64,000 nt of DNA, from positions 2,176,001 through 2,240,000 of the forward strand of contig OZ244561.1 of NCBI GenBank assembly GCA_965217585.1. The letters are read 5' to 3'. Source of the DNA: Candidatus Latescibacterota bacterium. Lineage in GTDB: Bacteria > Latescibacterota > UBA2968 > UBA8231. The notes below the pieces were generated by a model that worked only from the letters and a program-made list of their open reading frames with translations, was not told the DNA's origin and made no database searches. Made by a program: the position numbers and the translations under genes. This document shows, in pieces, positions 1 to 64,000 of this stretch (positions within the stretch are counted from its first letter, which is position 1; each line of letters starts with the position of its first letter).

Positions 1-1
1 C

Positions 2-502
2 CTGCAGGTGTTCTACTATCCTCAGGACACCCCCCTCGAACTCGGCCCCACCGAAGTGCTGCCCGGCTCGCATTTTCTCTTCAACCTCGGGCCGTTTATG
101 GGCCACTATGGCCGGATCAGGGGGACCGCGTCGACCGCGGCACCGGAGGGCACCATTTTCATCACCGCCTACCCGATCTGGCACCGCCGCGGCGCGTCCA
201 CCGCCGAGGGCGTCCGCAATATGCTCAAGTACCTCTACTGGCGCATGGTGCCGCCGCAGCGGGACTGGATCGTCGAGCCCGATTTCAGCCTCGACGACCT
301 CAACGACCTCGAAAGCGCCCTCTACGGCGGCAAGGTGCACCCGGCCAAAGACCAGTTCCACCACTGGCACGACGTCGCCCAGATGTTCTACTGGCTGGCG
401 GGCAAGAAGGACGATTTCCACAACTTTCTCGGCACCGACAGCTGGCCCATGGGCCATCCGCCGCGCCGGCAGCCCGGGGATTTCCACACCTTTCCGTCGT
501 AA
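2..502 (+). CDS. Phytanoyl-CoA dioxygenase (PhyH)-like Fe(II)/2OG oxygenase, 5' partial
   Basis: Open from window edge; 'YYPQDTPLELGPTEVLPGSH' and 'G..FI....IWHR' PhyH-type motifs. Confidence 0.75.
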   Translation: MQVFYYPQDTPLELGPTEVLPGSHFLFNLGPFMGHYGRIRGTASTAAPEGTIFITAYPIWHRRGASTAEGVRNMLKYLYWRMVPPQRDWIVEPDFSLDDLNDLESALYGGKVHPAKDQFHHWHDVAQMFYWLAGKKDDFHNFLGTDSWPMGHPPRRQPGDFHTFPS

Positions 503-505
503 CTC

Positions 506-706
506 CTACGGCCGTCCCAAGTTCCAGAACAGCGCCTTGAGACTGCCCTCACCTTTGTACATATACACCGTAAGAAAATGATCGGGAGATATCTCAATCG
601 TCGGCGTGGTGCTGACTTCGTACAGGTGTTCCGGCAGATGCGGAGGAACCACCGGGAACATCTTTGCCTGGTTGAAGAACGGGGTACCGTCACTTTCGTC
701 ATTCAC
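506..706 (-). pseudogene. Short ORF, probably an orphan C-terminal gene fragment
   Basis: 66 aa; ends '...DHFLTVYMYKGEGSLKALFWNL', resembling a final beta-propeller/BNR-type strand; no convincing start. Confidence 0.25.
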
Positions 707-799
707 CCGAATCTTAAAACCCTTATAAGGGGGATCGGCAGCGTCCTCTTCAACCTGATGTGCGCGGAATTCTGCCGGCGGGGTGTCACGGCCTGCCCC

Positions 800-1426
800 T
801 CACAGGATCTCCCTGCCGAAGTCGGCATAGGTCCCTGCGGCGGAAAGCCTGATTGGGGCGTTGGCTCCGTCCAGCTCGGTCGCCACGGAATCCAGCGCTG
901 CGAAATCGGGGATGGTCCAGACGGCCAAGCCGCCGGGTTCGGGAGCCAGCTTCCCGATTCTCTGGACGAGGAGATTGAGGGTGAACTCAGGATGCTGTTT
1001 TGCACGGCTCTCGTAGAAGCTCCTGACGGCATCCGCGGTGTCATGGGCACCGAAAAACTCGGCGTAGTAAGTACCGTTGCGGGCCGGGACCGGTTCGAGC
1101 AGCGGATCGTAGCAGCCGGCCACGTCGATCCGCGCGACTTGAAAAAACGGCTGTTCTAGGTCGTCCGCCTCGCCGCTGCGAAAGATCCGGTCCCACGCGT
1201 CGATCCTGTCAAGGCCGGCGTTCCGCGTGTGCCAGACCGTCATGTAGCCCGGGTCGGGCCCCAGCCTCCAAGTCCTGCCGACAGACAAGATCAGCTCGTC
1301 CTCGTATCCGCTGTCCCACCCCGCCTGCCCTTGCGCGGCCTGCCTCCTGAAGGTTTCCAGGTCGATGCCAGGGAGCCGACTGATATACTCGATGTAGATA
1401 AGCCCCATGTCAGGATCTTTCATCAA
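800..1426 (-). CDS. Hypothetical protein
   Basis: 208 aa ORF, co-oriented and 8 bp downstream of the oxidoreductase. Confidence 0.65.
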   Translation of the reverse strand: MMKDPDMGLIYIEYISRLPGIDLETFRRQAAQGQAGWDSGYEDELILSVGRTWRLGPDPGYMTVWHTRNAGLDRIDAWDRIFRSGEADDLEQPFFQVARIDVAGCYDPLLEPVPARNGTYYAEFFGAHDTADAVRSFYESRAKQHPEFTLNLLVQRIGKLAPEPGGLAVWTIPDFAALDSVATELDGANAPIRLSAAGTYADFGREIL

Positions 1427-1434
1427 TGTGTGGT

Positions 1435-2505
1435 CTATGAGGGAGATGCGACCTCGACCTCAGAGCCGCAGGCCGCCGACTCGTATAGCGCGTCCATGAG
1501 CCGCTGAATTCGCACGATCTCCCTGCCCGAAACGGGAGACGCCTCACCCTGACGGACGGCGCGCAGGAAATCGTTGATCAGCCGCCTCATATCGTAGTCG
1601 CAAGGCTTCAACGTGCCCCTGGCGGGGGTCTCCTCACGCCACGATCGTCCGTCGTCGGTCCAGATTCTGAGTGGTGAGATGGACGCGGTACCCCGGTCTC
1701 CGAGAAAGGCCCAGCCTTCGCGTCTGTCAGAGGGCGCCTGAAGAAAATTCGCTTCCACAGTCAGGATGGTGTTGCCAGACAGCCGAACGAAGCCGGCACC
1801 GAAGTCCTCGAAATCCGGATCGAGCGACGCCGGATCGATGTCGTCTCGCATGGGTCCGGCCGCCGCCGGGTACTCGGAGACTCGCTGATGGCAGAATGCG
1901 CTGGCGGTCAGCGGTTCGGGGTTGCCAAGCAGCCAGAGCACGAGGTCGAGGTTGTGGATCGTCCAGTGTGCGAGAACGCCGCCGCCGTTCGATCCACGCG
2001 ACCGGTGCGCTCTCCCCGGCAGTCCGTAGGCACACCCTCCCCACGTTCGAACGGCGTGGACGTGACCGAGGACGCCGTCTGCGATTCGGTCTCTCAGGTA
2101 CCGGGACTCGTCCCAGGTTCGGTATTCGAAGCAGATGCTCAGCAGTCGATTGTTCGTTTCGGCGGCGTGGACCATGTCCCGGGCCTCGCCCGCATCCATC
2201 GCCACGGGCTTCTCGCACAGGACGTGACATCCCGCCTCCAGGCACATCACCGCGAGGTTGCGATGACTCGAGGGCAGCGTGGCGATGCTCACGACATCGG
2301 GCTTGGTCTTTTCGAGCATTTCTTCCGCGTCCTGAAATCCGGCGACTGCAAACTGCTTGCCGGCCCGCGACACCCGTTCGGGCTCCAGATCGCATACGCC
2401 CACGAGCGAGCAGACTCCGGCATCTGCTGCCTCCCGGTAGGCCGGCAGATGTTGTGTGGTTGCGATCTGGCCGCACCCGATCACGGCGACTTTCGTCGGA
2501 CTCAT
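1435..2505 (-). CDS. Gfo/Idh/MocA family oxidoreductase
   Basis: GCGQIA Rossmann motif, 'HVLCEKP', 'GGGVL...IHNLD'. Confidence 0.92.
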   Translation of the reverse strand: MSPTKVAVIGCGQIATTQHLPAYREAADAGVCSLVGVCDLEPERVSRAGKQFAVAGFQDAEEMLEKTKPDVVSIATLPSSHRNLAVMCLEAGCHVLCEKPVAMDAGEARDMVHAAETNNRLLSICFEYRTWDESRYLRDRIADGVLGHVHAVRTWGGCAYGLPGRAHRSRGSNGGGVLAHWTIHNLDLVLWLLGNPEPLTASAFCHQRVSEYPAAAGPMRDDIDPASLDPDFEDFGAGFVRLSGNTILTVEANFLQAPSDRREGWAFLGDRGTASISPLRIWTDDGRSWREETPARGTLKPCDYDMRRLINDFLRAVRQGEASPVSGREIVRIQRLMDALYESAACGSEVEVASPS

Positions 2506-4451
2506 GAGCTCCTCTCAATACGCTTTATCACGCGTTGCAAAACCCACTCACCAACGATCGTATTTTTTTGCGCGCGATACATGGTCTGAACAGGCGGAAT
2601 CAACGCATCCCAATCTGGTTCAAAAGGGCCGTAACAAACCGGGTTATCCAGCGCAGCTTGCAAAGCGGGGATCAACGCCTTCATCTGCGCCAGGATCTCT
2701 CGGCTATAAAAAGACAAATTTGCACCCGCTCGAAACCGTGCCCAGAGCAGATCACTTTGCAACGCCCGTTCCAATGCAGGCATCACGCCTTCTGTATGGT
2801 CGTTTTGGCAAAGCAAGTCAGCCGCCGCAAGACTCACACTGATCGATTCATCCTGAACAAGTGGACCGATCTTTTGCAGAACTGTATCCTCCACCTCATA
2901 CGACATCAACCCCGTAATCGCCCAATAACGCACAGCACTATCGGGATCATCAAGTCGGTCAATTAACCCAGCTCTGCCAGCTTCACCTAATCGAGGAAAA
3001 TCTGCTGTCTCCAGAATATGCGCATAGTTTTCGCAATGTGCGCCCACTTCATAATTCACGCCGTCATACGCAGTCGCTCGCACGATCATCTCAGTTTCAT
3101 CGATCAGCCCCAGATCTCGCGTCTCAATCATCCACTCAAACAACTGCGTTCGCAGCTGATCTTTGAGATCACTGTATTCAGGATCATCAGCCAGATTGGC
3201 AATCTCTTCCGGGTCATTCTCAACATCATACAGTTCTTCAAATGGCTTCTTTGCCTGCCAGATCAAATATGCAGAATACGCCTCGGGAATCGGCATCAAA
3301 AACACACCATCGGGATCGTGCACTTTCAACTCTCCGGGCAAACACGACGTATCCCAGAAATCATGCTCAGGTGTTCCTTGTTCGGGTGGCGTCGCAAAGA
3401 AACCACCATCTGGCCAAAACGAAGCATAGGGGCGATGAGGCAAAAAGTTGCGAATGTAGCGATATTGCTCACGCCGAATCGTGCGAATCATCTCATTGCA
3501 ATTGTCCAGGCGATCCCGCGCCCCACAGACATAATCGCGATACGGTTCTTTTTGCTTACCCAGAAATGCCTGTCCTTGAAAATGTTTGGGAATCTGCACA
3601 TCCATCATGCTCAAAACAGATGCGCCCATATCCATCGTCATCACCAGATCATCCACCACCGTTCCCGGCGGTCCTGATGCCAGATGTTGATATTTGTCGG
3701 GAAAGCGAATAATCAACGGCACCCGCAAACCATCTTCATAAACGTGCGTCTTGCCCCTCGGAAAACCTGTACCATGATCAGACCAAAAGAAAACAATCGT
3801 ATTGTCCAGCACACCCGCGGATAGCAAATTTTCTATCACCTTGCCCACGTGACGATCAACCTGCATCAAGCCATCGTAAAAAAGAGCGGTGCGTTCTCTC
3901 GCCAGCGGTGTATCAGGCATAAAAACAGGAAGTGGTGCATTGTCGGGATCGTGCAATTCTTCATCCTTTAACAAGCTCGATCGCTGTTCTCGCGCTTGCT
4001 CTGGAGTCAGTTTAAATACACTGGCATGGGACTCACGGAAGCTATGGACGGCAAAAAAAGGCTTCTCATCCGCCCGCTCCAAAAGCGCATCATTGCTCTG
4101 ATACGCTGCCCATTCGTCAGGATCAATGTCTGTGTTCAAATCAGTATTGATCGCCGAACAGTTATACCCTGCTGCCATCAGATAATGCGGCAACATTTGC
4201 ACAAAGTCAGGACGTCTGGCAAAACTTCGATGATGATGCGTACCCACAGTCGTTTGATGCATTCCGGTAAAAATACTTGTGCGCGCGGGTGAACAAATAG
4301 GCCCACAGGCAAGAGCGTTCGCATAGCGAACGCCTTCTTCAGCCAGCTTATCGAGATGAGGGGTTGTGGCATAATCATCGCCATAACACCCCAGATTCCT
4401 CGCACTCACATCGTGTGTATTTATCCAGACAAAATTCGGTCGTTCCGCCAA
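2502..4451 (-). CDS. Formylglycine-dependent sulfatase with C-terminal HEAT-like repeats
   Basis: 'RPNFVWI', CSPAR (CxPxR) motif, 'WSDHG', 'ELYD...DPEE..NLA'; tail 'DDPDSAVRYWA', 'DESISVSLAAA'; ATGA overlap with next gene. Confidence 0.92.
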   Translation of the reverse strand: MAERPNFVWINTHDVSARNLGCYGDDYATTPHLDKLAEEGVRYANALACGPICSPARTSIFTGMHQTTVGTHHHRSFARRPDFVQMLPHYLMAAGYNCSAINTDLNTDIDPDEWAAYQSNDALLERADEKPFFAVHSFRESHASVFKLTPEQAREQRSSLLKDEELHDPDNAPLPVFMPDTPLARERTALFYDGLMQVDRHVGKVIENLLSAGVLDNTIVFFWSDHGTGFPRGKTHVYEDGLRVPLIIRFPDKYQHLASGPPGTVVDDLVMTMDMGASVLSMMDVQIPKHFQGQAFLGKQKEPYRDYVCGARDRLDNCNEMIRTIRREQYRYIRNFLPHRPYASFWPDGGFFATPPEQGTPEHDFWDTSCLPGELKVHDPDGVFLMPIPEAYSAYLIWQAKKPFEELYDVENDPEEIANLADDPEYSDLKDQLRTQLFEWMIETRDLGLIDETEMIVRATAYDGVNYEVGAHCENYAHILETADFPRLGEAGRAGLIDRLDDPDSAVRYWAITGLMSYEVEDTVLQKIGPLVQDESISVSLAAADLLCQNDHTEGVMPALERALQSDLLWARFRAGANLSFYSREILAQMKALIPALQAALDNPVCYGPFEPDWDALIPPVQTMYRAQKNTIVGEWVLQRVIKRIERSS

Positions 4452-4452
4452 A

Positions 4453-4626
4453 TCAATTCCTCGCTAACATTTCTGGCGATCGCGGTGAACCATCTTCATT
4501 TCTAATCGGATGAGAAAGCATGAGGATTCTCTCATCGTCATCTACTATAACCGCAGCAAGGGCAATCGCATGACAGGCCAGTGACTTGCCATTGGAATCC
4601 TCAATTATTGGTTGGTTATTCGACAT
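4453..4626 (-). pseudogene. Truncated NUDIX-hydrolase-like N-terminal fragment
   Basis: MSNNQPIIEDSNGKSLACHAIALAAVIVDDDERILMLSHP... ends before any Nudix box; preceded by core site GTTAGAC (4652-4646). Confidence 0.45.
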
Positions 4627-4790
4627 GTATCAGATATTGACTTTCGTCTAACGTTTTACCAGTTGCCGACAGGCCAAGCTATTCCAATCAGTGCCTCCGG
4701 TCGCATCGTCTTATCCTCTGCAATTGTAGAGAGAAACCGTTGAGCTTCGCCGTGATCTGGGTTTCAAGGGCTCTTACCCACTGCCTCTAA

Positions 4791-5123
4791 CTATAGTCCA
4801 TAGAAGTCGTAAAACACCTCGACTTCACTGCGAGGACGATATGCCTGCAGTGGGAAGCAAGCCCGAACTTGCTCAGCATGGTTCAGCTCTCCTGCAGCCG
4901 ACAGTAGGGTCTTGGCGGGCTCTTCCCGGACCCGCCATGAGTGATCGAAAAACTGCCCCCAGATCATCAAGAACTGAAGATCTGGATCCTCATTTAGGAC
5001 CATGTCCTCGACCGTAACTCTGGCGTCGCCCCCAAGGTCCATACTTACTTGAAGTGCGGTGTAATCTGTCACCGCAACTGCTGAGCGCAAGCCCAGTTGC
5101 TCCGCGACCAACCCTGCAATCAT
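4791..5123 (-). CDS. Hypothetical protein (possibly a fragment)
   Basis: 110 aa ORF with ATGA overlap to upstream gene. Confidence 0.45.
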   Translation of the reverse strand: MIAGLVAEQLGLRSAVAVTDYTALQVSMDLGGDARVTVEDMVLNEDPDLQFLMIWGQFFDHSWRVREEPAKTLLSAAGELNHAEQVRACFPLQAYRPRSEVEVFYDFYGL

Positions 5124-6061
5124 GACAGCCCCCTATTCCACCGCTCGTATTCGGCGACTACATCTTCCCGTCCGGCGAATGGTTTGTACACCATCCGGGC
5201 ACGATAGCCATAAGGCTGGTCGACGATCGGACTCCGGATTGCGAACTGCCAATCCCAGGCTGGACTATGGGGATCACTCTTTCCACCTGTGGTTCGGATG
5301 AAATTCCACATTGCAAAACGGATGGAATCGACCTGATCGAACATCATGATATAGACCATGGTATCGTCCACTGTGTCGAGATTGCCGTCGCCGTCGACTA
5401 GACCGTAGTAGAACGGAAGAAGGAACTTCTTGACAGGATCTTCCAGTATGTTCAGCGTATCTGCCTCCCTCTCATACGGCAAATCCGGTACCCCAACAGC
5501 AGACACTGTACCAGTCTCGAAGCCTTCTGCTGACTCCTCCTTCGCATCCCCGAAGCTTGTCCACCCTTCGCAGCCGTCCTTCTCACCATAAAGATGGATG
5601 CGCCGTTCTCGGGTGCGGTTCATATAGCTTGCCCACATAAATGCCACATACCCCAGCGGAAATCGATCTTCGTGCAGCGTAACGGTGAATGTCATATCGA
5701 TCGCATTTTCCTCCCGCAGGACATACCGCATCTCGCTATCAATCTGCCAGGTCGAATCACCTACCCGGTGTATGATCGACGCTTCATTATCCGCATGGGA
5801 GACTAAGGATTGAGGGTCCAGACGCGGGGTGAACCGGTTGATATCGCGGTCGGCTGCTACCCCATTCAGGATGTGCTCAAAATTAAGGCCCACTGCATCG
5901 TCGCGGTACAGATTTTGATGCGGAAAGGCAGTATGTACGAGTGGACGAAATCCCGCGCCCATGATGGCCTCACCAGGCACATCCTCGACGATGGTGCCAA
6001 TGAAATGGTTACTGAAAATAGAGCTCTGTGGGATCACACTGCCCTCCCAATAAAAAATCAA
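5120..6061 (-). CDS. Hypothetical protein
   Basis: 313 aa ORF; real start may be the GTG near 6037 after GGGAGG. Confidence 0.7.
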   Translation of the reverse strand: MIFYWEGSVIPQSSIFSNHFIGTIVEDVPGEAIMGAGFRPLVHTAFPHQNLYRDDAVGLNFEHILNGVAADRDINRFTPRLDPQSLVSHADNEASIIHRVGDSTWQIDSEMRYVLREENAIDMTFTVTLHEDRFPLGYVAFMWASYMNRTRERRIHLYGEKDGCEGWTSFGDAKEESAEGFETGTVSAVGVPDLPYEREADTLNILEDPVKKFLLPFYYGLVDGDGNLDTVDDTMVYIMMFDQVDSIRFAMWNFIRTTGGKSDPHSPAWDWQFAIRSPIVDQPYGYRARMVYKPFAGREDVVAEYERWNRGLS

Positions 6062-6195
6062 GATGGAAAAGTTGTTGCTCTTTGTGCACGATTTTTCGGA
6101 GTAGGCTCGCGTAGTCGGGTGATCATGTTGACGATTCCAGCATCCAGTTGTCGAGAACGGCTTTCATGCCCTCGGGCAAACCCGTCTAGTCCATG

Positions 6196-6978
6196 TCATC
6201 TTTTTTCACCGATTTCAGCGATGGTATCGCCGGTTATTTTGATGGTGTGGGTGTCTACGCGCTCAACGTCCTCACGGGCAGCTTGGGCCTCGGCACTAGC
6301 AGCGGACTGATATTCGGTCACGAAAATATACGGGGATGGGATTGTATAAGGTGCGATTTCCCCGATCCGCCCCATGGCCTTGCGAGCGCCCTCGCGGATC
6401 AAATCCCGAGCTTTAGTGGGAGAGAGGGTGAGAGCACCCGTGCGGCTGAGCCCCTCTTTCACGACAACGCCTTCGATGGCAGGAACGTAACGTCGGGCCT
6501 CGTCCACAGCAGCCCGATCCCCGCTGACGAAAACCGTGGGCACGCCAACCTCACCGGCATGAGCCATGTTGAAACCAATTTCACCGATCAGTTCATCGTT
6601 CAACCAGCAGTTGGCAATGCTGCGGGAGCTCCAGCTGTGACACAGCACACCATTAGGTGTGTTGTCCATCGCGTGATGGCCATACAAAAACTGCGCCGCA
6701 AATGTCAATCCCATCTCCCACACAGAGCCCCTGGGGCGGCCGAATATCACCCGGGCTTCACGGTGGATATGTTCGATATTGATTCCACCACTGCCGTGTC
6801 CGTCCAGCACGATAGGATCTGTGGCGCCTCCTTCTATAGCACCGTCTATGAGGGCGTTGATCTCCAGAGTGGCCAGATATTTGGCCTGTTCGTTGTCGCG
6901 ACCCCCGTCGTAAGTCTGAGTTTTGAAATCTACGATGCCGGCCGTGCCCTCCAAATCGCACAAGATAAGAATTCTCAT
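6196..6978 (-). CDS. dppA: M55 family D-aminopeptidase (DppA-like)
   Basis: 'MRILILCDLEG', 'DGHG', 'YGHHA...GVLCHS', 'GE...N', 'SGD' motifs; start moved to ATG 6978. Confidence 0.85.
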   Translation of the reverse strand: MRILILCDLEGTAGIVDFKTQTYDGGRDNEQAKYLATLEINALIDGAIEGGATDPIVLDGHGSGGINIEHIHREARVIFGRPRGSVWEMGLTFAAQFLYGHHAMDNTPNGVLCHSWSSRSIANCWLNDELIGEIGFNMAHAGEVGVPTVFVSGDRAAVDEARRYVPAIEGVVVKEGLSRTGALTLSPTKARDLIREGARKAMGRIGEIAPYTIPSPYIFVTEYQSAASAEAQAAREDVERVDTHTIKITGDTIAEIGEKR

Positions 6979-7019
6979 GGAAAGTCTCCTGATGAGCTTG
7001 CTGCCCCCGCAGGCAGGAG

Positions 7020-8027
7020 TTAGGTGTTGAGAGCAGGGCCCCAATATTTCCAGAGGTTCCGCGCTACGTCGTATCGCTTGAGCCTCCGGCCTGGGTGCCC
7101 CGGCGGTAGAAAACCGGTCGCCGCCGCTTGCTCGTCACGCTCCACCGGGGTGTTACCAACGTGCGGTGACGGCACCGGGGGCGACCATGGCGTGCCATCC
7201 TCGTCAGGAAACATGACCATGGGTGCCTGCTCGCGCATTTCCCTGTGGGAGTACCGGGCAAACTGCGCCACCCGCGGTTGCCGTGACCCCGCCGCGTTAA
7301 TCGAACCGACGTGCGTAGTGAGGCCGTGGAGCAGCATTGCGTCGCCAGCTCGCCCCGTCATGCATACCACCTCGCCCACACGGGGATCCCCCTCGAGGAG
7401 CGCCCGGTGCCCGCCACTCCGCACGGGCTCTGTGAAGAGGTACGAGCCGTCGAATTGCTCGGGATGCTCAAGGAAGTATCGGTGGTTCGCCAAGTGCGAC
7501 CTTGGCCAGTAGGCCGTGCCTCCGCCCGTAGGGCTGCTGACGTCCCAGAGCAGCACGGCGAAAAACGCCATGAACCCACCGCCCCAGCCTGACGCGTACC
7601 CATCGAGGTGCCCGTCGACAGGGGGGGCCCACTCCGTACCCGGAGCGCTCGGCAGGATCACCCGGGTCATCGGCACCTGCGGCGTCCACGGCAACCCCGC
7701 TGGGTGGGAGGGGGCAAAAGCGCCGCCACCGATCTGCTCGACGATGGACCGCAGGCTCGGTAACTCGTACAGGTTGGGGCTGAGCTCGGGCCAACCACCC
7801 TCGGGTGCGTACCGCCCGGCAGGCCAGGTGTTGGGGTCGTCGAGGTCGACGCCGTCGGAGCAAGCGACGCGTATTTGGGCCTGCCACCCGTCAAGCACAT
7901 CAGGAGGTACCAATCCCGGAATCGCGAGCGCCCCCTCTGCTTTGAACTCGTCCAGCTGCGCCGGTGACAGCAGCATGCTCGGCCTGGGGCCGGGCCCGTA
8001 ACTTTCTGATTTATTCACTATTAACAC
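7020..8027 (-). CDS. PhyH-like Fe(II)/2OG dioxygenase
   Basis: 'LSPAQLDEFKAEG', HLD facial-triad motif, 'GGGTAYWPRSH', 'GDAMLLHGLTTH'. Confidence 0.8.
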   Translation of the reverse strand: MLIVNKSESYGPGPRPSMLLSPAQLDEFKAEGALAIPGLVPPDVLDGWQAQIRVACSDGVDLDDPNTWPAGRYAPEGGWPELSPNLYELPSLRSIVEQIGGGAFAPSHPAGLPWTPQVPMTRVILPSAPGTEWAPPVDGHLDGYASGWGGGFMAFFAVLLWDVSSPTGGGTAYWPRSHLANHRYFLEHPEQFDGSYLFTEPVRSGGHRALLEGDPRVGEVVCMTGRAGDAMLLHGLTTHVGSINAAGSRQPRVAQFARYSHREMREQAPMVMFPDEDGTPWSPPVPSPHVGNTPVERDEQAAATGFLPPGHPGRRLKRYDVARNLWKYWGPALNT

Positions 8028-8108
8028 TCCATAGGTAAACCCGTGACATGAAGTCGGTATTCAGCCGTTCGTTAAGTTCCCAGAATGCGATTCGGTTGCT
8101 TTCCCATG

Positions 8109-8678
8109 TCACGCCGTGCGGTTTGCTCTGCCGTCTCGATCTGAGAATTGCCTGAATTCCGCCTCCAAGATCGAATAATTCACTCGGTCATACCAACGTC
8201 CGCCAAAGAAAAACGTATCGCGTTGATGTCCCTCTAATTGGAAACCACACTTTTCGAGCACCCGGATCGCGGGACTGTTGAATGCCACTGGATTCGCCGC
8301 TAGGCGATGGAGTCCCAGATGATCAAATGCATAGCTGACGATGAGCTGGAGGGCGTTCGTGCCATACCCTTTCCCGCGATCGGATATCCTGGCAAAGCCT
8401 AATCCCAGCTCTGCAGACCGGTCTTGCCAGTCGATACTGTGTAGCTGAACATGCCCGATAATCTTTCCTTCCAAGGTGAAAATGCCGAAATCAATTCCAG
8501 TCTGACCTTGCTTACCTTGAATTTCTTCAAACCATTTGTCGGCCTGTTCTTGAGCAAGTCCTGGCTGAACGTGCTCCGTCGGGACATCCCCGGCGGTTTC
8601 CGTCATCTCCCACAGCGTATGGCAATGTTCCCGTTCCAAAGCCCGTAGGGCCACATGTTCACCTCGAAGTTCGATCAC
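8109..8678 (-). CDS. GNAT acetyltransferase, RimJ/RimL family
   Basis: 'RGKGYGT', 'LGLHRL', 'N..AIRVLEKCGFQLEG'. Confidence 0.9.
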   Translation of the reverse strand: MIELRGEHVALRALEREHCHTLWEMTETAGDVPTEHVQPGLAQEQADKWFEEIQGKQGQTGIDFGIFTLEGKIIGHVQLHSIDWQDRSAELGLGFARISDRGKGYGTNALQLIVSYAFDHLGLHRLAANPVAFNSPAIRVLEKCGFQLEGHQRDTFFFGGRWYDRVNYSILEAEFRQFSDRDGRANRTA

Positions 8679-8705
8679 AGTGTTATCGGCTGTGGTCTGC
8701 CAGTC

Positions 8706-9191
8706 TCAATTACTACTCAACAGCAGGCCCACCAGAAGGGCAGGGTGCGCTACAGCCAACAGCACCGTAGCCAACCCGAATCCGAGTCGGTGACGGCCAA
8801 CCAACTCGAAACACTGAAACCAACGTGAGGGGCGTATGTCGTCTGCGCCCCGCAAAGAATGGGATAGGTCCGCCAAGACCAGGGCGAGGAGGCCGAAAGC
8901 ACCCAGCAGTATGAATATCAGGCGGACGGAACTAAGAAATGCAAACAACTGACCTAAGGTGACCGAAGAGTTCGTGCCTGTGAACGTCGTCCGTTCGTCG
9001 GTCAGTAGTTGCACCAGGAAGGGATCAGCATACTGCCCCAAGGATTTCAGACAGAAAAAGATAACAATCCAATACGGGCTCTGAATTGCAAATGATCGTC
9101 GAAGAGTCTGGGCGATCGCTATCAAAGCGACTAGGAAAGCGATTTGTAGGGACCCAGCGAAAATCCACATCGAGAGGATGATATTCTCCAT
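8706..9191 (-). CDS. Hypothetical membrane protein
   Basis: 161 aa with about 4 hydrophobic segments; RBS AGGAGG. Confidence 0.6.
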   Translation of the reverse strand: MENIILSMWIFAGSLQIAFLVALIAIAQTLRRSFAIQSPYWIVIFFCLKSLGQYADPFLVQLLTDERTTFTGTNSSVTLGQLFAFLSSVRLIFILLGAFGLLALVLADLSHSLRGADDIRPSRWFQCFELVGRHRLGFGLATVLLAVAHPALLVGLLLSSN

Positions 9192-9220
9192 CTTGGTGCC
9201 TCCTGATCACTGTCCCGATT

Positions 9221-10435
9221 TCACGCTTGCTGTGGCCCGCGCTCGATCTCCATCTCGTCGACAAGGGCCTGATTCTGTGGCGTCCGCTGGGCGGCTGGCC
9301 CGTAGTGATCGATTACACTTGTGCCAGCAGTGTCGCTGACGCGCACAATCGCGTCCGAGCGGTCGCGGAGTCCGGCCTTGAGACGAGTGCCGATACCCGG
9401 TCTATCGGGTGCGTGGAGGAATCCATCGTGAATGTCCACGTTAGGGTCCACTACCTCGTTGTACCAACCCTTATACATCGACGGCACGTGCTCCATGATC
9501 ATGCCATTGGGGGCGTTCATGAGGATCTGTGCACACGCAAATATGTTTACGGGGCCGGTGGCGTCGTGGGGTGCAATTGGAACCTGATGCGCGGATGATA
9601 GGATGGCGAGCTTGTGAGTTTCAGAGATGCCGCCGGTCCAAATCAGGTCTGGCATAACGATACGAGCGGAACCGTTCTCGATGAAGTGACGGAGTTGCCA
9701 GCGCGTGAGCAGCCGCTCGGATATACAGACTGGCGTCTTCGTGGCGGCCTGCAGCCGGGCCAGGGCATCCGGGTTGAGCAGCGGCATCAGATCTTCCTGC
9801 CACATGATCTCGTACGGCTCCATAGCCTGCGCGATGCGGATGGCAACGGGTAGCGTCCACTTGCCGTGACCGTCGTTGGCGATCTGCATATCCATGCCTA
9901 CTGCGTCTCGAATATCTCGGATGGGTTTCAGCGCCATATCGAGTTCTTTCGGCGTTAGCGACTGACCATCCGTGGCCTGGGCAAGCACAATCGTGGGACC
10001 ACCCTTCATCGCGGTAAACCCCTGATCGAGATAATACTTGGCCTTCTCTCCCGCGCCCTCGTAGGGCAAGTCATTCACGTAAGCGGGGATCTTCTTCCGC
10101 ACGGCGCCGCCCAGTAGTTCGTATATCGGGAGGGCCACGGCCTGCCCCTTGATATCCCAGAGCGCCATGTCTATGGCGGAGATTGCGCGCATCTCAGCAC
10201 CGCCGTACCCGGCATGATCCGATAACCGGAACATGGCCTCCCAGTGGCGCTCGATGGCCCCTGGCTCGCGTCCGATAAGCAGGGGACCGAACCAATCGTG
10301 GACGGCTGCATCCACCACCTGCGGCGCGTAAAAGGTCTCACCCAGTCCTATGATCCCCGTGTCAGTGTGAATCTGTACCCATATGATCTGCGGCTGCGAC
10401 TCGATTCGGATGGTCTCGATCTGCTTGATAATCAT
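9221..10435 (-). CDS. Mandelate racemase/muconate lactonizing enzyme family (sugar-acid dehydratase-like)
   Basis: 'AISAIDMALWDIKG...P.YELLGG', 'WQED', 'SER', 'PD...GG', 'APH', 'PG.G'. Confidence 0.9.
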   Translation of the reverse strand: MIIKQIETIRIESQPQIIWVQIHTDTGIIGLGETFYAPQVVDAAVHDWFGPLLIGREPGAIERHWEAMFRLSDHAGYGGAEMRAISAIDMALWDIKGQAVALPIYELLGGAVRKKIPAYVNDLPYEGAGEKAKYYLDQGFTAMKGGPTIVLAQATDGQSLTPKELDMALKPIRDIRDAVGMDMQIANDGHGKWTLPVAIRIAQAMEPYEIMWQEDLMPLLNPDALARLQAATKTPVCISERLLTRWQLRHFIENGSARIVMPDLIWTGGISETHKLAILSSAHQVPIAPHDATGPVNIFACAQILMNAPNGMIMEHVPSMYKGWYNEVVDPNVDIHDGFLHAPDRPGIGTRLKAGLRDRSDAIVRVSDTAGTSVIDHYGPAAQRTPQNQALVDEMEIERGPQQA

Positions 10436-10580
10436 CTCGGTATCATTTCTCCCGTGATGGGCTGATTGCGGGTCTGCAAGCCCACCTTATTCACATGGAT
10501 TAAGGCAGTGATGAGCTGCGCAGGCTCACCGTCAGTTGCGTCCCACGATGGCATGATTTACTCCTTGAACCGAATTATTC

Positions 10581-10952
10581 TTAAACCTCCACATTGACAT
10601 AGAAATTGATGATGTTCCTATCCGGATCGCGAAACCAAACGGACCGACGCCCCCACGGTTGGGTCGTAGGCGGTTTAACAATCTCAACATTCATGGCCTG
10701 CAAACGCTCAAATTCCTGGTCAACGTCTTCTACCTCAAACTCGATAGTATAGCTGCCATATCCAGCTCCCTTCAGGCATCCCTGAGCCATCTCCTCCATG
10801 TGTGCTGAGGAGAAGATTGACAAGACTGCACCCTCCGTTGGAATGATCTTAAATACATCCCCTTCTTCTGGTTCGAGTCTTAGTATCTCTCGGTAGAAAG
10901 CGCACAATCTGGGCACGTTCTGCGTTACTATACAAATGCCATTGAACCGCAT
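10581..10952 (-). CDS. VOC/glyoxalase family protein
   Basis: 'FEVEDVD', 'PWGRRSVWFRDPD.N'. Confidence 0.9.
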   Translation of the reverse strand: MRFNGICIVTQNVPRLCAFYREILRLEPEEGDVFKIIPTEGAVLSIFSSAHMEEMAQGCLKGAGYGSYTIEFEVEDVDQEFERLQAMNVEIVKPPTTQPWGRRSVWFRDPDRNIINFYVNVEV

Positions 10953-11070
10953 GAGGAACCTCCAGAAGTCTCAGTGAATTTTTTTGGTCGGTGCAGGACG
11001 CACTGCCTCCTTCGGATGGATTAAAACCAAATTTGTCCCTGACCGATCTACGGCACTTTAGCCTGAAGAT

Positions 11071-11553
11071 TCAGCTATTTCTTTCATAAGACTTTTCTCC
11101 CTTCGATATCTCCATGATTTTCAGTCGGATAGGTTCTGCCATGGTTGATAGGTCCGAGTCGGCAAGAGCCTGTTTCCCAGTTAGTGAAGGAAAAACGTAC
11201 TTAATGCGATCCATAACGGACTTACATGGAAATACGTGTACATGCAAATGAAATATTTCTTGTCCCGCACTTTCGCCATTTGCTATCCAGAGTCGGATAC
11301 CAGAACAAGGTATAATTTCCTTAGATGCTCTCGCAATTAGATGAGCAACTTGCATCAAGGGAGCACATAGATTATTGGGCAAACTCCATATATTTTCGTA
11401 GTGCTCTCGGGGAATTACGAGGGCATGGCCACCTACAGAAGATTGCCTAAATCGATCTAAAAAGCAGATTACTTGATCGTCTTCGTAGAGAATTTCTTCC
11501 GGTTTTTTCTTGGCGACAATCTGACAGAAGATGCAATTAGGATCTGAATTCAC
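11071..11553 (-). CDS. HIT family hydrolase
   Basis: 'CIFCQI', 'GHALVIP..H', 'GQEIFHLHVHV' histidine triad. Confidence 0.92.
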   Translation of the reverse strand: MNSDPNCIFCQIVAKKKPEEILYEDDQVICFLDRFRQSSVGGHALVIPREHYENIWSLPNNLCAPLMQVAHLIARASKEIIPCSGIRLWIANGESAGQEIFHLHVHVFPCKSVMDRIKYVFPSLTGKQALADSDLSTMAEPIRLKIMEISKGEKSYERNS

Positions 11554-11594
11554 CGTAAACGCCCTCTAACTTGAAACAGTTTTATTCCATTGTC

Positions 11595-11775
11595 GATAAC
11601 TGCTTGTACTCGAACAATTGGTTCAGGGAATCGCCCTTATCTGACCCGAAGGTATGTATCCGTGTAAACAGTCGCAACCTATACCGCGAGGCTGGAGTAT
11701 TCTACGTAACTCCTTGCAATAACTTGAGATAGCACGATTATTCTGAGATCTGATGCGGCTAGCGCCGCAGCGCAA
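11595..11775 (-). repeat. ~180-bp promoter + GTT core unit (attI/Pc-like), copy 1
   Basis: ~88% identical by eye to 13402-13581; minus strand has TTGCGA-17-TACCTT and ends ...TACAAGCA-GTTATCG just upstream of the HIT gene. Confidence 0.75.
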
Positions 11776-11837
11776 CACCGATGTGTTATGTGCCGTGAAA
11801 AAATGCGATGGCCTATAAGACTGATCCTCAGGCGAAA

Positions 11838-12116
11838 TCAGATCAACTCGATGCGGAGCTTTTTGCCCAGAGCCCGCGCTACGCGGTCCATTGTCTGTAG
11901 AGTTACGGAGGGATTAGACGCGTCAAGCAGACGGTCCAGCGCGGATCGACTAGTTTGCATGCGCTTGGCCATCGCCGATTTGGACAGCTTGTTTTCCTCC
12001 ATGAACTGACTCAACTGATAGGCAATAACGCGTTTCACGGCCGTTGCCTCTGCTTCACTGAGCAGGCCCTCATCTGCGAGGAACTCATCAAAACTGCTGC
12101 CGACATGTCTTTTCAT
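11838..12116 (-). CDS. XRE-family HTH antitoxin (HigA-like)
   Basis: 'MKRHVGSSFDEFL...KRVIAYQL...MAKRMQTSRSALDRLLD..N.SVTL.T...A.ALG'; start set at ATG 12116. Confidence 0.85.
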   Translation of the reverse strand: MKRHVGSSFDEFLADEGLLSEAEATAVKRVIAYQLSQFMEENKLSKSAMAKRMQTSRSALDRLLDASNPSVTLQTMDRVARALGKKLRIELI

Positions 12117-12191
12117 CGTGCCTCCCTGAGCATCGTTAGTCTGGATCGTGCCAACGTGAGATCGCTGGCGGCGGGTCTTCTCACTTTTCTT
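12113..12191 (-). pseudogene. C-terminal remnant of a RelE/ParE (Gp49-like) toxin
   Basis: KKSEKT/(frameshift)/AASDLTLARSRLTMLREAR*, stop overlapping the antitoxin ATG (ATGA). Confidence 0.55.
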
Positions 12192-12227
12192 GGATCGAAA
12201 CAGATCGCAGAAAGCGGTGGTCATGGC

Positions 12228-12315
12228 ACCTAACGTCTGCCGGTTTACGAAGCCGCGTAGCGGGTAGCCAAAGGCCAAGGCGCAATAGCGCCGCAGTGTG
12301 GATTGAATGTTATCG
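12228..12315 (-). mobile_element. attC-like integron recombination site
   Basis: Just after the DUF2283 stop: R'' CGATAAC ... internal hairpins ... TTCGTAAACCGGCAGAC-GTTAGGT (GTTRRRY), 88 bp. Confidence 0.65.
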
Positions 12316-12327
12316 GTTGCTAAGAAA

Positions 12328-12597
12328 TCACACGGCCTCAAGTGGCGATAAGTCCTCCTCTTTCATAGGAGAAAGATCAAGGCTGCGTAAAACCTCGTTG
12401 ATCTGAGCCGCCGTCATCTGCTCTGGTGCCGTGATTTCTAAACCAATGGGTTGACCTTCAGGGCCAAAATCCACTAATAAACCTGCATCTCTTGACTCTG
12501 TTCGTACACTTTTCACACCCGAAGCGGCCGATAAGTACAGATATGCGGCTAAGGGCTTCCCTTTACGGTAGGTAATTTCCAAATAGTGTTCTCGCAT
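12328..12597 (-). CDS. DUF2283 family protein (putative antitoxin)
   Basis: 'AAYLYL', 'LLVDFGPEGQPIGLEI'. Confidence 0.75.
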   Translation of the reverse strand: MREHYLEITYRKGKPLAAYLYLSAASGVKSVRTESRDAGLLVDFGPEGQPIGLEITAPEQMTAAQINEVLRSLDLSPMKEEDLSPLEAV

Positions 12598-12621
12598 AGT
12601 TTGCCCCAAAATGCCGGTTGT

Positions 12622-13371
12622 TCACGATGTCTCTTTGCGCGCAAGAGCAATCAGCCGCTTTGAGCTAGTCCCATACGCACTGCCTTCCAAGTCCCCATAT
12701 AGTTGAGTATTGCTAAACCCAGCTTGCAAGAGACGGTCTTTCAGTTCTTGGCCAGAGTACAACGTGTGGTGAAACTTGAACGATTTTACCTGCTCATCCC
12801 GGATCAGGAGCCACTCGTTGCGAATCCTCGTCCAATCATCGAAGATCTCGCGGCGTTGAACGAGCAATGTCCCGTCGGGATGCACCTCCGAGGAGGTCGC
12901 AGCGAACACCTTGGCCAACCACTCTTTACTCACCAGATCCATTACGAGGGCTCCCCCAGGTCTGAGGCTCTCGTAAATATTGCTGAGCACTCGCAGATCC
13001 TCGTCCTTGTCATCGAAATAGCCGAAGGACGTAAACATGTTGAGCACCAAGTCGTACGATGCGGATCGCACAAAACGACGCATGTCATCCTGCACAAACT
13101 CAACGTCTAATTTCCGCTCGTTTGCTCGCGCCGTAGCTTTTTGCAGTAGGAACGCGGTAGAATCAACGCCCGTTACGGAAAATCCTCGCTCGGCCAAGAC
13201 CGTGGAATGTCGACCGGGGCCGCAACACAGATCGAGGATATGTGTCCCGCTGAACTCCACCAGCGAAAGAATCTTGTCGACTTGATCTTCCGCAGATTGA
13301 AATCGCTCTTCCGGGAACAGATAGGGATACATTTCCGTCCAGAAGTCTTCGTTTTCAAACCATTCGGACAT
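12622..13371 (-). CDS. Class I SAM-dependent methyltransferase
   Basis: 'ILDLCCGPGRH', 'GVD', 'DMR', 'FTSFGYF', 'LRPGG'. Confidence 0.92.
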   Translation of the reverse strand: MSEWFENEDFWTEMYPYLFPEERFQSAEDQVDKILSLVEFSGTHILDLCCGPGRHSTVLAERGFSVTGVDSTAFLLQKATARANERKLDVEFVQDDMRRFVRSASYDLVLNMFTSFGYFDDKDEDLRVLSNIYESLRPGGALVMDLVSKEWLAKVFAATSSEVHPDGTLLVQRREIFDDWTRIRNEWLLIRDEQVKSFKFHHTLYSGQELKDRLLQAGFSNTQLYGDLEGSAYGTSSKRLIALARKETS

Positions 13372-13401
13372 AGGACTCCAGTTTCTTGATTTTCATTGGT
13401 G

Positions 13402-13581
13402 GATAACTGCTTGTACCCGAACAATTGGTTCGAGTAATCGCCCTTATCTGACCCGAAAATACGTATCCGTGTAAACAGTCGCAACCAATACTGCGAGGGT
13501 GGAGTATTCTATGTAACTTATTGTAATAAATTGAGATAGAACGATTATTCTGAATCGGGCACGGCTAGCACCGCAGCGCAA
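13402..13581 (-). repeat. ~180-bp promoter + GTT core unit (attI/Pc-like), copy 2
   Basis: Homologous to 11595-11775; TTGCGA-17-TATTTT; ends TACAAGCA-GTTATCC upstream of the methyltransferase. Confidence 0.75.
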
Positions 13582-13584
13582 ATC

Positions 13585-13765
13585 TCACCGCGTTCGCAGT
13601 CGGACACGGCCTGATTCTACGATTGCGAGTTTGCCCTCAAGCCTCGACAATATCTCTTCCCGTCGGAGGAACGATGAAAGAAGCTGTAGTATTATGGAAG
13701 TGACCGAAAGCGGCGATCACACCGGCTACAGTGCGAGGAAGATCCGCGTCGATGATGAATTGCAA
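13585..13765 (-). pseudogene. DUF5615 PIN-like toxin, internally deleted and frameshifted
   Basis: N-terminus (M)QFIIDADLPRTVAGVIAAFGH joined out of frame to C-terminus ...LEGKLAIVESGRVRLRTR*; directly downstream of DUF433. Confidence 0.7.
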
Positions 13766-13771
13766 ACCGAC

Positions 13772-13996
13772 TTAGGACGCAGGTAGAGGATGCGCTTCTT
13801 CTGCTTCTACGAGTTCCTCCGCGTACTCAAGAGCGGCCCGTATATCCGCGTCGATAATGCCATATTCCTCACAGACTTCTTCCGGGGTTGCCCCTCCTGC
13901 GAGGCTCCCAATAATTCGGTGTACTGGCACTCGGGTTCCCCGAATCACCGGCTTGCCATGACGGATCGAGGGATCAATTATAATTCGTCCATTCAT
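13772..13996 (-). CDS. DUF433 family antitoxin
   Basis: 'IIIDPSIRHGKPVIRGTRVPV..I...LAGG....E....Y......I.AAL.YA'. Confidence 0.92.
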   Translation of the reverse strand: MNGRIIIDPSIRHGKPVIRGTRVPVHRIIGSLAGGATPEEVCEEYGIIDADIRAALEYAEELVEAEEAHPLPAS

Positions 13997-14144
13997 CCTA
14001 TGACCTCCATGCCTTTACGAATATAAGCAACACAGATCCCGTTTTCATCCGGTGGTGTGACATCCAGCTCCAAGACGGCGCGAATTGGCCCCCAAGGAAG
14101 AAGCTTCTCCTCAAAGAGTTCAGGGAACAACGACTTGTCTATGT

Positions 14145-14747
14145 TCACAGTTTTGTCCGGTCTGTAAGCCCGTTTATTCCTCGCCCTGCCAATAGTCGGA
14201 TTCGCTGCACAATGTCATCTATGCTGGGTGAGTATTGCCCCTCTGTTGAGACATGAACTGTGGGCACGTTGAAATCCGGAGCTGTATAGTCGTCAGGAGG
14301 CGACATCTCACCTGTTTTCCTGTAGATTTCAACGCGCTTATCGCCGTGGTAGAACTCCCGATTTGGATCATCCAGACCCCGCTGGAGATGGCGCTTAGCC
14401 GCCACCATCCCATCAACGGAGCATACGACAATGAAAGGAGTGCACAATTCAAGGATCTTGGGCATCCTTGGTTCCCAAACCCTGTGCTGAAAGGCCGCCT
14501 CAATAACGATAGAGATCTTACCGGCTAGATACTGATTCACTATCTCGAAGAAAAAATTGGAGACTACGCCATTGGTGTCCGGCGGAAGCTGATCGTGCTT
14601 GACGCCATGGGTATTGACATAGCCTTCCTTGATCTCGTCGCGACTGATAACCGGCATCCACAATCGCTCAGCGAGCCTCTTGGATAAACTCGTCTTCCCT
14701 GATCCCGGCCGGCCTGTGACGATAATGCATTTGGGTTTACTGCTCAT
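14145..14747 (-). CDS. P-loop kinase (AAA_33-like)
   Basis: 'GRPGSGKTS', 'ISRDEIKE'. Confidence 0.85.
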   Translation of the reverse strand: MSSKPKCIIVTGRPGSGKTSLSKRLAERLWMPVISRDEIKEGYVNTHGVKHDQLPPDTNGVVSNFFFEIVNQYLAGKISIVIEAAFQHRVWEPRMPKILELCTPFIVVCSVDGMVAAKRHLQRGLDDPNREFYHGDKRVEIYRKTGEMSPPDDYTAPDFNVPTVHVSTEGQYSPSIDDIVQRIRLLAGRGINGLTDRTKL

Positions 14748-14842
14748 GTTTCTGGCTCTTTCACAGGAGAAAGATCAGGGCTGCGTAAAACCTCGTTGAT
14801 CTGAGCCGCCGTCATAATTAGCTCCTCAGCGCTGCGTTGACC

Positions 14843-15634
14843 TCAACAGTTTCCGTCCTCCAGATCAGAGGAGGGCTGCACTCGATACCAATACCGGTAC
14901 GACTCGCTGAAACCATATTTGCGTTGCAGAGCCAGAGCTGGCTCGTTGTTCGCCATCACCTGCAGGTATGCCAGACGCGCCCCTTGCTCAAATCCCCAGT
15001 TGAGGCGGGCCTCAAGGAGCCCACGGCCGAAGCCCTGACCCCGATGCTCGGGATCCACCATCAAATCAAAGAGCCCCATGATTGAGCCCGAAACAACGGC
15101 GCGGGCGCAGCCTACGGATTGGCCATCAGTCCGGGCGACAACATAGGCCGAAGGAGTGGGGATCGCGTTGAGCAAACTGCGAAATACCTCAGCGTGCTGA
15201 CTGCGACCGGACAGACGTATCCAAGTTTCGAGCCACTCATCTGTTGCATCTTCGTATAGCGATATGGCAGGGGAACTAGCGGAACGGGCCTCAAGCCGCT
15301 TGGTTTGAACCAGTGTGTCGGCGTCTCTAGCGTACTGAAGCTGCGCCAAGGTCTCGTCCAAATTCCCAGGTTGACAGGCAGGAAAAATCTTGAAAAGACA
15401 AGGTAGCGATGCTCGCGCGTACGCAGTTTCACAATGAACCAGCTTCTGCTGGAGGGGGATTGTGGATCCATACAGCGGGGCTACACATCTGGCACGGCGA
15501 CTGTATCCCTCAGACATTCGAACAATCCAGCCGTCGTAGAACTCTGTTTGCAGCGCGGGTAGCCCGTTCAGCGCCGCCTCTTCCAGCCTTGCTACAAGCT
15601 CTGGACTGTTCGTTGGATCAAGTGCTATCGTCAT
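14843..15634 (-). CDS. GNAT family acetyltransferase
   Basis: 'DGWIVRMSEGYSRRA', 'HRGQGFG', 'YLQV...N.PA..L..KYGF...Y.YWYR'. Confidence 0.88.
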   Translation of the reverse strand: MTIALDPTNSPELVARLEEAALNGLPALQTEFYDGWIVRMSEGYSRRARCVAPLYGSTIPLQQKLVHCETAYARASLPCLFKIFPACQPGNLDETLAQLQYARDADTLVQTKRLEARSASSPAISLYEDATDEWLETWIRLSGRSQHAEVFRSLLNAIPTPSAYVVARTDGQSVGCARAVVSGSIMGLFDLMVDPEHRGQGFGRGLLEARLNWGFEQGARLAYLQVMANNEPALALQRKYGFSESYRYWYRVQPSSDLEDGNC

Positions 15635-15662
15635 AGGTTTAGGTATGCCTAGATTCGTTCAT

Positions 15663-16070
15663 TCATCCTGACTCAACTTGACCAATTTTCGCTATGATCG
15701 AGCGCAAATCCGGATCTGAAAACTGATCTGACTTCAATACTTTGCCGTCCTCCCTGAATATCGGCTTACCCTGTTCATCTAGCTTGCTCATGTTGCTGCG
15801 GTGTACTTCATCAAAGAGTTCTTCGGCAATGTCCTGCAGACCATGCGTGATAAACGTACCCAGCAATACGTAAAGCATGTCGGTAAGGGCGTCTGCGATC
15901 TCGACGATGTCGTGGTTATTCACGGCCGCTCGATACTCCTCTAGCTCCTCCAAAAACATCTGGATACGCCCTTGGCTTATCTCCGCCGGCACCTTTGCCG
16001 TAGGCGTGCGCTCCATGTATGCCTGGAACACCTCGTGAAAACATCGCACGCTATCTAGCTGATCTTTCAC
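15663..16070 (-). CDS. MazG-like / PRA-PH nucleoside triphosphate pyrophosphohydrolase
   Basis: 'EELEEY', 'EIADALTDMLY', 'EVHRSNMSKL', 'REDGKVLK'; GTG start after AGGAG. Confidence 0.88.
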   Translation of the reverse strand: MKDQLDSVRCFHEVFQAYMERTPTAKVPAEISQGRIQMFLEELEEYRAAVNNHDIVEIADALTDMLYVLLGTFITHGLQDIAEELFDEVHRSNMSKLDEQGKPIFREDGKVLKSDQFSDPDLRSIIAKIGQVESG

Positions 16071-16149
16071 CTGGCATCTCCTGACTGCTCTGCCGAATAC
16101 CTTCACAGGTAGTTTATGAGTCTACGAACCTAATTGCTGGTGTATGATG

Positions 16150-16240
16150 GTTGTGGCTTTACGAATCTGGAGCGAAGCGGAGGGTTGCCCGCAGGGCCAA
16201 GTGGCGAATCGCCGCGTAGCGAAAAGCCGATGTTAGGCGA
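16150..16240 (-). mobile_element. Degenerate attC-like site (R' arm lost)
   Basis: R'' GCCTAAC (16238-16232); L''/L' GGCTTTTCG/CGTAAAGCC pair 8/9; shares CTACGCGGC and TTCGTAAA with the 12228-12315 site. Confidence 0.55.
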
Positions 16241-16285
16241 TCTTCGGATTGGTACAGTTAACGGGATGTTAGCCGCAGTGCAAAG

Positions 16286-16963
16286 TCAGAATTCTGTTGT
16301 TAATTGGCAGTCACTACACCATGATATAAATGATGATTGAACTTCTCTATAAAACTTATCGAATGAGGGGCTATAGTCTCGCATGGTTTCGGGGTTTATG
16401 CTACTTACCATTAGCCTAGCATGAAGTTGATTTTTTACAGATTTTGTTCCAATAATTCTATCTTTTAACCATTGGTCTGGATTTCGTAATTCATCTGTAT
16501 TATCTGGCTGGTCTACATCAGATTGTACATACCCCGCTGTCTTTAAACCGGCTACATCAGCTACAAACCATGATTCAAATTTAGGGACCTGAATTACTAC
16601 AGATATTCTTTCAGGTAAAGATTGAAGCCTTGTATCATCTTGGGCACTTCTAAACCAATCATCAATTTTGCCCTTTAAGTCTAAAAGTAGATCTGCACAA
16701 GTGCTATAAAAACCTGCATCAATTACATCTTTTAAATCTACAGTGACTATAATGTGATACGGTTTCTTAAGCCTAACTAGTGGTGTTAGCTGATCCTGAA
16801 TGTTACGAATGATTCCTCCATAGCCACCTGCATTAACAATAGGAATATCAAAGTTAGAGGCATTTACTATTCGGCTGACTATGGATGGATAACACCTGTA
16901 TTCACCGGCACCTTCGACTACAAATCCAAGAGGAGGTCTTGATATCAAGTTGACCTCAGACAT
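16286..16963 (-). CDS. DUF4276-like TOPRIM-fold protein
   Basis: 'GFVVEGAGE', 'VDL.D', 'FESWFVAD', 'SPSFDKF'; overlaps the ATPase stop; low GC. Confidence 0.7.
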   Translation of the reverse strand: MSEVNLISRPPLGFVVEGAGEYRCYPSIVSRIVNASNFDIPIVNAGGYGGIIRNIQDQLTPLVRLKKPYHIIVTVDLKDVIDAGFYSTCADLLLDLKGKIDDWFRSAQDDTRLQSLPERISVVIQVPKFESWFVADVAGLKTAGYVQSDVDQPDNTDELRNPDQWLKDRIIGTKSVKNQLHARLMVSSINPETMRDYSPSFDKFYREVQSSFISWCSDCQLTTEF

Positions 16964-18365
16964 CAGTTGGAACACCTCCGAGTAATCCTTTAACCCAAAG
17001 TTGGCCAACTTCCCCCATCATTATGTCGCTATCTGGAAATAGGTCTTGTAAGTTTTTAAATTTTGTACCCCCAACTGTGGTTCTACTTGCTACTAAAACT
17101 TCATCAGGTTTTACTCTTTCAAGCACTTGTTGCGAATGAGTTGTTATGACGACTTGCAGATGACGTTTTTCTATTACTTCTCGAATATGATCCATTAGGC
17201 TGTGTACAGCCCAAGGGTGTAAATTTTGTTCTGGTTCTTCAATGATCATAGTAGTATGAGGAGGATGGGTTTCGAGAGCTATTAAGATTGCAAGCGCTCT
17301 CAAACTTCCATCAGAAGACTCCCAAGATTCTATACCTCTGCCTACGATAGATTCGACAAACTCAACGTATTCCTTACCTGCACGGACCTGACTTGACTTC
17401 ATTGTTTCAATATGAGGTGCAATAGAACCAAAAGTATCGGTGATTCTTTCCCAATTATCTTGGAAGTCAGGCGATTTTAAATGTCTCAAAACCGATGGTA
17501 CATTGTCACCAGATGCAGATAATTGCGAAGGAGACCCTATTTTCTGTTCAATTCGAAGTTCATTTAACAATAAGTCATATCTACGAATAGCCTTCAACTC
17601 ATATAAGAATCCGTTAAATTGGTCACTGTGGTCTAAATATGTTCTTAAAGTAGGATTCAGAAATGAGTCATGAGGAGCTAGTTTCTTCTTTTTTTTCAAT
17701 TTATCTTCATGTAAATCATAGTTAATAATTGACTGAATAACTCGACTGAATTCATTTTTTGAATGGATTCTATCTTTCAGAAATCCAAATCCTAGCCATT
17801 CTAAAAAGTCAGGAATACTATCTTTGGTTATGGGCGGTATTGTTTGGAACTTCGTTATTCCTCCCTTACCTCTCTCAAGAATAAATGAGGATGGAAACGT
17901 TAAATTTTCTTTTGGTATAATACCGTTTTCATAATCCGAACTTGAGTGAAGGCGCTTTAATTCTTCGACCGCGAGCCCTTGATTTAAGGAAACCTTTTCA
18001 TTTGTAATCCTTATCGAATCTGATTGTCCTGCTCCCATTTCTATTAAATGGTTTGCGGTGATTGGTAGATAATCAGGGCCATCATAAAACGGAGGTGAAA
18101 ACATATTTACCGTGTATTGTAACGAAATTTTTCCCTGACGTAATCTTGATTTCGGTATGGCTTTAGGGATTAGCCCACTGAATCCTCCTTGACTGCTAAC
18201 AGCGTTGAGAATACCTCTTGAAGGAATCGCTGAGAGAAATTCAAGAGCTTTTACCAGGTTAGACTTCCCAGATCCATTCGCACCGACTAGCACAGTTAAG
18301 CGGTTAAATCTTACATGGTCGTCTATAATGCTTTTAAAATTCTGAATCGAGATATCCTGAATCAT
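16956..18365 (-). CDS. ABC/AAA_21-type ATPase (SMC/RecF-like)
   Basis: 'IQNFKS', Walker A GANGSGKS, signature 'SDG', Walker B 'IIEEPEQNLHP', 'TTHS'; low GC. Confidence 0.9.
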   Translation of the reverse strand: MIQDISIQNFKSIIDDHVRFNRLTVLVGANGSGKSNLVKALEFLSAIPSRGILNAVSSQGGFSGLIPKAIPKSRLRQGKISLQYTVNMFSPPFYDGPDYLPITANHLIEMGAGQSDSIRITNEKVSLNQGLAVEELKRLHSSSDYENGIIPKENLTFPSSFILERGKGGITKFQTIPPITKDSIPDFLEWLGFGFLKDRIHSKNEFSRVIQSIINYDLHEDKLKKKKKLAPHDSFLNPTLRTYLDHSDQFNGFLYELKAIRRYDLLLNELRIEQKIGSPSQLSASGDNVPSVLRHLKSPDFQDNWERITDTFGSIAPHIETMKSSQVRAGKEYVEFVESIVGRGIESWESSDGSLRALAILIALETHPPHTTMIIEEPEQNLHPWAVHSLMDHIREVIEKRHLQVVITTHSQQVLERVKPDEVLVASRTTVGGTKFKNLQDLFPDSDIMMGEVGQLWVKGLLGGVPTDV

Positions 18366-18402
18366 ATTTAACAAACCTCTTGATAAAGGTTGATTGCATT
18401 GC

Positions 18403-18570
18403 GGCTAACTACTGTATTCCCCACGTACATCGTCTAACCTACTCAAAGTAAGGGGTCAGGCGATGTACATCAAAGACTGATTTCTGGCCCATAGAATTCG
18501 CAACCCTTTATTCGTCAATGATCTTAAGGTTGTATTCGCATAACTATTTGTTCATCAATGACTTATAAAA
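18403..18570 (-). promoter_or_regulatory. Diverged third promoter + GTT core unit (attI/Pc-like) at the head of the array
   Basis: TTGATG(18473-18468)-17-TACTTT(18450-18445), ends GAATACAGTA-GTTAGCC; upstream AAGTCATTG...AGTTATGCGAATAC resembles AAGTTATTG...AGTTACGTAGAATAC in the repeats. Confidence 0.55.
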
Positions 18571-18704
18571 ATAATCTAAGGCATTGATCACCAAGGTGAA
18601 CATTAGCCATCGTCTTTCTCCCCCTTTCTTTTAATTGCCAGCAAATCCGCAGTCACGTCACCGTCCGCACGCTAAGACCCAGCTCGACAGGGGGAACAAA
18701 CGCC

Positions 18705-19844
18705 CTATGTCGCCTTCTCCCCCTCCTGCCGCCGCCAAATCTCATACGGATTCTCCCGATTTGCCAGCGGCAAAGACACCCGCGTGCCCAAGCGCTGCGA
18801 CTCGTGTACCGCCATGATCATTTCCAACGCCGCTCGCCCGTCCTCGCCGCTGGAACAGGCCCGCACCGGGCGATCCTCCTCAATGGCTTGGATCAATTCG
18901 CGCACAATGATCAAATTGCTCTGGTGCGTGCGCTCGCCCGCCGAGTATTGTTCCCACTCGTCCAACAGCACCCGTTCCCAAGTGCCGTTTTCCTCGCCGG
19001 GGATCCACATGCCCTGGCGATAGATGTACATCTCGCCGTTGGGCGAATTGCGCAGGGCGATGATGCCCTCACTGCCGTGTGCCTCAAAACCGAACCAACG
19101 GCTATTGAACCCTTTTGGATAGCCCGGTTGCGATTCAAAATGAGCGGTCACCCCATTCGCAAAAACGTAGTACGCCGCCACCCCGTTGCCGGCGATCAAA
19201 CCGATGCGCTCGTCCCCTTCCCGCACATCGGCCAATGTCACCTCGCGCCCATCCTGCGTGACGTGCCCGTGAGCCCAAACCACCTCGGCCCCGGCGAAGT
19301 AGCGCATACTGTCCATCATGTGCGTGCCCAAGACCATCAGATCCTGAGACCCGGCCCGGTGGTCGGACTTGCCGTGGCTGCGCAGCACTTGTAGCTGGCC
19401 GATAGCGCCCTCGTCAACCAGCTTTTTGCCGTACTGCTCGTAGGGATTGGCGCGCCGGTGCGCCACTGCGGTCTTGACGCCGTGCTCCTGACAGGCCGCC
19501 AACAGGGCGTCGGCTTCGCGCAGAGAGGGTGTCAGCGGCTTCTCGATAAACACGCCGCGCACCCCGGCCTCGGCACAGGCGATGACCATGTCGGCGTGGC
19601 AGTCGGGCATCCGCGGACAGACGCTGACTATATCCAAGTCCTCCTCGGCGAGCATCTGGCGGTAATCGGCGTAGAGCCGCTGGGCACCCGTGCGCTCGCC
19701 GGCTGCGGCGCGGCCCTCGGGATCGGGGTCGGCCACAGCGACTAAATCCACTTGCTCCAAGTCCCGGTAAACGGTTGCCAGCCCGTGGCCGTAGTCGCCA
19801 GCACCCGTGCGCCCGATGACTCCGGCTTTGTAGCGCTTACTCAT
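18705..19844 (-). CDS. Gfo/Idh/MocA family oxidoreductase
   Basis: 'GVIGRTGAGDYGH', 'IEKPL', 'GTHMMD'. Confidence 0.9.
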   Translation of the reverse strand: MSKRYKAGVIGRTGAGDYGHGLATVYRDLEQVDLVAVADPDPEGRAAAGERTGAQRLYADYRQMLAEEDLDIVSVCPRMPDCHADMVIACAEAGVRGVFIEKPLTPSLREADALLAACQEHGVKTAVAHRRANPYEQYGKKLVDEGAIGQLQVLRSHGKSDHRAGSQDLMVLGTHMMDSMRYFAGAEVVWAHGHVTQDGREVTLADVREGDERIGLIAGNGVAAYYVFANGVTAHFESQPGYPKGFNSRWFGFEAHGSEGIIALRNSPNGEMYIYRQGMWIPGEENGTWERVLLDEWEQYSAGERTHQSNLIIVRELIQAIEEDRPVRACSSGEDGRAALEMIMAVHESQRLGTRVSLPLANRENPYEIWRRQEGEKAT

Positions 19845-19869
19845 AATTCACACTCCTTGTCGCTTAGTT

Positions 19870-20733
19870 TCATTGAACTACCAAGATTACGGCTAGCACG
19901 CCCACGCCCACGCCCAAAACGGCCGCCCGACTGAGCGGCTCTTTCCACAATAGCGGTGCCGTCACATTGTCCAAAATGACAACGCCGCAGCCCACCAGTG
20001 GGAAAAATACCGTGCCCGGTACGTGCTTGAGCGAGATCAGCACGGCCGTTAAGGCGAGCAGATTGTACACCCCGATACCAGCCCCCACCGCCAAATCAAA
20101 GCGCCGAATGCGCTGCCGCGCCTCCCATAACAACACGGTGGCACCAATGGTCCCGGCGGTAAAGCCGATGACCATGAGCACTTGTAAATACGCATCGTCC
20201 AAGCCGGCGTAATGCACCCAGCGCAGACAGGAGGTACTCATCCCCTGGATACTGAAAACCAATATCAGCAGCGCCGTGGCGATCCAGCGCGGAACATTGG
20301 TATGGTGGCCAGCGTGCCGCGACATCAACAAAACGGCCACCAACGCCAAGCCCAAGCCCAGTAGTTGAAGGCCGCCCAACGGCTCGTTCCACAGCAGTAC
20401 GCCCAGCCCCACCGGCACGACGATGGCGAGGCGGAAAGCGGTCAACACCGAAGCCACGCGAAAGGTCCGCAACAAGCGCGTCATCAACAGCATGGAGCTA
20501 ATGAAGACGATGCCGGTGATCGCGCCGACCTTTACCGCGGCGACCGGCACTTGCAATTGTCCGGTGAATCCCAGATAGAGCAGCAGAATGGAAGATAGAA
20601 CCCAATAGTTGGTCGATACCACGGTTGGGGCGTAGCACCGCTGTTGCGTGGCCCATTTGAACACCTGCCCAAAGCCGAATTCCATCAGCAGCGGCAGCAC
20701 TAACCAGAGGGGCGGTGCCCCTTCAATACTCAT
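19870..20733 (-). CDS. DMT/EamA-like transporter
   Basis: About 10 TM segments, two 'LW.EPL' repeats. Confidence 0.8.
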   Translation of the reverse strand: MSIEGAPPLWLVLPLLMEFGFGQVFKWATQQRCYAPTVVSTNYWVLSSILLLYLGFTGQLQVPVAAVKVGAITGIVFISSMLLMTRLLRTFRVASVLTAFRLAIVVPVGLGVLLWNEPLGGLQLLGLGLALVAVLLMSRHAGHHTNVPRWIATALLILVFSIQGMSTSCLRWVHYAGLDDAYLQVLMVIGFTAGTIGATVLLWEARQRIRRFDLAVGAGIGVYNLLALTAVLISLKHVPGTVFFPLVGCGVVILDNVTAPLLWKEPLSRAAVLGVGVGVLAVILVVQ

Positions 20734-20892
20734 CCGCAGTCCCCTAAAAAATTGACATGCGCTCTACACCGGCTCCAAACTCCACGACCACCCCTTCACT
20801 GTCAAGCTACTCTCTTGCTGCTGGCGTCCATTGCCGTCCCCGACAAAAGTCTATTCTATTATATATATATAGCCGATGACAGGGAGCGAGCT

Positions 20893-21696
20893 ATGCAATT
20901 AGAACGACTACTTCTGCACCTAAAACTAGACGGCTGGTGCGTGGTCGAAGGCGTCATCCCAGCCGATCAAGTTGAGCACGTGCGCCACAGCGTCGAGGCC
21001 ACGGTCGCGGCGCACCGCAATCCCGCAGCTCCATCCGGCATTGGCCATCTGCCGGGCATGATCAACTTCGACCAGTCCTTTGCGCCTTTTCTCGCGGATG
21101 AAAATCTCCTCGCCTTGGTCGGCGCGATGCTGGGGCCGCATCCACGCATCTCCTTCACCACCGGCACGATCAATCACCCGGGCAACGAGCGCGGCGGCTG
21201 GCACGCCGATTGGCCCTTTAACCAGAACAACGCCGGCCATATCCCCGCGCCGTATCCCGACGCGACGGTCCACTTGACTACCTTGTGGATGCTGGCACCT
21301 TTCACCGAGGAAAACGGCGGCACCCTCCTAGTCCCCGGCAGCCACCGGTCTCCGAACAACCCCACCGGCGACAATGGCGTCGATCCGCAGGCCCCTTATC
21401 CCACGGAAGTAAACGCCTGCGGCCCAGCCGGTAGCGTGCTCGTGCTCGACAGCCGCCTGTGGCACGCGACAGCCCCCAACCGCTCGCGCCAACCCCGCAC
21501 CTCTGTAGTCGTGCGCTACGCCCCTTGGTGGCTCAATGTTGAGGTCTTGCGCCCCGGCTCGGACGAGCGCCGCCGCCTGTCAGAGGAGACCGGCATCAAG
21601 GAAAACGCCGTGCCGTCGCTACCGGCCGACGTTTTCGCCGAACTGCCCGCCCCGGTCCAGCCCTTGTTTCGTCATTGGGTCGCTCGGCCCGAATAG
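20893..21696 (+). CDS. PhyH-like Fe(II)/2OG dioxygenase
   Basis: 'WHADWP', 'ENGGT.LVPGSH', 'GSVLVLDSRLWHA...N.S..PR'; start set at ATG 20893. Confidence 0.9.
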   Translation: MQLERLLLHLKLDGWCVVEGVIPADQVEHVRHSVEATVAAHRNPAAPSGIGHLPGMINFDQSFAPFLADENLLALVGAMLGPHPRISFTTGTINHPGNERGGWHADWPFNQNNAGHIPAPYPDATVHLTTLWMLAPFTEENGGTLLVPGSHRSPNNPTGDNGVDPQAPYPTEVNACGPAGSVLVLDSRLWHATAPNRSRQPRTSVVVRYAPWWLNVEVLRPGSDERRRLSEETGIKENAVPSLPADVFAELPAPVQPLFRHWVARPE

Positions 21697-21727
21697 GTTC
21701 CGCACCGATTTCGTTTCTCATTGCGTC

Positions 21728-21760
21728 CGTAGGGGCACCCCTCGTGGGTGCCCTTTTTTT
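21728..21760 (+). terminator. GTAG-type REP-like hairpin acting as a Rho-independent terminator
   Basis: CGTAG-GGGCACCC-ctcgt-GGGTGCCC-T7. Confidence 0.7.
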
Positions 21761-21783
21761 ATGCCCTCCCCATTCCGAACGAC

Positions 21784-21820
21784 TGTCCGAAAATGAACAG
21801 TGAGTGTTCAAAAGCGGACG
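21784..21820 (+). promoter_or_regulatory. Tandem enhancer-binding-protein sites (UAS)
   Basis: TGTCCGAAAATGAACA and TGTTCAAAAGCGGACG (TGT-N10-AC) about 60-90 bp upstream of a sigma54 promoter. Confidence 0.6.
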
Positions 21821-21874
21821 AAAACGTCCTGTCCCGAAAAATATAACTTTAGTAAAAACAACTATTTGTCACTT

Positions 21875-21889
21875 TGGCACGGAATTTGT
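21875..21889 (+). promoter_or_regulatory. sigma54 (-24/-12) promoter
   Basis: TGGCACGGAATTTGT (GG-N10-GT); cognate sigma54 activator downstream. Confidence 0.7.
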
Positions 21890-21912
21890 TTAGGTAATAG
21901 CCAAGCGGAGGT

Positions 21913-23181
21913 ATGAACCCCATGGATACAATGGACCGCCCAATAGATCCCACCTTCCTGCGACGCCAGCGCGGCAAACGCATCGCCTATTCAGTGGCGG
22001 GACTGGCTGCGCTCCTCTGGCTCTCGGTTTGGTTGCCCAGTTGGATCAGGCCGGCGCTGGACCCCGACCGCATTCGCACCGCGCAGGTGCAATGGGGTGC
22101 GGTGGAAGAGACGATTACCGCTTCGGGCACGGTGGTACCCCAATTCGAGCAGATCATCTTTAGCCCCATCAATACGCGGCTGGTGCGCATCCTGCAAAAG
22201 CCAGGGGCCATGCTGCAGCAGGGACAGCCCATCGTCGAACTGGACTTGAACGCAGCGCGGCTCGACGTCGAGAAACGGGCCGAAGAACTGGCCCTCAAGC
22301 AGAATCGCCGCACCCAACTCGAATTGGACGAACGCAAGAAGCTGAGCGACCTAGACACGCGCTGGCGGTTGAAAGACTTGGAATTTCAGCGGTTTAAGAC
22401 TCGCACCGCGCAGCTCCGCGAGTTACAGGGTTTTGGCGCAATCTCCCAAGAAGAGCTGAGCCAAGCGCACCTGCAATCTCAGCGCGCTGAGATTGAATTG
22501 CAGCAACTCGAAGCAGACCGCCGCAACCTCGTCGAATCCACTCAGGCCCAGTTGGAAGCCCTGCAATTGGAAATGAATATCCTCAAGCGCGAGGTCGAGG
22601 AGGCCCGCCGTCGCTTGGAGCGCGCCCACATCCGGGCCGACAGAGACGGCGTGCTCACCGCGATTGCGCCGGAAGTCGGCGCTTCCATCAGCCAGGGCCA
22701 GGAGATCGCCCGCATCGCCGACCTCAGCTCGTTCCGCGTCGATGTCACTGTTTCCGATATCCACGCTCGCCGGCTCCAGACCGGGCTGTGGGTGCGCCTG
22801 CGCATTAATGAGGAAGAATACGTAAAGGGGCACATCGCCCGCATCTTGCCCACGGTCGAAGGTGGGATCATCCAACTCGAAGTCGAGCTAGAAGATTCAG
22901 CGCACGCGCTGCTGCGGCCCAACCAGCGGGTGGACGCCTATATCGTCACCGCGCGCAAGGACCGCGCCCTGCGCCTCAAGCGGGGGCCGTTCATCAGCGG
23001 GCGGGAGGGCCTGCACGAGGTCTTTGTGGTGCGCGGCCAAACCGCAGTGAAAACCGAGGTGCGCATCGGCATTGCCAATTTCGAGTACTACGAGGTGGAG
23101 GAGGGATTGTTAGAGGGAGACGAGGTGATCATCTCGGATGTGAAAGACTACCTGCACTTGGACGAAGTCCAGATCAAATAA
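21913..23181 (+). CDS. HlyD/MacA-type periplasmic adaptor subunit
   Basis: N-terminal TM, 'ITASGTVVP', coiled coil, 'GL..GD.VI.SD'. Confidence 0.9.
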   Translation: MNPMDTMDRPIDPTFLRRQRGKRIAYSVAGLAALLWLSVWLPSWIRPALDPDRIRTAQVQWGAVEETITASGTVVPQFEQIIFSPINTRLVRILQKPGAMLQQGQPIVELDLNAARLDVEKRAEELALKQNRRTQLELDERKKLSDLDTRWRLKDLEFQRFKTRTAQLRELQGFGAISQEELSQAHLQSQRAEIELQQLEADRRNLVESTQAQLEALQLEMNILKREVEEARRRLERAHIRADRDGVLTAIAPEVGASISQGQEIARIADLSSFRVDVTVSDIHARRLQTGLWVRLRINEEEYVKGHIARILPTVEGGIIQLEVELEDSAHALLRPNQRVDAYIVTARKDRALRLKRGPFISGREGLHEVFVVRGQTAVKTEVRIGIANFEYYEVEEGLLEGDEVIISDVKDYLHLDEVQIK

Positions 23182-23192
23182 AGGAGACTGCC

Positions 23193-23858
23193 ATGATTAA
23201 ACTCGAAAGCATCGAAAAGGTGTACCGCACCGAGCAAGTTGAGACCCTGGCCTTGAGCAATATCAACTTCGCCGTTGACGAGGGGGAGTTCATCTCGGTG
23301 ATGGGGCCGTCCGGCTCGGGCAAGAGCACACTGCTCAACGTCATCGGCCTGCTCGACGAGCCTTCCGCTGGCGACCTGAGCCTGAACGGACGTCACGTCA
23401 ATTCCTACGCCGACCGCTACTTGGCGCGCATCCGCAACGAGGAGGTCGGCTTCATCTTCCAGAGTTTCCACCTGATCGCCGATTTGAACGTGGTCGATAA
23501 CGTGGAGATCCCCCTGCTCTATCGCCGCGGGCTGTCGGGCAAGGAGCGGCGCACGATGGCGCTGAAGGCGCTGGATCGGGTGGGGCTGAGTTCGCGGGTG
23601 AAGCACTTTCCGTCGCAACTGTCGGGCGGGCAGCAGCAGCGCGTGGCCGTGGCCCGGGCCATTGTCGCGCAGCCGCACATCCTGCTGGCCGACGAGCCGA
23701 CGGGCAATTTGGACAGCCAGATGGGCGACGAAATCATGGGTATCATGCACCAGCTCAACGAAGAGGGCACCACCATCGTCATGGTGACGCACGACCAGCG
23801 CTTGGCCGACCGCACCGGACGCACGGTGCGGCTCTTCGACGGGCGTCAGGTCCAGTGA
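23193..23858 (+). CDS. ABC transporter ATP-binding protein (LolD/MacB-like)
   Basis: GPSGSGKS, LSGGQQQR, LADEPTGNLD. Confidence 0.95.
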   Translation: MIKLESIEKVYRTEQVETLALSNINFAVDEGEFISVMGPSGSGKSTLLNVIGLLDEPSAGDLSLNGRHVNSYADRYLARIRNEEVGFIFQSFHLIADLNVVDNVEIPLLYRRGLSGKERRTMALKALDRVGLSSRVKHFPSQLSGGQQQRVAVARAIVAQPHILLADEPTGNLDSQMGDEIMGIMHQLNEEGTTIVMVTHDQRLADRTGRTVRLFDGRQVQ

Positions 23859-23865
23859 GGGCGAG

Positions 23866-25161
23866 ATGCTGAAGAATTACATCAAAATCGCCCTCAAGGT
23901 CTTTTGGCGGCACAAGTTTTTCACCGCCGTCAATCTGTTCGGGATCTGTTTTACGCTGGTGGTGCTGATGGTGGCGACGGGCTTCATTGACCAGCAAGTG
24001 GGGCCCATCCCGCCTGAAGTCCACGCCGACCGCACCCTGCACCTGAACTGGCTATTCGTGAAGTATGCTTCAACCGAGGGGCCGCTCATAGGGATCTCCA
24101 AGCCCAGTTATGCCTTTTTGGACCGCTATGTGCGCCCATTGGAAACCGCAGAAAATGTGACCGTGTTCTCTGATGTCGATTACCGAGGCTTGCACGGCGG
24201 TGCGGAGGAGGGCTCTGTGGGGGTGATAATGACCGATGAGGCGTATTGGGAGGTCTTTCGCTTCAATTTTAGTCAGGGTCGCCCCTATAACGTCTCGGAA
24301 GTGGAATCCGGCGATTTCGTCGCTGTGGTCAGCGCTGGCTTCAGCAAACGCTTCTTCGGCTCGGAGGAGGTCGTAGGCAAGAACGTGCCTATTGACGGGC
24401 AGAGTTACCGTATTGTCGGCGTGGTGGGTGATGCTCCCGGTATGCGAAGGAGAACCAACGCCGATGTCTGGGCTCCAGCGACCACCGCTCCTTCTGAGGA
24501 GTGGCGCACCTACAAATTCCGGGGAAACTTCAATGCGGCGGTATTAGCGCGGCGGTCGGCGGATATGGAGCGCATACGGGAGGAATTCGCCACCGTGCTG
24601 GAACAGGTGGAACCTCCGCCCGATATGCGCCTCCCCCCCGAGAGAGTATCCGCTCCGCTGCTCACTACGTTGGAGGCTTGGGCGCGCGAGAATAAACCGG
24701 ATTGGACCGAAGACTATAAAGCAGGTGAGGATTCTCAGCAGGCCGCTACGGCCCGGCTGCGGTTGTGGCTGCTAACCTTGGGCAGCTACATGCTGCTGTT
24801 CATGCTGCTGCCGGCGCTCCACCTCGTCAATCTCAATATCGGCCGCATTGAGGAGCGCAATTCTGAGATCGGCGTACGGAAGTCCTTCGGCGCTTCGGCT
24901 AGCACCTTGGTGGGACAATTCGTGGCGGAAAATGTGCTGCTCACCTTGGTGGGCGCAGCGCTCAGTCTGCCGCTCAGTTGGGGAATACTAGGGCTGGTTT
25001 CGATGGGTGGCGTGGCTTACATGGATGTCGGGGTATTGATCCGCACCTTCGTCTATGGAGTATTGATCGCCGTGTTCTTCGGCGTGGTGTCCGGGGCGTA
25101 TCCGGCTTGGAAAATGGCGCGTCTGCACCCCGTCAAGGCGTTGACTGGGAGGGAGAAATGA
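23866..25161 (+). CDS. MacB/FtsX-type ABC permease (type A, copy 1)
   Basis: 'MLKNYIKIA', 'EIGVRKSFGAS', 'SGAYPAWK'. Confidence 0.9.
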   Translation: MLKNYIKIALKVFWRHKFFTAVNLFGICFTLVVLMVATGFIDQQVGPIPPEVHADRTLHLNWLFVKYASTEGPLIGISKPSYAFLDRYVRPLETAENVTVFSDVDYRGLHGGAEEGSVGVIMTDEAYWEVFRFNFSQGRPYNVSEVESGDFVAVVSAGFSKRFFGSEEVVGKNVPIDGQSYRIVGVVGDAPGMRRRTNADVWAPATTAPSEEWRTYKFRGNFNAAVLARRSADMERIREEFATVLEQVEPPPDMRLPPERVSAPLLTTLEAWARENKPDWTEDYKAGEDSQQAATARLRLWLLTLGSYMLLFMLLPALHLVNLNIGRIEERNSEIGVRKSFGASASTLVGQFVAENVLLTLVGAALSLPLSWGILGLVSMGGVAYMDVGVLIRTFVYGVLIAVFFGVVSGAYPAWKMARLHPVKALTGREK

Positions 25162-26381
25162 TTGCTCATCTGTGTCGCTTGGCGTGGAATCGACGGCGGA
25201 CCAATCTGTTGCTCGTCGGCGAACTCCTCTTGGTGTTCTTGGTATTGACCCCCTTAATCGCTGGCTGGGTATTGTTCTTCACGGAAAAGTTGAGGCCGCT
25301 GGGATTCGAGTACGAGGACGTGTGGTCCGTCCGTTTGTCGGATAGGGATTATGGAGAACGGGCCCAAGGAGATTACCAGCGCAATATCGAGCTGGTGTGG
25401 CGAGAGCTACAGGCGCTCGACCAAGTCGAGGCGGTGACCCTAGCTAGCGAAGCACCGTTCCGCTTTCCAAGTTCATGGAACGGGATCACTTCCGTCCACA
25501 TCTCGGACGTAGGCTTGGATGTCTTGGGGCTGCGACTACTCAGTGGGCGCTGGTTCGAGTCCGAGGACGAGGCATTGGGCTGGACGCCGGCCGTCATTGA
25601 CCGGGAGTTGAGTCAGGTGCTGTTCGGCGACGAAGACCCGGTGGGTAAGGCAATCGGGGACTCACCCGCCATTGGTCTGCAAGGTGGGTACCATTCCCCT
25701 AGCCCCGACCGCGTCCGCGTGGTAGGCGTCGTGGAGAACTGTTTCTACTACGGAGCTTACGAGAGAGCCGATATGCCGGGTTTTATCTTCCTGCGGATTT
25801 CCCAGGAGTGGGTCGCCCATCCGCTACAGAGTTGGGTCAGTTTTCTCGTAAGGACTGCTCCGGGAGCGGGACTGGCGGTCGGCGAGACGTTCAGATCCCG
25901 GATCCAAGCGGTCGTCCCGGCAGACGAGTCCATAGCTCTCTCGGTGGAGTCCCTAGCGGAACGCTGGGAGGATGATCGTCTGGGCCGACTCCAGCTACTG
26001 AGGTTTGTCGCCCTGCTCAGTGGCCTGATGATGCTCATGGTGGCGCTGGGGCTGATCGGTATGATGTGGCAGAACGTGCGCCGGCGTACCCGCGAGATCG
26101 GCATCCGGCGGGCGGTCGGAGCACCCGGCGGGCGGATCTACGGCCAGTTCTTGGGCGAATTAGCGGTGCTGGTGACGTTGGCCATTGCGCTGGGCTGTGT
26201 GCCGATTGTCCAGTTCGGACTGTTGGATATGGTGTTGTGGAGCCGAGTGCCGGCCTATGTAGTCGCCAGCAGTCTCGGGACGACGGCGTTCGTGCTCTAT
26301 CTGCTGGTGCTGCTGTGCGGTCTTTATCCGAGTTGGCTGGCAACCAAAGTGCGGCCAGTCGAGGCCCTACACCACGACTAA
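25158..26381 (+). CDS. MacB/FtsX-type ABC permease (type B, copy 1)
   Basis: 'MIAHLCRLAWNRRRTN', 'EIGIRRAVGA', 'PVEALHHD'; ATGA overlap. Confidence 0.9.
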   Translation: MIAHLCRLAWNRRRTNLLLVGELLLVFLVLTPLIAGWVLFFTEKLRPLGFEYEDVWSVRLSDRDYGERAQGDYQRNIELVWRELQALDQVEAVTLASEAPFRFPSSWNGITSVHISDVGLDVLGLRLLSGRWFESEDEALGWTPAVIDRELSQVLFGDEDPVGKAIGDSPAIGLQGGYHSPSPDRVRVVGVVENCFYYGAYERADMPGFIFLRISQEWVAHPLQSWVSFLVRTAPGAGLAVGETFRSRIQAVVPADESIALSVESLAERWEDDRLGRLQLLRFVALLSGLMMLMVALGLIGMMWQNVRRRTREIGIRRAVGAPGGRIYGQFLGELAVLVTLAIALGCVPIVQFGLLDMVLWSRVPAYVVASSLGTTAFVLYLLVLLCGLYPSWLATKVRPVEALHHD

Positions 26382-26402
26382 TTCTATCTATGGGAGGCGA
26401 TC

Positions 26403-27656
26403 ATGCTGAAGAACTACATCAAAATGGCGCTCAAGGTCCTGTTGCGGCGCAAGGTTTTTACCTGCATCAGCCTTATTACCATCAGCTTCACGCTCATGGT
26501 GATGATGGTGGCGACGGCCTTGTTCGACCACGTCTTTGGCTCCTTCCCGCCGGAGACGCGGTCGGATCGGACGCTCGTCATGAAGATGCTCACAGGAGAA
26601 CACACAGAAAATGAAGGTAAGAGGATCGGGCAACCTAGCCACGCCTTTTTGAAGCGGTATGTGTCTCCTCTAACCGAGGCCGAAAAGGTGTCCATTTCCA
26701 CTGGCTTCTGGTCCTCGGAAGTAACGTATCGCAACGGCGTGAAGATCGAATCTGGCCTCAAGTACACAGACGGAGTGTTCTGGGAGATCCTTGAATTCGA
26801 CTTCCTCGAAGGCCGTCCCTATACCGCAAAGGAGGTAGAGGAGGGCCAACGGGTGGTAGTGATCAACGAGGAGACGCGCCGGGTATTTTTCGGGGGAGAG
26901 CAGGCCGTGGGGAAGTACATCAAGGTCAAAAAGCGTCCTTTCCGCGTGGTAGGGGTCGTACCCAATGTGCCGGCATTTCGCTTGGCATCCTTTGCGGATA
27001 TCTGGGTGCCCGTTAGCGCCCGTGAAACGGACGGGTACCTACGGTACGATTCGATATTCGGCGGCTCTCAGGCGCTGATCTTGGCGCGCGATACGGCCGC
27101 AATACCGCTTATCAAAGAGGAATTCGCCGATGTACTCACCCGGGTCGAATATCCCGATTCCGACGCCGTCAACCGCCTCATTGGTGGCCCTGAAACGCTG
27201 TTCGAAGAGGGTTCGCGTATGATGCGCATATTCAGGAGCTTCGGTGATACCGATGAGGTGATCCTGCTGCTCAGCGGTCTGGGGTTGCTCTTCATGCTCC
27301 TGCCGGTGGTCAGCTTGGTCAACATCAACACCACCCGCATCTTGGAGCGCGCTTCTGAGATCGGAGTGCGCAAGGCGTTCGGCGGGTCTTCGCTCACCTT
27401 GGTGGGTCAGTTCGTGGTGGAGAACGTGATTCTCACGCTCTTGGGCGGTGCCCTCGGGCTGGTTCTTACTTTTCTCGTCCTACAAGCGCTCGGTGCCAGC
27501 GACATTGTGCCATACGCCGAATTCCACCTGAACCACCGCATCTTTTTCTACGGCTTGGTGATGACCCTATTCTTCGGTCTGATTTCCGGCGCTTACCCAG
27601 CTTGGAAAATGTCGCGCCTACATATCGTAGAGGCACTCAGAAGGAGGAAGCAATGA
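26403..27656 (+). CDS. MacB/FtsX-type ABC permease (type A, copy 2)
   Basis: 'MLKNYIKMA', 'EIGVRKAFG', 'SGAYPAWK'. Confidence 0.9.
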   Translation: MLKNYIKMALKVLLRRKVFTCISLITISFTLMVMMVATALFDHVFGSFPPETRSDRTLVMKMLTGEHTENEGKRIGQPSHAFLKRYVSPLTEAEKVSISTGFWSSEVTYRNGVKIESGLKYTDGVFWEILEFDFLEGRPYTAKEVEEGQRVVVINEETRRVFFGGEQAVGKYIKVKKRPFRVVGVVPNVPAFRLASFADIWVPVSARETDGYLRYDSIFGGSQALILARDTAAIPLIKEEFADVLTRVEYPDSDAVNRLIGGPETLFEEGSRMMRIFRSFGDTDEVILLLSGLGLLFMLLPVVSLVNINTTRILERASEIGVRKAFGGSSLTLVGQFVVENVILTLLGGALGLVLTFLVLQALGASDIVPYAEFHLNHRIFFYGLVMTLFFGLISGAYPAWKMSRLHIVEALRRRKQ

Positions 27657-28822
27657 TACGCCATCTCTGCAAGCTAGTCTGGAATCGCAAAAGGGCGAAC
27701 GCGCTAACCGCCTTCCAGATCTTCATTTCTTTTTTGATCGTCTTTATTACGGCTTCCATCGCCGTGGACAATGCCGACAATTACCGGCGGCCTCTCGGAT
27801 TTTCATACGAAAATAGATGGGTTGTGGGCTTCTGGCGGGACCGGGAACTGCCGTCGGACGGCGAGGTGGAAGCACCCAGTCGCAGACAGGTCTATCAGGC
27901 CCTAGAGTCCTTCGACTGGATTGAGTCGGTTGCCGCGGCGGACGGCGGAGCAATCCCCTATGGTAGCTCTCAGTACGGTTCCACCATGGACGAACAACCG
28001 ATTGATTATGGTGCTGTTTCGGATGAGTTCTACGAGGTATTCGATCTCGACTTGGTCAATGGGAGGTGGTTCAGCGAGGAGGACGCGGTTCTAGACTGGG
28101 CACCGATCGTGATAACCCAGCCGCTCAGCGAGGCGCTCTTTGGCCGTGAAGATCCCATCGGCCAGCAGGTCGAATGGGAATGGAGGGGTAAAGGTAACGC
28201 GCGGGTCGTCGGGGTGGTCTCTGACTATCGTCGCAGAGGGGAGTTTTCCGATCCCGTTTTCTTTGTATTAACTCGCGTGGAAGACGATGCGCCTGTCCGT
28301 TTTTTGGTCAAAGTGCGTCCCGGTACGCCGTTGGCAGCCCAAGAGCAAATCGACAAGCGGCTCAAGGCCATGGCTCCGGGGTACCGAGTTGACATTACAA
28401 CCTTAGAGGAAGATCGCGCCTCGTCGTTCAAGTTGAGCATGATACCCCTGTTCGCCGCCGGGGTCGTCTCGGTGTTGGTGTTGGGCATGGTGGCGCTGTC
28501 GTTGAGCGGCGTGCTGTGGCAGCGGACGACGCTGAGAATTGAGGAGATCGGCCTGAGAAGGGCCTTGGGCGGGTCGGCAGCCAGTATCTACGCGCAGTTG
28601 GCGGGCGAGATGCTGGTGGTCGCTAGCATCGGCGTAATTGCTGGTCTGCTGGTCATCGTGCAATTCCCACTGCTGGAACTGCTCGATTACACCAGCGGGA
28701 TCTATGCGCTCAGTCTGGCCTTTGCGGCGCTGGTGATTTACGGCCTCGTGATTGTGTGCAGCCTGTACCCAGGGCGGCTAGCCTGCCGAATACGGCCGGT
28801 CGAGGCGCTGCACCACGAATGA
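27653..28822 (+). CDS. MacB/FtsX-type ABC permease (type B, copy 2)
   Basis: 'MIRHLCKLVWNRKRAN', 'EIGLRRALG', 'PVEALHHE'. Confidence 0.9.
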   Translation: MIRHLCKLVWNRKRANALTAFQIFISFLIVFITASIAVDNADNYRRPLGFSYENRWVVGFWRDRELPSDGEVEAPSRRQVYQALESFDWIESVAAADGGAIPYGSSQYGSTMDEQPIDYGAVSDEFYEVFDLDLVNGRWFSEEDAVLDWAPIVITQPLSEALFGREDPIGQQVEWEWRGKGNARVVGVVSDYRRRGEFSDPVFFVLTRVEDDAPVRFLVKVRPGTPLAAQEQIDKRLKAMAPGYRVDITTLEEDRASSFKLSMIPLFAAGVVSVLVLGMVALSLSGVLWQRTTLRIEEIGLRRALGGSAASIYAQLAGEMLVVASIGVIAGLLVIVQFPLLELLDYTSGIYALSLAFAALVIYGLVIVCSLYPGRLACRIRPVEALHHE

Positions 28823-28888
28823 TTCGGAATGTGGCTGTCTGAACTGAGCAAACCCAAACGTACTTCACACATCCCATAGGAGGATGAC

Positions 28889-30115
28889 ATGAAATCGCTC
28901 AAATCTGTAATCACCCCAATCGCCACCGTCGCCACGGCGTTCAGTTGTGGAGTGGTCGGCGCAGAGAGTATCACGGTGAAAATGGAATCCGTGCGCGAGG
29001 ATTCCGTAGAGCATCTGTTCCAGCCTTATATGCGGCTCGGCGGCCTGCGCCCCTCGCGGCTGACGGAAGGACTGCCCGAGAGCCAATCGATTGCCGGGCT
29101 GGACATCCGTCAGCCCCTGCACACCCGCCTGTCGTTCGATGATTCGTCGGTTGAGCCGATTGTTGTACTGGGATTGGACAGCGACGGACAGGACATTGCC
29201 TTCGTCGTTGCCGACTCCACCGAGCAGCCGCAGCAACTTCAGTTGATAAAAGGTTCTTTCGACTACGTTCCGGCTGATGATGCCCTGCGAGCTGAGCTGA
29301 CCGTGCCCTCGGCTGGCCAAGCGCCTGAGTCCGAGATCGAACTCTTTATCAGCCGCGAACGTAGCTCCGTGATGTACCGCCCCTTCGGACTGCGTTTGGG
29401 CGAAGCAGCTATCGGGGACAGGCGCTATGCCTTGGCAATGATGAGGTCTCCGGGTTTCTTGGCCTATACCCTACCTGCTGACTCACTGGGGAGGACTTTG
29501 CATCAGTTCATGATTGACCGCGATGGAGACGGCATATTCCTGACTTATCTGCTAGGCCAGATCGACGTACTAGAAGACGAAGTTTTCGAGGTCTCCAAGC
29601 CCTTCATAATCGACGATCAAGTTTATAAATTGGCCGATGTGTCGGCGACAGGGGATCAGCTAGTAATCGAGCCCAGCGATCAGACGGTCGCGCTCGCCGT
29701 GGGCTTTGAGATGCCCAACGTCACCGTTACTCGGCTGGACAGCAGTGCTATCGGCCTAACGGCGCTGCGCGGCAAGCCCGTGGTCATCAACTGGTGGCAA
29801 ACCACCTGTTCACCCTGCATCGCGGAGATGCCCGAACTCAACGAACTGGTTGAGAAGTATGCAGACCGCGACGTCGAGTTCCTCGCTATAGCCAACAATG
29901 AAATAGCGGAGTTGCCGCCGTTTCTGGAGAAGCATCCGTTCATCTATGACATCGCCGTGGCGAATGACGAGGCCGTGCGCATTTTTGGCCAAGGTTATCC
30001 GCGTCATGTAATTGTCAGCGGTGAAGGCAAAGTCGTCTTGGATCTCACGGGTCTCAGTCCTGATACCGTTGACCAGATCGATGCGGTTGTCGGCTCGCTG
30101 TTGAGTGAACTTTGA
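28889..30115 (+). CDS. TlpA-like thiol-disulfide oxidoreductase with a large N-terminal domain (copy 1)
   Basis: 'LRGKPVVINWWQTTCSPCIAEMPELN', 'GYPR' cis-Pro; signal-like N-terminus. Confidence 0.85.
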   Translation: MKSLKSVITPIATVATAFSCGVVGAESITVKMESVREDSVEHLFQPYMRLGGLRPSRLTEGLPESQSIAGLDIRQPLHTRLSFDDSSVEPIVVLGLDSDGQDIAFVVADSTEQPQQLQLIKGSFDYVPADDALRAELTVPSAGQAPESEIELFISRERSSVMYRPFGLRLGEAAIGDRRYALAMMRSPGFLAYTLPADSLGRTLHQFMIDRDGDGIFLTYLLGQIDVLEDEVFEVSKPFIIDDQVYKLADVSATGDQLVIEPSDQTVALAVGFEMPNVTVTRLDSSAIGLTALRGKPVVINWWQTTCSPCIAEMPELNELVEKYADRDVEFLAIANNEIAELPPFLEKHPFIYDIAVANDEAVRIFGQGYPRHVIVSGEGKVVLDLTGLSPDTVDQIDAVVGSLLSEL

Positions 30116-30188
30116 GCTTTCTATTGCGGTACAAGCATTTGCCCGCACAACCCCAAACACACCCTACATATCCATAAAGGGAGATGCA

Positions 30189-31355
30189 ATGAGATCGATC
30201 AAAGCAGAGCGTACCACAGTGGCCATGAAATCCGTGCGCGAGGATTCCGTAGAGCATCTCTTCCAGCCTGGTCTGAGACGCGCCTTGGGCGGCCCAGATC
30301 TGACGGAAGGATTGCCCGAGATCCCATCGGTTGCCGGGCTAGACATTCACGAGCCCCTGCACGCCCGTCTATCGTTCAAAGATTCGCCGGCTGAGCCGAT
30401 TGTCCTAGTGGGACTGGATAACGAAGGACAGGATATTGCCTTCGTCGTTGCCGATTCCACTGCACAGCCGCAGCAACTCCAGCTAACAAAAGGTCCTTTT
30501 AAATACGTTCCGGGTGATGACGCTCTGAGAGCCGAGTTGACTGTGCCCCCGGCTGGCCAAGCGCCTGAGTCCAAGATCGAACTCTTTATCCGCCGCGAAC
30601 GGAATGACGTGTTGCACCGCCCATTCGGACTGCGTTTGGGCGAGGCAACCATCGGAGGAAGGCGCTATGCCTTGGCACTGATGAGGGCTCCAGGTTTCTT
30701 GACCTACACCCTACCCGACGACTCACTGGGGCTTACTTTACATCAGCTCGTGATTGACCTCGACGGGGACGGCGTATTCCTGACCAGTCTATACGGCCAA
30801 ACCGAGAAGCTGGAGGACGAGGCTTTCTGGGTCAACGAACCCTTCTTGATCGACGGTCAGGCCTACAAACTAGCCCACGTGTCGGCGACGGGAGATCAGC
30901 TAGTGATCGAGCGTAGCGATCAAACAGTCGCCCTCGCCGTGGGTTTTGAGATGCCGAACGTCACTGTTACTCGGCTCGACAGCAGTGCTATCGAACTGAA
31001 CGCGCTGCGCGGCAAGCCCGTGGTCATCAACTGGTGGCAAACGTTCTGTCCGCCTTGCGCTGCGGAGATTCCCGAACTCAACGAACTGGTTGAGAAGTAC
31101 GCGGGCCGCGACGTCGAATTCCTCGCCATCGCCGACAATGAAGGGCCGGAGTTGAAGCAGTTTTTAGAGGAGCATCCGTTCGCCTATGACATCGCTTTGG
31201 GGAACGACGAGGCCGTGCGCATTTTCGGCCAGGGTTATCCGCGCAATGTGATCCTCGACAGCGACGGCAAAGTCATCTACGACGTCCATGGTTTCAGTTC
31301 TGACAGCACCGACAGGATCGACACAGTTATCGGCTCGCTGTTGAGCGAGCTTTGA
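30189..31355 (+). CDS. TlpA-like thiol-disulfide oxidoreductase (copy 2)
   Basis: Paralog of 28889; 'WWQTFCPPCAAEIPELN'; hydrophobic leader missing. Confidence 0.85.
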   Translation: MRSIKAERTTVAMKSVREDSVEHLFQPGLRRALGGPDLTEGLPEIPSVAGLDIHEPLHARLSFKDSPAEPIVLVGLDNEGQDIAFVVADSTAQPQQLQLTKGPFKYVPGDDALRAELTVPPAGQAPESKIELFIRRERNDVLHRPFGLRLGEATIGGRRYALALMRAPGFLTYTLPDDSLGLTLHQLVIDLDGDGVFLTSLYGQTEKLEDEAFWVNEPFLIDGQAYKLAHVSATGDQLVIERSDQTVALAVGFEMPNVTVTRLDSSAIELNALRGKPVVINWWQTFCPPCAAEIPELNELVEKYAGRDVEFLAIADNEGPELKQFLEEHPFAYDIALGNDEAVRIFGQGYPRNVILDSDGKVIYDVHGFSSDSTDRIDTVIGSLLSEL

Positions 31356-31438
31356 GCGTTCTACAAGCATTCACCGGAACTACTAGTTTTGAAGGCGGTT
31401 CTGCTAGAGGCGCTGCACCACGAATGAGTTGGGATATT

Positions 31439-33889
31439 ATGAACTGCAAAAAGATTAACGCGAATTTGCTTTTGACGATGGCCATCTTGGCCGCCTTATG
31501 GACCGTTCCCGCAGCCCATGCCCAGCCGTGGTTGGTGCGCGGCACCGTCACCGACGCGGCTACCGGGCAGCCTCTGCCAGCGGCTACGGTACAGCTAGCC
31601 GGCACCTATCGCGGGACTATAGCCAACGACGAGGGCGAGTACTCGCTCAAGGTGCAGCAGCTACCGGCGACATTGAAAGTGACTTATATCGGCTACGTCT
31701 CCCAAGACCGCGCGTTGACGACCCCTGCGGAGCGGGTCGATTTCGTCCTGACTCCCGTGCCCTTTCTGTTCGATCCCATCGTGGTGACTGCCGAAACCTC
31801 AGCCGAGGGTATCATGCGCCAAGTCATCCGCCGCAAACAAGCGTGGCGGCCCAGCTTGGCCAGCTATCAGGCACAGGCGTATACTCGACGGGTTTTGGAA
31901 AACGAAGAAGGTATCGTCATGATCGGCGAATTGGCCTCGGAAATTTATTGGGAACGGGAGCAGGGGCTGCGCGAAGTGGTCAAGTCGAGTCGTGTGACCC
32001 GAAATTTGGATTCTCACGAAGAATACACCTCGGCCTTGGAGGGGTTTACGAATTTCTACGACGACGATATCCCCTTTATCAGTCACATGCTGATCGGGCC
32101 GACCCATCCCGATGCCCTCAAGCACTACCACTTCCGCTTGATCGGCCAACGCTATTTGGACGATCAGGTGGTATTCGACATTTCGGTTGAGCCAAAAAAC
32201 AAATTGCAGGCCGCTTTTGTCGGCCGCGTCGCAGTATTGGACGAGGATTTCGCCTTGCTCGAAGTAGAGCTGGCACCCAGCCGGGCGACCACGACCTCGG
32301 CCATTCCCCTGCCCCTGATCGAGCACATGGATTTCGCCTACCAACAACAGTTCCGCGGCTTTGCCGGAGGGGTGTGGCTGCCGGTCGATTACCGGGCCTC
32401 TATGGAAATAAAAATCGGCATGGTGGGGCTGCACTTTCCCGCGATTAAATACAATGTGGTGACGCGGCTGAGCGATTATCAAGTCAATGTCGATACGCCC
32501 GATTCGCTCTACGCCAGCGAGGAGGTTCTGCGGGTCGATTCGCTGGCCGTGGCCCAGGACAGTTCCTTTGCCCGGCTGGCCGACAAAGTGCCCCTGTCAG
32601 CGCGGGAACAAGCCGCTTATGCCACCATCGACAGCACCATGCAATTCGAACAGGCCTTCCGGCCTACGGGGTTTCTCGCCCGTTTTTTGGTGGAGGAGGA
32701 AGCGGTGCAGGTAAAGGAAGAGACGGAGCAGGTCAAGGAAGAGACGGAGGAGCAGGCGGGGTCGTCGCGCTGGTTGGGACAGATCGGACTGAAGCCTGTC
32801 TTGCGATACGACCGGGTAGGTGGGGCGCATCTGGGGCTGGGGGGAAAACGGGGTCTGTTCGGCGGACTGGAGGCCGGCGGTAGTACCGGATACAACGTTG
32901 GTTTGAAGCGCTGGTCCTACCGGGGCCGGGTCGGCTGGCAGCGGACAGCGGGCAGAGTGGCTTTGGAGTATGAGAGAGGGCCGATGCCACGCACTCCTTC
33001 GGACAGCTATCCCCTTTTGCTCAACAGCGGTCAGTTCCTGCTAGGCTTGGACGACTATTTCGATTATTACTGGAACGAAAGGCTGCGAGCGCGGCTTCAT
33101 CTTTCCCTGCCGGGTCAGGTCGGCTTGGCAATGGGCTTTAACCACGAGGCGCATTCTTCTCTACGGGAAACGACCGCTTTCAGTCTGTTGAATCGGGACT
33201 GGAGGCCGCGGCTCAATCCGGCTATTGAGGAAGGTCGGCTGCGCTCGGTGGAGGTGGGCTTCGAATGGGGCGGGCCGTACCAGCCTTTTGGAATGACGGC
33301 CAATCGGAGAGTCGAAATGGGAGTGGAGCATAGCAACACCGGGCTGGGCAGCGACTTTTCCTTCACTCGCCTGCATTTGGCCTTGGACGGCCATTTCAAG
33401 ACCTTCCTCAAGCGCCGCTTCACGCCCAACGCGCTCGATGTACGGCTGGTGGCGGGATACTCAATCGGCGATGTGCCAGTGCAGCGCTTTGGGTCTTTGG
33501 AGGCCAGCATGGGCTTTTTCTCGCCGTTTGGCGCTTTCCGCACGGTGCGCGGCCATCCCTATGAGGGGGAGCACTATGCGGCCCTGTACTGGGAGCACAA
33601 CTTTAAGACCACGCCCTTTGAGCTATTGGGGCTGTGGGATTGGGCCATGCGGGGCGCGGGGCTGGTGGTGCATGGGGCTTCGGGGCGGACCTGGATTGAC
33701 CCGGAGCGGCGAGCCAACCTAGGATACGACCCGCGCTACGAGGAGAGTTTCCGCCATGAGGTGGGGGTCTCGCTTATGCTGTACCATCTGCTGCGCCTCG
33801 ATTTTACTCGGCGCTTGGATCGGCCCGGCTGGAGCGCGGGGTTGAGCTTGGTGCGCTTTGATTTTGGGGGTACTGTTACTGTAAAGTAA
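31439..33889 (+). CDS. CarboxypepD_reg-like + DUF5686-type outer membrane protein
   Basis: Signal peptide (AHA), 'VRGTVTDAATGQPLPAATV...GT..N..G.Y', beta-rich C-terminus; internal 21-bp tandem repeat QVKEETE x2 at 32708-32749. Confidence 0.75.
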   Translation: MNCKKINANLLLTMAILAALWTVPAAHAQPWLVRGTVTDAATGQPLPAATVQLAGTYRGTIANDEGEYSLKVQQLPATLKVTYIGYVSQDRALTTPAERVDFVLTPVPFLFDPIVVTAETSAEGIMRQVIRRKQAWRPSLASYQAQAYTRRVLENEEGIVMIGELASEIYWEREQGLREVVKSSRVTRNLDSHEEYTSALEGFTNFYDDDIPFISHMLIGPTHPDALKHYHFRLIGQRYLDDQVVFDISVEPKNKLQAAFVGRVAVLDEDFALLEVELAPSRATTTSAIPLPLIEHMDFAYQQQFRGFAGGVWLPVDYRASMEIKIGMVGLHFPAIKYNVVTRLSDYQVNVDTPDSLYASEEVLRVDSLAVAQDSSFARLADKVPLSAREQAAYATIDSTMQFEQAFRPTGFLARFLVEEEAVQVKEETEQVKEETEEQAGSSRWLGQIGLKPVLRYDRVGGAHLGLGGKRGLFGGLEAGGSTGYNVGLKRWSYRGRVGWQRTAGRVALEYERGPMPRTPSDSYPLLLNSGQFLLGLDDYFDYYWNERLRARLHLSLPGQVGLAMGFNHEAHSSLRETTAFSLLNRDWRPRLNPAIEEGRLRSVEVGFEWGGPYQPFGMTANRRVEMGVEHSNTGLGSDFSFTRLHLALDGHFKTFLKRRFTPNALDVRLVAGYSIGDVPVQRFGSLEASMGFFSPFGAFRTVRGHPYEGEHYAALYWEHNFKTTPFELLGLWDWAMRGAGLVVHGASGRTWIDPERRANLGYDPRYEESFRHEVGVSLMLYHLLRLDFTRRLDRPGWSAGLSLVRFDFGGTVTVK

Positions 33890-34130
33890 GGAGGATGTAA
33901 TCCGTTGCCGTTGACGGACAAAATGTTGCTGCTGACGATGTTTCGGACGAATTTCATCAGACGCTCGGGCTCGACTTGGATGCGTGCGGCTGGCCGAGGC
34001 CCTGCACTCATCGTCGTGACCGAGCGCTCGGACGAACACGACAGGAACCTTTGAACCGAAGAAGAACCACCGATTCATATCCCAACGCCGCTTTAGAACA
34101 AGCACACATAGTCAAAGGAAAACTTCTGAG

Positions 34131-34752
34131 ATGACCACGAGACGCAACTTCCTCGGCACGGCCGCTTTAGTTGGCACCGCCACGGCAACCTCAACCGCTG
34201 GAAGACTTGCAGGGCAAGCGCGTCTTCACCTTCCCGACAGCAGGCCGCTTCCTCGCCCAATTCGGCGTGGTGCCGGTGACCCTGCCGTGGGAAGACATTG
34301 AAGCCGCTGTGCAGACGGGCAAGCTCGACGGCATCGCTTGGTCTGGGATTACAGAGGACTACACCGTCGGCTGGGCGGACGTGACCAACTACTTCCTCAC
34401 CAACAGTATTTCGGGCGCGTGGGCCGGTTCATTTTTCGCCAACATGGATCGCTGGAACGAACTGCCGGAACATCTGCAGACTATGCTGAAGCTGACCTTT
34501 GACAGCTCGCACTATTACCGCCAGTGGTGGTATTGGGGCGGCGAGGCCAGCCTGCGCGTGAACGGCACGAAGATGAAGCTGACTTCCATTCCGGACCAAG
34601 AGTGGGCGCAAGTCGAGGCCGCGGCGGTTAAATTCTGGGATGAAATCGCCGCCGAGTCCGAGGTCAAAGCCCAGGTCGTCGAGGTCTTCCGCCAGTACAA
34701 TGCCGACATGCAGCAGGCCGGGCGTCCCTACCGCTATGTGTACCACGAATGA
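34131..34752 (+). pseudogene. dctP: TRAP substrate-binding protein (DctP/TakP-like), internally deleted
   Basis: Tat leader MTTRRNFLG in one frame fused out of frame to 'LEDLQGKRVFTFP...QTGKLDG' C-terminal half. Confidence 0.75.
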
Positions 34753-34766
34753 GGAAGGAATCAACC

Positions 34767-35927
34767 ATGCGTTATCTCATGTTAGCAGTTTTTCTGTTTG
34801 CGCCGTTGGCGTATGCCGCGCCACTCGAAGAAGCCCCTGAGGGCAATTACGATTTGGTGGCCGTCGAAGTCGTCCATATACCCGAGGAAGTAGTGGTCTG
34901 GGATAAAGTTGTGTTCGTCCGACATATGACCAACCGAGGCACTGACGCCATTCCCCCCCGCACCTATCGAGTCGATTTGTACGTTGACGACGAGCGCGTC
35001 AGCTACGATTACGGCACGGCAGGTTTGCCGCCGGGCAGACCTAGTACCTACTCAATGTCCGAAGGCTACTATCACTTCATGACGACTGAACCGGGGACGT
35101 ACACATACCGCTGGGTCTTGGACGAGGAAGACAATCTGCCCGAGACGGACGAGACCAATAATGTCATTGAGGGGACCATCGTCGTGTCCGAGCGCTCGGC
35201 TGAGCACGACAGGCTCCAAGCGGCCCTGCTAGATCAGCTCGAACTCATAGGCAAAAATATGGTGGACGGGCACTATCCCCCCGAACTCGAACTTGGCCCG
35301 GATTCAACCCACAAAGAGTTACAGTGGTTCACAGATTTGTTTGACGACTTCGAGGTTATAGTGTACTCGGGGGACTATTATCGTAACTACCTAACGCCCC
35401 GAGAGTCCGCTCCTCCGGGGGGAAAGGCCACTCACCGCTTGGATCTCAGAAATACGAGTGCGAGCGAATGGCCAGAGTTGTTCGTCCAGTATTTCGACGG
35501 GCAGGAATGGGCAAAACAGGCCACCAGCGAATTCGACAGGGATAATCAGGTTACAACATTAACCTTCAGGGTGGCTCACGACGAGCAAACAGGTACTTTC
35601 CGTCTGCTGGAATCGAGCAGGGTGAGTTATCTTTCCCCGGATGAGGAGGGTTGGCTTGGCGTATTGTTGATCGAGGGCGAGGGTGGTGTGGTCGTCCACC
35701 AAGTAGAGGACGGCAGTCCCGCGCAAGAGGCTGGCTTTGAAGAAGGCGACATTTTGCTCACCCTAGCAGGGAAACCCATAATTTCCCGATCCCAACTAAA
35801 CTTCCTACTGAGGCGTATGAAACCCGGTACTGAAGTTGCGTTCGGACTCGTGCGCAATGGTGCCCAAATAGAGAAGACGGTACAGTTGGGGACTCGACCC
35901 AGGCCCCGCCGACTAGGCCGCGAATGA
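34767..35927 (+). CDS. Secreted CARDB-like + PDZ domain protein
   Basis: Signal peptide; 'LD..DNLPETDETNN' CARDB end; 'WLGV...V..GSPAQEAG...GDI' PDZ. Confidence 0.75.
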   Translation: MRYLMLAVFLFAPLAYAAPLEEAPEGNYDLVAVEVVHIPEEVVVWDKVVFVRHMTNRGTDAIPPRTYRVDLYVDDERVSYDYGTAGLPPGRPSTYSMSEGYYHFMTTEPGTYTYRWVLDEEDNLPETDETNNVIEGTIVVSERSAEHDRLQAALLDQLELIGKNMVDGHYPPELELGPDSTHKELQWFTDLFDDFEVIVYSGDYYRNYLTPRESAPPGGKATHRLDLRNTSASEWPELFVQYFDGQEWAKQATSEFDRDNQVTTLTFRVAHDEQTGTFRLLESSRVSYLSPDEEGWLGVLLIEGEGGVVVHQVEDGSPAQEAGFEEGDILLTLAGKPIISRSQLNFLLRRMKPGTEVAFGLVRNGAQIEKTVQLGTRPRPRRLGRE

Positions 35928-35937
35928 GGACTAGGCG

Positions 35938-37308
35938 ATGATCCTGGTAGTGGATGACGATATCTCCGTGACCACGTCGCTGTCCCTGCTGCTCAAGCAG
36001 GCCGGCTACCAGACCGCGATGGCCGCGTCTCCAGCGGAGGCCCTCGAATGGCTGGAGCGCGGCGGATGCGAACTGGTCTTGCAGGACATGAACTTCTCGC
36101 GCCAGACCAGCGGCGAGGAAGGCATGGAATTGTTGCGGGAGATCAAGCAGCGATGGGCTAGTGTGCCGGTCATTTTGATGACGGCTTGGGGGTCCATTGA
36201 ACTGGCCGTGCAGGGCATCAAGGCCGGTGCTGCGGATTTTGTCACCAAGCCCTGGACCAACAAACAGATCCTCCAGGCCGTGAAAACGGCGCTGGGCTTG
36301 GCCGCGGCAACGCCAGCCACCGAGCGCACCATCACGCGCGAGGAACTGGACCGCCAGGGCGATTTCACCAACATCATCGGCACGGATCCCCAACTGCTCA
36401 AAGTGCTCGAAGTCGTCAGTCGCGTCGCGCCCACCGACGCCTCGGTGCTGATCACCGGCGAGAGCGGCACCGGCAAAGACGAAGTCGCCCAAGCTCTCTT
36501 CCGCAACAGCAATCGGCGCGATCAGCCCTTTGTCAAAGTCAATCTCGGCGGCATTTCCTCGACCCTGTTCGACAGCGAGATGTTCGGGCACGTGAAGGGA
36601 GCCTTCACCGACGCGCGGCAGGATCGCACCGGCCGCTTTGCGTTGTCCGATGGCGGCACCATCTTCCTCGACGAAATCGGCGATCTTGCCCCGAGTTGCC
36701 AAGTCAAGCTCCTGCGCGTTTTGCAGGACCGGACCTATGAAGTGCTGGGGTCGAGCAAGACCCGTTCAGTGGATGTGCGGGTGATTTCGGCGACCAACCA
36801 GAACCTGCTAGAATTGGTCGAGTCGGGGGCCTTCCGCGAGGATCTACTCTATCGCCTCAACCTCATCGTCCTGCACCTGCCACCCCTGCGCCAACGGCCG
36901 GAGGACATCCCGCTGCTAGCGCGCCACTTTGCGCTGGGCGTGGCCCAAGCCTACCGCCGCGACTTGGAGATCAACGCCGCGGCCCAGAGTTGGCTGCAAA
37001 CCCTGCCGTGGCCGGGCAACATCCGCCAGTTGAAGCAACTGGTCGAACGGACTGCCTTGATGAGTTCCAGCCGCGTCTTGGGGGCCGACGACTTCTCCGC
37101 GGCCCTATCGATGCAGCCCGAGGAAGGCCAGAGTGGAGCGAGCGATCTGCCAGCGCCGGGCTCCATGACCCTCGACGAGTTGGAACGGTCGATGATCGTC
37201 CAGTGCATGGAGCGCTACCAAGGCAATATCAGCCGAGTGGCCCAGGCTTTGGGCTTGAGTCGGGCGGCGCTGTACCGTCGCTTTGAGAAATACGGAATCG
37301 ACCCTTGA
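35938..37308 (+). CDS. sigma54-dependent response regulator (NtrC/Fis family)
   Basis: Receiver 'ILVVDDD', GESGTGK, GAFTDA, 'FLDEIG', WPGNIRQL, Fis HTH. Confidence 0.95.
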   Translation: MILVVDDDISVTTSLSLLLKQAGYQTAMAASPAEALEWLERGGCELVLQDMNFSRQTSGEEGMELLREIKQRWASVPVILMTAWGSIELAVQGIKAGAADFVTKPWTNKQILQAVKTALGLAAATPATERTITREELDRQGDFTNIIGTDPQLLKVLEVVSRVAPTDASVLITGESGTGKDEVAQALFRNSNRRDQPFVKVNLGGISSTLFDSEMFGHVKGAFTDARQDRTGRFALSDGGTIFLDEIGDLAPSCQVKLLRVLQDRTYEVLGSSKTRSVDVRVISATNQNLLELVESGAFREDLLYRLNLIVLHLPPLRQRPEDIPLLARHFALGVAQAYRRDLEINAAAQSWLQTLPWPGNIRQLKQLVERTALMSSSRVLGADDFSAALSMQPEEGQSGASDLPAPGSMTLDELERSMIVQCMERYQGNISRVAQALGLSRAALYRRFEKYGIDP

Positions 37309-38606
37309 GCCTGCGCTCCAAACTCATCCTCTATCTGATCGGTATCCACCTCGTATTCGCGGGGCTTGCTGGGTACCTATTGCGCGAGGAAAAGTTTTGG
37401 CTATTGGGGATTGAAGCATTCTTCATCCTGTCTTTTGCGATCGGCGTGCGCTTGATCCAGCATTTTTGGGTGCCGCTCGATCTGATCCGCACGGGTGCCG
37501 AACTCATCGGCGAGCGCGATTTCACCAGCAAGTTCGTCGAAGTGGGCCAGCCAGAAATGGATCAGCTTGTGCGCGTGTACAACCGCATGATCGACCAATT
37601 GCGCGAAGAGCGCACGCGGCTGCAGGAACAGCACTACTTCATGGACAAGATCCTGACGGCCTCGCCGTCGGGCATTATCACCCTCGACTTTGACGACAAG
37701 GTCTCTCTGGTCAATCCCAGTGCTAGCCGCCTGTTGGGGCTGGCCGAAGGGGCGGCGCTCGGCCGGCCATTGGCCGAGTTGGGAACGGCATTTGCCCGCT
37801 CCCTGCACGCGTTGGCCGTCGGCGAGTCGCAGGTGTTGCCGCTGCAAGGGCAGCAGGTGCGCTGCCACAAGGCGCAGTTTTTGGACCGGGGATTCCCGCG
37901 CAGCTTTATCCTCATGGAGGAATTGACCGAGGAATTGCGCCTGTCGGAGAAGGCGGCCTACGAGAAGGTCATCCGCCTGTTGGCACACGAGGTGAACAAT
38001 TCAACGGGGGCGGTCAATTCCCTGCTGCACTCCTGCCTCAACTACAAGGGACAATTGCGGGAGGCCGACCGCGGCGATTTTGAGAACGCCCTGCAAGTGG
38101 CCATCGACCGCATCGACCATCTCAGCGCCTTCATGCACAGCTTTGCCGAGGTGGTCAAGCTGCCGGCACCGCACTTGCAGCCCGTGGACCTAGAAGCCCT
38201 GTTGCGCGACATCGCCCTGCTAATGCGCGCCGAGTGCGAGCGCCGCAACATCGAGTGGGACTGGGATATGCAGGCGGACCTGAAACGCATCGCCATGGAC
38301 GAAAACCAGATGGAGCAGGCGTTTGTCAATATCCTGAAAAATGCGCTGGAGGCCATTGGCGAAAACGGCAGGATAACCATTCGTCTGGGAAAGCTCCAAG
38401 ACCGGCCTTTTGCCGTGGTCGAGGATACGGGCACGGGGATCGACCCGGAAGTGGCCGAGAGCCTGTTTACGCCGTTTTTCAGCACCAAGGAAAATCGGCG
38501 CGGCCTCGGCCTGACTCTGGTGCAGGAGATTTTGAGCCGGCACGGTTTTGCCTTTTCCCTCGAAAGCCCTCCAGACGAGCCGACCCGTTTTACCATCCGC
38601 TTTTGA
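37305..38606 (+). CDS. PAS-domain sensor histidine kinase (NtrY-like)
   Basis: 'LAHEVNN' H-box, 'NILKNALEA', 'DTGTG', 'PFFSTK', 'GLGL'. Confidence 0.92.
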   Translation: MSLRSKLILYLIGIHLVFAGLAGYLLREEKFWLLGIEAFFILSFAIGVRLIQHFWVPLDLIRTGAELIGERDFTSKFVEVGQPEMDQLVRVYNRMIDQLREERTRLQEQHYFMDKILTASPSGIITLDFDDKVSLVNPSASRLLGLAEGAALGRPLAELGTAFARSLHALAVGESQVLPLQGQQVRCHKAQFLDRGFPRSFILMEELTEELRLSEKAAYEKVIRLLAHEVNNSTGAVNSLLHSCLNYKGQLREADRGDFENALQVAIDRIDHLSAFMHSFAEVVKLPAPHLQPVDLEALLRDIALLMRAECERRNIEWDWDMQADLKRIAMDENQMEQAFVNILKNALEAIGENGRITIRLGKLQDRPFAVVEDTGTGIDPEVAESLFTPFFSTKENRRGLGLTLVQEILSRHGFAFSLESPPDEPTRFTIRF

Positions 38607-38627
38607 AATAGGCGTTGCCAAGCCAAG

Positions 38628-40685
38628 TTAATAGGCCGCACCTGAGCGCTGTAGTTGATCTGCCCGGGCACGAGCTAGGCGGGCCTGTTCCGTTTGCCCC
38701 ATTTTCTCGTAGAGGACACCTAAATTGCGATGGGCTGTGATCGATTGGGCATCGTATTTGATGACCTGGAGTAGGGACCTTTCCGCTGCCTCGTAGGAGC
38801 CCTGCTGCATATAGAGTACGCCCAAGTTCCGATGGGCAGGGACAAAGTCGGGCTCGATCCGGATGGCTTGTTCGAGGGCGTGGATTTGTTCATCTGCCAG
38901 ATCCAGATTGGAAAAGGCGTGGGAGAGACCGTAATAGGTCTGGGCACTCTCTCTGCTGTGCAGCGCCCGTTCAAAGGCCTGGCGAGATTGTTGAAAGTCT
39001 TTTTGGAACAAGAAGACATAGCCCAGGTTGTGGTACGCCGGGTGGGCATTGGCTGGCCGGGGATCGTGTTTTAGGCTTTGCTCCAAGGCGTGCCGCGCTT
39101 GCTCCAAACGTCGTTGACTCAGGTAGAGTTTGCCCAAATTGAGCCAGGGTTTGGCGTGATCTGGGACTAGCTCTACTGCTCGCAAGAAGGCCGCTTCGGC
39201 TTCGTCAAATTTGCCCAGGTACTGGTAGGCCACGCCCAAGCTGTTGTAGAGGTCGGAGTCGTCGGGAAATTGCTCTAGCCCGTGCGTATAGGTCTGTACG
39301 GCTTGGTGGTAGTGCTGGTTGCGCAATTGAGTATGGCCCAACAGCCAAGGGGAGCGCAAATGGTCCACTTGCCGGGCATCCACCCCCGTATGCACTAGGG
39401 CGAAGGCAGCTACCAGAAGCAGCAGAAAAACGCCCAGGCGTGGAGCGGCTCGGGCGTCCAGCAGTTCTTTCAGACGCCAGATTCCAGCAGCGGCGAAGAC
39501 CAGTAAAAAGGGCAGGGCGGGCAAGCGGTAGCGAGCGCATACCGAGAATAAGAGCCCGGTGGATAGGTAGGCTACAACGAAGAGGAGCGGCAGGATATAG
39601 GCGGAGGTCCAGCGCCAATGCCACAATATGCCGACTAGGGCAAAGGGCACCACTAGGCCAAAGTTGAGCAAAAAAAGTCGGTAGTGTGGAAAGTGGGTCT
39701 CGTAGTAGCGCAGGTCCGCACTTACTGGGATTTCAAAAGCGTTCCAGAAGAGCCGAAATTTGCGATAGAGCAGATGGAGATAGGCCAGAGGATCGCGGTA
39801 AATAAATCGCAGGCCTTCGGCGGTGTAAAAGGCCCCTTTTGCCGCTGGCGTGTCAAATCCTTGTTGGAGAGGCATGAGTTCGAGACGTTGAAAATGGGCT
39901 CCTTGGCGCACGTAAGGGGTGCCGTCGGCTTCGGGGTTGGTGCCCAAATAGAAGCTGAAGCCGCCTTGGAAGGGTATGGGCGTCTCTTGGACCAGATAGT
40001 TGCGCAGGAAAAAGGGAAAAAGAATGAGGAAGAAGGTCAGGGAAAAGGTTAGCACCAAGGTACCCCGGTGCTTGGGAAGGCCACCGGCGCTCTGGTAGAT
40101 CCACCCCAAGAGCAAGGGCAACAGCAGCAGGGTGTTGCTGCGTCCCATGACTAGCAAGCCCAGCAGAATTCCGGCACCGCCTGCGCTACGGTAGGTCAGA
40201 TTGGGCGCATAGTGCAGGAGCAGGACCGCCAAGCCCAATTCGACGAGAATGACCAATGTAGTAGCCAAGAGTTGGCCGTTGTAAAAGACGAAGGGCCAGT
40301 ACCCGGCCGCCAGCAGACCGGCGATCAAGGGGATGGGATGGGGAAAAAGGTAGCTGGCTACGCGGTAGAGCAGGACGCAGATAAGCGCGCCCAGCACGGC
40401 CTGGAACAGGAGAATGCCCAAATGGTCGAAGCCGATTCCTTTGAGCAGGGCGAGTAGGTACGGGTAGAGGGGACCATGCACGTACATGTCCACTGCCGGG
40501 TCGAGGAGCCAGTTTCCCTGCAGGATTTGGGTGGCCAAGTGATCGTATTCAAAGGCGTCTATGACAAGAGTGTGGAAATAGGGGGCGTCGCGTATGGCAG
40601 CTAGGTAGGATAGACGCAATACCAAAGCCAGCAAGAAAATGGCTAGAACCTGAAATCTGGTGGAATGAATGATAATTTGGAGCAT
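38628..40685 (-). CDS. GT-C (ArnT/PMT-like) membrane glycosyltransferase with C-terminal TPRs
   Basis: 'GPLYPYLLA', about 12 TMs, 'FYLGTNP', 'ARYRLPALP', multiple TPRs. Confidence 0.85.
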   Translation of the reverse strand: MLQIIIHSTRFQVLAIFLLALVLRLSYLAAIRDAPYFHTLVIDAFEYDHLATQILQGNWLLDPAVDMYVHGPLYPYLLALLKGIGFDHLGILLFQAVLGALICVLLYRVASYLFPHPIPLIAGLLAAGYWPFVFYNGQLLATTLVILVELGLAVLLLHYAPNLTYRSAGGAGILLGLLVMGRSNTLLLLPLLLGWIYQSAGGLPKHRGTLVLTFSLTFFLILFPFFLRNYLVQETPIPFQGGFSFYLGTNPEADGTPYVRQGAHFQRLELMPLQQGFDTPAAKGAFYTAEGLRFIYRDPLAYLHLLYRKFRLFWNAFEIPVSADLRYYETHFPHYRLFLLNFGLVVPFALVGILWHWRWTSAYILPLLFVVAYLSTGLLFSVCARYRLPALPFLLVFAAAGIWRLKELLDARAAPRLGVFLLLLVAAFALVHTGVDARQVDHLRSPWLLGHTQLRNQHYHQAVQTYTHGLEQFPDDSDLYNSLGVAYQYLGKFDEAEAAFLRAVELVPDHAKPWLNLGKLYLSQRRLEQARHALEQSLKHDPRPANAHPAYHNLGYVFLFQKDFQQSRQAFERALHSRESAQTYYGLSHAFSNLDLADEQIHALEQAIRIEPDFVPAHRNLGVLYMQQGSYEAAERSLLQVIKYDAQSITAHRNLGVLYEKMGQTEQARLARARADQLQRSGAAY

Positions 40686-40743
40686 TACGCCAAGGGTGAA
40701 TCAATCTGGACAGTAGATAGCGGGGGTGAGTTGACATATAAAA

Positions 40744-40786
40744 AAGCTCCTGTTTCCCACCCGTAAATGGCGCGAAACAGGAGCTT
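40744..40786 (-). terminator. Rho-independent terminator
   Basis: 13-bp stem AAGCTCCTGTTTC/GAAACAGGAGCTT followed by a T-run on the minus strand. Confidence 0.7.
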
Positions 40787-40839
40787 AGTAAAACCCGGGC
40801 AGCCTGCCCAGGAGACTTGCAACGGCTAAACCGAGACCC

Positions 40840-41745
40840 TTAGCGGTCGAAACCGGCCTTGATATGCCCCCAGCTGGTCTCTGCAATAGCAGTAACAGCA
40901 GCAGACAGGTCTTCTACTGCGGGCTCGACAGGTGCCATTACGAAGTCGTTAACGCCCTTACAGCAACTCTCTGGCGACAAAGACCAGAAGCCATTGTAGG
41001 CGTGGTTTGCCTGTTCGACGTCGATATCACCCATGGTTACCGACATATGGATGATTTCTTCCTCTTCCAGGTCGTGGATAGACGAGTTGTCCGGGGTAGC
41101 ACCTTCTCGGGGAAGGGCATCGATCGGAATGAGGCGAATCTCGTAAAAGTAAGTCGATTCACCGAATTGTTCACCGGTGAAAGACCAGCTCATGTCGACG
41201 AATTCGGTATCATCCGACAACCAAGCTAGATCGCCGATGGGCTCAATCGACTGATAAACCCCATCCGACGGGGGTACGACCCACTTGTAGCTGATGTTAT
41301 TGACGGGATTCCCTTCGAGGTTCTGCTCTTCACTGGCAGAATGATCTGGGTTGATTTCTATTTCCCAGTTGTCATCGAGACAGTGACAATCCCCAAAGGC
41401 ACGGTCGATGTTGTGGATATTGTCGAAAATTTGGCTGGCAAGGTAAATCATATTGGAATTTTCATTCCAGCCAAACCGGTGCCGGACATTGGCATCGGAG
41501 ATATCGATTTCACCACGGGCCGCCTGCTGGAACTGGGCGGGGTCAAAAAGTCGATCGTTAAAGATCGAATAAGGCGATTCGGGCAGGATGTCCCAATCGC
41601 TGTGTTCCCCGTCTATGGTGGGAACTAGGTTATCGGGAAATTGTGCAGCAAAAAATATCTCGCCTGGTGGCAAATGTGCACTTGCCATCGAAACGGTCCC
41701 AAAGACGAGAAAGACGCTGCATAATATAGCTATCTTTCTTTTCAT
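40840..41745 (-). CDS. Secreted acidic protein (DOMON/CBM9-like) with C-terminal SWGxIK motif
   Basis: Signal peptide (ASA), 'PTIDG..SDW', CxC and CC motifs, ends TAIAETSWGHIKAGFDR. Confidence 0.65.
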   Translation of the reverse strand: MKRKIAILCSVFLVFGTVSMASAHLPPGEIFFAAQFPDNLVPTIDGEHSDWDILPESPYSIFNDRLFDPAQFQQAARGEIDISDANVRHRFGWNENSNMIYLASQIFDNIHNIDRAFGDCHCLDDNWEIEINPDHSASEEQNLEGNPVNNISYKWVVPPSDGVYQSIEPIGDLAWLSDDTEFVDMSWSFTGEQFGESTYFYEIRLIPIDALPREGATPDNSSIHDLEEEEIIHMSVTMGDIDVEQANHAYNGFWSLSPESCCKGVNDFVMAPVEPAVEDLSAAVTAIAETSWGHIKAGFDR

Positions 41746-41959
41746 CTTCTCTCGAACCTTTCAGTTAGAGGTAGAACAATTCTTGATGAGACAGGGGAAT
41801 AGAAATCAACCCCTATCAAACTCCATTCAAGCCCGATCCTTGTCCTACATTCTCCTCCTTTCTACTTCAAAGGACCACTGGAAAAGTGCCATAATTAAAT
41901 ACTAAAGGGATAAAGTTGTCAAGATAATTGTGCAGTTCATAAGGTTGCGAAGATTAACT

Positions 41960-42055
41960 AACCAATGGTGCTAGTCAATTGACCGTGATCTAGGTAGTTT
42001 CTACGCAAATTGTCCATCGCTGAGTTCAGCTTGTAAACCACTAGCACCATTGGTT
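41960..42055. repeat. 16-bp perfect inverted repeat bounding a 96-bp element (MITE-like)
   Basis: AACCAATGGTGCTAGT (41960-41975) / ACTAGCACCATTGGTT (42040-42055). Confidence 0.75.
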
Positions 42056-42110
42056 GTTATAAAAGCAACGCTGAGCGTTTAGAAACAAAATCCCTTTCAT
42101 GTTTTCGGTT

Positions 42111-44276
42111 TCAATAGGCGACGGCAAAGACACCCTGTTGGGTGTGTTGCTCCTCGGAATCGAGGGTCAATTCGTAGATATAGGTGCCGGGTTGGACCAA
42201 GGCGTCCTGCCTATTGCGGCCGTTCCACTGCTGGACAAAGACACCGCTGCGGGCCTTGAACACCGGTAGATGCGCCACCAGTCGGCCCGCTAAGTCGTAG
42301 ATGCGCACCTGCACCGGCCGGTCGGCGGTGACCTCGCGCAGCTTGTAGGTGATGGTCAAGGTCTCGTTGATCCCGTCGCCGTTGGGCGTGAACATCTGGG
42401 GCACAGCCACATCCACCAGCAGATCACCCCCCACTGGCGTGTTGACCGCCAGCAAGTCGCCAGCAAAGCGGAACGTGGCGTTGCCCGGATCGATGCGCTG
42501 CCGGATCTGATCGGGATCCGTGCTGCTGAACACCCAACCGCTGAACTCGGTGCCAAAGCGCAGCACCGGCACGTCGAAGTCGACCTCGACCTGCTTGAAG
42601 CTGTCGGCGCTGCCGGTCAGCGGCGGGAAGGACACGATGAGGCGATCATCGAGCAGATGCGGGACGAACTGGTCTAAGTCCACTGGCTGCCCATCAAGGC
42701 GCACCGAACGCACCGCGTGCGCTTGGACATGGGTGAGGATTTCCAAGCGGTCAAAGCCGGCATTGTCGTCTATGAGGGTGGGCAGAACCACATAGGTAAA
42801 GGGCGTCGGTTCAAAGGAGGCGACCTCGATAGGCCAGATCTCACCGACGAGGGCCTGCGCCGACAGGGTCTCGCTCAACTGCAGGGTGAGTTGATCGAGG
42901 CGGGGTGCCACATGGAAGTCGGCAAAGAACTTGATGGCGATTTGGATGTAGCGGCTGGGGCCGGGCGACAGCAGCAGGATGCCGTCCTGCCAAGTGCTGG
43001 CTGGCTGGTTGGGGTTGCGCTGGCCAGCGGCAAAGTCATAGGGCGGCGACCAGAAGCTCCAGTGGGCGGCATCGTAGGTGGGGAGCAGTTGAGCGGCTCG
43101 GTCGATTTTGTCGTATTGGGCACGGGTGATGGATACGAGGTCGTCGTTGATATTGGGTGCGAAGTAGAGTTGCGGATCGGGGGTGTGGCCGGTGCGGGTG
43201 CGGATTTCGATGCGGGTGCCGGCGGGCATCTCACCTTCCCAGCGGATTTTGCCCCAGGTGACGGCTTGGCCGAAGTCGAGGATGGGGGTGAGGTAGGTGG
43301 TCTCGGAAACGTAGCCGTCGCCGTAGATTTCGAATTCGGCGATTTCATAGTCGCGCAGGGGGAAGGTGCGCAGCGTGAGCCAGCGGGTGGAGCGAGAGGG
43401 AAAGCGCAGGTCGACGACGGGGTTGAGGTTTTCGCGGGTAGATTCCAGCACCGTCAGCAGTGGATCGCCGTTGCGCACCCACCGCAAGTCGCCCAAGACG
43501 GTGCGCCGTTTGCTCGTCGCCACACCGCTGGACCCCCCCGCTCTACACTCGCTGCAAGTGAGACTACCACTACCGCTGCAGGGGTCCGGGGCAAAGACGA
43601 CCGAGTTATCACCGGTGCGGATCTCATACCAAGCGAGGAAATTGTCGAGGAAGCTGTCTTCGCCAAAGCTCTCCACCTCCGGCGTGGGCACGTCCATAGT
43701 CTGGATCAACTGGTGATCCTCCCTTTGGCTCAGGCGGGGATAGAAGCGGATGCGGTTGATCGGCACACCAGCACCAAAATCGAAGACCACGGAATTGGTC
43801 CAGGTATAGCCCACGCCCGGCGGCGAGCCGACCCGTTGGACAAAGGTGCGGAAGGTGGCCGTGGTCGGATCGCCATCCAGCATTAGCTTGATCGAAGGTT
43901 GAAAATTGCCCCAAAAAATACAGTGATCCGTGCTGAGAACCCTGGAGCCGGGGATATAGGGCAGAGGAATGGTAGTCTTCCCGGCATTGACATTGGCCCG
44001 AGCGATATTGACGCTCGGGTCAATGAGCCGGGGTTGGATCGAGGTGCCGGAAAAGTCGATCAAGGTATCGGCCCCCACGCCAAAGGGCGAAACCTCCACC
44101 GATACTTGGCGCTCAACTTGGCCGTCGGCAGCAAAGGCCTGATAGGTGCTTTCTCCGGCCAGGATGGCCTGCCAGGGGTTGCCATCGGTCCCACCTAGGC
44201 GGTATTCCGTCCCCCCCAACACGGGCACAGCACCGAGCAAGACGCTGCAAAAACAGAGCAACACGATGCCTGCCAT
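42111..44276 (-). CDS. Secreted discoidin-like/beta-sandwich protein with FlgD-Ig C-terminal domain (duplicate copy B)
   Basis: Signal peptide; 'LDGDPTT', 'INRIRFYPR', 'IAEFEIYG'; 'FTPNGDGIN...IYDLAGR..W.G......PG.Y.Y'; ends VAY. Confidence 0.8.
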   Translation of the reverse strand: MAGIVLLCFCSVLLGAVPVLGGTEYRLGGTDGNPWQAILAGESTYQAFAADGQVERQVSVEVSPFGVGADTLIDFSGTSIQPRLIDPSVNIARANVNAGKTTIPLPYIPGSRVLSTDHCIFWGNFQPSIKLMLDGDPTTATFRTFVQRVGSPPGVGYTWTNSVVFDFGAGVPINRIRFYPRLSQREDHQLIQTMDVPTPEVESFGEDSFLDNFLAWYEIRTGDNSVVFAPDPCSGSGSLTCSECRAGGSSGVATSKRRTVLGDLRWVRNGDPLLTVLESTRENLNPVVDLRFPSRSTRWLTLRTFPLRDYEIAEFEIYGDGYVSETTYLTPILDFGQAVTWGKIRWEGEMPAGTRIEIRTRTGHTPDPQLYFAPNINDDLVSITRAQYDKIDRAAQLLPTYDAAHWSFWSPPYDFAAGQRNPNQPASTWQDGILLLSPGPSRYIQIAIKFFADFHVAPRLDQLTLQLSETLSAQALVGEIWPIEVASFEPTPFTYVVLPTLIDDNAGFDRLEILTHVQAHAVRSVRLDGQPVDLDQFVPHLLDDRLIVSFPPLTGSADSFKQVEVDFDVPVLRFGTEFSGWVFSSTDPDQIRQRIDPGNATFRFAGDLLAVNTPVGGDLLVDVAVPQMFTPNGDGINETLTITYKLREVTADRPVQVRIYDLAGRLVAHLPVFKARSGVFVQQWNGRNRQDALVQPGTYIYELTLDSEEQHTQQGVFAVAY

Positions 44277-44388
44277 AACTCCCTCCTTGCTGGTTCACCA
44301 ATACGAGTGTGCAGTTCAAGGGTTGCGAAGAGTAAGTATACACCCAAGCTCAGCGTTTAGAAACAAAATTTCTTCCACGCTTCCAGTT

Positions 44389-46554
44389 TCAATAGGCGAC
44401 GGCAAAGACGCCTTGTTGGGTGTGTTGCTCCTCGGAATCGAGAGTCAATTCGTAGATATAGGTGCCGGGCTGAACCAAGGCGTCCTGCCCGTCGTGGCCA
44501 TTCCACTGCTGGATAAAGACACCGCTGCGGGCCTTGAACACCGGTAGATGCGCCACCAGTCGGCCCGCCAAGTCGTAGATGCGCACCTGCACCGGCCGGT
44601 CGGCGGTGACCTCGCGCAGCTTGTAGGTGATGGTCAGGATATCGTTGATCCCGTCGCCGTTGGGCGTGAACATCTGGGGCACAGCCACATCCACCAGCAG
44701 ATCACCCCCCACCGGCGTGTTGACCGCCAGCAAGTTGCCAGCAAAGCGGAACGTGGCGTTGCCCGGATCGATGCGCTGCCGGATCTGATCGGGATCCGTG
44801 CTGCTGAACACCCAACCGCTGAACTCGGTGCCGAAACGCAGCACCGGCACGTCGAAGTCGACCTCGACCTGCTTGAAGCTGTCGGCGCTGCCGGTCAGCG
44901 GCGGGAAGGACACGATGAGGCGATCATCGAGCAGATGCGGGACGAACTGGTCTAAGTCCACTGGCTGCCCATCAAGGCGCACCGAACGCACCGCGTGCGC
45001 CCGGACATGGGTGAGGATTTCCAAGCGGTCAAAGCCAGCATTGTCGTCGCTGAGGGTGGGCAGGACCACATAGGTAAAGGGCGTCGGTTCAAAGGAGGCG
45101 ACCTCGATAGGCCAGATCTCACCGACGAGGGCTTGAGCCGACAGGGTCTCGCTCAATTGCAGGGTGAGTTGATCGAGGCGGGGTGCCGCATGGAAGTCGG
45201 CAAAGAGCTTGATGGCGATTTGGATGTAGCGGCTGGGGCCGGGCGACAGCAGTAGGATGCCGTCCTGCCAGGCGCGGGCGGGCTGGTTGGGGTTGCGCTG
45301 GCCGGCGGCAAACTCGTAGGGCGACGACCAGAAGCTCCAGTGGTCGGCATCATAGACGGGCAGCAGTTGGGCGGATCTGTCGATCTTGTCGTATTGGGTG
45401 CGGGTGATGGGTACGAGTTCGTCGTTGATATTGGGGGCGAAGTAGAGCTGGGGATCGGGGGTGTGGCCGGTGCGGGTGCGAATCTCGATGCGGGTGCCGT
45501 CGAGCACCTCTCCTTCCCAGCGGATTTTGCCCCAGGTGACGGCTTGGCCGAAGTCGAGGATGGGGGAGAGGTAGGTCGTCTCGTGGACATAGCCGTCGCC
45601 GTAGATTTCGAATTCGGCGATTTCATAGTCGCGCAGGGGGAAGGTGCGCAGCGTGAGCCAGCGGGTGGAGCGGGTGGGAAAGCGCAGGTCGACGACGGGA
45701 TCGAGGTTTTCGCGAGTGGATTCCAGCACCGTCAGCAGTGGATCGCCATTGCGCACCCATCGCAAGTCGCCCAAGACGGTGCGCCGTTTGCTCGTCGCTA
45801 CATCGCTGGAAATCCCCGCTCTACACACGCTGCAGGTGAGACTACCACTACCGCTGCAGGGGTCCGGGGCAAAGACGACCGAATTGTCGCCGGTGCGGAT
45901 CTCATACCAAGCGAGGAAGTTGGCCAAGAAGCTGTCTTCGCCAAAGCTCTCCACCTCCGGCATGGGCACGTCCATAGTCTGGATCAACTGGTGATCCTCC
46001 CTTTGGCTCAGGCGGGGATAGAAGCGGATGCGGTTGATCGGCACACCAGCACCAAAATCGAAGACCACGGAATTGGTCCAGGTATAGCCCACGCCCGGCG
46101 GCGAGCCGACCCGTTGGACAAAGGTGCGGAAGGCGGCTGTAGTCGGATCACCGTCCAGCATTAGCTTGATCGAAGGTTGAAAATTGCCCCAAGCAATACA
46201 GTGATCCGTGCTGAGGACTCTGGAGCCGGGGATATAGGGCAAGGGAATGCTGGTCCTGCCGGCATTGACATCGGCCCGGGCGATATTGACGCTGGGGTCA
46301 ATGAGCCGAGGTTGGATCGAGGTGCCGGAAAAGTCGATCAGGGTATCAGCCCCCGCGCCAAAGGGCGAGAGCCCTACCGATACTTGGCGCTCGACTTGGC
46401 CGTCGGCAGCAAAAGCCTGGTAGACGCTTTCCCCGGCTAGGATGGCCTGCCAGGGATTGCCATCGGTCCCACCTAAGCGGTATTCCGTCCCCCCCAACAC
46501 GGGCGCAGCACCGAGCAAGACGCCGCAAAAACAGAGCAATATTATGCCTGCCAT
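44389..46554 (-). CDS. Same family, tandem duplicate copy A
   Basis: 721 aa, about 45 substitutions versus 42111-44276 by manual count (~94% identical); period 2278 bp. Confidence 0.8.
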   Translation of the reverse strand: MAGIILLCFCGVLLGAAPVLGGTEYRLGGTDGNPWQAILAGESVYQAFAADGQVERQVSVGLSPFGAGADTLIDFSGTSIQPRLIDPSVNIARADVNAGRTSIPLPYIPGSRVLSTDHCIAWGNFQPSIKLMLDGDPTTAAFRTFVQRVGSPPGVGYTWTNSVVFDFGAGVPINRIRFYPRLSQREDHQLIQTMDVPMPEVESFGEDSFLANFLAWYEIRTGDNSVVFAPDPCSGSGSLTCSVCRAGISSDVATSKRRTVLGDLRWVRNGDPLLTVLESTRENLDPVVDLRFPTRSTRWLTLRTFPLRDYEIAEFEIYGDGYVHETTYLSPILDFGQAVTWGKIRWEGEVLDGTRIEIRTRTGHTPDPQLYFAPNINDELVPITRTQYDKIDRSAQLLPVYDADHWSFWSSPYEFAAGQRNPNQPARAWQDGILLLSPGPSRYIQIAIKLFADFHAAPRLDQLTLQLSETLSAQALVGEIWPIEVASFEPTPFTYVVLPTLSDDNAGFDRLEILTHVRAHAVRSVRLDGQPVDLDQFVPHLLDDRLIVSFPPLTGSADSFKQVEVDFDVPVLRFGTEFSGWVFSSTDPDQIRQRIDPGNATFRFAGNLLAVNTPVGGDLLVDVAVPQMFTPNGDGINDILTITYKLREVTADRPVQVRIYDLAGRLVAHLPVFKARSGVFIQQWNGHDGQDALVQPGTYIYELTLDSEEQHTQQGVFAVAY

Positions 46555-46644
46555 AACTCGCTCCTTGTTGGTTCGGAGTAGACAATTAATAAGTAAGACC
46601 GACGATGACCAACAAGATCTTGGATTGTTTTGATTGCGGAGCGA

Positions 46645-48762
46645 TTAGTAGGCCACTCCCACAAGGTGGGCCTTTTCCTCGACCTTGGCGTCTCCCTTGA
46701 CTTTGATGTGCACGACATAGAGTCCCGGCGGCACTAGCTGCCCATGCTCATTGCGGCCGTCCCAGGTCTTGTCCGTGTACTGCCCATTGGCCTCGGGGCC
46801 GTCGTGGATGACCCGGATCTGGCGTCCGCTTAAATCGTACACCCCAATTGCCACGGGTCGGACGATACTCAGGGATAGCAGATTGTAGCTCATCCCCATC
46901 ACATCATTAGCTCCGTCTCCGTTGGGGCTAAAGATATTGGGCTCGATAAGTATCTGGTCGAGCAGTTTGGTCTTTTCGAGCACCGAGGGACTCAGCACCG
47001 TGGTACCGGATAAATCGGCCTCGTCCCCTTCACCCAACAAAACTGCATCACCCGGAATAATGGCCTGCGAGGCCCCTAATTCGGTAGATAGCTGGATCGA
47101 ACCAGTGAAGTTTGTGCTGTAGGTCAGAACTCCGGTCTGGAAGCGGAGGAGAACCACAATATTATCTTCTCTCACCGGCGGTAGACGTACCGAAAAACTG
47201 GAAGGGGATACCGAGACGATCTGGAAGCCCCCCTCAGTAGACGAATCATCTAGACCAGAAAAAGTCTGCTCAGCGATGATTTGGCCGCTGGAATCCCTCA
47301 TTTCTATCCCGTCTATGCTTTCCACTTGGCTGACTGTGGAAATCTTCACTGTATCAAAACCGAGCAAGCCGTTGGTCTGAGCCACGGTGCGCAGGGCATA
47401 GGTGAAGGACGTCCTCTGGGAAACCGGCACATCCCGGGGAAAAATTTCGCCGATAACGGCATCGGCTAGAGGGGGTGCCAGCACGTCAAAACTCAAGTTC
47501 TTGAGCACCCGCCCTGCATCCAGATCACTGCTGTTGAAAATTACTCGAAACTGAAAATAGCGCCGCGGTCCGGGTGAGGTAATGGGTGAGCCGGTCGTAT
47601 CGTTGGCTGCACTGGCGGGAAGCGGCGTGCTGAACGGACTCCAGTTGACTAGATCGTCCCGAACCGGTCCGTGCTCCCATTGGCGGCCCAATTCGTCGTC
47701 GAGCGGCAGTGCTTTGTACTCTTCCAAATCCAGTTCCTGTCCCGGGTTATTTACCGAGAGCGAAATTTCTGTGGGATTGCGCTGGCCGTAGAGCAGACGA
47801 GTAAAGACCAATGGGTTAGTATCCCTGCCTGTGCGGGTGCGAATCTGGATATTGGAAAAGGCTGGATCGCCAATTGCTTCTTCCTGCCAGCGGAGTATGC
47901 TCCACACCGCAGGCTGGCCCACATCGAAAATAGGTGAAATATACTCGGCGTTGGACAAAAAGCCCGTACCGAATACCTCGATCTCGTCGATCTCGTAGTT
48001 GACCGTGGTCGTCGCCCGCAAGCGCAGGGCCTTGACAGAGCGCGGTGGGTCCATGACTACATCAACAACTGGATTCTCGTTATCGGGTTCTAGGAGCAGT
48101 GGGTCCCAGATGAGCTTGCCTCCTTCGGTCTGACTGCCATCGTTGGTGAACAGTTCAAAGGCCCGCAAAAAATCGTTGTGGAATGGGGTGGTAGGCGATG
48201 GGAAAACCGTATTGCGGGGATAGAAGCGAACGCGATTTACCCCAAAGAGTCCCCCCAACTCGACGAATATTAGGGTTCCCAAGGCATTGTAATTCTTGCG
48301 TTCGAACGCTTTTATTTCGCCGCCATCCTTCGTTTCGATGAGTTCCTCCAAGGTGATCCGCAGGTCGTTTTTGTCAAAAATGCCGGCGGCGAAGCCGCCC
48401 AAGTCAAAGACATTGGGTGCCTCTATACCACCCCCGCGTCTCAGGGCGGTATTGGCGATATTCTCGCCATCTGGAATGCGCAGAGGATGGATACTACCGG
48501 GGAATTGGTCGCTCTCAAACTCGATCAAATTGCCGGGCGAGTTGCCCACCAGCAGTTCCACGCCCGGCACATCGTCGTTTTGGAAAAGGGATCGGTACTG
48601 AGGCTCGATAGTCTCCACCGAGGACGAACCTTCACCGCGCCAGTTGAGCGAGCCGTTCTCTCCAAGACTCACCGTCTCCAGCGCTACCGCCCAACGGCAG
48701 AGGGACAGGATACCAATCCAAATTAAGATGGCCTGTCTTGAGGATACTGTATTCTTAAGCAT
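46645..48762 (-). CDS. Secreted discoidin-like + FlgD-Ig protein (diverged paralog)
   Basis: 'VNRVRFYPR', 'IRTRTG', 'SPGPRRYFQ', 'GEIFP', 'FSPNGDG'; ends VAY. Confidence 0.8.
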   Translation of the reverse strand: MLKNTVSSRQAILIWIGILSLCRWAVALETVSLGENGSLNWRGEGSSSVETIEPQYRSLFQNDDVPGVELLVGNSPGNLIEFESDQFPGSIHPLRIPDGENIANTALRRGGGIEAPNVFDLGGFAAGIFDKNDLRITLEELIETKDGGEIKAFERKNYNALGTLIFVELGGLFGVNRVRFYPRNTVFPSPTTPFHNDFLRAFELFTNDGSQTEGGKLIWDPLLLEPDNENPVVDVVMDPPRSVKALRLRATTTVNYEIDEIEVFGTGFLSNAEYISPIFDVGQPAVWSILRWQEEAIGDPAFSNIQIRTRTGRDTNPLVFTRLLYGQRNPTEISLSVNNPGQELDLEEYKALPLDDELGRQWEHGPVRDDLVNWSPFSTPLPASAANDTTGSPITSPGPRRYFQFRVIFNSSDLDAGRVLKNLSFDVLAPPLADAVIGEIFPRDVPVSQRTSFTYALRTVAQTNGLLGFDTVKISTVSQVESIDGIEMRDSSGQIIAEQTFSGLDDSSTEGGFQIVSVSPSSFSVRLPPVREDNIVVLLRFQTGVLTYSTNFTGSIQLSTELGASQAIIPGDAVLLGEGDEADLSGTTVLSPSVLEKTKLLDQILIEPNIFSPNGDGANDVMGMSYNLLSLSIVRPVAIGVYDLSGRQIRVIHDGPEANGQYTDKTWDGRNEHGQLVPPGLYVVHIKVKGDAKVEEKAHLVGVAY

Positions 48763-48839
48763 GACGTCTCCTCAGCGACGTTTGGAACTGAGTGGCCGAA
48801 TGCTGAACTATGCGCGAAATAGTTTCGAATGTCAATGGG

Positions 48840-51131
48840 TCATTTCCCTAGGATTCTCGTCAATTGTTCTTTTATCGAGGTTTCGGCTTGTTGCTGCATC
48901 TTTTGTTGTTGTTCGGCAAGACTATAAAGACCGTAGTGTTCGTCGGCCTTTTTGAGGTTTCCGGCGCGCTTGTAGAGGTTGCCTAGGTGCCTGTGGGCCT
49001 CAAAGTCTGTAGGACTTAATAGCAGGATTTTCTCGAAGTGCTCGATTGCTTCGCTGTAGCGCTTCTGCCTAGCTAGGAGTAAACCCAAGCTCCAACGGGT
49101 CTGGACGGAATTGGCATCCAAGCCAATGGCTTGGAGCAGATGGTCTTCTGCCTCCAGCAATCGGGGGGGCCGATCTGGCGGGTTCGCCCCTTTTGCAACT
49201 CCCTCGCGCTTGATCAAAAGATTGGCCAGAAGGGTGTGGTACTGGGGATTTTCCGGTTCTTGGTTCAGCAGGATGCGACACTCTTTTTCGGCTGCATCTA
49301 TCTCGCCGGTCTCTTGGTAGAGCTGGGCCAACTGGTAGCGCACTAGGCTCGAATCCGGCCGGAGGTCAAGGGTTCGGCGATAGGCTTGGACGGCGCGCTG
49401 GGGCTGGCCAGCCATTAGATAGGCGTAGCCCAAGCGGCCGTGGAGGGCGGCCCATTGGGGTTGCAGCGGAACTAGATCGGAGTAGACGGCGATGGCCTCC
49501 TGATACAACTGGGTGCCCAGATAGGTATTGCCCAGCAGAAAACGAGTAGGAACGGTCTGAGGATAAAAGCGCAAATATTGATGGTAGAGTTCTATGGCGT
49601 CGGCGTGTTGTGCCTTTGCGTTGTAGAGGTTGGCCAAACTCAACAGGGCATTCTGGTGATCGGGACGGTCCTCAATCACGGCGTGGTATTCCCGCATGGC
49701 GTTGGCGACCATGCCCTTCTTCTCATAGGCGTAGCCCATCCAGAAGCGCTGCTGAGTGTCCCCTGCCACATCCATGCGACCGGCACCCAAGTTGGTCAGC
49801 ACTATGACCCCGACTACGCCCACCAGTATCTTGGGGAGATGAGATGTATGCCAGAGCCTATACAGACCAAAAGCGGCAAAGAGCAATAGAATCGGCAGGG
49901 CAGGGAGACGATAGCGAGCAGTCACGAAGAAGAGAATCACCGAGAGCATGTAGGCAAAAATAAAAAACAACAGCAGACGCCCCTGGGGGGAACGGCCTTC
50001 TTTGCTGCACCAGAAGAACGCCAGCCCGAGCAGGGCGAAAGGTCCCACCAGCCCAAAGGGAAAAGCCAGCCCGAACTTCCACAGTAAGGCTTGGAGCAAG
50101 GTCGAATCGCGGCGGGCGAAATAGGGATCGAGGTTCCGCCGGATTTCGTCTCCGTGCCAAAAAAGATAGAGTTTGCGCCCCATAAGTTTCAGGTAATCCA
50201 GAGGGGCACCAGTGATATACTCCCATGAGCGTGCAAAGAAAAAGCGGGACTTTGACGAAGGGAGTTCAATACCTGCTTCTCTTTCGGGGCTTTCAATTAG
50301 GTCAATCCAGTCTTGCCCTGGGCGGATATTGACCGTGTGATCGTAGTCGGGGTTATTGCCGATATAGAAATTGATGCCGGCATTATGGGAAATTAGCACT
50401 AGGTCGCCGCCAACTAAATAGTTACGCAGCGCAACGGGAGCGATAACAAGGCCACATCCCAAAAGCAGGAGGACGCCCTGTTGCAAGATGCGAGGGGGGA
50501 CAATATGCGCCCTTTTACTAGCGGACCACAGCCAGAAAAACAGGAAGGGAAGGAACAAAAGAATATTGGCTACGGCCAAGGCACATATACCTAGCAAGAG
50601 TCCGGAGACCAGATAGGGCCAGCGAGCTGGGCTGGGCTGGCGGCTCAGATGTAACAACAACAGCAGATTGAGGAAAATGGCCGGAATAGTGGGCAGCAAC
50701 TCGCCGCCAAAGTAGATCAGCGGACCGTAAAAAGCAGCGGCCAATCCGGCCCCAAAAGCCACGGGAAAGGAGAAAACGCGGAGACCGAGAATGTAGATAA
50801 AGACGCATATACCCGATCCGAGTAGAGCTTGGAATAGGCGCGGCAAGTAGAGGTCTTGACCGAAGAACCAGAAAAAGAGACTCAGAGCATAGGGGTACAG
50901 CGGTGGCTGCCAGAAGGGCGTCGGCCGGCCGGCCCAGGACTGACTGCTTAGATAGAGTCCATCCTCCACATAGGTCTTGGCATCTACGATCGGGATATTA
51001 AAGAGTAAGCTCTCCCGAATTTGCTCCAAGTAAATAAGGCGGAGGATTAGCGCCAACAGGCCCAACAAAAGAGCAGGCCCCAGGCGATGCCAGCCGCCTG
51101 GGGCAAAAGGTGCAGTCATGCCTGGGTGCAA
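48840..51131 (-). CDS. GT-C (ArnT/PMT-like) membrane glycosyltransferase with TPRs
   Basis: 'QPPLYPYAL', 'NFYIGNNP', 'ARYRLPALP', multiple TPRs; paralog of 38628. Confidence 0.85.
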   Translation of the reverse strand: MHPGMTAPFAPGGWHRLGPALLLGLLALILRLIYLEQIRESLLFNIPIVDAKTYVEDGLYLSSQSWAGRPTPFWQPPLYPYALSLFFWFFGQDLYLPRLFQALLGSGICVFIYILGLRVFSFPVAFGAGLAAAFYGPLIYFGGELLPTIPAIFLNLLLLLHLSRQPSPARWPYLVSGLLLGICALAVANILLFLPFLFFWLWSASKRAHIVPPRILQQGVLLLLGCGLVIAPVALRNYLVGGDLVLISHNAGINFYIGNNPDYDHTVNIRPGQDWIDLIESPEREAGIELPSSKSRFFFARSWEYITGAPLDYLKLMGRKLYLFWHGDEIRRNLDPYFARRDSTLLQALLWKFGLAFPFGLVGPFALLGLAFFWCSKEGRSPQGRLLLFFIFAYMLSVILFFVTARYRLPALPILLLFAAFGLYRLWHTSHLPKILVGVVGVIVLTNLGAGRMDVAGDTQQRFWMGYAYEKKGMVANAMREYHAVIEDRPDHQNALLSLANLYNAKAQHADAIELYHQYLRFYPQTVPTRFLLGNTYLGTQLYQEAIAVYSDLVPLQPQWAALHGRLGYAYLMAGQPQRAVQAYRRTLDLRPDSSLVRYQLAQLYQETGEIDAAEKECRILLNQEPENPQYHTLLANLLIKREGVAKGANPPDRPPRLLEAEDHLLQAIGLDANSVQTRWSLGLLLARQKRYSEAIEHFEKILLLSPTDFEAHRHLGNLYKRAGNLKKADEHYGLYSLAEQQQKMQQQAETSIKEQLTRILGK

Positions 51132-53819
51132 TTACTGTATACCAGCATAGACAGTGAGGAAACTTTGGGTGATGATGCTCGCGCTCTTCCCTTTGGCTTT
51201 GCGGCGATCTATCTGCAAGCCCATCCGGGTAGTCAACTGGTAGCCTAGGTAGGCCGAATCATTGCTAAATTGCACCGCACTCACCACGCCATTGAAGTCG
51301 TTGATATCGTTTTCGAAATCGTCGAAGCGGGAAAACTCTAGACCGGCCTGGACACTAGTATGGGCTAGTAGGGGAAATCCCAAGATAAGGCCGCCCAACT
51401 CAGTGAGCTCTCGGCGTTTATCGGTGGAGGTTAGATCGATGCTCTGGTAGCGGAATTCGCTTTTCCAGCGCGGTTCGATCCACAGCCTACCCAAGTCGAG
51501 GCGGTAGCTGGCCTTGTTGATAAGACCAAAGAAGAAGTCTCGTTCGCGCAAACCCAGAGGAGAGCGCTCATTCTGACTAAGCCGCTGGTGGTAGAAATCG
51601 TACTTTAGGTAATTGCTGACCTCAAATCCACGAAGTTTGTAGTCATTGCCTAGCCATAGGGAATTGATCCAGGTGTCGCGCCCAATGAGAGGATCTTCAA
51701 TTTTGGTGGATTCGCCAGTGCGAATATTGGCGTTGGGCAGCCACTGCAGTAAATCGTCGGGAATATCGTCTTCCACCGACTTGAGCATATTGAAAAGACG
51801 CCAATGGCCCCATGTGGCCATATCGTGGTCCAAGGTGAAGAGAGCGTACCTGGACTGGTTCTTTTGGTTTGAGGAAATCAGAGCCTCGCGCAGGGCTCCA
51901 AGGGTGACGCGAATCTCTGGGCTCAGATGGAGGCCAAGATAGATGTTGTAGCCTCGGTGATCCTTCTTGTAGGGATAATCGGGCAGTTCGTCGTTTTCAA
52001 AGCGATCGATCCAGCCGTTGTTGTTCATATCGACCCCAAAGAGAAACTCGGGACGATCCACATTGTGGCGCAGAAAAGGCTCATCGTAGTCGGGAATGGA
52101 GTTGGTCAACGAGCGGTTGTCGTTTTGGTTGAAGTCAGATATAAAGTCGCCGTTCTCATCCCAACCCGGATAGACCTGCTGGTCGCCCGATCTCCAGTCC
52201 TTGCGGACCGTATCGGGGAATTGGTCCTGATCGTCGTTGTCCTCCACCAATTCTAGTACATGGGCGCGTTCGTCCTCATAATCGATAAAGCCGGAACTGA
52301 GGGTGGTGAAGGTCCTCGTGTTGTAGCGCGGGTCCATGCTGTAGGCTTCGGCAAAGACGAACCAAGGGTAAGCGGCGCGCGACAGGTTGATTATCCAGGC
52401 CGGAGCCGCTCGATCTCCTTGGATGCCCGACCAAGTGGAGTGGTCTTTCTCAGTGGCGTCGATGCTGACGTTGGGGTACTTATTATAGGAATAGCTCAGA
52501 TCGTATTCGCCGTAGAAATCGAAGCCCAAAACCTTATTCAACTCCAGGGTGCCGCCCCAGATCTGGGTAGCCGTGGGCAGGCCATACTCGAAGCTGACTA
52601 CCTGCAGGTTGGTATTGTCTTGGACATTGCCCTCGGCCTGGGCCTGCAGAATCAAAACCGAAACGTCCGATTGGTTCAATTGCCGATCCGAGGTCACCCA
52701 CACCTGGTAATCGTTGCCCAGAACCAGACGGAATTTCACCTTTTTGATATCTTCCTTGGAGGCACTGGCGCGGCTGATAAAGGCCGGGCTGTCAAAGTCG
52801 TAACGCAGGCGGATTTCCTCGGTGCCATCGGCTGAGAGGAAGCCTTCGCGGACAAAACCTCCTTCGATAACGGGCTTAAAGCGAATTTGTTTGCCCCGGT
52901 CCACTGTACCGTCTAGGTAGGTGATGATAATATCGGAACCGGCCGGGAAGAAGGCAGCACCTCCCACTCCGTCTTCAGGCGAGTCATCGCGCAGGACAAT
53001 TTCAATGGCAGAAATGGTGTTGTTCTGGTCTAGGGTCAGTTCGCCGGTGATGGGATTGCCAGCGAATCCATCGATGATGGTATTGGCCTGGTGACTATTG
53101 ACGCTGGTGAGACCAACGGTAGCAAAATCGCCGACTTGGGTGGTAAAGCGCCCGCCAATGAGGGATGTGGTATTGGTCGCCAGAGTCTCAATATCGTTGG
53201 TAGAAGTGCCGCCGGGCTGGCTGATGCGAGAGTAGATTATAGTCCCCTGGTACTTGTCGGCGGCGTAGTCGAATTGGATTCCGTCCCAGCGAGGTTTGGA
53301 AAAGGTCATGGGGGTGAGGGTGGTGCGGAGGGCGGCACCCATGGTCAGGGCATAGTAGTTTTGGCCCTTGGCATCGGCCGAGATAAGGACACCGCTAAAC
53401 CACTCCCTAAACCTGTTGGATTTGAGGATGGAAGAGCCAAATTGTTGCGGCTGGGTTTGGGAATTATTGAAGATAACCCAACCCCGGGTGATATAGTTGC
53501 CGTAGAGGTCGTAGAAAGAATCGCCTTCCTGGACGATATTGACATACCTCTGGAAATGTTCCCGGGCATAGTTGGAGTACTCCCACTGGCGCCACCGGTA
53601 CTCATTGAAGAGTTCCTGGGGAACATACCATTTCTTCTGGGCCGGATCCAAGGCACCGAAGAGCACCCCTGGGCCCTTGGGATGGAAGGATACTTCTCCC
53701 CCTCTCTGGACCGTGCCGAGACGGCCTCCGTACTCTTGAGCTAGGACGGAAAACGGGATCAAACTCAGACAGATTACGCCCCAAACGAGGCAAAAAGCTG
53801 ATCTCCCTGTAATCACCAA
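51132..53819 (-). CDS. Large secreted protein, probable outer-membrane beta-barrel with Ca-binding-like DxDxD loops
   Basis: Signal peptide; 'DNDDQDQFPD', 'DENGDFISD', 'DMNNNGWID'; amphipathic beta-strand C-terminus '..QSFLTVYAGIQ'. Confidence 0.6.
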   Translation of the reverse strand: MVITGRSAFCLVWGVICLSLIPFSVLAQEYGGRLGTVQRGGEVSFHPKGPGVLFGALDPAQKKWYVPQELFNEYRWRQWEYSNYAREHFQRYVNIVQEGDSFYDLYGNYITRGWVIFNNSQTQPQQFGSSILKSNRFREWFSGVLISADAKGQNYYALTMGAALRTTLTPMTFSKPRWDGIQFDYAADKYQGTIIYSRISQPGGTSTNDIETLATNTTSLIGGRFTTQVGDFATVGLTSVNSHQANTIIDGFAGNPITGELTLDQNNTISAIEIVLRDDSPEDGVGGAAFFPAGSDIIITYLDGTVDRGKQIRFKPVIEGGFVREGFLSADGTEEIRLRYDFDSPAFISRASASKEDIKKVKFRLVLGNDYQVWVTSDRQLNQSDVSVLILQAQAEGNVQDNTNLQVVSFEYGLPTATQIWGGTLELNKVLGFDFYGEYDLSYSYNKYPNVSIDATEKDHSTWSGIQGDRAAPAWIINLSRAAYPWFVFAEAYSMDPRYNTRTFTTLSSGFIDYEDERAHVLELVEDNDDQDQFPDTVRKDWRSGDQQVYPGWDENGDFISDFNQNDNRSLTNSIPDYDEPFLRHNVDRPEFLFGVDMNNNGWIDRFENDELPDYPYKKDHRGYNIYLGLHLSPEIRVTLGALREALISSNQKNQSRYALFTLDHDMATWGHWRLFNMLKSVEDDIPDDLLQWLPNANIRTGESTKIEDPLIGRDTWINSLWLGNDYKLRGFEVSNYLKYDFYHQRLSQNERSPLGLRERDFFFGLINKASYRLDLGRLWIEPRWKSEFRYQSIDLTSTDKRRELTELGGLILGFPLLAHTSVQAGLEFSRFDDFENDINDFNGVVSAVQFSNDSAYLGYQLTTRMGLQIDRRKAKGKSASIITQSFLTVYAGIQ

Positions 53820-53970
53820 ATGCCTCCTTTGTCTTGTCTTTAACTTCAGCGGGATCGTACTCTGATCCTATACTCGAATTATTAGCGCGTAGAGATATAC
53901 TAAGTTGGACAGATTGTCAAGCTCTTTCCAACACATTGGTAGCGGACTATGACGCCTTGAGCCTTTCCCA

Positions 53971-56900
53971 CTAGTAGACGACGGAAAGCAGACGGGTTTG
54001 GGTGGACTCGCCTTCTTGGTTGTCTACATCCAGTTCTAGCTGGCAGAGGTAGAGCCCGGGTGCCACTTTTTGGCCGTTGCCGTCTTCGCCAGACCAGCGA
54101 ATTGAAACGTGGCCGCTGTCGAGCATCTGCGTCGTCTCCCATACCGAGCGGCCATCCAAAGTGAAAATCTTCACCTTCACTTGGCGGCTGGCAGTTACTT
54201 TGAAGATGGAGAAGCGAATCACCACCTCGTCGTTGATGCCATCCCCATTAGGGGTGAAGGGATTGGGGTCTAGACTAAATTTATCGATGGGCTTACTCTC
54301 TAACGGCACATTGATAGAAAGGGAATTGCTCCCCACCAAAGGGGTCGCATCGCCGGCAGCGATGCTCTGCCATGGAGCATCAGCGCCACTGCTGGTATTG
54401 CGTACAGCTAGGCGCAGAGTAGTGCCATTGAGAAAGACCGGTGCCCTATAGCGCATCCGTACCAGCGGACCTCGGCCGACTATGTTGCCTTTTATCCTGC
54501 TGGAGAGGCGGTTGTAGGCGGCAACATCGAGGGAATCGCCCACCTCGTCGAAGGGGAACTGAGCCCCCGCCCCGTTCAGCAGCCTAAAGAAGCGCACGGA
54601 GCCTTGCTCCTCCTCTTCGAGGGCAAGGTAGGAGGCCTGATCGATGGAGTTGCCCTCTGCATCGAAATAGAGAATATCTCCCTTTTCCTCGTCTTCGAGC
54701 AGCCCGTAAGAATCCCCCGAAAGCAGCAAGCCGTCCCCTGTTACCGGGACTTGATCCCCTTCTGTGGTGATTTTGTTATAGATTTTGGGCAAATCGGAGA
54801 GGCTATGGAGTGGGGTGGGTAGTTGCACCCAGATGGAATCGGAGCCAGTGGTAGGACCCAAGAACCGGAGCAACCCACCGTTTTCGTCGACGAAACTTCC
54901 CTCTTCAATGGGAAGGAAAACTTGGTCTTCCCCATCGGTCTGGGGATCGGTGTCTAGGCCCACCTCAAGGAGTTCCATGCTTTGGGAGGCGGGCATGGTC
55001 AGCAGGATTTCATCGAACCCAGTACTGCGCGCTGCAGAAGGACTTTCGATAAAATTGGGTTGGATAAATACTTCAAAGGTATCGACGATGCCCGGAGTGG
55101 GAATATCAATGGGCCACATTTCGGCCAAAACGAGTTCGGCCACAGGGGTGGCCATCTCAATGCCGATGGATTGTATGGCGGCGGCGGCATTTTGGTCGGT
55201 CGTGATCATTTTGACTTGGATCTGCATGAACTTCCGCAGCCCAGGGGAGGTCACTGGATCTCCCGGGTTCTGGTAGGCCCGGCTCCAGGGACTCCAACCT
55301 CTCGTCGGGATAAAGGTGGTATCCGCCGGACCTTTGAAACTGCCGATGAGATTCTTCCAAACGTCGGCGGTAATTTTCGTACCACCTTTGTCGAAATAGC
55401 GGATTTCCTTGGCCAGCAGATCGCCAGTGCGGGTGCGCACCTCCAGTGTGGTCCCTGGCGGAGTCTCTGCTTCCCAAGTGATACCGCCAAAATTCCGCGT
55501 CCCCGGCAGTTCGATCAGATCCGAGACCAACTCTACTGCAGCCGGATAGCCATTTGAGAAGAGTTGGTATTCGGAAACATTCGGACCAGCGGCATAACCG
55601 CCCCGGCGGTTGGGGTCATCGGAGACGATGGTTATTTCCAAGAAGCGCACTTTGGGAGGGGGCTGGTACACGTCCATTATGTGCTCGAACAGATCTGCTA
55701 GGTTGTGTTCTCGAGCCCGGGCACTTATGCGTCGCCATTTGATCCGGCCGCTAGAATCCCGCGACCCGTCCGAGCCGCGCAGAATATAGCCATCGATGTT
55801 AAGCCGAGGCAGGGAGGAGGACATGCGAAAGGTGTCCAACCAGAAAGTAGCCCCCATATCCACGAACAGAACCCCCCGGTCCACCGTCGGAGACCAGACT
55901 AGGTGGATAAAATTGGTGCCTCCATCCCCGTCAAATGCCGGGGCCGGAGAAAAGGAATCGTTGGCCCCATGGAAAGCGGCCGAGCCGCCCCCTGCTACGA
56001 GCGCCGGGCTGAGATTGTCCCCAAATCCCCAGACTTGGATGTCGGCTAGCCGGGGCCGCTCGCGGATGTAGTGCTCTATTTTGCCTTGGCGTTCGGGCGA
56101 CAGACCGTCGTAGACAGATTTTTCAACAGGTTCTTCGAATCCCCGCTGGTTCTTAATAAAATGGACAACATCTCCCCGATCTGCCCGGTTCAGAGCAGAC
56201 CATTCCTCCTCTGAAATCAATTTGCGCCGGCCGAATTTGGAATCGGTTACTACAATGCGGATTATCTGGACGGTTTCCCCAGTCCAGTTGGGATCGGCCT
56301 TGAATTGGTCTAGCTGGAAAGAGAACACCCGCTGGTCCTCGTTGGAGCTTTTGGTGCCGCCTTCGCGGCGAAAGGGAATTTTTCTCACCTCTTGGTTGAT
56401 AATCTTTTGGAAAGGGGCGCTCAATATTCTGAACTGGCGGAAGGGATCGCCCAACGACTCATCGACAAAATTTAAGACCAACTCGTCGACGGGCAGGCTC
56501 CGGCCGAGGTCCACCTCGACCCACCAGTCCTCTATGGGGTCGTTGAAGTCGGGTTCCCAGAAGGTGCTGGGGTCGCCGTCCAGAATGTTGGCCGCCGCCC
56601 TGGGATTGGATCCGACGCGACTGATACCTATGCGGGATAGGTAGGTGTAGAGGGGATTTTTCTTGCGGTCGCGTATGATATTGCCGAAGACATCCAGCGT
56701 TTCGGTGCTGTCGATATTCAAGACGGCGGTCTGATTTTTCTTGCGCCTAAAATCCAACAAGCGGCGAGTATAGGTTCCCAAGTCGTCTAGGACATTGAAT
56801 CGGGAGCGGGAAAAGTGGGGCTGGACGCCGCCGGAGGGGAGTATGTCCACGGCATGTCCGGGCATACTCCAACGCTCCCAGTGGGCTGGGGAGTTGACAA

Positions 56901-57030
56901 TGATCTGGTTGCCGACGATCCGGTATCCCCGCTTCTGAGCTTCAGTAGGCTGGGGTGGGACGAGGTTCAGACCGAGCAAAGAGATGAGAATCAGGGCAGG
57001 GTAGTGTGAGCGGTAACTCGGGTGTCTCAT
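53971..57030 (-). CDS. Large secreted protein with two discoidin-like domains and FlgD-Ig C-terminal domain
   Basis: RBS GGAGG before ATG 57030; 'LDGDPSTFW...WWVEVDLG', 'VRTRTG', 'SPGLRKFMQ', 'PNPFTPNGDG'; ends VVY. Confidence 0.8.
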   Translation of the reverse strand: MRHPSYRSHYPALILISLLGLNLVPPQPTEAQKRGYRIVGNQIIVNSPAHWERWSMPGHAVDILPSGGVQPHFSRSRFNVLDDLGTYTRRLLDFRRKKNQTAVLNIDSTETLDVFGNIIRDRKKNPLYTYLSRIGISRVGSNPRAAANILDGDPSTFWEPDFNDPIEDWWVEVDLGRSLPVDELVLNFVDESLGDPFRQFRILSAPFQKIINQEVRKIPFRREGGTKSSNEDQRVFSFQLDQFKADPNWTGETVQIIRIVVTDSKFGRRKLISEEEWSALNRADRGDVVHFIKNQRGFEEPVEKSVYDGLSPERQGKIEHYIRERPRLADIQVWGFGDNLSPALVAGGGSAAFHGANDSFSPAPAFDGDGGTNFIHLVWSPTVDRGVLFVDMGATFWLDTFRMSSSLPRLNIDGYILRGSDGSRDSSGRIKWRRISARAREHNLADLFEHIMDVYQPPPKVRFLEITIVSDDPNRRGGYAAGPNVSEYQLFSNGYPAAVELVSDLIELPGTRNFGGITWEAETPPGTTLEVRTRTGDLLAKEIRYFDKGGTKITADVWKNLIGSFKGPADTTFIPTRGWSPWSRAYQNPGDPVTSPGLRKFMQIQVKMITTDQNAAAAIQSIGIEMATPVAELVLAEMWPIDIPTPGIVDTFEVFIQPNFIESPSAARSTGFDEILLTMPASQSMELLEVGLDTDPQTDGEDQVFLPIEEGSFVDENGGLLRFLGPTTGSDSIWVQLPTPLHSLSDLPKIYNKITTEGDQVPVTGDGLLLSGDSYGLLEDEEKGDILYFDAEGNSIDQASYLALEEEEQGSVRFFRLLNGAGAQFPFDEVGDSLDVAAYNRLSSRIKGNIVGRGPLVRMRYRAPVFLNGTTLRLAVRNTSSGADAPWQSIAAGDATPLVGSNSLSINVPLESKPIDKFSLDPNPFTPNGDGINDEVVIRFSIFKVTASRQVKVKIFTLDGRSVWETTQMLDSGHVSIRWSGEDGNGQKVAPGLYLCQLELDVDNQEGESTQTRLLSVVY

Positions 57031-57368
57031 ATGGGCCTCCTGTGCGCATATCGACCGCATCAACCGCGCAGGACCTGCAGCATTGTGTTTTAGCACTACG
57101 ATGTCAGAGCGAACGAGCCCGGCTATCCCACAGGTAAAGGCGCTGGAGATAGTTGCACCAAAGCGGGATCTGGGTACGGAAGTTACTCAGGTATTGCAAG
57201 TCCGTTTGGCATTGTAGTAGGTACCGACATGCTGTCAGAGCCGAGAATGTACGAGATATATTAATAAATATATGTTATTGTAAACAAATTTTTTTAGAAT
57301 CGGCGGGTGCTGGAAGGCGTGATCTCCGCCGCCAGCTTGAAGACATGAAGCTAGCCGGGTGCCTCGAT

Positions 57369-59018
57369 TTAGTTTTGGGCCAGCAATAGGGAGTCGGGTA
57401 CCGCTTCCTTGAGGCGATCGGGGTAGATTTTGATCTGGTCGGCGTATTTCTCCCTCAGTTGCACCAGAAAGGCATTTAGCGCTTGGGTCTCCCGCTCTAG
57501 ACGGACCAGTGCCCAGGCCTGTCGCTGAGCAGTCTCAAAAGGTTCGATGCTGCTTTCTTCCCGTTCTAGGACGCGGAATACAGAGTAGCCTCCCTCTACT
57601 TGCAAAGGACCTTCAAGTAGGCCCTGTTGGGCTTGGAAAACAGCGGGTACAAGCACGGGATAGCGGACTTTTCCCAGCATGTGGAAATGATATCGCCCAT
57701 TGTATTTTTGTGCGTCTGCCCTCAAACTCTTATCGACGAATTGATCAAAGGGTGCACCTGCTTCTATTTGGGCTTTGACCTGCAGGGCGTCTGCCTGAGT
57801 GGGGAGCAGCACTTCCTCAACCCATATGGCCTCGCTGTGGCGGAAGGTCTCCAAATGGGTGTCGTAATAGTGGCGCACGTCTTCTTCGGAGAGGTCAACT
57901 AGGTCGGCTATGACGCTCTTTCTCACGGTTTCAAGAAGTTTGTCACTCGCGGTGCGCTCGACAAACTTCTGAATCTCGGGCGTTTGGTAAAAACCGCCTT
58001 TCCGGGCTGCTTCCTGGACCAGATGGACCTCCAAAAAATACCGATTCAGGGTGCCCACAGCTTGGGCGCTGTCGGCAAGGCCAAAACTGATGTTCCTCTG
58101 ACGCAAGAATTCCTGGACCTGACCCAGGGTTACTTCGCCGCCTCTATAGGTATATAAAGCCGTTGAATTTCCCTCTATGCGCGTGGGTTGCTTTGCCTTA
58201 TAGGCGTTGACCAACTTGCGCAGACCGGACGGGTTTAGGCGCACGTTGAAGGAATCGCGCAGTTGCTCCAAGTGCTCGGCCTCTACCTGGGCAAGGCGCT
58301 TTTGGTAGAGTAGACTGGCAATCCTCGCTTGGTATTTCTCATAAGAGGCAGGGCGGTCTTCACTAAAGCGCAGAATATGCCAAGCAGAACCGGCGGGCAG
58401 GGGCTCTGAGAGTTGATCTTGAGGCAGGGTCTTGAAGACCTCCGGTGGGATGTGAAGCAACTCGAGCTGGTCCCGGCCGATAAAGCCCAACTCGCCACCC
58501 CGTTCGGCCGAGCGCTTGTCCAGAGAGCGAGCCTGGGCGACTTCCTCGAAGGAGCGGCCTGCCCTCAGTTCCTGAAGAACGGTGTCGATGGCAGCTCGGC
58601 TCGCTGCTTTGATGGCGTTGAGCAGGCGCTCTCGGCCGTAGCCTTCCTTTTCGAAATAGCGCTGTACTGCCTCATTTGATATTTTGACTTTAGAAGTTAT
58701 CTCCTGTGCTTTATATACTGACCTGACCCGAGAATTGACGGCGTCTTGGACTGAATTTTGAAAGGTGTTAGTGGTAGCGAATCCTCGGGAACGGGCCTCT
58801 ATCAGCAAAAGTCGGCGGTCTATCAGGGCTTGGAGATAGTAGCGGAGGGCCTCATCGCCTGTCTTTTGGGTCCGTAGTCCGTCGGGCAGTTCCTCCACGT
58901 AGAGGCGCAACAGGCGTGCATTGATCTGGTGCGGGCCAACTTCCGCCACGAGAGGTTCTTGAGGAGGGCTTTTGCAGCTAAGCGAAAGAACTAAGCAGGC
59001 CAGTAGGAGGTGTTTCAT
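57369..59018 (-). CDS. SurA/PrsA-like parvulin PPIase lipoprotein (two rotamase domains)
   Basis: Lipobox LSLSC; 'FEEVAQARS.D..SAERGGELG', second 'FD....S....G.Y' domain. Confidence 0.85.
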   Translation of the reverse strand: MKHLLLACLVLSLSCKSPPQEPLVAEVGPHQINARLLRLYVEELPDGLRTQKTGDEALRYYLQALIDRRLLLIEARSRGFATTNTFQNSVQDAVNSRVRSVYKAQEITSKVKISNEAVQRYFEKEGYGRERLLNAIKAASRAAIDTVLQELRAGRSFEEVAQARSLDKRSAERGGELGFIGRDQLELLHIPPEVFKTLPQDQLSEPLPAGSAWHILRFSEDRPASYEKYQARIASLLYQKRLAQVEAEHLEQLRDSFNVRLNPSGLRKLVNAYKAKQPTRIEGNSTALYTYRGGEVTLGQVQEFLRQRNISFGLADSAQAVGTLNRYFLEVHLVQEAARKGGFYQTPEIQKFVERTASDKLLETVRKSVIADLVDLSEEDVRHYYDTHLETFRHSEAIWVEEVLLPTQADALQVKAQIEAGAPFDQFVDKSLRADAQKYNGRYHFHMLGKVRYPVLVPAVFQAQQGLLEGPLQVEGGYSVFRVLEREESSIEPFETAQRQAWALVRLERETQALNAFLVQLREKYADQIKIYPDRLKEAVPDSLLLAQN

Positions 59019-59119
59019 CTAATTTTTTTCTGTCTACGGAAACCAAAAATTTCAATTGATCTGAATTATGGGCTAAATAGTGCAAGGTGAACATAGAAGA
59101 ATAGCTAAAATATATCAAA

Positions 59120-60016
59120 ATGGTCAAGGTGATGAACTTCCGTGTGAAGGCGAGCAGAGGTGTTTTTGGGGGACCCCTGATCGCTCTGCTGTTAAGCGTC
59201 CAAGGGACGATGGGGCAAGTGCCCGAGGTGGGTGATCTAGCGCCGGATTTCACTTTGCAGCAGCTAGAGGGCGACTATGTGTCTCTGAACGACTTCCGCG
59301 GCAAGGTGGTCCTTATCAACTTCTTCGGTTTCATCTGAAGTCACTGTCTCGCGGAGGCCGCGAAGATAGAGCAGATTTGGCAGGATTTTAAAGGGGAGGA
59401 ATTCGTCTTGATTGGCGTGGATGTAGCGGACGGCATCAGCCAACAGGTGGACTTGAGTTTTCGCCAGAGAACAGGAACGACCTACCCTCTTCTTCTCCAG
59501 GCCAGTACAGTAGGATCCCTCTATGGTTTTACCCAGCATAACTATGCGGTGATCGACCACGAGGGGATTTTGCGCTATCGTTCGGTGGGCGCTGTTGCCC
59601 GCCGGTTCAACGAACAGGTTATCCGCCAGCACATCGAGCAGGCGCTAGATAACTTGGGCGCGACGCTTGTGGCTGGAGATAAGGAACGGGAACTGCTAGC
59701 GGAGACCGCAGGGCTGGAGATGTCGGATGGGCAACCAAGGAATTTTGAGTTAGAGAAGAATTACCCCAATCCCTTTAATAGCGGCACGGTCATCCCTTTT
59801 AGCTTGTCCAGTGAAACAGAAGTGCATTTGCAGGTTTTCGATGTACTGGGACGGCCTGTGGTCAATCTGGTGGTTGGGCTGTTGCAGACCGGTCGTTATA
59901 GGGTAAATTGGGAAGGCCGGGACGCCGGAGGGCAGCCGGTACCCTCCGGCATCTACCTTTACCGTTTGAGTAGCGGGAAGAGAACAAAGAGCCGCAAGAT
60001 GACGCTCGTGCGGTAA
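59120..60016 (+). CDS. Predicted selenoprotein: AhpC/TlpA-like redoxin (U-S-H-C) fused to a FlgD/secretion CTD
   Basis: ORFs 59120-59338 and 59408-60016 share a frame and are separated only by TGA 59336-38: 'GKVVLINFFGFI-U-SHCLAEA'; tail 'NYPNPFN...W.G.D..G..V.SG.Y.YRL...RKMTLVR'. Confidence 0.85.
59344..59369 (+). promoter_or_regulatory. Bacterial SECIS-like hairpin
   Basis: CTGTC-TCGCGG-agg-CCGCGA-a-GATAG starting 6 nt after the UGA, G-containing apical loop. Confidence 0.65.
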
Positions 60017-60045
60017 AAAGAGAGCAGGCTCAACAAACTCCAGCT

Positions 60046-62856
60046 TCACGGTGAGGTGCGCGATTTCTCCCTTCGCTGTAAGGCCGCTTGTACTTGGGCG
60101 AGGTTGCGTTTGGCATCGGCGAAGTCAGTTTTGAGTTGGAGTGCTTTTTCGAGATAGAACTGAGCTTCTTTTAGCTTTCCTCGCCGGGCTAGCGCTCCTC
60201 CGAGATTGCTACAGGTTTCCGCCCGATCGGGCTGTAGCCGTAGCGCAGCCTTGTAGTGGTGGATCGCTTCGTCGAGGCGCCCCAATTGGTGGAATGCCAG
60301 AGCCAAGCCGTCCAAGGCCTGTACATCCTGGGGGGCGATTTCTACGACTTGGGTGTAATGGGCCCTCGCTTCTTCAAAGCGGTTCAAGCGCATTAGTACA
60401 TCCGCTAGAGTGCGCCTAGCCACTAGGTGCTCGGGGAGTTGGTGCAGGGCGACTGCCAATAGTCTCGAGGCGTCCAGATAGTTTCGGACGGCGATTAGGA
60501 TTTTGGCTTGCCGGAGGGCGGCGCTAGCGGCAATTTCCCGCAGGTTTTTGGTCCGTATTTCCTCAATGGTCCTCTTTTCATCTGGCCCAATAGGCATCAA
60601 GGTGGCGAAGGGTTCCAAATGCTTTTGCAAAAGATCGAGCGTCGGGAGCGCGTTTGTCCGATTTACAAAGGCTCGAGCGACCGCATAGTCGAGAACGGGC
60701 CGATCGTCTCTGTAGACCGGGGCCTCATTCGCCAGTTTGGCTAGACCACCAGATCCCATCAGATAACTGCCCAAAAAGACCTGTGGTCGATTGAGCCAGT
60801 AGAGGGGGCCTCCCCAGTGGCTGTACTCCAGATCGCGGCGAATTTTTTCGTTGGACAGACGTCCTTCGAGAACGGCCCGATCAATGGCGAAATCCCGTCC
60901 GCCGCCAATGAGCAGCAGTTCTGAAGTATTGTACCACAACAGACTGTGGGGAAAAGCCTCGAGAAAGCTTTGCACAGTGCTGCGGAAATGGTCGGCGGTC
61001 AAGAGAGACAAGGGGACAAATTGGACCAGAAAACCGCCAGCACGCAGCCGTTTTTGCACTTGGTTGTAGAAGTCGACCGTGTAGAAAGACGCCACGCCGG
61101 GACGAGAAAGTTGGCCCAATTCAAGGGAAATCACATCGTATGTCGAAGGGGTATGGCGCAAATAGTTGCGGCCGTCAGCGCCGATCAACTCGACTCTGGG
61201 ATCTTCCATCCAACTGGCGTCGAAATGGGGGCGGATAAAATCGAAGATGGTGGGTTCGATATCGACGCACTCTAAGTGGTCAATAGAGTAAAGCAGAAAG
61301 CGAGCCGCGGTCTGGCCGGTGCCGACGCCCACCAAGAGGACCCGCTTGGGATCGGGATGCAACAACATAGGGACGTGGGCCGCCATTACTTGGTGTGTCT
61401 TGCGGTCCCTACCCTGCCACCAGCGGTTGATCTCGAGTTGAAGTCCTTGATCTTGGCGGATGACCGCCAAGTTGGAGCCGTAGCCTTCGCGGAAGTCGAC
61501 AAGCTCTTCCCGCTCGCCCAGAAAGTCGGCGGGAATACGGGTGGCCATCAGGGAGGGAACTGCGAGCCATAGGCACAAGGAGAGCCCTATGAATGCCGCT
61601 TTAACGGCTAAGGTAGATGTGCGGTCGAGCCAGGTCCACGCAGCGAACCCAACAGCCAAGCTCGTGCCCGTGAGGAAGAGGAGACTGCTCTCCAGGCCGA
61701 AGAATGGCAGGCCCACAAAGCCGATCGCCAACGACCCTGCGATTCCCCCCAATGTGTTGACTGCGGCGATTTTCCCCGTGCCACCGCTCGCCGCGGATGC
61801 GTCCTCGACCACCATTCTCACCGCCAGCGGAAAAGACGCACCTCCTAAAACAGCAGGAGGCAGCAGTAAAACTGCATAAATCCACCACTCCTCCCCCAGA
61901 CGCCGCCAGATGTCAGATGGGAGCATCATTAGGAGGAGTACTACCAGCCCCAAAAACACTTGGATAACGCCGAAATACCGTGCTCTATGTATTGTCCCAT
62001 CAAAGAACAGGGAGGCGAGCACGCTCCCCAACACTAAACCCACTAGCACTACGGCCAAGGTCAGCGTATAAGTGTACACTGTATTGGCGATCAAAAGTCC
62101 CAAATAGCGCGTCCACAGCACCTCGCCTCCCAGCGCTACAAAGCCAACGGCAAAAAACAGCGCAAATACACCCCAATGACCTCTCTCTTCCGTCTCTAGA
62201 AGCCGGAGTCGAGCCAGTCCGCTTCTGGCGATTGGCAGAGACCCTGCGACGATGCCCACGAGCATGTTCAAAACTGCCCCGAGTCGTACTGTGCCCAGAA
62301 AGCCTAGCTCCGGCAAAAGGATGAATCCGGCGCAGACACAACCTAGGGCTGCGCCCAAGGTGTTGATGCCGTAGAGTAAGCCGACGGAACGGGCAATTTT
62401 GGCATCACTGCGCACAAACTGACGACAGAAGAGGGGGAGGGTGGCGCCCATGAGAACCGTCGGCGGCAAGACCACGAATCCCACTAGGACAATCCGAGTC
62501 AGGAAGTGCAAAATGGCGTGCCCAGCCAGGGATTGGTAGACGGTGCCGTAGAGGGAGTCTACCAATTCGAAGGCATATGGACTGGCTAGCACCAAAAGCC
62601 CTAGGCCGATTTCAACCAGAGCAAAAACGAGCAGAGGACGACCGGTCCGCTGACCGTAGCGCCCGAAGAGGTACGAACCGCAGGCTAGGCCTAAGAAGAA
62701 AACCGCTAGGACCGTGCTGAGGGCAAAGGTAGTGGAGCCGAATAGCAATGAAGCTTGGCGGATCCAGACCACCTCGTACACTAGGCCCGCAAATCCAGAG
62801 AGGAAAAAGCAGATGAGCGCAATCAGAAGCTGCACACTACGAGCGCCTGTAGCCAT
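60046..62856 (-). CDS. Fused membrane (MFS-like)/spermidine synthase-like protein with C-terminal TPRs
   Basis: 'SGFAGLVYEVVW', 'LYGINTLGA', 'VLLVGVGTGQT', 'DIE', 'DGRNYL', TPRs. Confidence 0.85.
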   Translation of the reverse strand: MATGARSVQLLIALICFFLSGFAGLVYEVVWIRQASLLFGSTTFALSTVLAVFFLGLACGSYLFGRYGQRTGRPLLVFALVEIGLGLLVLASPYAFELVDSLYGTVYQSLAGHAILHFLTRIVLVGFVVLPPTVLMGATLPLFCRQFVRSDAKIARSVGLLYGINTLGAALGCVCAGFILLPELGFLGTVRLGAVLNMLVGIVAGSLPIARSGLARLRLLETEERGHWGVFALFFAVGFVALGGEVLWTRYLGLLIANTVYTYTLTLAVVLVGLVLGSVLASLFFDGTIHRARYFGVIQVFLGLVVLLLMMLPSDIWRRLGEEWWIYAVLLLPPAVLGGASFPLAVRMVVEDASAASGGTGKIAAVNTLGGIAGSLAIGFVGLPFFGLESSLLFLTGTSLAVGFAAWTWLDRTSTLAVKAAFIGLSLCLWLAVPSLMATRIPADFLGEREELVDFREGYGSNLAVIRQDQGLQLEINRWWQGRDRKTHQVMAAHVPMLLHPDPKRVLLVGVGTGQTAARFLLYSIDHLECVDIEPTIFDFIRPHFDASWMEDPRVELIGADGRNYLRHTPSTYDVISLELGQLSRPGVASFYTVDFYNQVQKRLRAGGFLVQFVPLSLLTADHFRSTVQSFLEAFPHSLLWYNTSELLLIGGGRDFAIDRAVLEGRLSNEKIRRDLEYSHWGGPLYWLNRPQVFLGSYLMGSGGLAKLANEAPVYRDDRPVLDYAVARAFVNRTNALPTLDLLQKHLEPFATLMPIGPDEKRTIEEIRTKNLREIAASAALRQAKILIAVRNYLDASRLLAVALHQLPEHLVARRTLADVLMRLNRFEEARAHYTQVVEIAPQDVQALDGLALAFHQLGRLDEAIHHYKAALRLQPDRAETCSNLGGALARRGKLKEAQFYLEKALQLKTDFADAKRNLAQVQAALQRREKSRTSP

Positions 62857-62956
62857 AGTAGGTGAATTGCTGCTTTCCAGATCGGGGATTATATTGCCGT
62901 AACCCTATGTATGGTAAAAAGAAAAAAGGGACCGCGACAACTGGATTGAGTCCGCG

Positions 62957-64000
62957 ATGTCTATTCACCGCTGCTGCAGCGCCTTTTGGGTTGTCCTACT
63001 CCTGTATGCCTGCAGCACTGATACCCATACCCCTCTTGAAAAGGCACACCCACCAGCACAGGATCCCGAAGGTGTGCGGTTGACCAACCGAGGGGCTTTC
63101 TTTTTAAAACAGAGCCAGCCGCGCAACGCTCTGACCGTTCTGCGTCAAGCCGCAAAACGGGTACCCAAACTCCCCTCAGTCCACTTTAACTGGGGGCTAG
63201 CCCACGTTCGTCTAGGTGAGTACGGGCTGGCTATCCCCCTCCTTCAACGGGCTGTGGGACTCGATTCGCTCAATGGTTCTTTTCGCTTTGTCTTAGGGAA
63301 TGCTCTTAGCGCCGAACACCGCTACCCCGAGTCGATACTCCATTATCAGCGCGCCATTGAGTTGGAACCAGAAAAGGCGCTCTATCGCTATCAACTCGGT
63401 AAATCTCTGAGAGCTACGGCAGATTTCGACGGGGCCATTGCCGCCTTTGAAGCAGCACTGGATTTGGAGCCTGATTTTGTAGATGCCCTCTACCACCGCA
63501 GCGAATTGCTCGGGCGCAACGATAGACCCGCCGAAGCCGAGGCTGGATACAAAAAACTGTTGGTGCTGGCACCTCAGCATGTAGCCGCTCTCGTCGCCTT
63601 GGCCACCTTGCAAACCCAAGTGGGGAGGCATCGAGAAGCCATGTCTGCCCTAGAACAAGCCATCGCCCGGCAACCGCGTCACGCCCAGGCCCACTATTTG
63701 CATCACCAAGTCCTCAACCGGATGAAGAGAGCCGACGAAGCGGCCAGAGCGCTGCAAATCTACCAGCGCTTAAGCATGGCCAAGCGCCACTATGACCAGG
63801 GACAAATCTACCTGCTCAAAGGTAAACAGGAGCAGGCAATCACCTCTTTCTCCGAGGCTATAGAGATCGATTCTTCTTTTGTTGATGCGTACCTCAGCTT
63901 GTGTATTGTGCATTTACAAGTAAATGACCCGCAAAGTGCTCGCCACCTCTTGGAGCGGATTCTCGGCTTAGCGCCCGAACATGTGGAAGCCCATTCGCTA
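62957..64000 (+). CDS. TPR-repeat lipoprotein, 3' partial (absent from the ORF track)
   Basis: MSIHRCCSAFWVVLLLYAC lipobox; successive TPRs ('YQRAIELEP', 'FEAALDLEPDFVDA'); frame open to window end. Confidence 0.8.
   Translation, partial: MSIHRCCSAFWVVLLLYACSTDTHTPLEKAHPPAQDPEGVRLTNRGAFFLKQSQPRNALTVLRQAAKRVPKLPSVHFNWGLAHVRLGEYGLAIPLLQRAVGLDSLNGSFRFVLGNALSAEHRYPESILHYQRAIELEPEKALYRYQLGKSLRATADFDGAIAAFEAALDLEPDFVDALYHRSELLGRNDRPAEAEAGYKKLLVLAPQHVAALVALATLQTQVGRHREAMSALEQAIARQPRHAQAHYLHHQVLNRMKRADEAARALQIYQRLSMAKRHYDQGQIYLLKGKQEQAITSFSEAIEIDSSFVDAYLSLCIVHLQVNDPQSARHLLERILGLAPEHVEAHSL

Follow-up and report, generated by a model that had tools for sequence, protein, structure and literature searches.

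An amplified cassette of large predicted outer-membrane barrels and type B-tailed lectin-like proteins in an uncultured Latescibacterota bacterium

About 50 loci in the genome of an uncultured Latescibacterota bacterium are copies of the gene block found in the window analysed here, a stretch of 64,000 nucleotides (Table 1). Genome-wide, paralogs number 79 for the 895-aa barrel protein B, 168 for the VxY proteins (V), 45 for the PPIase (P) and 37 for the CBM9-like protein h, and the B and V genes together occupy 8% of the genome. The cassette, its amplification and its synteny are observed. Our interpretation of its function, held tentatively and at close to even confidence, is that lectin-like V proteins exported by a T9SS may feed B, which would act as an energised uptake channel. 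All open reading frames listed in an earlier note on this DNA are present at their positions; the gene for h was not on that list.

Table 1. Genes of the cassette and its surroundings in the window
Feature	Position	Strand	Description
G1	38628..40685	-	second GT-C + TPR protein, 32% identical to G2; accessory
h	40840..41745	-	301 aa, secreted, CBM9-like, short TAVExxSWGxIK tail; core part
V1	42111..44276	-	721 aa, V protein, ends AVAY
V2	44389..46554	-	721 aa, ends AVAY; recent tandem duplicate of V1
V3	46645..48762	-	705 aa, predicted CBM32-fold domain, Ig-like stalk, type B-like CTD, ends GVAY; core part
G2	48840..51131	-	GT-C (PMT_2-like) membrane protein with TPRs, next gene downstream of B; accessory, in a subset of loci
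B	51132..53819	-	895 aa, predicted outer-membrane beta-barrel, new family; core part
V4	53971..57096	-	1041 aa, secreted all-beta protein, F5/8 type C, type B-like CTD, ends SVVY; core part
P	57369..59018	-	parvulin-type PPIase lipoprotein, Rotamase domains, lipobox; core part
Selenoredoxin	59132..60016	+	AhpC/TSA-type, UxxC, type A CTD; adjacent, outside the cassette
Membrane/spermidine-synthase-like + TPR fusion	60046..62856	-	NF037959 above cut-off; occasional neighbour
TPR lipoprotein	62957..64000	+	open at window end; loosely associated

The four V proteins share one architecture with V-x-Y ends, as the earlier note had described. They carry N-terminal signal peptides, read from sequence, and the motifs RTRTG, SPG, [GA]E[IM][WF]P and F(S/T)PNGDG in identical order. 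V1 and V2 are 94% identical, and the remaining pairs 28-30%. A profile search places an F5/8 type C domain in V4, and the AlphaFold model of V3 (pLDDT 90.8) has a predicted CBM32/discoidin domain, which superimposes on CBM32 structure 4a42 (Z 14.2, rmsd 2.3, 124 aligned). The C-terminal domain of the same model resembles the PorU CTD 6za2 (Z 12.0, rmsd 2.7, 99 aligned). All four tails match CHU_C (PF13585), the T9SS type B signal, above cut-off (E 2e-13 to 5e-7), and TIGR04131 reaches 32 bits in V1 and V2, just below its cut-off of 35. The tail had been likened to both FlgD-Ig and T9SS signals; the second likeness holds, whereas FlgD_ig stays below cut-off in all four proteins, and a flagellar role of the FlgD kind was rejected on these scores. 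A C-terminal signal of its own, as had been proposed, is not supported: the tail is a variant of the type B T9SS CTD in a genome that encodes SprA, PorV and PorU. The final residue is tyrosine in 160/170 V sequences, and the bodies are highly diverged (median normalised pair score 0.07), which together with the CBM fold is as expected of a ligand-binding repertoire.

The T9SS core genes to which the earlier note had pointed are present in part. SprA was recognised by an SprA_N match (E 2e-22) in a 2145-aa ORF, and is found in 143/151 genomes, including 74 of the 76 V-positive ones. GldM and GldN were not found in the host genome, which is 94.6% complete and in which the controls were silent; the local T9SS may thus depart from the canonical form. 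The genome encodes roughly 170 type B-like, 100 type A-like and 70 short-tail proteins of T9SS type, and its 168 V cargo proteins compare with 12 in F. johnsoniae. PF11751 (PorP) had no match in the genome, again with a silent control; weak PorP-like genes do exist (TIGR03519, E ~1e-12, below cut-off), one of them directly after a VxY gene. It is only in the conserved motor locus described below that such PorV/PorP-like genes, with products of 286-311 aa, stand behind a VxY gene. In the SprB-SprF and PG1035-PorP-PorE systems (PMC12618676, PMC9143113), as here, the cargo has a CHU_C tail with FTPNGDG, and its gene is immediately followed by one for an outer-membrane barrel. The present system also has SprA, PorV and PorU, as type B T9SS does, and in its conserved locus a VxY gene has a PorV/PorP-like gene as its immediate successor; it differs in belonging to Latescibacterota, in its V-x-Y tail and in that no GldM or GldN was found. 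Moreover, the usual gene downstream of V is not a PorP/SprF partner but the unrelated 895-aa barrel: in the window, the gene downstream of V4 is B, which has no PorP match, and no PorP/SprF gene occupies the cognate position.

B is predicted to represent a large outer-membrane barrel family without relatives in Pfam, NCBIfam or the PDB, and PDB sequence searches with G and h likewise gave no significant match. The AlphaFold model (pLDDT 88, pTM 0.85) agrees with the beta-barrel fold that had been suspected for this protein. DSSP assigns 23 long strands, with 22-24 possible. On the long-loop side two large inserts are modelled, a beta-sandwich and an Asp-rich region; the latter is the best-conserved part of the protein, with 32/97 columns at >=90%. 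We looked for the combination of 22 strands and an N-terminal plug that marks TonB-dependent transporters (TBDTs), but residues 1-67 have low pLDDT and an ordered plug could not be assigned in the model. The Pfam search gave no match of B to PF00593 or PF07715, the TBDT signature, and the host genome's approximately 20 PF00593 matches, which are ordinary TBDTs, all lie elsewhere. Fold searches returned generic barrel matches only, TBDTs among them, and exclude no family. FimD ties for the top match (Z 13.9, rmsd 8.8, 331 aligned); a chaperone-usher assignment (FimD/PapC) is not supported, as B has no usher family match, the fold similarity is generic (rmsd 8-9) and no pilus chaperone genes were found in the window. 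Covariation in 401 B sequences (Meff 227) supports contacts between neighbouring strands but not the closing strand pair. Clustered at 50%, the family comprises 740 representatives (E up to 0.001), of which many are fragments.

B and V cluster beyond chance. Of the 168 V genes, 137 have a B gene within 10 kb; 200 random placements gave 31 on average and never more than 47. A V gene is directly upstream of B in 48 of 79 cases, as V4 is in the window, and another 18 B genes follow a B gene. P is near B in 33 of 45 cases (8.5 expected) and h within 10 kb of B in 33 of 37. Among the 75 loci fetched for the synteny counts, all close kin, P is present in 52, and the order P>V>B>G is kept across the window's subfamily. 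Among the 151 sampled genomes, all 76 that are V-positive carry B; V was never met without B, and B does exist without V. A single-protein V search overlooked divergent VxY proteins in three genomes (G060, G006 and G015), so the 18 genomes scored as having B without V are not to be read as V-free. Rough copy numbers of B and V, based on candidate counts in genomes that are not independent by descent, covary (rho 0.88). In five distant genomes, 13 of 16 hand-picked 20-kb barrel stretches lack a VxY gene, and the barrels there neighbour h, DUF4159, DUF6785 and catabolic genes (UxuA, AXE1, NagB, sugar-acid dehydratases). B, V and the PPIase form a conserved and co-occurring unit, in line with the co-occurrence and synteny that the earlier note had called for. 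Searches of literature listings, subscription journals and supplements apart, turned up no account of the cassette or of DUF6785. Four sponge-associated studies yielded RNA-library contigs that span most of the locus, one crossing G2-B-V4; contig depth cannot rank genes and comes with no control, so this coverage is not counted as evidence.

A second, divergent class of barrels (B2) is linked to a putative motor. Genomes of three families (G000, G006, G015) share the gene order V > PorV/PorP-like > B(B)(B) > giant TPR > ExbB > ExbD, and in the conserved locus ExbB is followed by two ExbD genes. In G000, a giant TPR gene lies within 5 kb of a B2 barrel in 8/10 cases, and ExbB within 10 kb in 4/8. 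By contrast, no ExbB was found within 20 kb of window-type (B1) barrels. The motor loci also encode a lipoprotein with an AgmX/PglI (TonB_C-like) domain as its fusion partner, at 62 bits against a cut-off of 40. DUF6785 is near B in 34/73 cases, versus 6.7% of other genes; its likeness to OPT proteins (0.77-0.79) is a weak lead. It is amplified in 51 genomes of three families (f2-f4), all without B and V, and was not found in the B-bearing family f10; as an obligate partner it was rejected. PMC12204202 describes motor loci where a gene for a TPR protein is joined by a tolQ-like and two tolR-like genes and by unusual, non-TonB force transducers. Common to both is a giant TPR gene with ExbB and then a pair of distinct ExbD genes behind it, whereas in our loci large barrels, T9SS cargo and proteins with DUF4159 or AgmX domains stand nearby; the main text of that paper mentions neither Latescibacterota nor DUF4159.

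The uptake reading draws on the CBM fold of V and the absence of V without B, the catabolic neighbours, the recurrent motor order, the proximity of DUF6785, the AgmX/TonB_C-like lipoprotein and the conserved Asp-rich insert. V proteins would probably leave through the genome's single SprA translocon, with the small PorV/PorP-like barrel as a putative shuttle, and then probably reside at B, which would import what they bind. V and h may dock on the Asp-rich extracellular insert. Energy could come from the ExbB-ExbD-ExbD/TPR motor encoded at B2 loci and shared in trans, and DUF6785 might serve as the ligand's carrier in the inner membrane. Folding or assembly of the all-beta parts would fall to the PPIase, and the GT-C proteins would be optional modifiers. 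SusC/SusD-type uptake loci and Ton systems are among the closest comparisons: there too, carbohydrate-binding surface proteins are coupled to a large outer-membrane barrel in many paralogous loci, and some of our loci add ExbB/ExbD, a TonB_C-like domain and inner-membrane transporter-like neighbours. B differs from SusC in lacking a TBDT family match and an assigned plug, and the binding proteins carry T9SS tails, unlike SusD lipoproteins. Against the uptake reading stand these features of B, the ordinary TBDTs elsewhere in the genome, the B1 loci without ExbB and the uneven distribution of DUF6785, which is not encoded in the window. Glycoside hydrolases are absent from the recurrent neighbour families of B loci, and the frequency of catabolic families equals background or exceeds it only modestly (PhyH 21/115, Gfo 9/80, enolase-type 5/74). 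There are also only three or four PorP-like genes for 168 cargo proteins. The broader view that Latescibacterota have their own counterpart of the SusCD utilisome, in which motor-driven giant channels and lectins placed by a Gld-less T9SS form a system of unrelated parts, is possible but on the doubtful side.

Alternatively, B could be a non-homologous stand-in for PorP/SprF, an anchor or display platform for lectins and adhesins that forms a variable adhesive coat and imports nothing, for instance in a sponge-dwelling cell. This is rather unlikely. The V-then-B order, with the further barrels behind another B, matches that described for type B cargo and sprF-like genes in PMC12618676, and PorP-like proteins anchor their own cargo according to PMC9143113. 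The lack of a PF11751 match, silent control included, points the same way, but weak PorP-like genes exist, one directly behind a VxY gene. Divergence in B is mirrored by the CTD of the V upstream of it (Mantel 0.31, reached by 0/2000 shuffles), yet not clearly better than by same-locus V controls (0.17 vs 0.17 in 41 loci; 0.37 vs 0.19 in 36 loci, where the difference has an interval from -0.05 to 0.42). Many barrels have no V nearby, and a motor-linked barrel of 22-24 strands would seem to exceed the needs of an anchor.

On the view of the earlier note, the genes would form an export pathway complete in itself: VxY proteins would be translocated by B, folded by the PPIase and selenoredoxin, and glycosylated by TMTC-like GT-C enzymes. 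We regard this as very unlikely, although the predicted barrel, the B-V-PPIase unit and the subfamily synteny of the GT-C genes are supported. B is sized like protein-exporting barrels, with FimD as a tied top match, the P>V>B>G order is conserved and the T9SS, for which GldM and GldN were not found, may be non-canonical. However, the tail is CHU_C with a PorU-CTD fold, and SprA accompanies nearly all V-positive genomes. The small PorV/PorP-like gene in the shuttle position of the conserved locus and the lack of VxY in most distant barrel stretches argue against B as the exporter. The GT-C proteins, with 8-9 hydrophobic segments in their multi-pass membrane part, are enriched near B (10 of 16 genes, 3.0 expected) and present in 59 of the 75 close-kin loci of the window's subfamily, but there are only these 16 genes for 79 barrels, and none near the B2 class. 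Like TMTC1-4 and bacterial PMT_2/ArnT-type enzymes, they have a multi-pass GT-C-like part followed by TPRs; both G1 (27.2 bits, cut-off 26.1) and G2 match PMT_2 (PF13231), as do 14 of 19 aligned members. The TMTC domain DUF1736 (PF08409) was matched neither in these proteins nor elsewhere in the genome (control silent), and they have no PDB sequence relative. The FCB O-glycosylation motif shows no excess in V proteins near GT-C genes (0.97x). A dedicated glycosylation role is not supported. The selenoredoxin is genuine, with an in-frame TGA at 59336 within UxxC that is kept in 4/4 orthologous loci and a paralog, and with tRNA-Sec encoded in the genome. It was rejected as a core part and dedicated redox catalyst: it occurs in 4/75 loci, all orthologs of the window locus, and its sole close paralog is 97 kb from any B. 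The spermidine-synthase-like fusion was set aside likewise (5 of 9 genes near B; 7/75 loci). Of the h family, 4/21 members match CBM9_1 (best E 9.5e-4), and a xylanase entry is matched weakly (E 0.026). Beyond the window, the TPR lipoprotein is followed by a TPR protein with FG-GAP/ASPIC-like repeats, whose CRTAC1-like family is near B in 24/56 cases.

Equally improbable is an Agl-Glt-like force machine (ExbB, two ExbD, giant TPR, AgmX-domain protein and 2-3 barrels) that moves or pulls V adhesins, with motorless copies as a source of exchangeable adhesin-barrel heads: it could account for the AgmX/PglI and GltG C-terminal domain matches in the fused lipoprotein, the triple-barrel operons with giant TPR and the tie to gliding suggested by PMC12204202 for its TPR/tolQ/two-tolR arrangement, but the Glt matches cover the TonB_C-like domain only, far below full-length cut-offs, and single barrels amid catabolic genes better fit a transporter.

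What is new here is the combination of barrel, lectin and motor; the export signal only varies a type already known. The analysis defines a large outer-membrane barrel family, by prediction, without a Pfam, NCBIfam or PDB relative, and B with its cargo probably accounts for the main part of what a common uncultured lineage from sponge samples invests in its surface. It also places a T9SS core (SprA, PorV, PorU) with a large cargo set outside Bacteroidota, apparently without GldM/N. Two questions thereby become testable, namely, what powers such a translocon and how type B cargo is sorted.

The source genome, a single-contig assembly of 7.32 Mb from Candidatus Latescibacterota (G000, 94.6% complete), carries on the minus strand of the window, G000:2176001-2240000, in this order, a PPIase (P), V4, the 895-aa predicted barrel (B), the GT-C+TPR protein G2, V3, V2, V1, the 301-aa protein h and the second GT-C+TPR protein G1, V1-V4 being the secreted VxY-tail proteins (V). 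Upstream of the P-V-B block lie the selenoredoxin, the spermidine-synthase-like fusion and the TPR lipoprotein. Homologs and loci with names come mostly from Candidatus Latescibacterota, and sponge metatranscriptomes are among the RNA runs containing the stretch. By phmmer against all six-frame ORFs of G000, the genome has 79 paralogs of B, 168 of V, 45 of P, 37 of h, 16 of GT-C and nine of the spermidine-synthase fusion. They are grouped in 59 clusters, about 50 of which contain B; B and V genes together take up 598 kb (8.2% of the genome). The 10-kb neighbourhoods of B take in 137 of the 168 V, against 31 on average for random placements, together with 33 of 45 P (random 8.5), 33 of 37 h (6.4), 10 of 16 GT-C (3.0) and five of nine spermidine-synthase fusions (1.7, random maximum 5). 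The gene directly upstream of B is V in 48 of 79 cases and another B in 18. The inner-membrane family DUF6785+DUF6784, a weak OPT-like lead, is present in about 73-79 copies across G000 (e.g. at loci L044, L045 and L055) and amplified in most of the phylum; no paper on it was found in the literature searched.

The co-occurrence of B and V expected in the earlier note was confirmed in relatives. Of 151 phylum genomes in one sample, 94 have B, 76 the V body, 143 SprA_N and 137 DUF6785. All 76 V-positive genomes contain B and 74 contain SprA, the remaining two being 75% and 78% complete. Among the best 75 B loci in GTDB, closely related to the window's subfamily and not independent, 74 have V, 59 GT-C, 52 P, 32 h, 16 DUF6785, 15 a CRTAC1-like gene and seven the spermidine-synthase fusion.

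The motifs listed in the earlier note are common to all four V proteins. That their tails are a signal of their own, as had been proposed, is not supported: all four match Pfam CHU_C (a type B T9SS sorting tail) above cut-off, with FlgD_ig below it, and the genome encodes SprA, has two matches to PF19572 (PorV) and carries a C25/PorU gene adjoining one of them. PF11751, GldN and GldM gave no match in the G000 search, where the controls were silent too; weak PorV/PorP-like proteins appear under the cut-offs in the NCBIfam search. A C-terminal tyrosine ends 160 of 170 V-body matches. In the predicted all-beta model of V3 (pLDDT 90.8), residues 571-678 resemble the PorU CTD (Z 12.0) and residues 70-240 resemble CBM32/F5-8 modules (Z 13-14, rmsd 2.3-2.9), a likeness of fold and not proof of sugar binding; h has a weak CBM9 likeness. 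About 100 further ORFs form a second class, in which a type A-like tail is joined to varied bodies, and a third, short WGxIK tail has 81 pattern matches, spurious frames among them. The longer form of the latter in h (Table), which has no Pfam or NCBIfam match there, may be a third sorting signal.

Coordinates of features in the window and elsewhere in G000
Location	Feature	Observation
Window 28889-33889	TlpA-like thioredoxin proteins	Tandem paralogs (CxxC, from sequence reading); followed by an outer-membrane protein (carboxypeptidase-regulatory + DUF5686)
Window 34171-34752	Apparently truncated fragment	Presumably akin to a C-terminal region of TRAP-type solute-binding proteins
Window 40600-41900	h	Contig depth, which cannot rank genes, far above neighbouring genes in 4/4 RNA-library runs; a lead only
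Window 40840-41745	h	C-terminal TAVExxSWGxIKxxF, also in about 70 other G000 ORFs with differing secreted bodies
Window 57369-59018	Cassette PPIase	
Window 59132-60016	AhpC/TSA-type selenoprotein (UxxC)	
G000:4566166-4566534	AhpC/TSA-type selenoprotein (UxxC)	Paralog of the window's selenoredoxin; precedes an ORF with a type A T9SS tail
G000:231500-251499 (L042)	Motor-linked cassette	VxY protein, PorV/PorP-like gene, barrels, giant TPR, ExbB, ExbD, ExbD; also L177, L180-L181
G000:471973-488672	Motor or TPR locus	V, h, lipoprotein, DUF4159; no adjacent B barrel
G000:1298998-1306955	Motor or TPR locus	As preceding; TonB-dependent receptor gene at its end

TMTC-like glycosylation of V found no support. 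In their GT-C part, 14 of 19 members match PMT_2; no PDB match was obtained, and the TMTC domain DUF1736 was not found in the GT-C proteins or in a genome search whose control was silent. The FCB O-glycosylation motif is D[ST][AILVMT]. Relative to expectation it occurs 1.11x in V as a whole; the 42 V close to a GT-C stand at 0.97x and the 126 others at 1.16x. It is enriched 2.68x in the cassette PPIase family and depleted in B and type A cargo (about 0.45x). There is no sign that V is the acceptor of GT-C, though the acceptor motif may be a different one. The selenoredoxin is real, but as the redox catalyst of the cassette it fares poorly: it bears a type A tail and occurs in four of the 75 loci, and of 17 thioredoxin-fold matches, two are 10 kb or less from a B. 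Judged by sequence, both AhpC/TSA-type selenoproteins would be secreted.

The 895-aa protein is indeed predicted to be a barrel. The AlphaFold model of mature B (pLDDT 88) has 23 long strands in our reading of its DSSP string, the N-terminal region leaving room for 22 to 24. One side would carry short turns, and the opposite one inserts 220-385 (beta-sandwich) and 469-593 (Asp/Asn-rich, the most conserved region of B). Foldseek and VIA-align return generic barrels only, such as MtrB, SlpA, LptD, FimD and CymA (TM <=0.33 by query, Z <=14, high rmsd); the nearest named Atlas cluster, DUF6029 (0.88), is a lead only.

A divergent class, B2, comprises 25 of the 79 barrels and is distant from the window's B. 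Neighbours differ by class: clustering with the giant TPR, ExbB and DUF4159 is seen for B2 but not for window-type barrels (B1), and clustering with GT-C and h for B1 alone. At 232-253 kb of G000, a VxY-CTD protein is followed by a PorV/PorP-like gene, B, a 1090-aa TPR protein, ExbB, two ExbD, a lipoprotein and a PPIase, and the core order through ExbB/ExbD recurs in two other families (genomes G006 and G015). A TPR, tolQ-like and paired tolR-like arrangement with unusual transducers is described in PMC12204202, whose main text does not name this phylum. In Flavobacterium, a sprF-like cognate shuttle gene commonly follows the type B cargo gene, and one shuttle can serve several orphan cargo, according to PMC12618676; PMC9143113 gives cargo anchoring as a possible further role of PorP-like proteins.

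B had been proposed as the exporter of V. Among 18 hand-picked stretches around top matches, a barrel is present in 16. A VxY gene accompanies it in only three of these and is missing from 13, many of which lie among catabolic genes. B can therefore work without V. V was never seen without B, and in the most widely shared locus the shuttle position is held by a PorP-like small barrel. For these reasons B is interpreted here as a channel or receptor rather than the exporter. Uptake, with exported V feeding B as an energised channel, is weakened on four counts: no plug was assigned in B, no motor genes were found near window-type loci, hydrolases are not enriched among the neighbours of B, and DUF6785 is separable from B, families f2-f4 (51 genomes) having it with both B and V absent. 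A role of B in anchoring or display is a strong rival, to which we give tentative credence. Of the dedicated export, folding and glycosylation pathway first suggested, the core linkage stands, while the signal, exporter, redox part and glycosylation target are unsupported. No description of the cassette was found in the literature searched, and B with its linked genes makes up an envelope system that is real and, it appears, previously undescribed.

What the first reader, a model, noticed from the sequence alone, without database searches (positions are those of the whole stretch)
59120..60016. Hidden secreted selenoprotein: UxxC redoxin fused to a secretion C-terminal domain
Seen: a single in-frame TGA sits exactly at the first Cys position of the thioredoxin-fold CxxC (FI-TGA-SHC), the frame continues 226 codons, and a hairpin with a G-containing loop follows immediately. 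Known: this is the bacterial Sec-recoding signature. Unusual: signal peptide plus FlgD/T9SS-like CTD implies an extracytoplasmic or surface selenoenzyme, divergently next to the PPIase and near Cys-containing surface proteins. Standard gene callers split it.
Basis: partly seen in the sequence, partly recalled or inferred. Interest (0 to 1): 0.75.

Follow-up and report, generated by a model that had tools for sequence, protein, structure and literature searches.

The report
Unannotated selenocysteine redoxin with secretion tail
This gene most likely encodes an exported thioredoxin-fold enzyme whose key cysteine is replaced by selenocysteine, read from a conserved UGA "stop" that public annotations take as the end of the gene, so they record only its tail.

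Summary
One frame (59120-60016, +) holds a single TGA at codon 73, at the first position of a thioredoxin-fold UxxC motif.

- **Cys/Sec pair:** 74 of 75 full-length homologues have Cys at that position.
- **Conserved TGA:** all 13 related genomic loci keep it, including one at only 48% identity.
- **Selection:** both halves of the gene are under purifying selection.
- **Hairpin:** the least variable DNA in the whole gene is the TGA plus a hairpin 5 nt downstream. That hairpin meets the published bacterial SECIS constraints.
- **Protein:** signal peptide, TlpA/ResA-like redoxin domain, linker, and a T9SS type A C-terminal sorting domain.
- **Annotation:** the 68 closest database clusters hold only the 195-203 aa tail.

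Three things are not shown:
- Sec machinery. None lies in the window or flanks, and whole genomes could not be scanned.
- Actual selenium insertion.
- Actual T9SS export.

The enzyme class, UxxC Prx-like or redoxin selenoproteins, is already known. The sorting-domain fusion and the lineage (Latescibacterota-labelled MAGs) appear unreported.

Verdict: a real, probably functional selenoprotein gene, a new variant of a known kind, of moderate interest.

The parts
59120..60016 (+). Full selenoprotein ORF: 298 codons including UGA-73, plus TAA stop
   Evidence: 12 of 12 close loci match residues 1-298 (8-298 in L010) across the TGA. ATG is conserved in 10 of 12 close loci; L005 has GTG and L010 a later start.
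59120..59215 (+). Probable Sec-type signal peptide (residues 1-32). Basic n-region, hydrophobic core about residues 14-27, likely cleavage before QV.
   Evidence: By inspection and hydropathy only. Homologues align with an AQV-type junction here. No signal-peptide predictor was available.
59228..59644 (+). TlpA/ResA-like thioredoxin-fold (AhpC-TSA/Redoxin) domain, residues 37-175
   Evidence: PF00578 scores 59.9 bits (cut-off 26) and PF08534 scores 44.6. PDB sequence hits are 3kcm, 2ls5 and ResA. The AF2 model has pLDDT 88. Foldseek hits to ResA, 2ls5 and 3kcm have TM-scores by target of 0.78-0.88.
59336..59338 (+). UGA codon 73, read as selenocysteine; first position of the U-S-H-C active site
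   Evidence: TGA in the window and in 13 of 13 loci. Cys in 74 of 75 full-length homologues. It sits just before helix 74-90 in the model.
59345..59347 (+). Cys76, resolving partner of the UxxC motif
   Evidence: Invariant in 75 of 75 homologues.
59344..59369 (+). SECIS-like hairpin; apical loop AGG at 59355-59357; 16 nt between the UGA and the loop
   Evidence: The four constraints of the bacterial SECIS model quoted in PMC13188914 are met. The longest invariant run of the gene (23 nt, 59342-59364) lies here, and all 13 of the 848 26-nt windows with at most 1 variable site overlap TGA plus hairpin. Three pairs change on both sides in L013.
59645..59746 (+). Helical, low-confidence linker (residues 176-209)
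   Evidence: AF2 pLDDT is 54-68 in this stretch. It carries indels among close relatives (L002, L011).
59747..60013 (+). C-terminal beta-sandwich: T9SS type A sorting domain / FlgD_ig (residues 210-298)
   Evidence: TIGR04183 scores 42.6 bits (cut-off 23). PF18962 scores 29.0 (cut-off 27) and PF13860 scores 32.0 (cut-off 27). pLDDT is 94-98.
59408..60016 (+). The 202-aa fragment that table-11 gene calling and public records report instead of the full gene
   Evidence: P0002 is 99% identical and 202 aa. P0019, P0049 and P0050 are named 'T9SS type A sorting domain-containing protein'.
57369..59018 (-). Divergent neighbour: 549-aa parvulin-type PPIase (SurA/PrsA-like). Context only.
   Evidence: The neighbourhood is conserved in 12 of 12 close loci.

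Best explanation
The region is one gene for a roughly 30-kDa precursor with four parts: a signal peptide, a TlpA/ResA-like thioredoxin-fold domain with active site Sec73-Ser-His-Cys76, a linker, and a T9SS type A C-terminal sorting domain.

Shown here:
- The UGA is conserved and lies exactly at the catalytic-Cys position.
- Both halves evolve as coding sequence in one frame.
- The RNA just downstream is under extra nucleotide-level constraint and can form a SECIS-compatible hairpin.

Inferred:
- SelB carrying Sec-tRNA(Sec) binds that hairpin while the ribosome is at UGA and inserts selenocysteine.
- The precursor crosses the inner membrane by the Sec pathway and is then handed to a T9SS-like system through its C-terminal domain, ending on the cell surface or outside.
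- There, or in the periplasm on the way, the selenol of U73 attacks substrate disulfides or oxidised thiols, and C76 resolves the intermediate into a selenosulfide.

My split on chemistry is about 0.55 thiol-disulfide reductase or isomerase, 0.25 peroxide or sulfenate reductase, and the rest other. The electron donor is unknown.
For: - **TGA position:** single TGA at codon 73 in FGFI-U-SHC.
- **Cys in homologues:** Cys at this column in 18 of 18 and 74 of 75 full-length homologues. Cys76 is in 75 of 75.
- **TGA in other genomes:** the same codon is TGA in 13 of 13 loci from other genomes, including L013 at 48% identity with a different motif, FGYD-U-HFC.
- **Selection:** pN/pS is 0.28 upstream of the TGA, 0.19 in the downstream redoxin part and 0.33 in linker plus C-terminal domain.
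- **Divergence:** gene identity is 85-92%, like its syntenic neighbours at 84-98%.
- **Nucleotide constraint:** the 13 least variable 26-nt windows out of 848 all overlap TGA plus hairpin, and the longest invariant run (23 nt) is the hairpin. Codons 75-81 are invariant even at four-fold sites, while codons 65-71 all vary synonymously.
- **SECIS model (PMC13188914):** the hairpin meets it, with a 3-nt loop that has G at position 2, an upper stem of at least 5 bp, 16-nt spacing and -14.8 kcal/mol.
- **Covariation:** 3 base pairs change on both sides in L013.
- **No false positives at real stops:** 0 of 27 ordinary TGA stops in the window pass the same filter.
- **TGA is otherwise a stop:** 27 of 41 ORFs end in it.
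- **Truncated homologues:** 26 of 26 fetched start after position 73. In the tree, 20 of 27 rows (26 truncated plus the window protein) form one group with no full-length Cys form inside.
- **Fold and domains:**
Against: - **No Sec machinery seen:** no selA, selB or selD hit among 44 window ORFs or 4 flank ORFs. No tRNA at all in the window or the 13 loci. Whole genomes could not be scanned.
- **Earlier survey of the phylum:** Peng et al. 2016, supplementary file 2, scored 5 of 5 WS3 (Latescibacteria) single-cell genomes and Gemmatimonas aurantiaca negative for SelD and Sec. These are partial genomes from other lineages.
- **Weak specificity of the SECIS criteria:** 189 of 1865 other TGA trinucleotides pass my filter, 53 of them at -14 kcal/mol or lower.
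- **Marginal geometry:** the loop is the minimum 3 nt and the spacing the minimum 16 nt.
- **Thin covariation:** all three both-side changes come from one sequence, L013.
- **Unstable lower stem:** in L002, L007, L011 and L012 a G-to-A change breaks one lower-stem pair. The folds of L002 (z = -0.38) and L013 (z = -0.75) are not better than shuffles.
- **No Rfam match:** no SECIS family matches.
- **Secretion not established:** no T9SS core gene was recognised in the window, and no paper links this phylum with T9SS.
- **Atypical active-site surroundings:** His140 aligns with the cis-Pro of 3kcm, so the active site is not a textbook TlpA.
Confidence: 0.78

Rival explanations
1. The UGA is translated, but not as selenocysteine. 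A suppressor or unusual tRNA, or hairpin-stimulated near-cognate read-through, inserts Cys, Trp or another residue at this one site.
For: No Sec machinery was seen in any DNA examined. The phylum was scored Sec-negative in 5 of 5 partial genomes in Peng 2016, supplementary file 2. tRNA-Cys-like species with a UCA anticodon have been described in other bacteria; this is recalled and comes from no call.
Against: The site is the catalytic Cys column, the classic Sec/Cys pair. A plain TGC or TGT would serve if Cys were wanted, yet TGA is kept in 14 of 14 genomes. TGA is the commonest ordinary stop here, ending 27 of 41 ORFs, so a general suppressor is unlikely. The hairpin fits the SelB-type model.
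Confidence: 0.1
2. The gene is broken or genuinely split. Translation stops at codon 73, and at most the 202-aa tail from TTG 59408 is made, as public annotation implies.
For: Table-11 ORF calling gives this picture. The 68 closest database clusters are recorded this way.
Against: The same 'break' is kept in 14 of 14 genomes down to 48% identity. The 72 upstream codons are under purifying selection, pN/pS 0.28. The tail would start inside the thioredoxin fold, lacking strand 1, the active site, helix 1 and any signal peptide. A secretion C-terminal domain without a signal peptide makes no sense. Codons 74-96, between the TGA and the TTG, are conserved as protein.
Confidence: 0.03
3. It is the same selenoprotein, but it stays in the periplasm or on the inner face of the outer membrane. 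In this phylum the Por_Secre_tail/FlgD_ig domain would be a structural or anchoring module, not a T9SS export signal, and the enzyme would work like ordinary periplasmic TlpA, ResA or CcmG fed by a CcdA/DsbD-type reductant.
For: No T9SS core component was recognised among 44 window ORFs. No paper was found on T9SS in this phylum. A surface-exposed redoxin has no obvious electron donor. The homologue in L013 has the Sec redoxin but no C-terminal domain.
Against: TIGR04183 is matched well above its cut-off, 42.6 against 23 bits. Four neighbouring large proteins carry the CHU_C type B sorting domain, which suggests a working sorting system with many cargoes. The redoxin plus C-terminal domain architecture is kept across distant Cys and Sec forms.
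Confidence: 0.3

Closest known systems
Prx-like thiol:disulfide oxidoreductase and 'Redoxin family protein' selenoproteins (PF00578 / PF08534, UxxC), as tabulated in the 2026 review PMC13188914 (passages seen)
   Same: Same Pfam families above gathering score. Same UxxC motif with Sec at the first position. Predicted from an in-frame UGA plus a downstream hairpin plus Cys homologues.
   Different: The table does not mention a C-terminal sorting domain. I could not retrieve the exemplar accessions to compare architecture or identity. The lineage here (Latescibacterota-labelled MAGs) is not named in the passages I saw.
ResA (Bacillus subtilis) and TlpA/CcmG-type extracytoplasmic thiol-disulfide reductases, with structural neighbours 3kcm and 2ls5
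   Same: Thioredoxin fold with a central insertion. The active-site dipeptide motif sits at the N-terminus of helix 1. The location is extracytoplasmic. Foldseek TM-scores by target are 0.78-0.88, and phmmer E-values run from 5e-17 to 1e-7.
   Different: Sec replaces the first Cys. The motif is FI-U-SH-C rather than W-C-x-P-C. His aligns with the cis-Pro of 3kcm. The NCBIfam ResA subfamily score of 54.9 is far below its cut-off of 170. There is an extra C-terminal sorting domain.
Cys-containing redoxin plus T9SS C-terminal domain proteins of Balneolaceae and relatives (for example P0103, P0112, P0119)
   Same: Same three-part architecture and length class (262-275 aa). They are 33-41% identical over 88-100% of the query, with CxxC in the same column.
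   Different: They have Cys, not Sec, at position 73, mostly as CPHC or CPFC. They are annotated full-length in public records.
ResA-like WAxxUGC selenoprotein family (NCBIfam NF041054) and the UGC-containing TlpA family (cd02966)
   Same: TlpA/ResA-like fold carrying Sec.
   Different: NF041054 scores only 20.2 bits against a cut-off of 300. The motif and the position of Sec within it differ.
Surface-exposed thioredoxin-family lipoproteins Etrx1/Etrx2 of Streptococcus pneumoniae (PDB 2yp6, 4hqz)
   Same: Thioredoxin-family redoxins displayed outside the cytoplasmic membrane. They are weak sequence and fold hits. They serve as a working analogy for an extracellular redox-defence role; what I know of their function is recalled, not from a call.
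   Different: They are lipid-anchored and Gram-positive, use Cys, and have a known CcdA-type electron supply. None of that is shown here.

Membership tests
Bacterial selenoprotein gene (SelB/SECIS-dependent UGA recoding) | In-frame UGA aligned with a conserved, functionally important Cys in homologues | tested here: met
   Cys in 74 of 75 full-length homologues, with one Tyr, and in 18 of 18. The column is the first Cys of the CxxC of ResA and 3kcm.
Bacterial selenoprotein gene (SelB/SECIS-dependent UGA recoding) | UGA and the reading frame on both sides conserved among orthologues | tested here: met
   TGA in 13 of 13 loci. pN/pS is 0.28 upstream and 0.19-0.33 downstream.
Bacterial selenoprotein gene (SelB/SECIS-dependent UGA recoding) | Downstream hairpin meeting the bacterial SECIS model: loop 3-9 nt, upper stem 4-16 bp, G in the first two loop positions, 16-37 nt spacing, MFE -7.5 kcal/mol or lower | tested here: met
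   Loop AGG, at least 5 bp, 16 nt, -14.8 kcal/mol. Criteria are from PMC13188914. The filter is weakly specific, since 10% of other TGAs pass. Extra support comes from nucleotide invariance and 3 compensatory pairs from one sequence. bSECISearch itself was not run.
Bacterial selenoprotein gene (SelB/SECIS-dependent UGA recoding) | selA, selB, selC (tRNA-Sec) and selD present in the genome | not testable with these tools
   None in the 64-kb window or the flanks.
Bacterial selenoprotein gene (SelB/SECIS-dependent UGA recoding) | Selenium actually incorporated (75Se labelling or mass spectrometry) | not testable with these tools
   Needs an experiment.
TlpA/ResA-like thiol-disulfide oxidoreductase (PF00578/PF08534, cd02966 type) | Thioredoxin fold with the redox dipeptide motif at the N-terminus of helix 1 | tested here: met
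   AF2 pLDDT is 94-98 over residues 41-150, and U73 directly precedes helix 74-90. The top Foldseek hits are ResA, 2ls5 and 3kcm.
TlpA/ResA-like thiol-disulfide oxidoreductase (PF00578/PF08534, cd02966 type) | Profile score above the curated cut-off | tested here: met
   PF00578 scores 59.9 against 26, and PF08534 scores 44.6 against 26.6.
ResA proper (NCBIfam NF002854 subfamily) | Score above the curated cut-off | tested here: not met
   54.9 bits against a cut-off of 170. It is ResA-like, not ResA.
TlpA/ResA-like thiol-disulfide oxidoreductase (PF00578/PF08534, cd02966 type) | Conserved cis-proline loop facing the active site | tested here: inconclusive
   In the phmmer alignment the Pro of 3kcm pairs with His140 of the query. 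This is a single pairwise alignment, and the model geometry was not inspected.
Peroxiredoxin (Prx/BCP) | PxxxT/SxxC(U) peroxidatic motif | tested here: not met
   The residues before U73 are N-F-F-G-F-I, with no Pro at -7 and no Thr or Ser at -3. The NCBIfam Prx models score 20-28 bits against cut-offs of 123-270.
T9SS type A cargo | C-terminal sorting domain matching TIGR04183 / PF18962 above cut-off | tested here: met
   TIGR04183 scores 42.6 against 23. PF18962 scores 29.0 against 27. The model shows a confident beta-sandwich.
T9SS type A cargo | N-terminal Sec signal peptide | tested here: inconclusive
   There is a basic n-region and a hydrophobic core at residues 14-27, by eye and hydropathy. 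No dedicated predictor was available.
T9SS type A cargo | T9SS core machinery encoded in the genome | not testable with these tools
   None was recognised among 44 window ORFs. The whole genome could not be read. No paper was found for this phylum.
WAxxUGC ResA-like selenoprotein (NF041054) | Score above cut-off and the WAxxUGC motif | tested here: not met
   20.2 bits against 300. The motif here is FGFIUSHC.

The most novel reading that the evidence does not exclude
A whole clade of Latescibacterota-type bacteria, a phylum scored Sec-negative in the one survey I could check, decodes UGA as selenocysteine and sends a selenoenzyme through a T9SS-type sorting pathway to the cell surface. That would make it the first described T9SS cargo selenoprotein. 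It would put a selenol catalyst outside the outer membrane with no known electron donor, possibly acting on host or environmental thiols, disulfides or peroxides.
Probability: 0.3. Interest if true: 0.65.

Novelty: new variant of a known kind. Interest (0 to 1): 0.45.

Why it matters
**Annotation.** The 68 closest database clusters hold only the tail of this gene, and the three that carry a source name are called just 'T9SS type A sorting domain-containing protein'. The redox enzyme is therefore invisible in the public records I saw. About 20 further divergent truncated clusters suggest the same error across a wide clade.

**Biology.** If the Sec machinery is confirmed, selenocysteine use extends to a phylum where it was not recorded. 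That would also give a natural case of a selenoenzyme targeted beyond the periplasm, which bears on why Sec is retained in oxidising extracellular settings.

**What is not new.** The core chemistry, a UxxC thioredoxin-fold selenoprotein, is well known. A selenoprotein specialist would find this plausible rather than startling.

Tried and rejected
- **Rfam.** The search of 58900-60200 at E up to 10 gave only two chance-level matches (E 0.81 and 0.98) and no SECIS family.
- **tRNA-Sec.** ARAGORN found no tRNA in the window or in the 13 loci.
- **Sec machinery.** NCBIfam on 44 window ORFs and 4 ORFs of the L001 flank gave no SelA, SelB or SelD.
- **Other hidden selenoprotein genes in the window.** A crude scan for frames with one or two TGAs listed 54 cases. 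Only the one at 59336 has a redox-motif context. The rest look like off-frame noise or ordinary stops followed by open sequence. They were judged by eye, not by homology.
- **Genome-wide TGA reassignment.** Rejected, because 27 of 41 ORFs end in TGA and the homologous residue is Cys.
- **Sequencing error or pseudogene.** Rejected by 14 of 14 independent assemblies and by the selection analysis.
- **Peroxiredoxin membership.** Rejected on the motif.
- **Literature.**
  - Latescibacter* with selenocysteine or selenop*, each with 4 or fewer papers: of the two that I opened, neither links the two; the rest were judged from the listings only.
  - 'selenoprotein' with 'type IX secretion' and 'selenocysteine' with 'T9SS', 2 or fewer papers each: unrelated by title, not opened.
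  - Latescibacter* with T9SS or 'type IX secretion': 0 papers.
  - PMC12013261 (Haft and Tolstoy 2025) is not held.
- **Not run.** No complex prediction was run.
- **Not available.** Their TGA is therefore inferred, not seen.
Full report
**Observation.** The frame from ATG 59120 to the TAA at 60014-60016 on the plus strand has one internal stop, TGA at 59336-59338 (codon 73). Its context is FGFI-U-SHC. Under table 11 the frame falls apart into a 72-aa ORF and a 202-aa ORF starting at TTG 59408.

**What the protein is.**
- Pfam places residues 37-153 in AhpC-TSA (59.9 bits, cut-off 26) and Redoxin.
- Pfam places residues 215-294 in Por_Secre_tail and FlgD_ig.
- NCBIfam gives the T9SS type A sorting domain TIGR04183 at 42.6 bits against a cut-off of 23. 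ResA-, TlpA- and DsbE-type models all score well below their cut-offs.
- By sequence, the nearest solved structures are 3kcm, 2ls5 and ResA. U73 lies on the first Cys of their CxxC.
- An AlphaFold2 model built on 76 aligned sequences has mean pLDDT 88. It shows a confident thioredoxin fold (residues about 35-175), with U73 immediately before helix 74-90. A low-confidence helical linker follows, then a confident beta-sandwich (residues about 210-298).
- Foldseek against the PDB returns 2ls5, ResA variants and 3kcm, with TM-scores by target of 0.78-0.88.
- The N-terminus has basic residues and a hydrophobic core at residues 14-27, which fits a signal peptide. This is by eye and hydropathy only.
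- The peroxiredoxin PxxxTxxC motif is absent.

**Is the UGA read?** Four independent lines say yes.
1. *Cys in homologues.* In full-length homologues (33-41% identity, 262-275 aa, same three-part architecture, several named from Balneolaceae) the column of U73 is Cys. That holds in 18 of 18 and in 74 of 75, with one Tyr. The partner Cys76 is present in 75 of 75.
   - Twelve are close relatives (85-92% identity) matching across the TGA.
   - They are titled Candidatus Latescibacterota or 'Gemmatimonadota' MAGs, and eight are chromosomes of 4.6-6.6 Mb.
   - The thirteenth, L013, is only 48% identical.
   - All 13 have TGA at the same codon. L013 has a different motif, FGYD-U-HFC.
3. *Purifying selection on both sides.* Among the window and the 12 close loci, pN/pS is 0.28 for codons 8-72, 0.19 for the redoxin part after the TGA, and 0.33 for linker plus C-terminal domain. 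The gene's divergence matches that of its syntenic neighbours, which are conserved in 12 of 12 close loci.
4. *Truncated database entries.*
   - The 68 closest database clusters (77-99% identity) are all 195-203 aa tails.
   - All 26 more distant truncated homologues that I fetched begin with a start-codon residue after position 73.
   - The FastTree tree used the shared C-terminal 168 columns. Its rows were 75 full-length sequences, 26 truncated ones and the window protein.
   - The 26 truncated rows were 24 of the 26 fetched, leaving out P0126 and P0200 for their odd C-termini, plus P0049 and P0069.
   - In the tree, 20 of the 27 truncated or Sec rows form one group (support 92, below the 95 mark) with no full-length Cys form inside.
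   - The label needs 7 changes against 23.8 in shuffles, and 0 of 500 shuffles are as low.
   - For these distant proteins the TGA is inferred, because no DNA was available.

**The hairpin.** Window 59344-59369 can form an 11-bp stem with one bulged A and the loop AGG. There are 16 nt between the UGA and the loop, and the MFE is -14.8 kcal/mol (z = -2.41; 2 of 200 shuffles). The 2026 review PMC13188914 (passages and the Fig. 2 legend seen) states the bacterial SECIS model. It requires a loop of 3-9 nt, an upper stem of 4-16 bp, G in the first two loop positions, 16-37 nt spacing, and MFE of -7.5 kcal/mol or lower. All four are met, with loop size and spacing at the lower bound.

This alone is weak evidence. 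My crude implementation passes 189 of 1865 other TGA trinucleotides in the window, 53 of them at -14 kcal/mol or lower, although it passes 0 of 27 genuine TGA stops. Conservation adds the weight:
- Of 848 sliding 26-nt windows across the gene, only 13 have at most one variable site among the 13 close sequences. All 13 overlap the TGA and hairpin.
- The longest invariant run of the gene (23 nt, 59342-59364) covers the 5' arm, the loop and most of the 3' arm.
- Codons 75-81 are invariant even at four-fold degenerate sites. Codons 65-71 all show synonymous variants.
- In L013 three stem pairs differ on both sides and still pair: 95.5% of cells are paired, 2 of 500 shuffles reach the observed values, and slid controls give 0-2 such pairs.

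Against this:
- All three compensatory pairs come from one sequence.
- A G-to-A change in L002, L007, L011 and L012 breaks one lower-stem pair.
- The L002 and L013 folds are no better than shuffles.
- Rfam has no match.

**Not a reassigned code, not a wreck.** TGA is the commonest ordinary stop in the window, ending 27 of 41 ORFs. Two other TlpA-like domains in the window use plain Cys, in the motifs WWQTTCSPC and WWQTFCPPC. A scan for other frames bridged by TGA found nothing else with a redox context.

**What could not be shown.** No selA, selB or selD hit and no tRNA were found in the window, in the 13 loci, or in the extra flank of L001. Supplementary file 2 of Peng et al. 2016 (PMC5029168; rows seen) scores 5 of 5 WS3 single-cell genomes and Gemmatimonas aurantiaca negative for SelD and Sec. 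These are partial genomes of other lineages, so the weight is low, but the trait is not on record for the phylum. My searches found no paper linking Latescibacter* with Sec machinery or with T9SS. They also found none linking selenoproteins with T9SS (titles only). T9SS core genes were not recognised in the window, although four neighbouring large proteins carry CHU_C type B sorting domains.

**Mechanism proposed.**
- *Shown:* a conserved, selected UGA at the catalytic-Cys position, and a constrained, SECIS-compatible hairpin.
- *Inferred:*
  - SelB-dependent insertion of Sec.
  - Sec-pathway export, followed by sorting through the C-terminal domain to the surface.
  - U73 acting as the attacking nucleophile, with C76 resolving the intermediate to a selenosulfide.

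On chemistry I favour thiol-disulfide exchange over peroxide reduction. The UxxC motif and the ResA-like fold are present, and the Prx motif is not. His140 at the position of the cis-Pro and the S-H dipeptide make the active site atypical, so I hold this loosely. The reductant is unknown, and for a protein outside the outer membrane that is a real gap.

**Comparison and novelty.** UxxC selenoproteins in PF00578 and PF08534 ('Prx-like thiol:disulfide oxidoreductase', 'Redoxin family protein') and other TlpA-like Sec families are listed in the review's table. Predicted secreted selenoproteins were reported from ocean metagenomes (PMC2398784, passages seen). The kind is therefore known. Three things look new:
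- the fusion to a T9SS-type sorting domain;
- the lineage;
- the fact that no full-length reading appears among the listed database hits, where the nearest full-length entries are at most 41% identical.

I rate it a new variant of a known kind, with moderate interest.

**Limits.**
- The exemplar accessions in the review could not be fetched for comparison.
- The supplements of the review were not consulted.

Noticed in passing
window 42111-44276 (-) and 44389-46554 (-); also 46645-48762 (-) and 53971-57096 (-): A tandem pair of 721-aa proteins is 94% identical (676 of 721), and each ends in a CHU_C / T9SS type B sorting domain. A 705-aa protein and a 1041-aa protein nearby carry the same kind of tail, the latter with an F5/8 type C domain. 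The stretch looks like a cluster of secretion cargo next to TPR proteins.
   Followed up: partly
window 21913-33889 (+): An operon-like run of genes: a HlyD-type adaptor, an ABC ATPase, four FtsX/ADOP-type permease ORFs, and two 408/416-aa proteins ending in Cys-type TlpA-like redoxin domains (WWQTTCSPC, WWQTFCPPC). A SusC/TonB-like outer-membrane protein follows. Its function is unknown.
   Followed up: partly
L013 920 to about 1570 (+): A 48%-identical homologue from an unrelated contig has a signal peptide and a redoxin domain with TGA at the same codon (FGYD-U-HFC). It has no C-terminal sorting domain and ends in a Pro/Arg-rich tail. The Sec form therefore exists in at least two architectures, unless that contig is misassembled.
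   Followed up: partly
window 16956-18374 (-): A 472-aa AAA/ABC-type ATPase matches models for MADS3 and for retron-associated effector ATPases, all below their cut-offs. It may be a defence-system component.
   Followed up: no
window 34749-35927 (+): This is a CARDB plus PDZ protein. Its PDZ part alone hits the 'Trx7/PDZ domain-containing (seleno)protein' model, at 35 bits against a cut-off of 300. No Trx domain and no in-frame TGA were seen, so it is not a second selenoprotein.
   Followed up: partly
window 59537-59539 (codon 140 of the gene): His140 aligns with the cis-proline of the solved homologue 3kcm. In many Cys-containing homologues the neighbouring column carries Arg (consensus YDRS), which recalls peroxiredoxins. 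The active-site surroundings of this family are therefore neither classic Trx nor classic Prx.
   Followed up: no
window 59060-59119 and the same place in L001-L012: A conserved A/T-rich element (aaaatata, then two pyrimidines, then aaa) lies directly upstream of the start codon in the window and the close relatives. No Shine-Dalgarno-like sequence is apparent.
   Followed up: no
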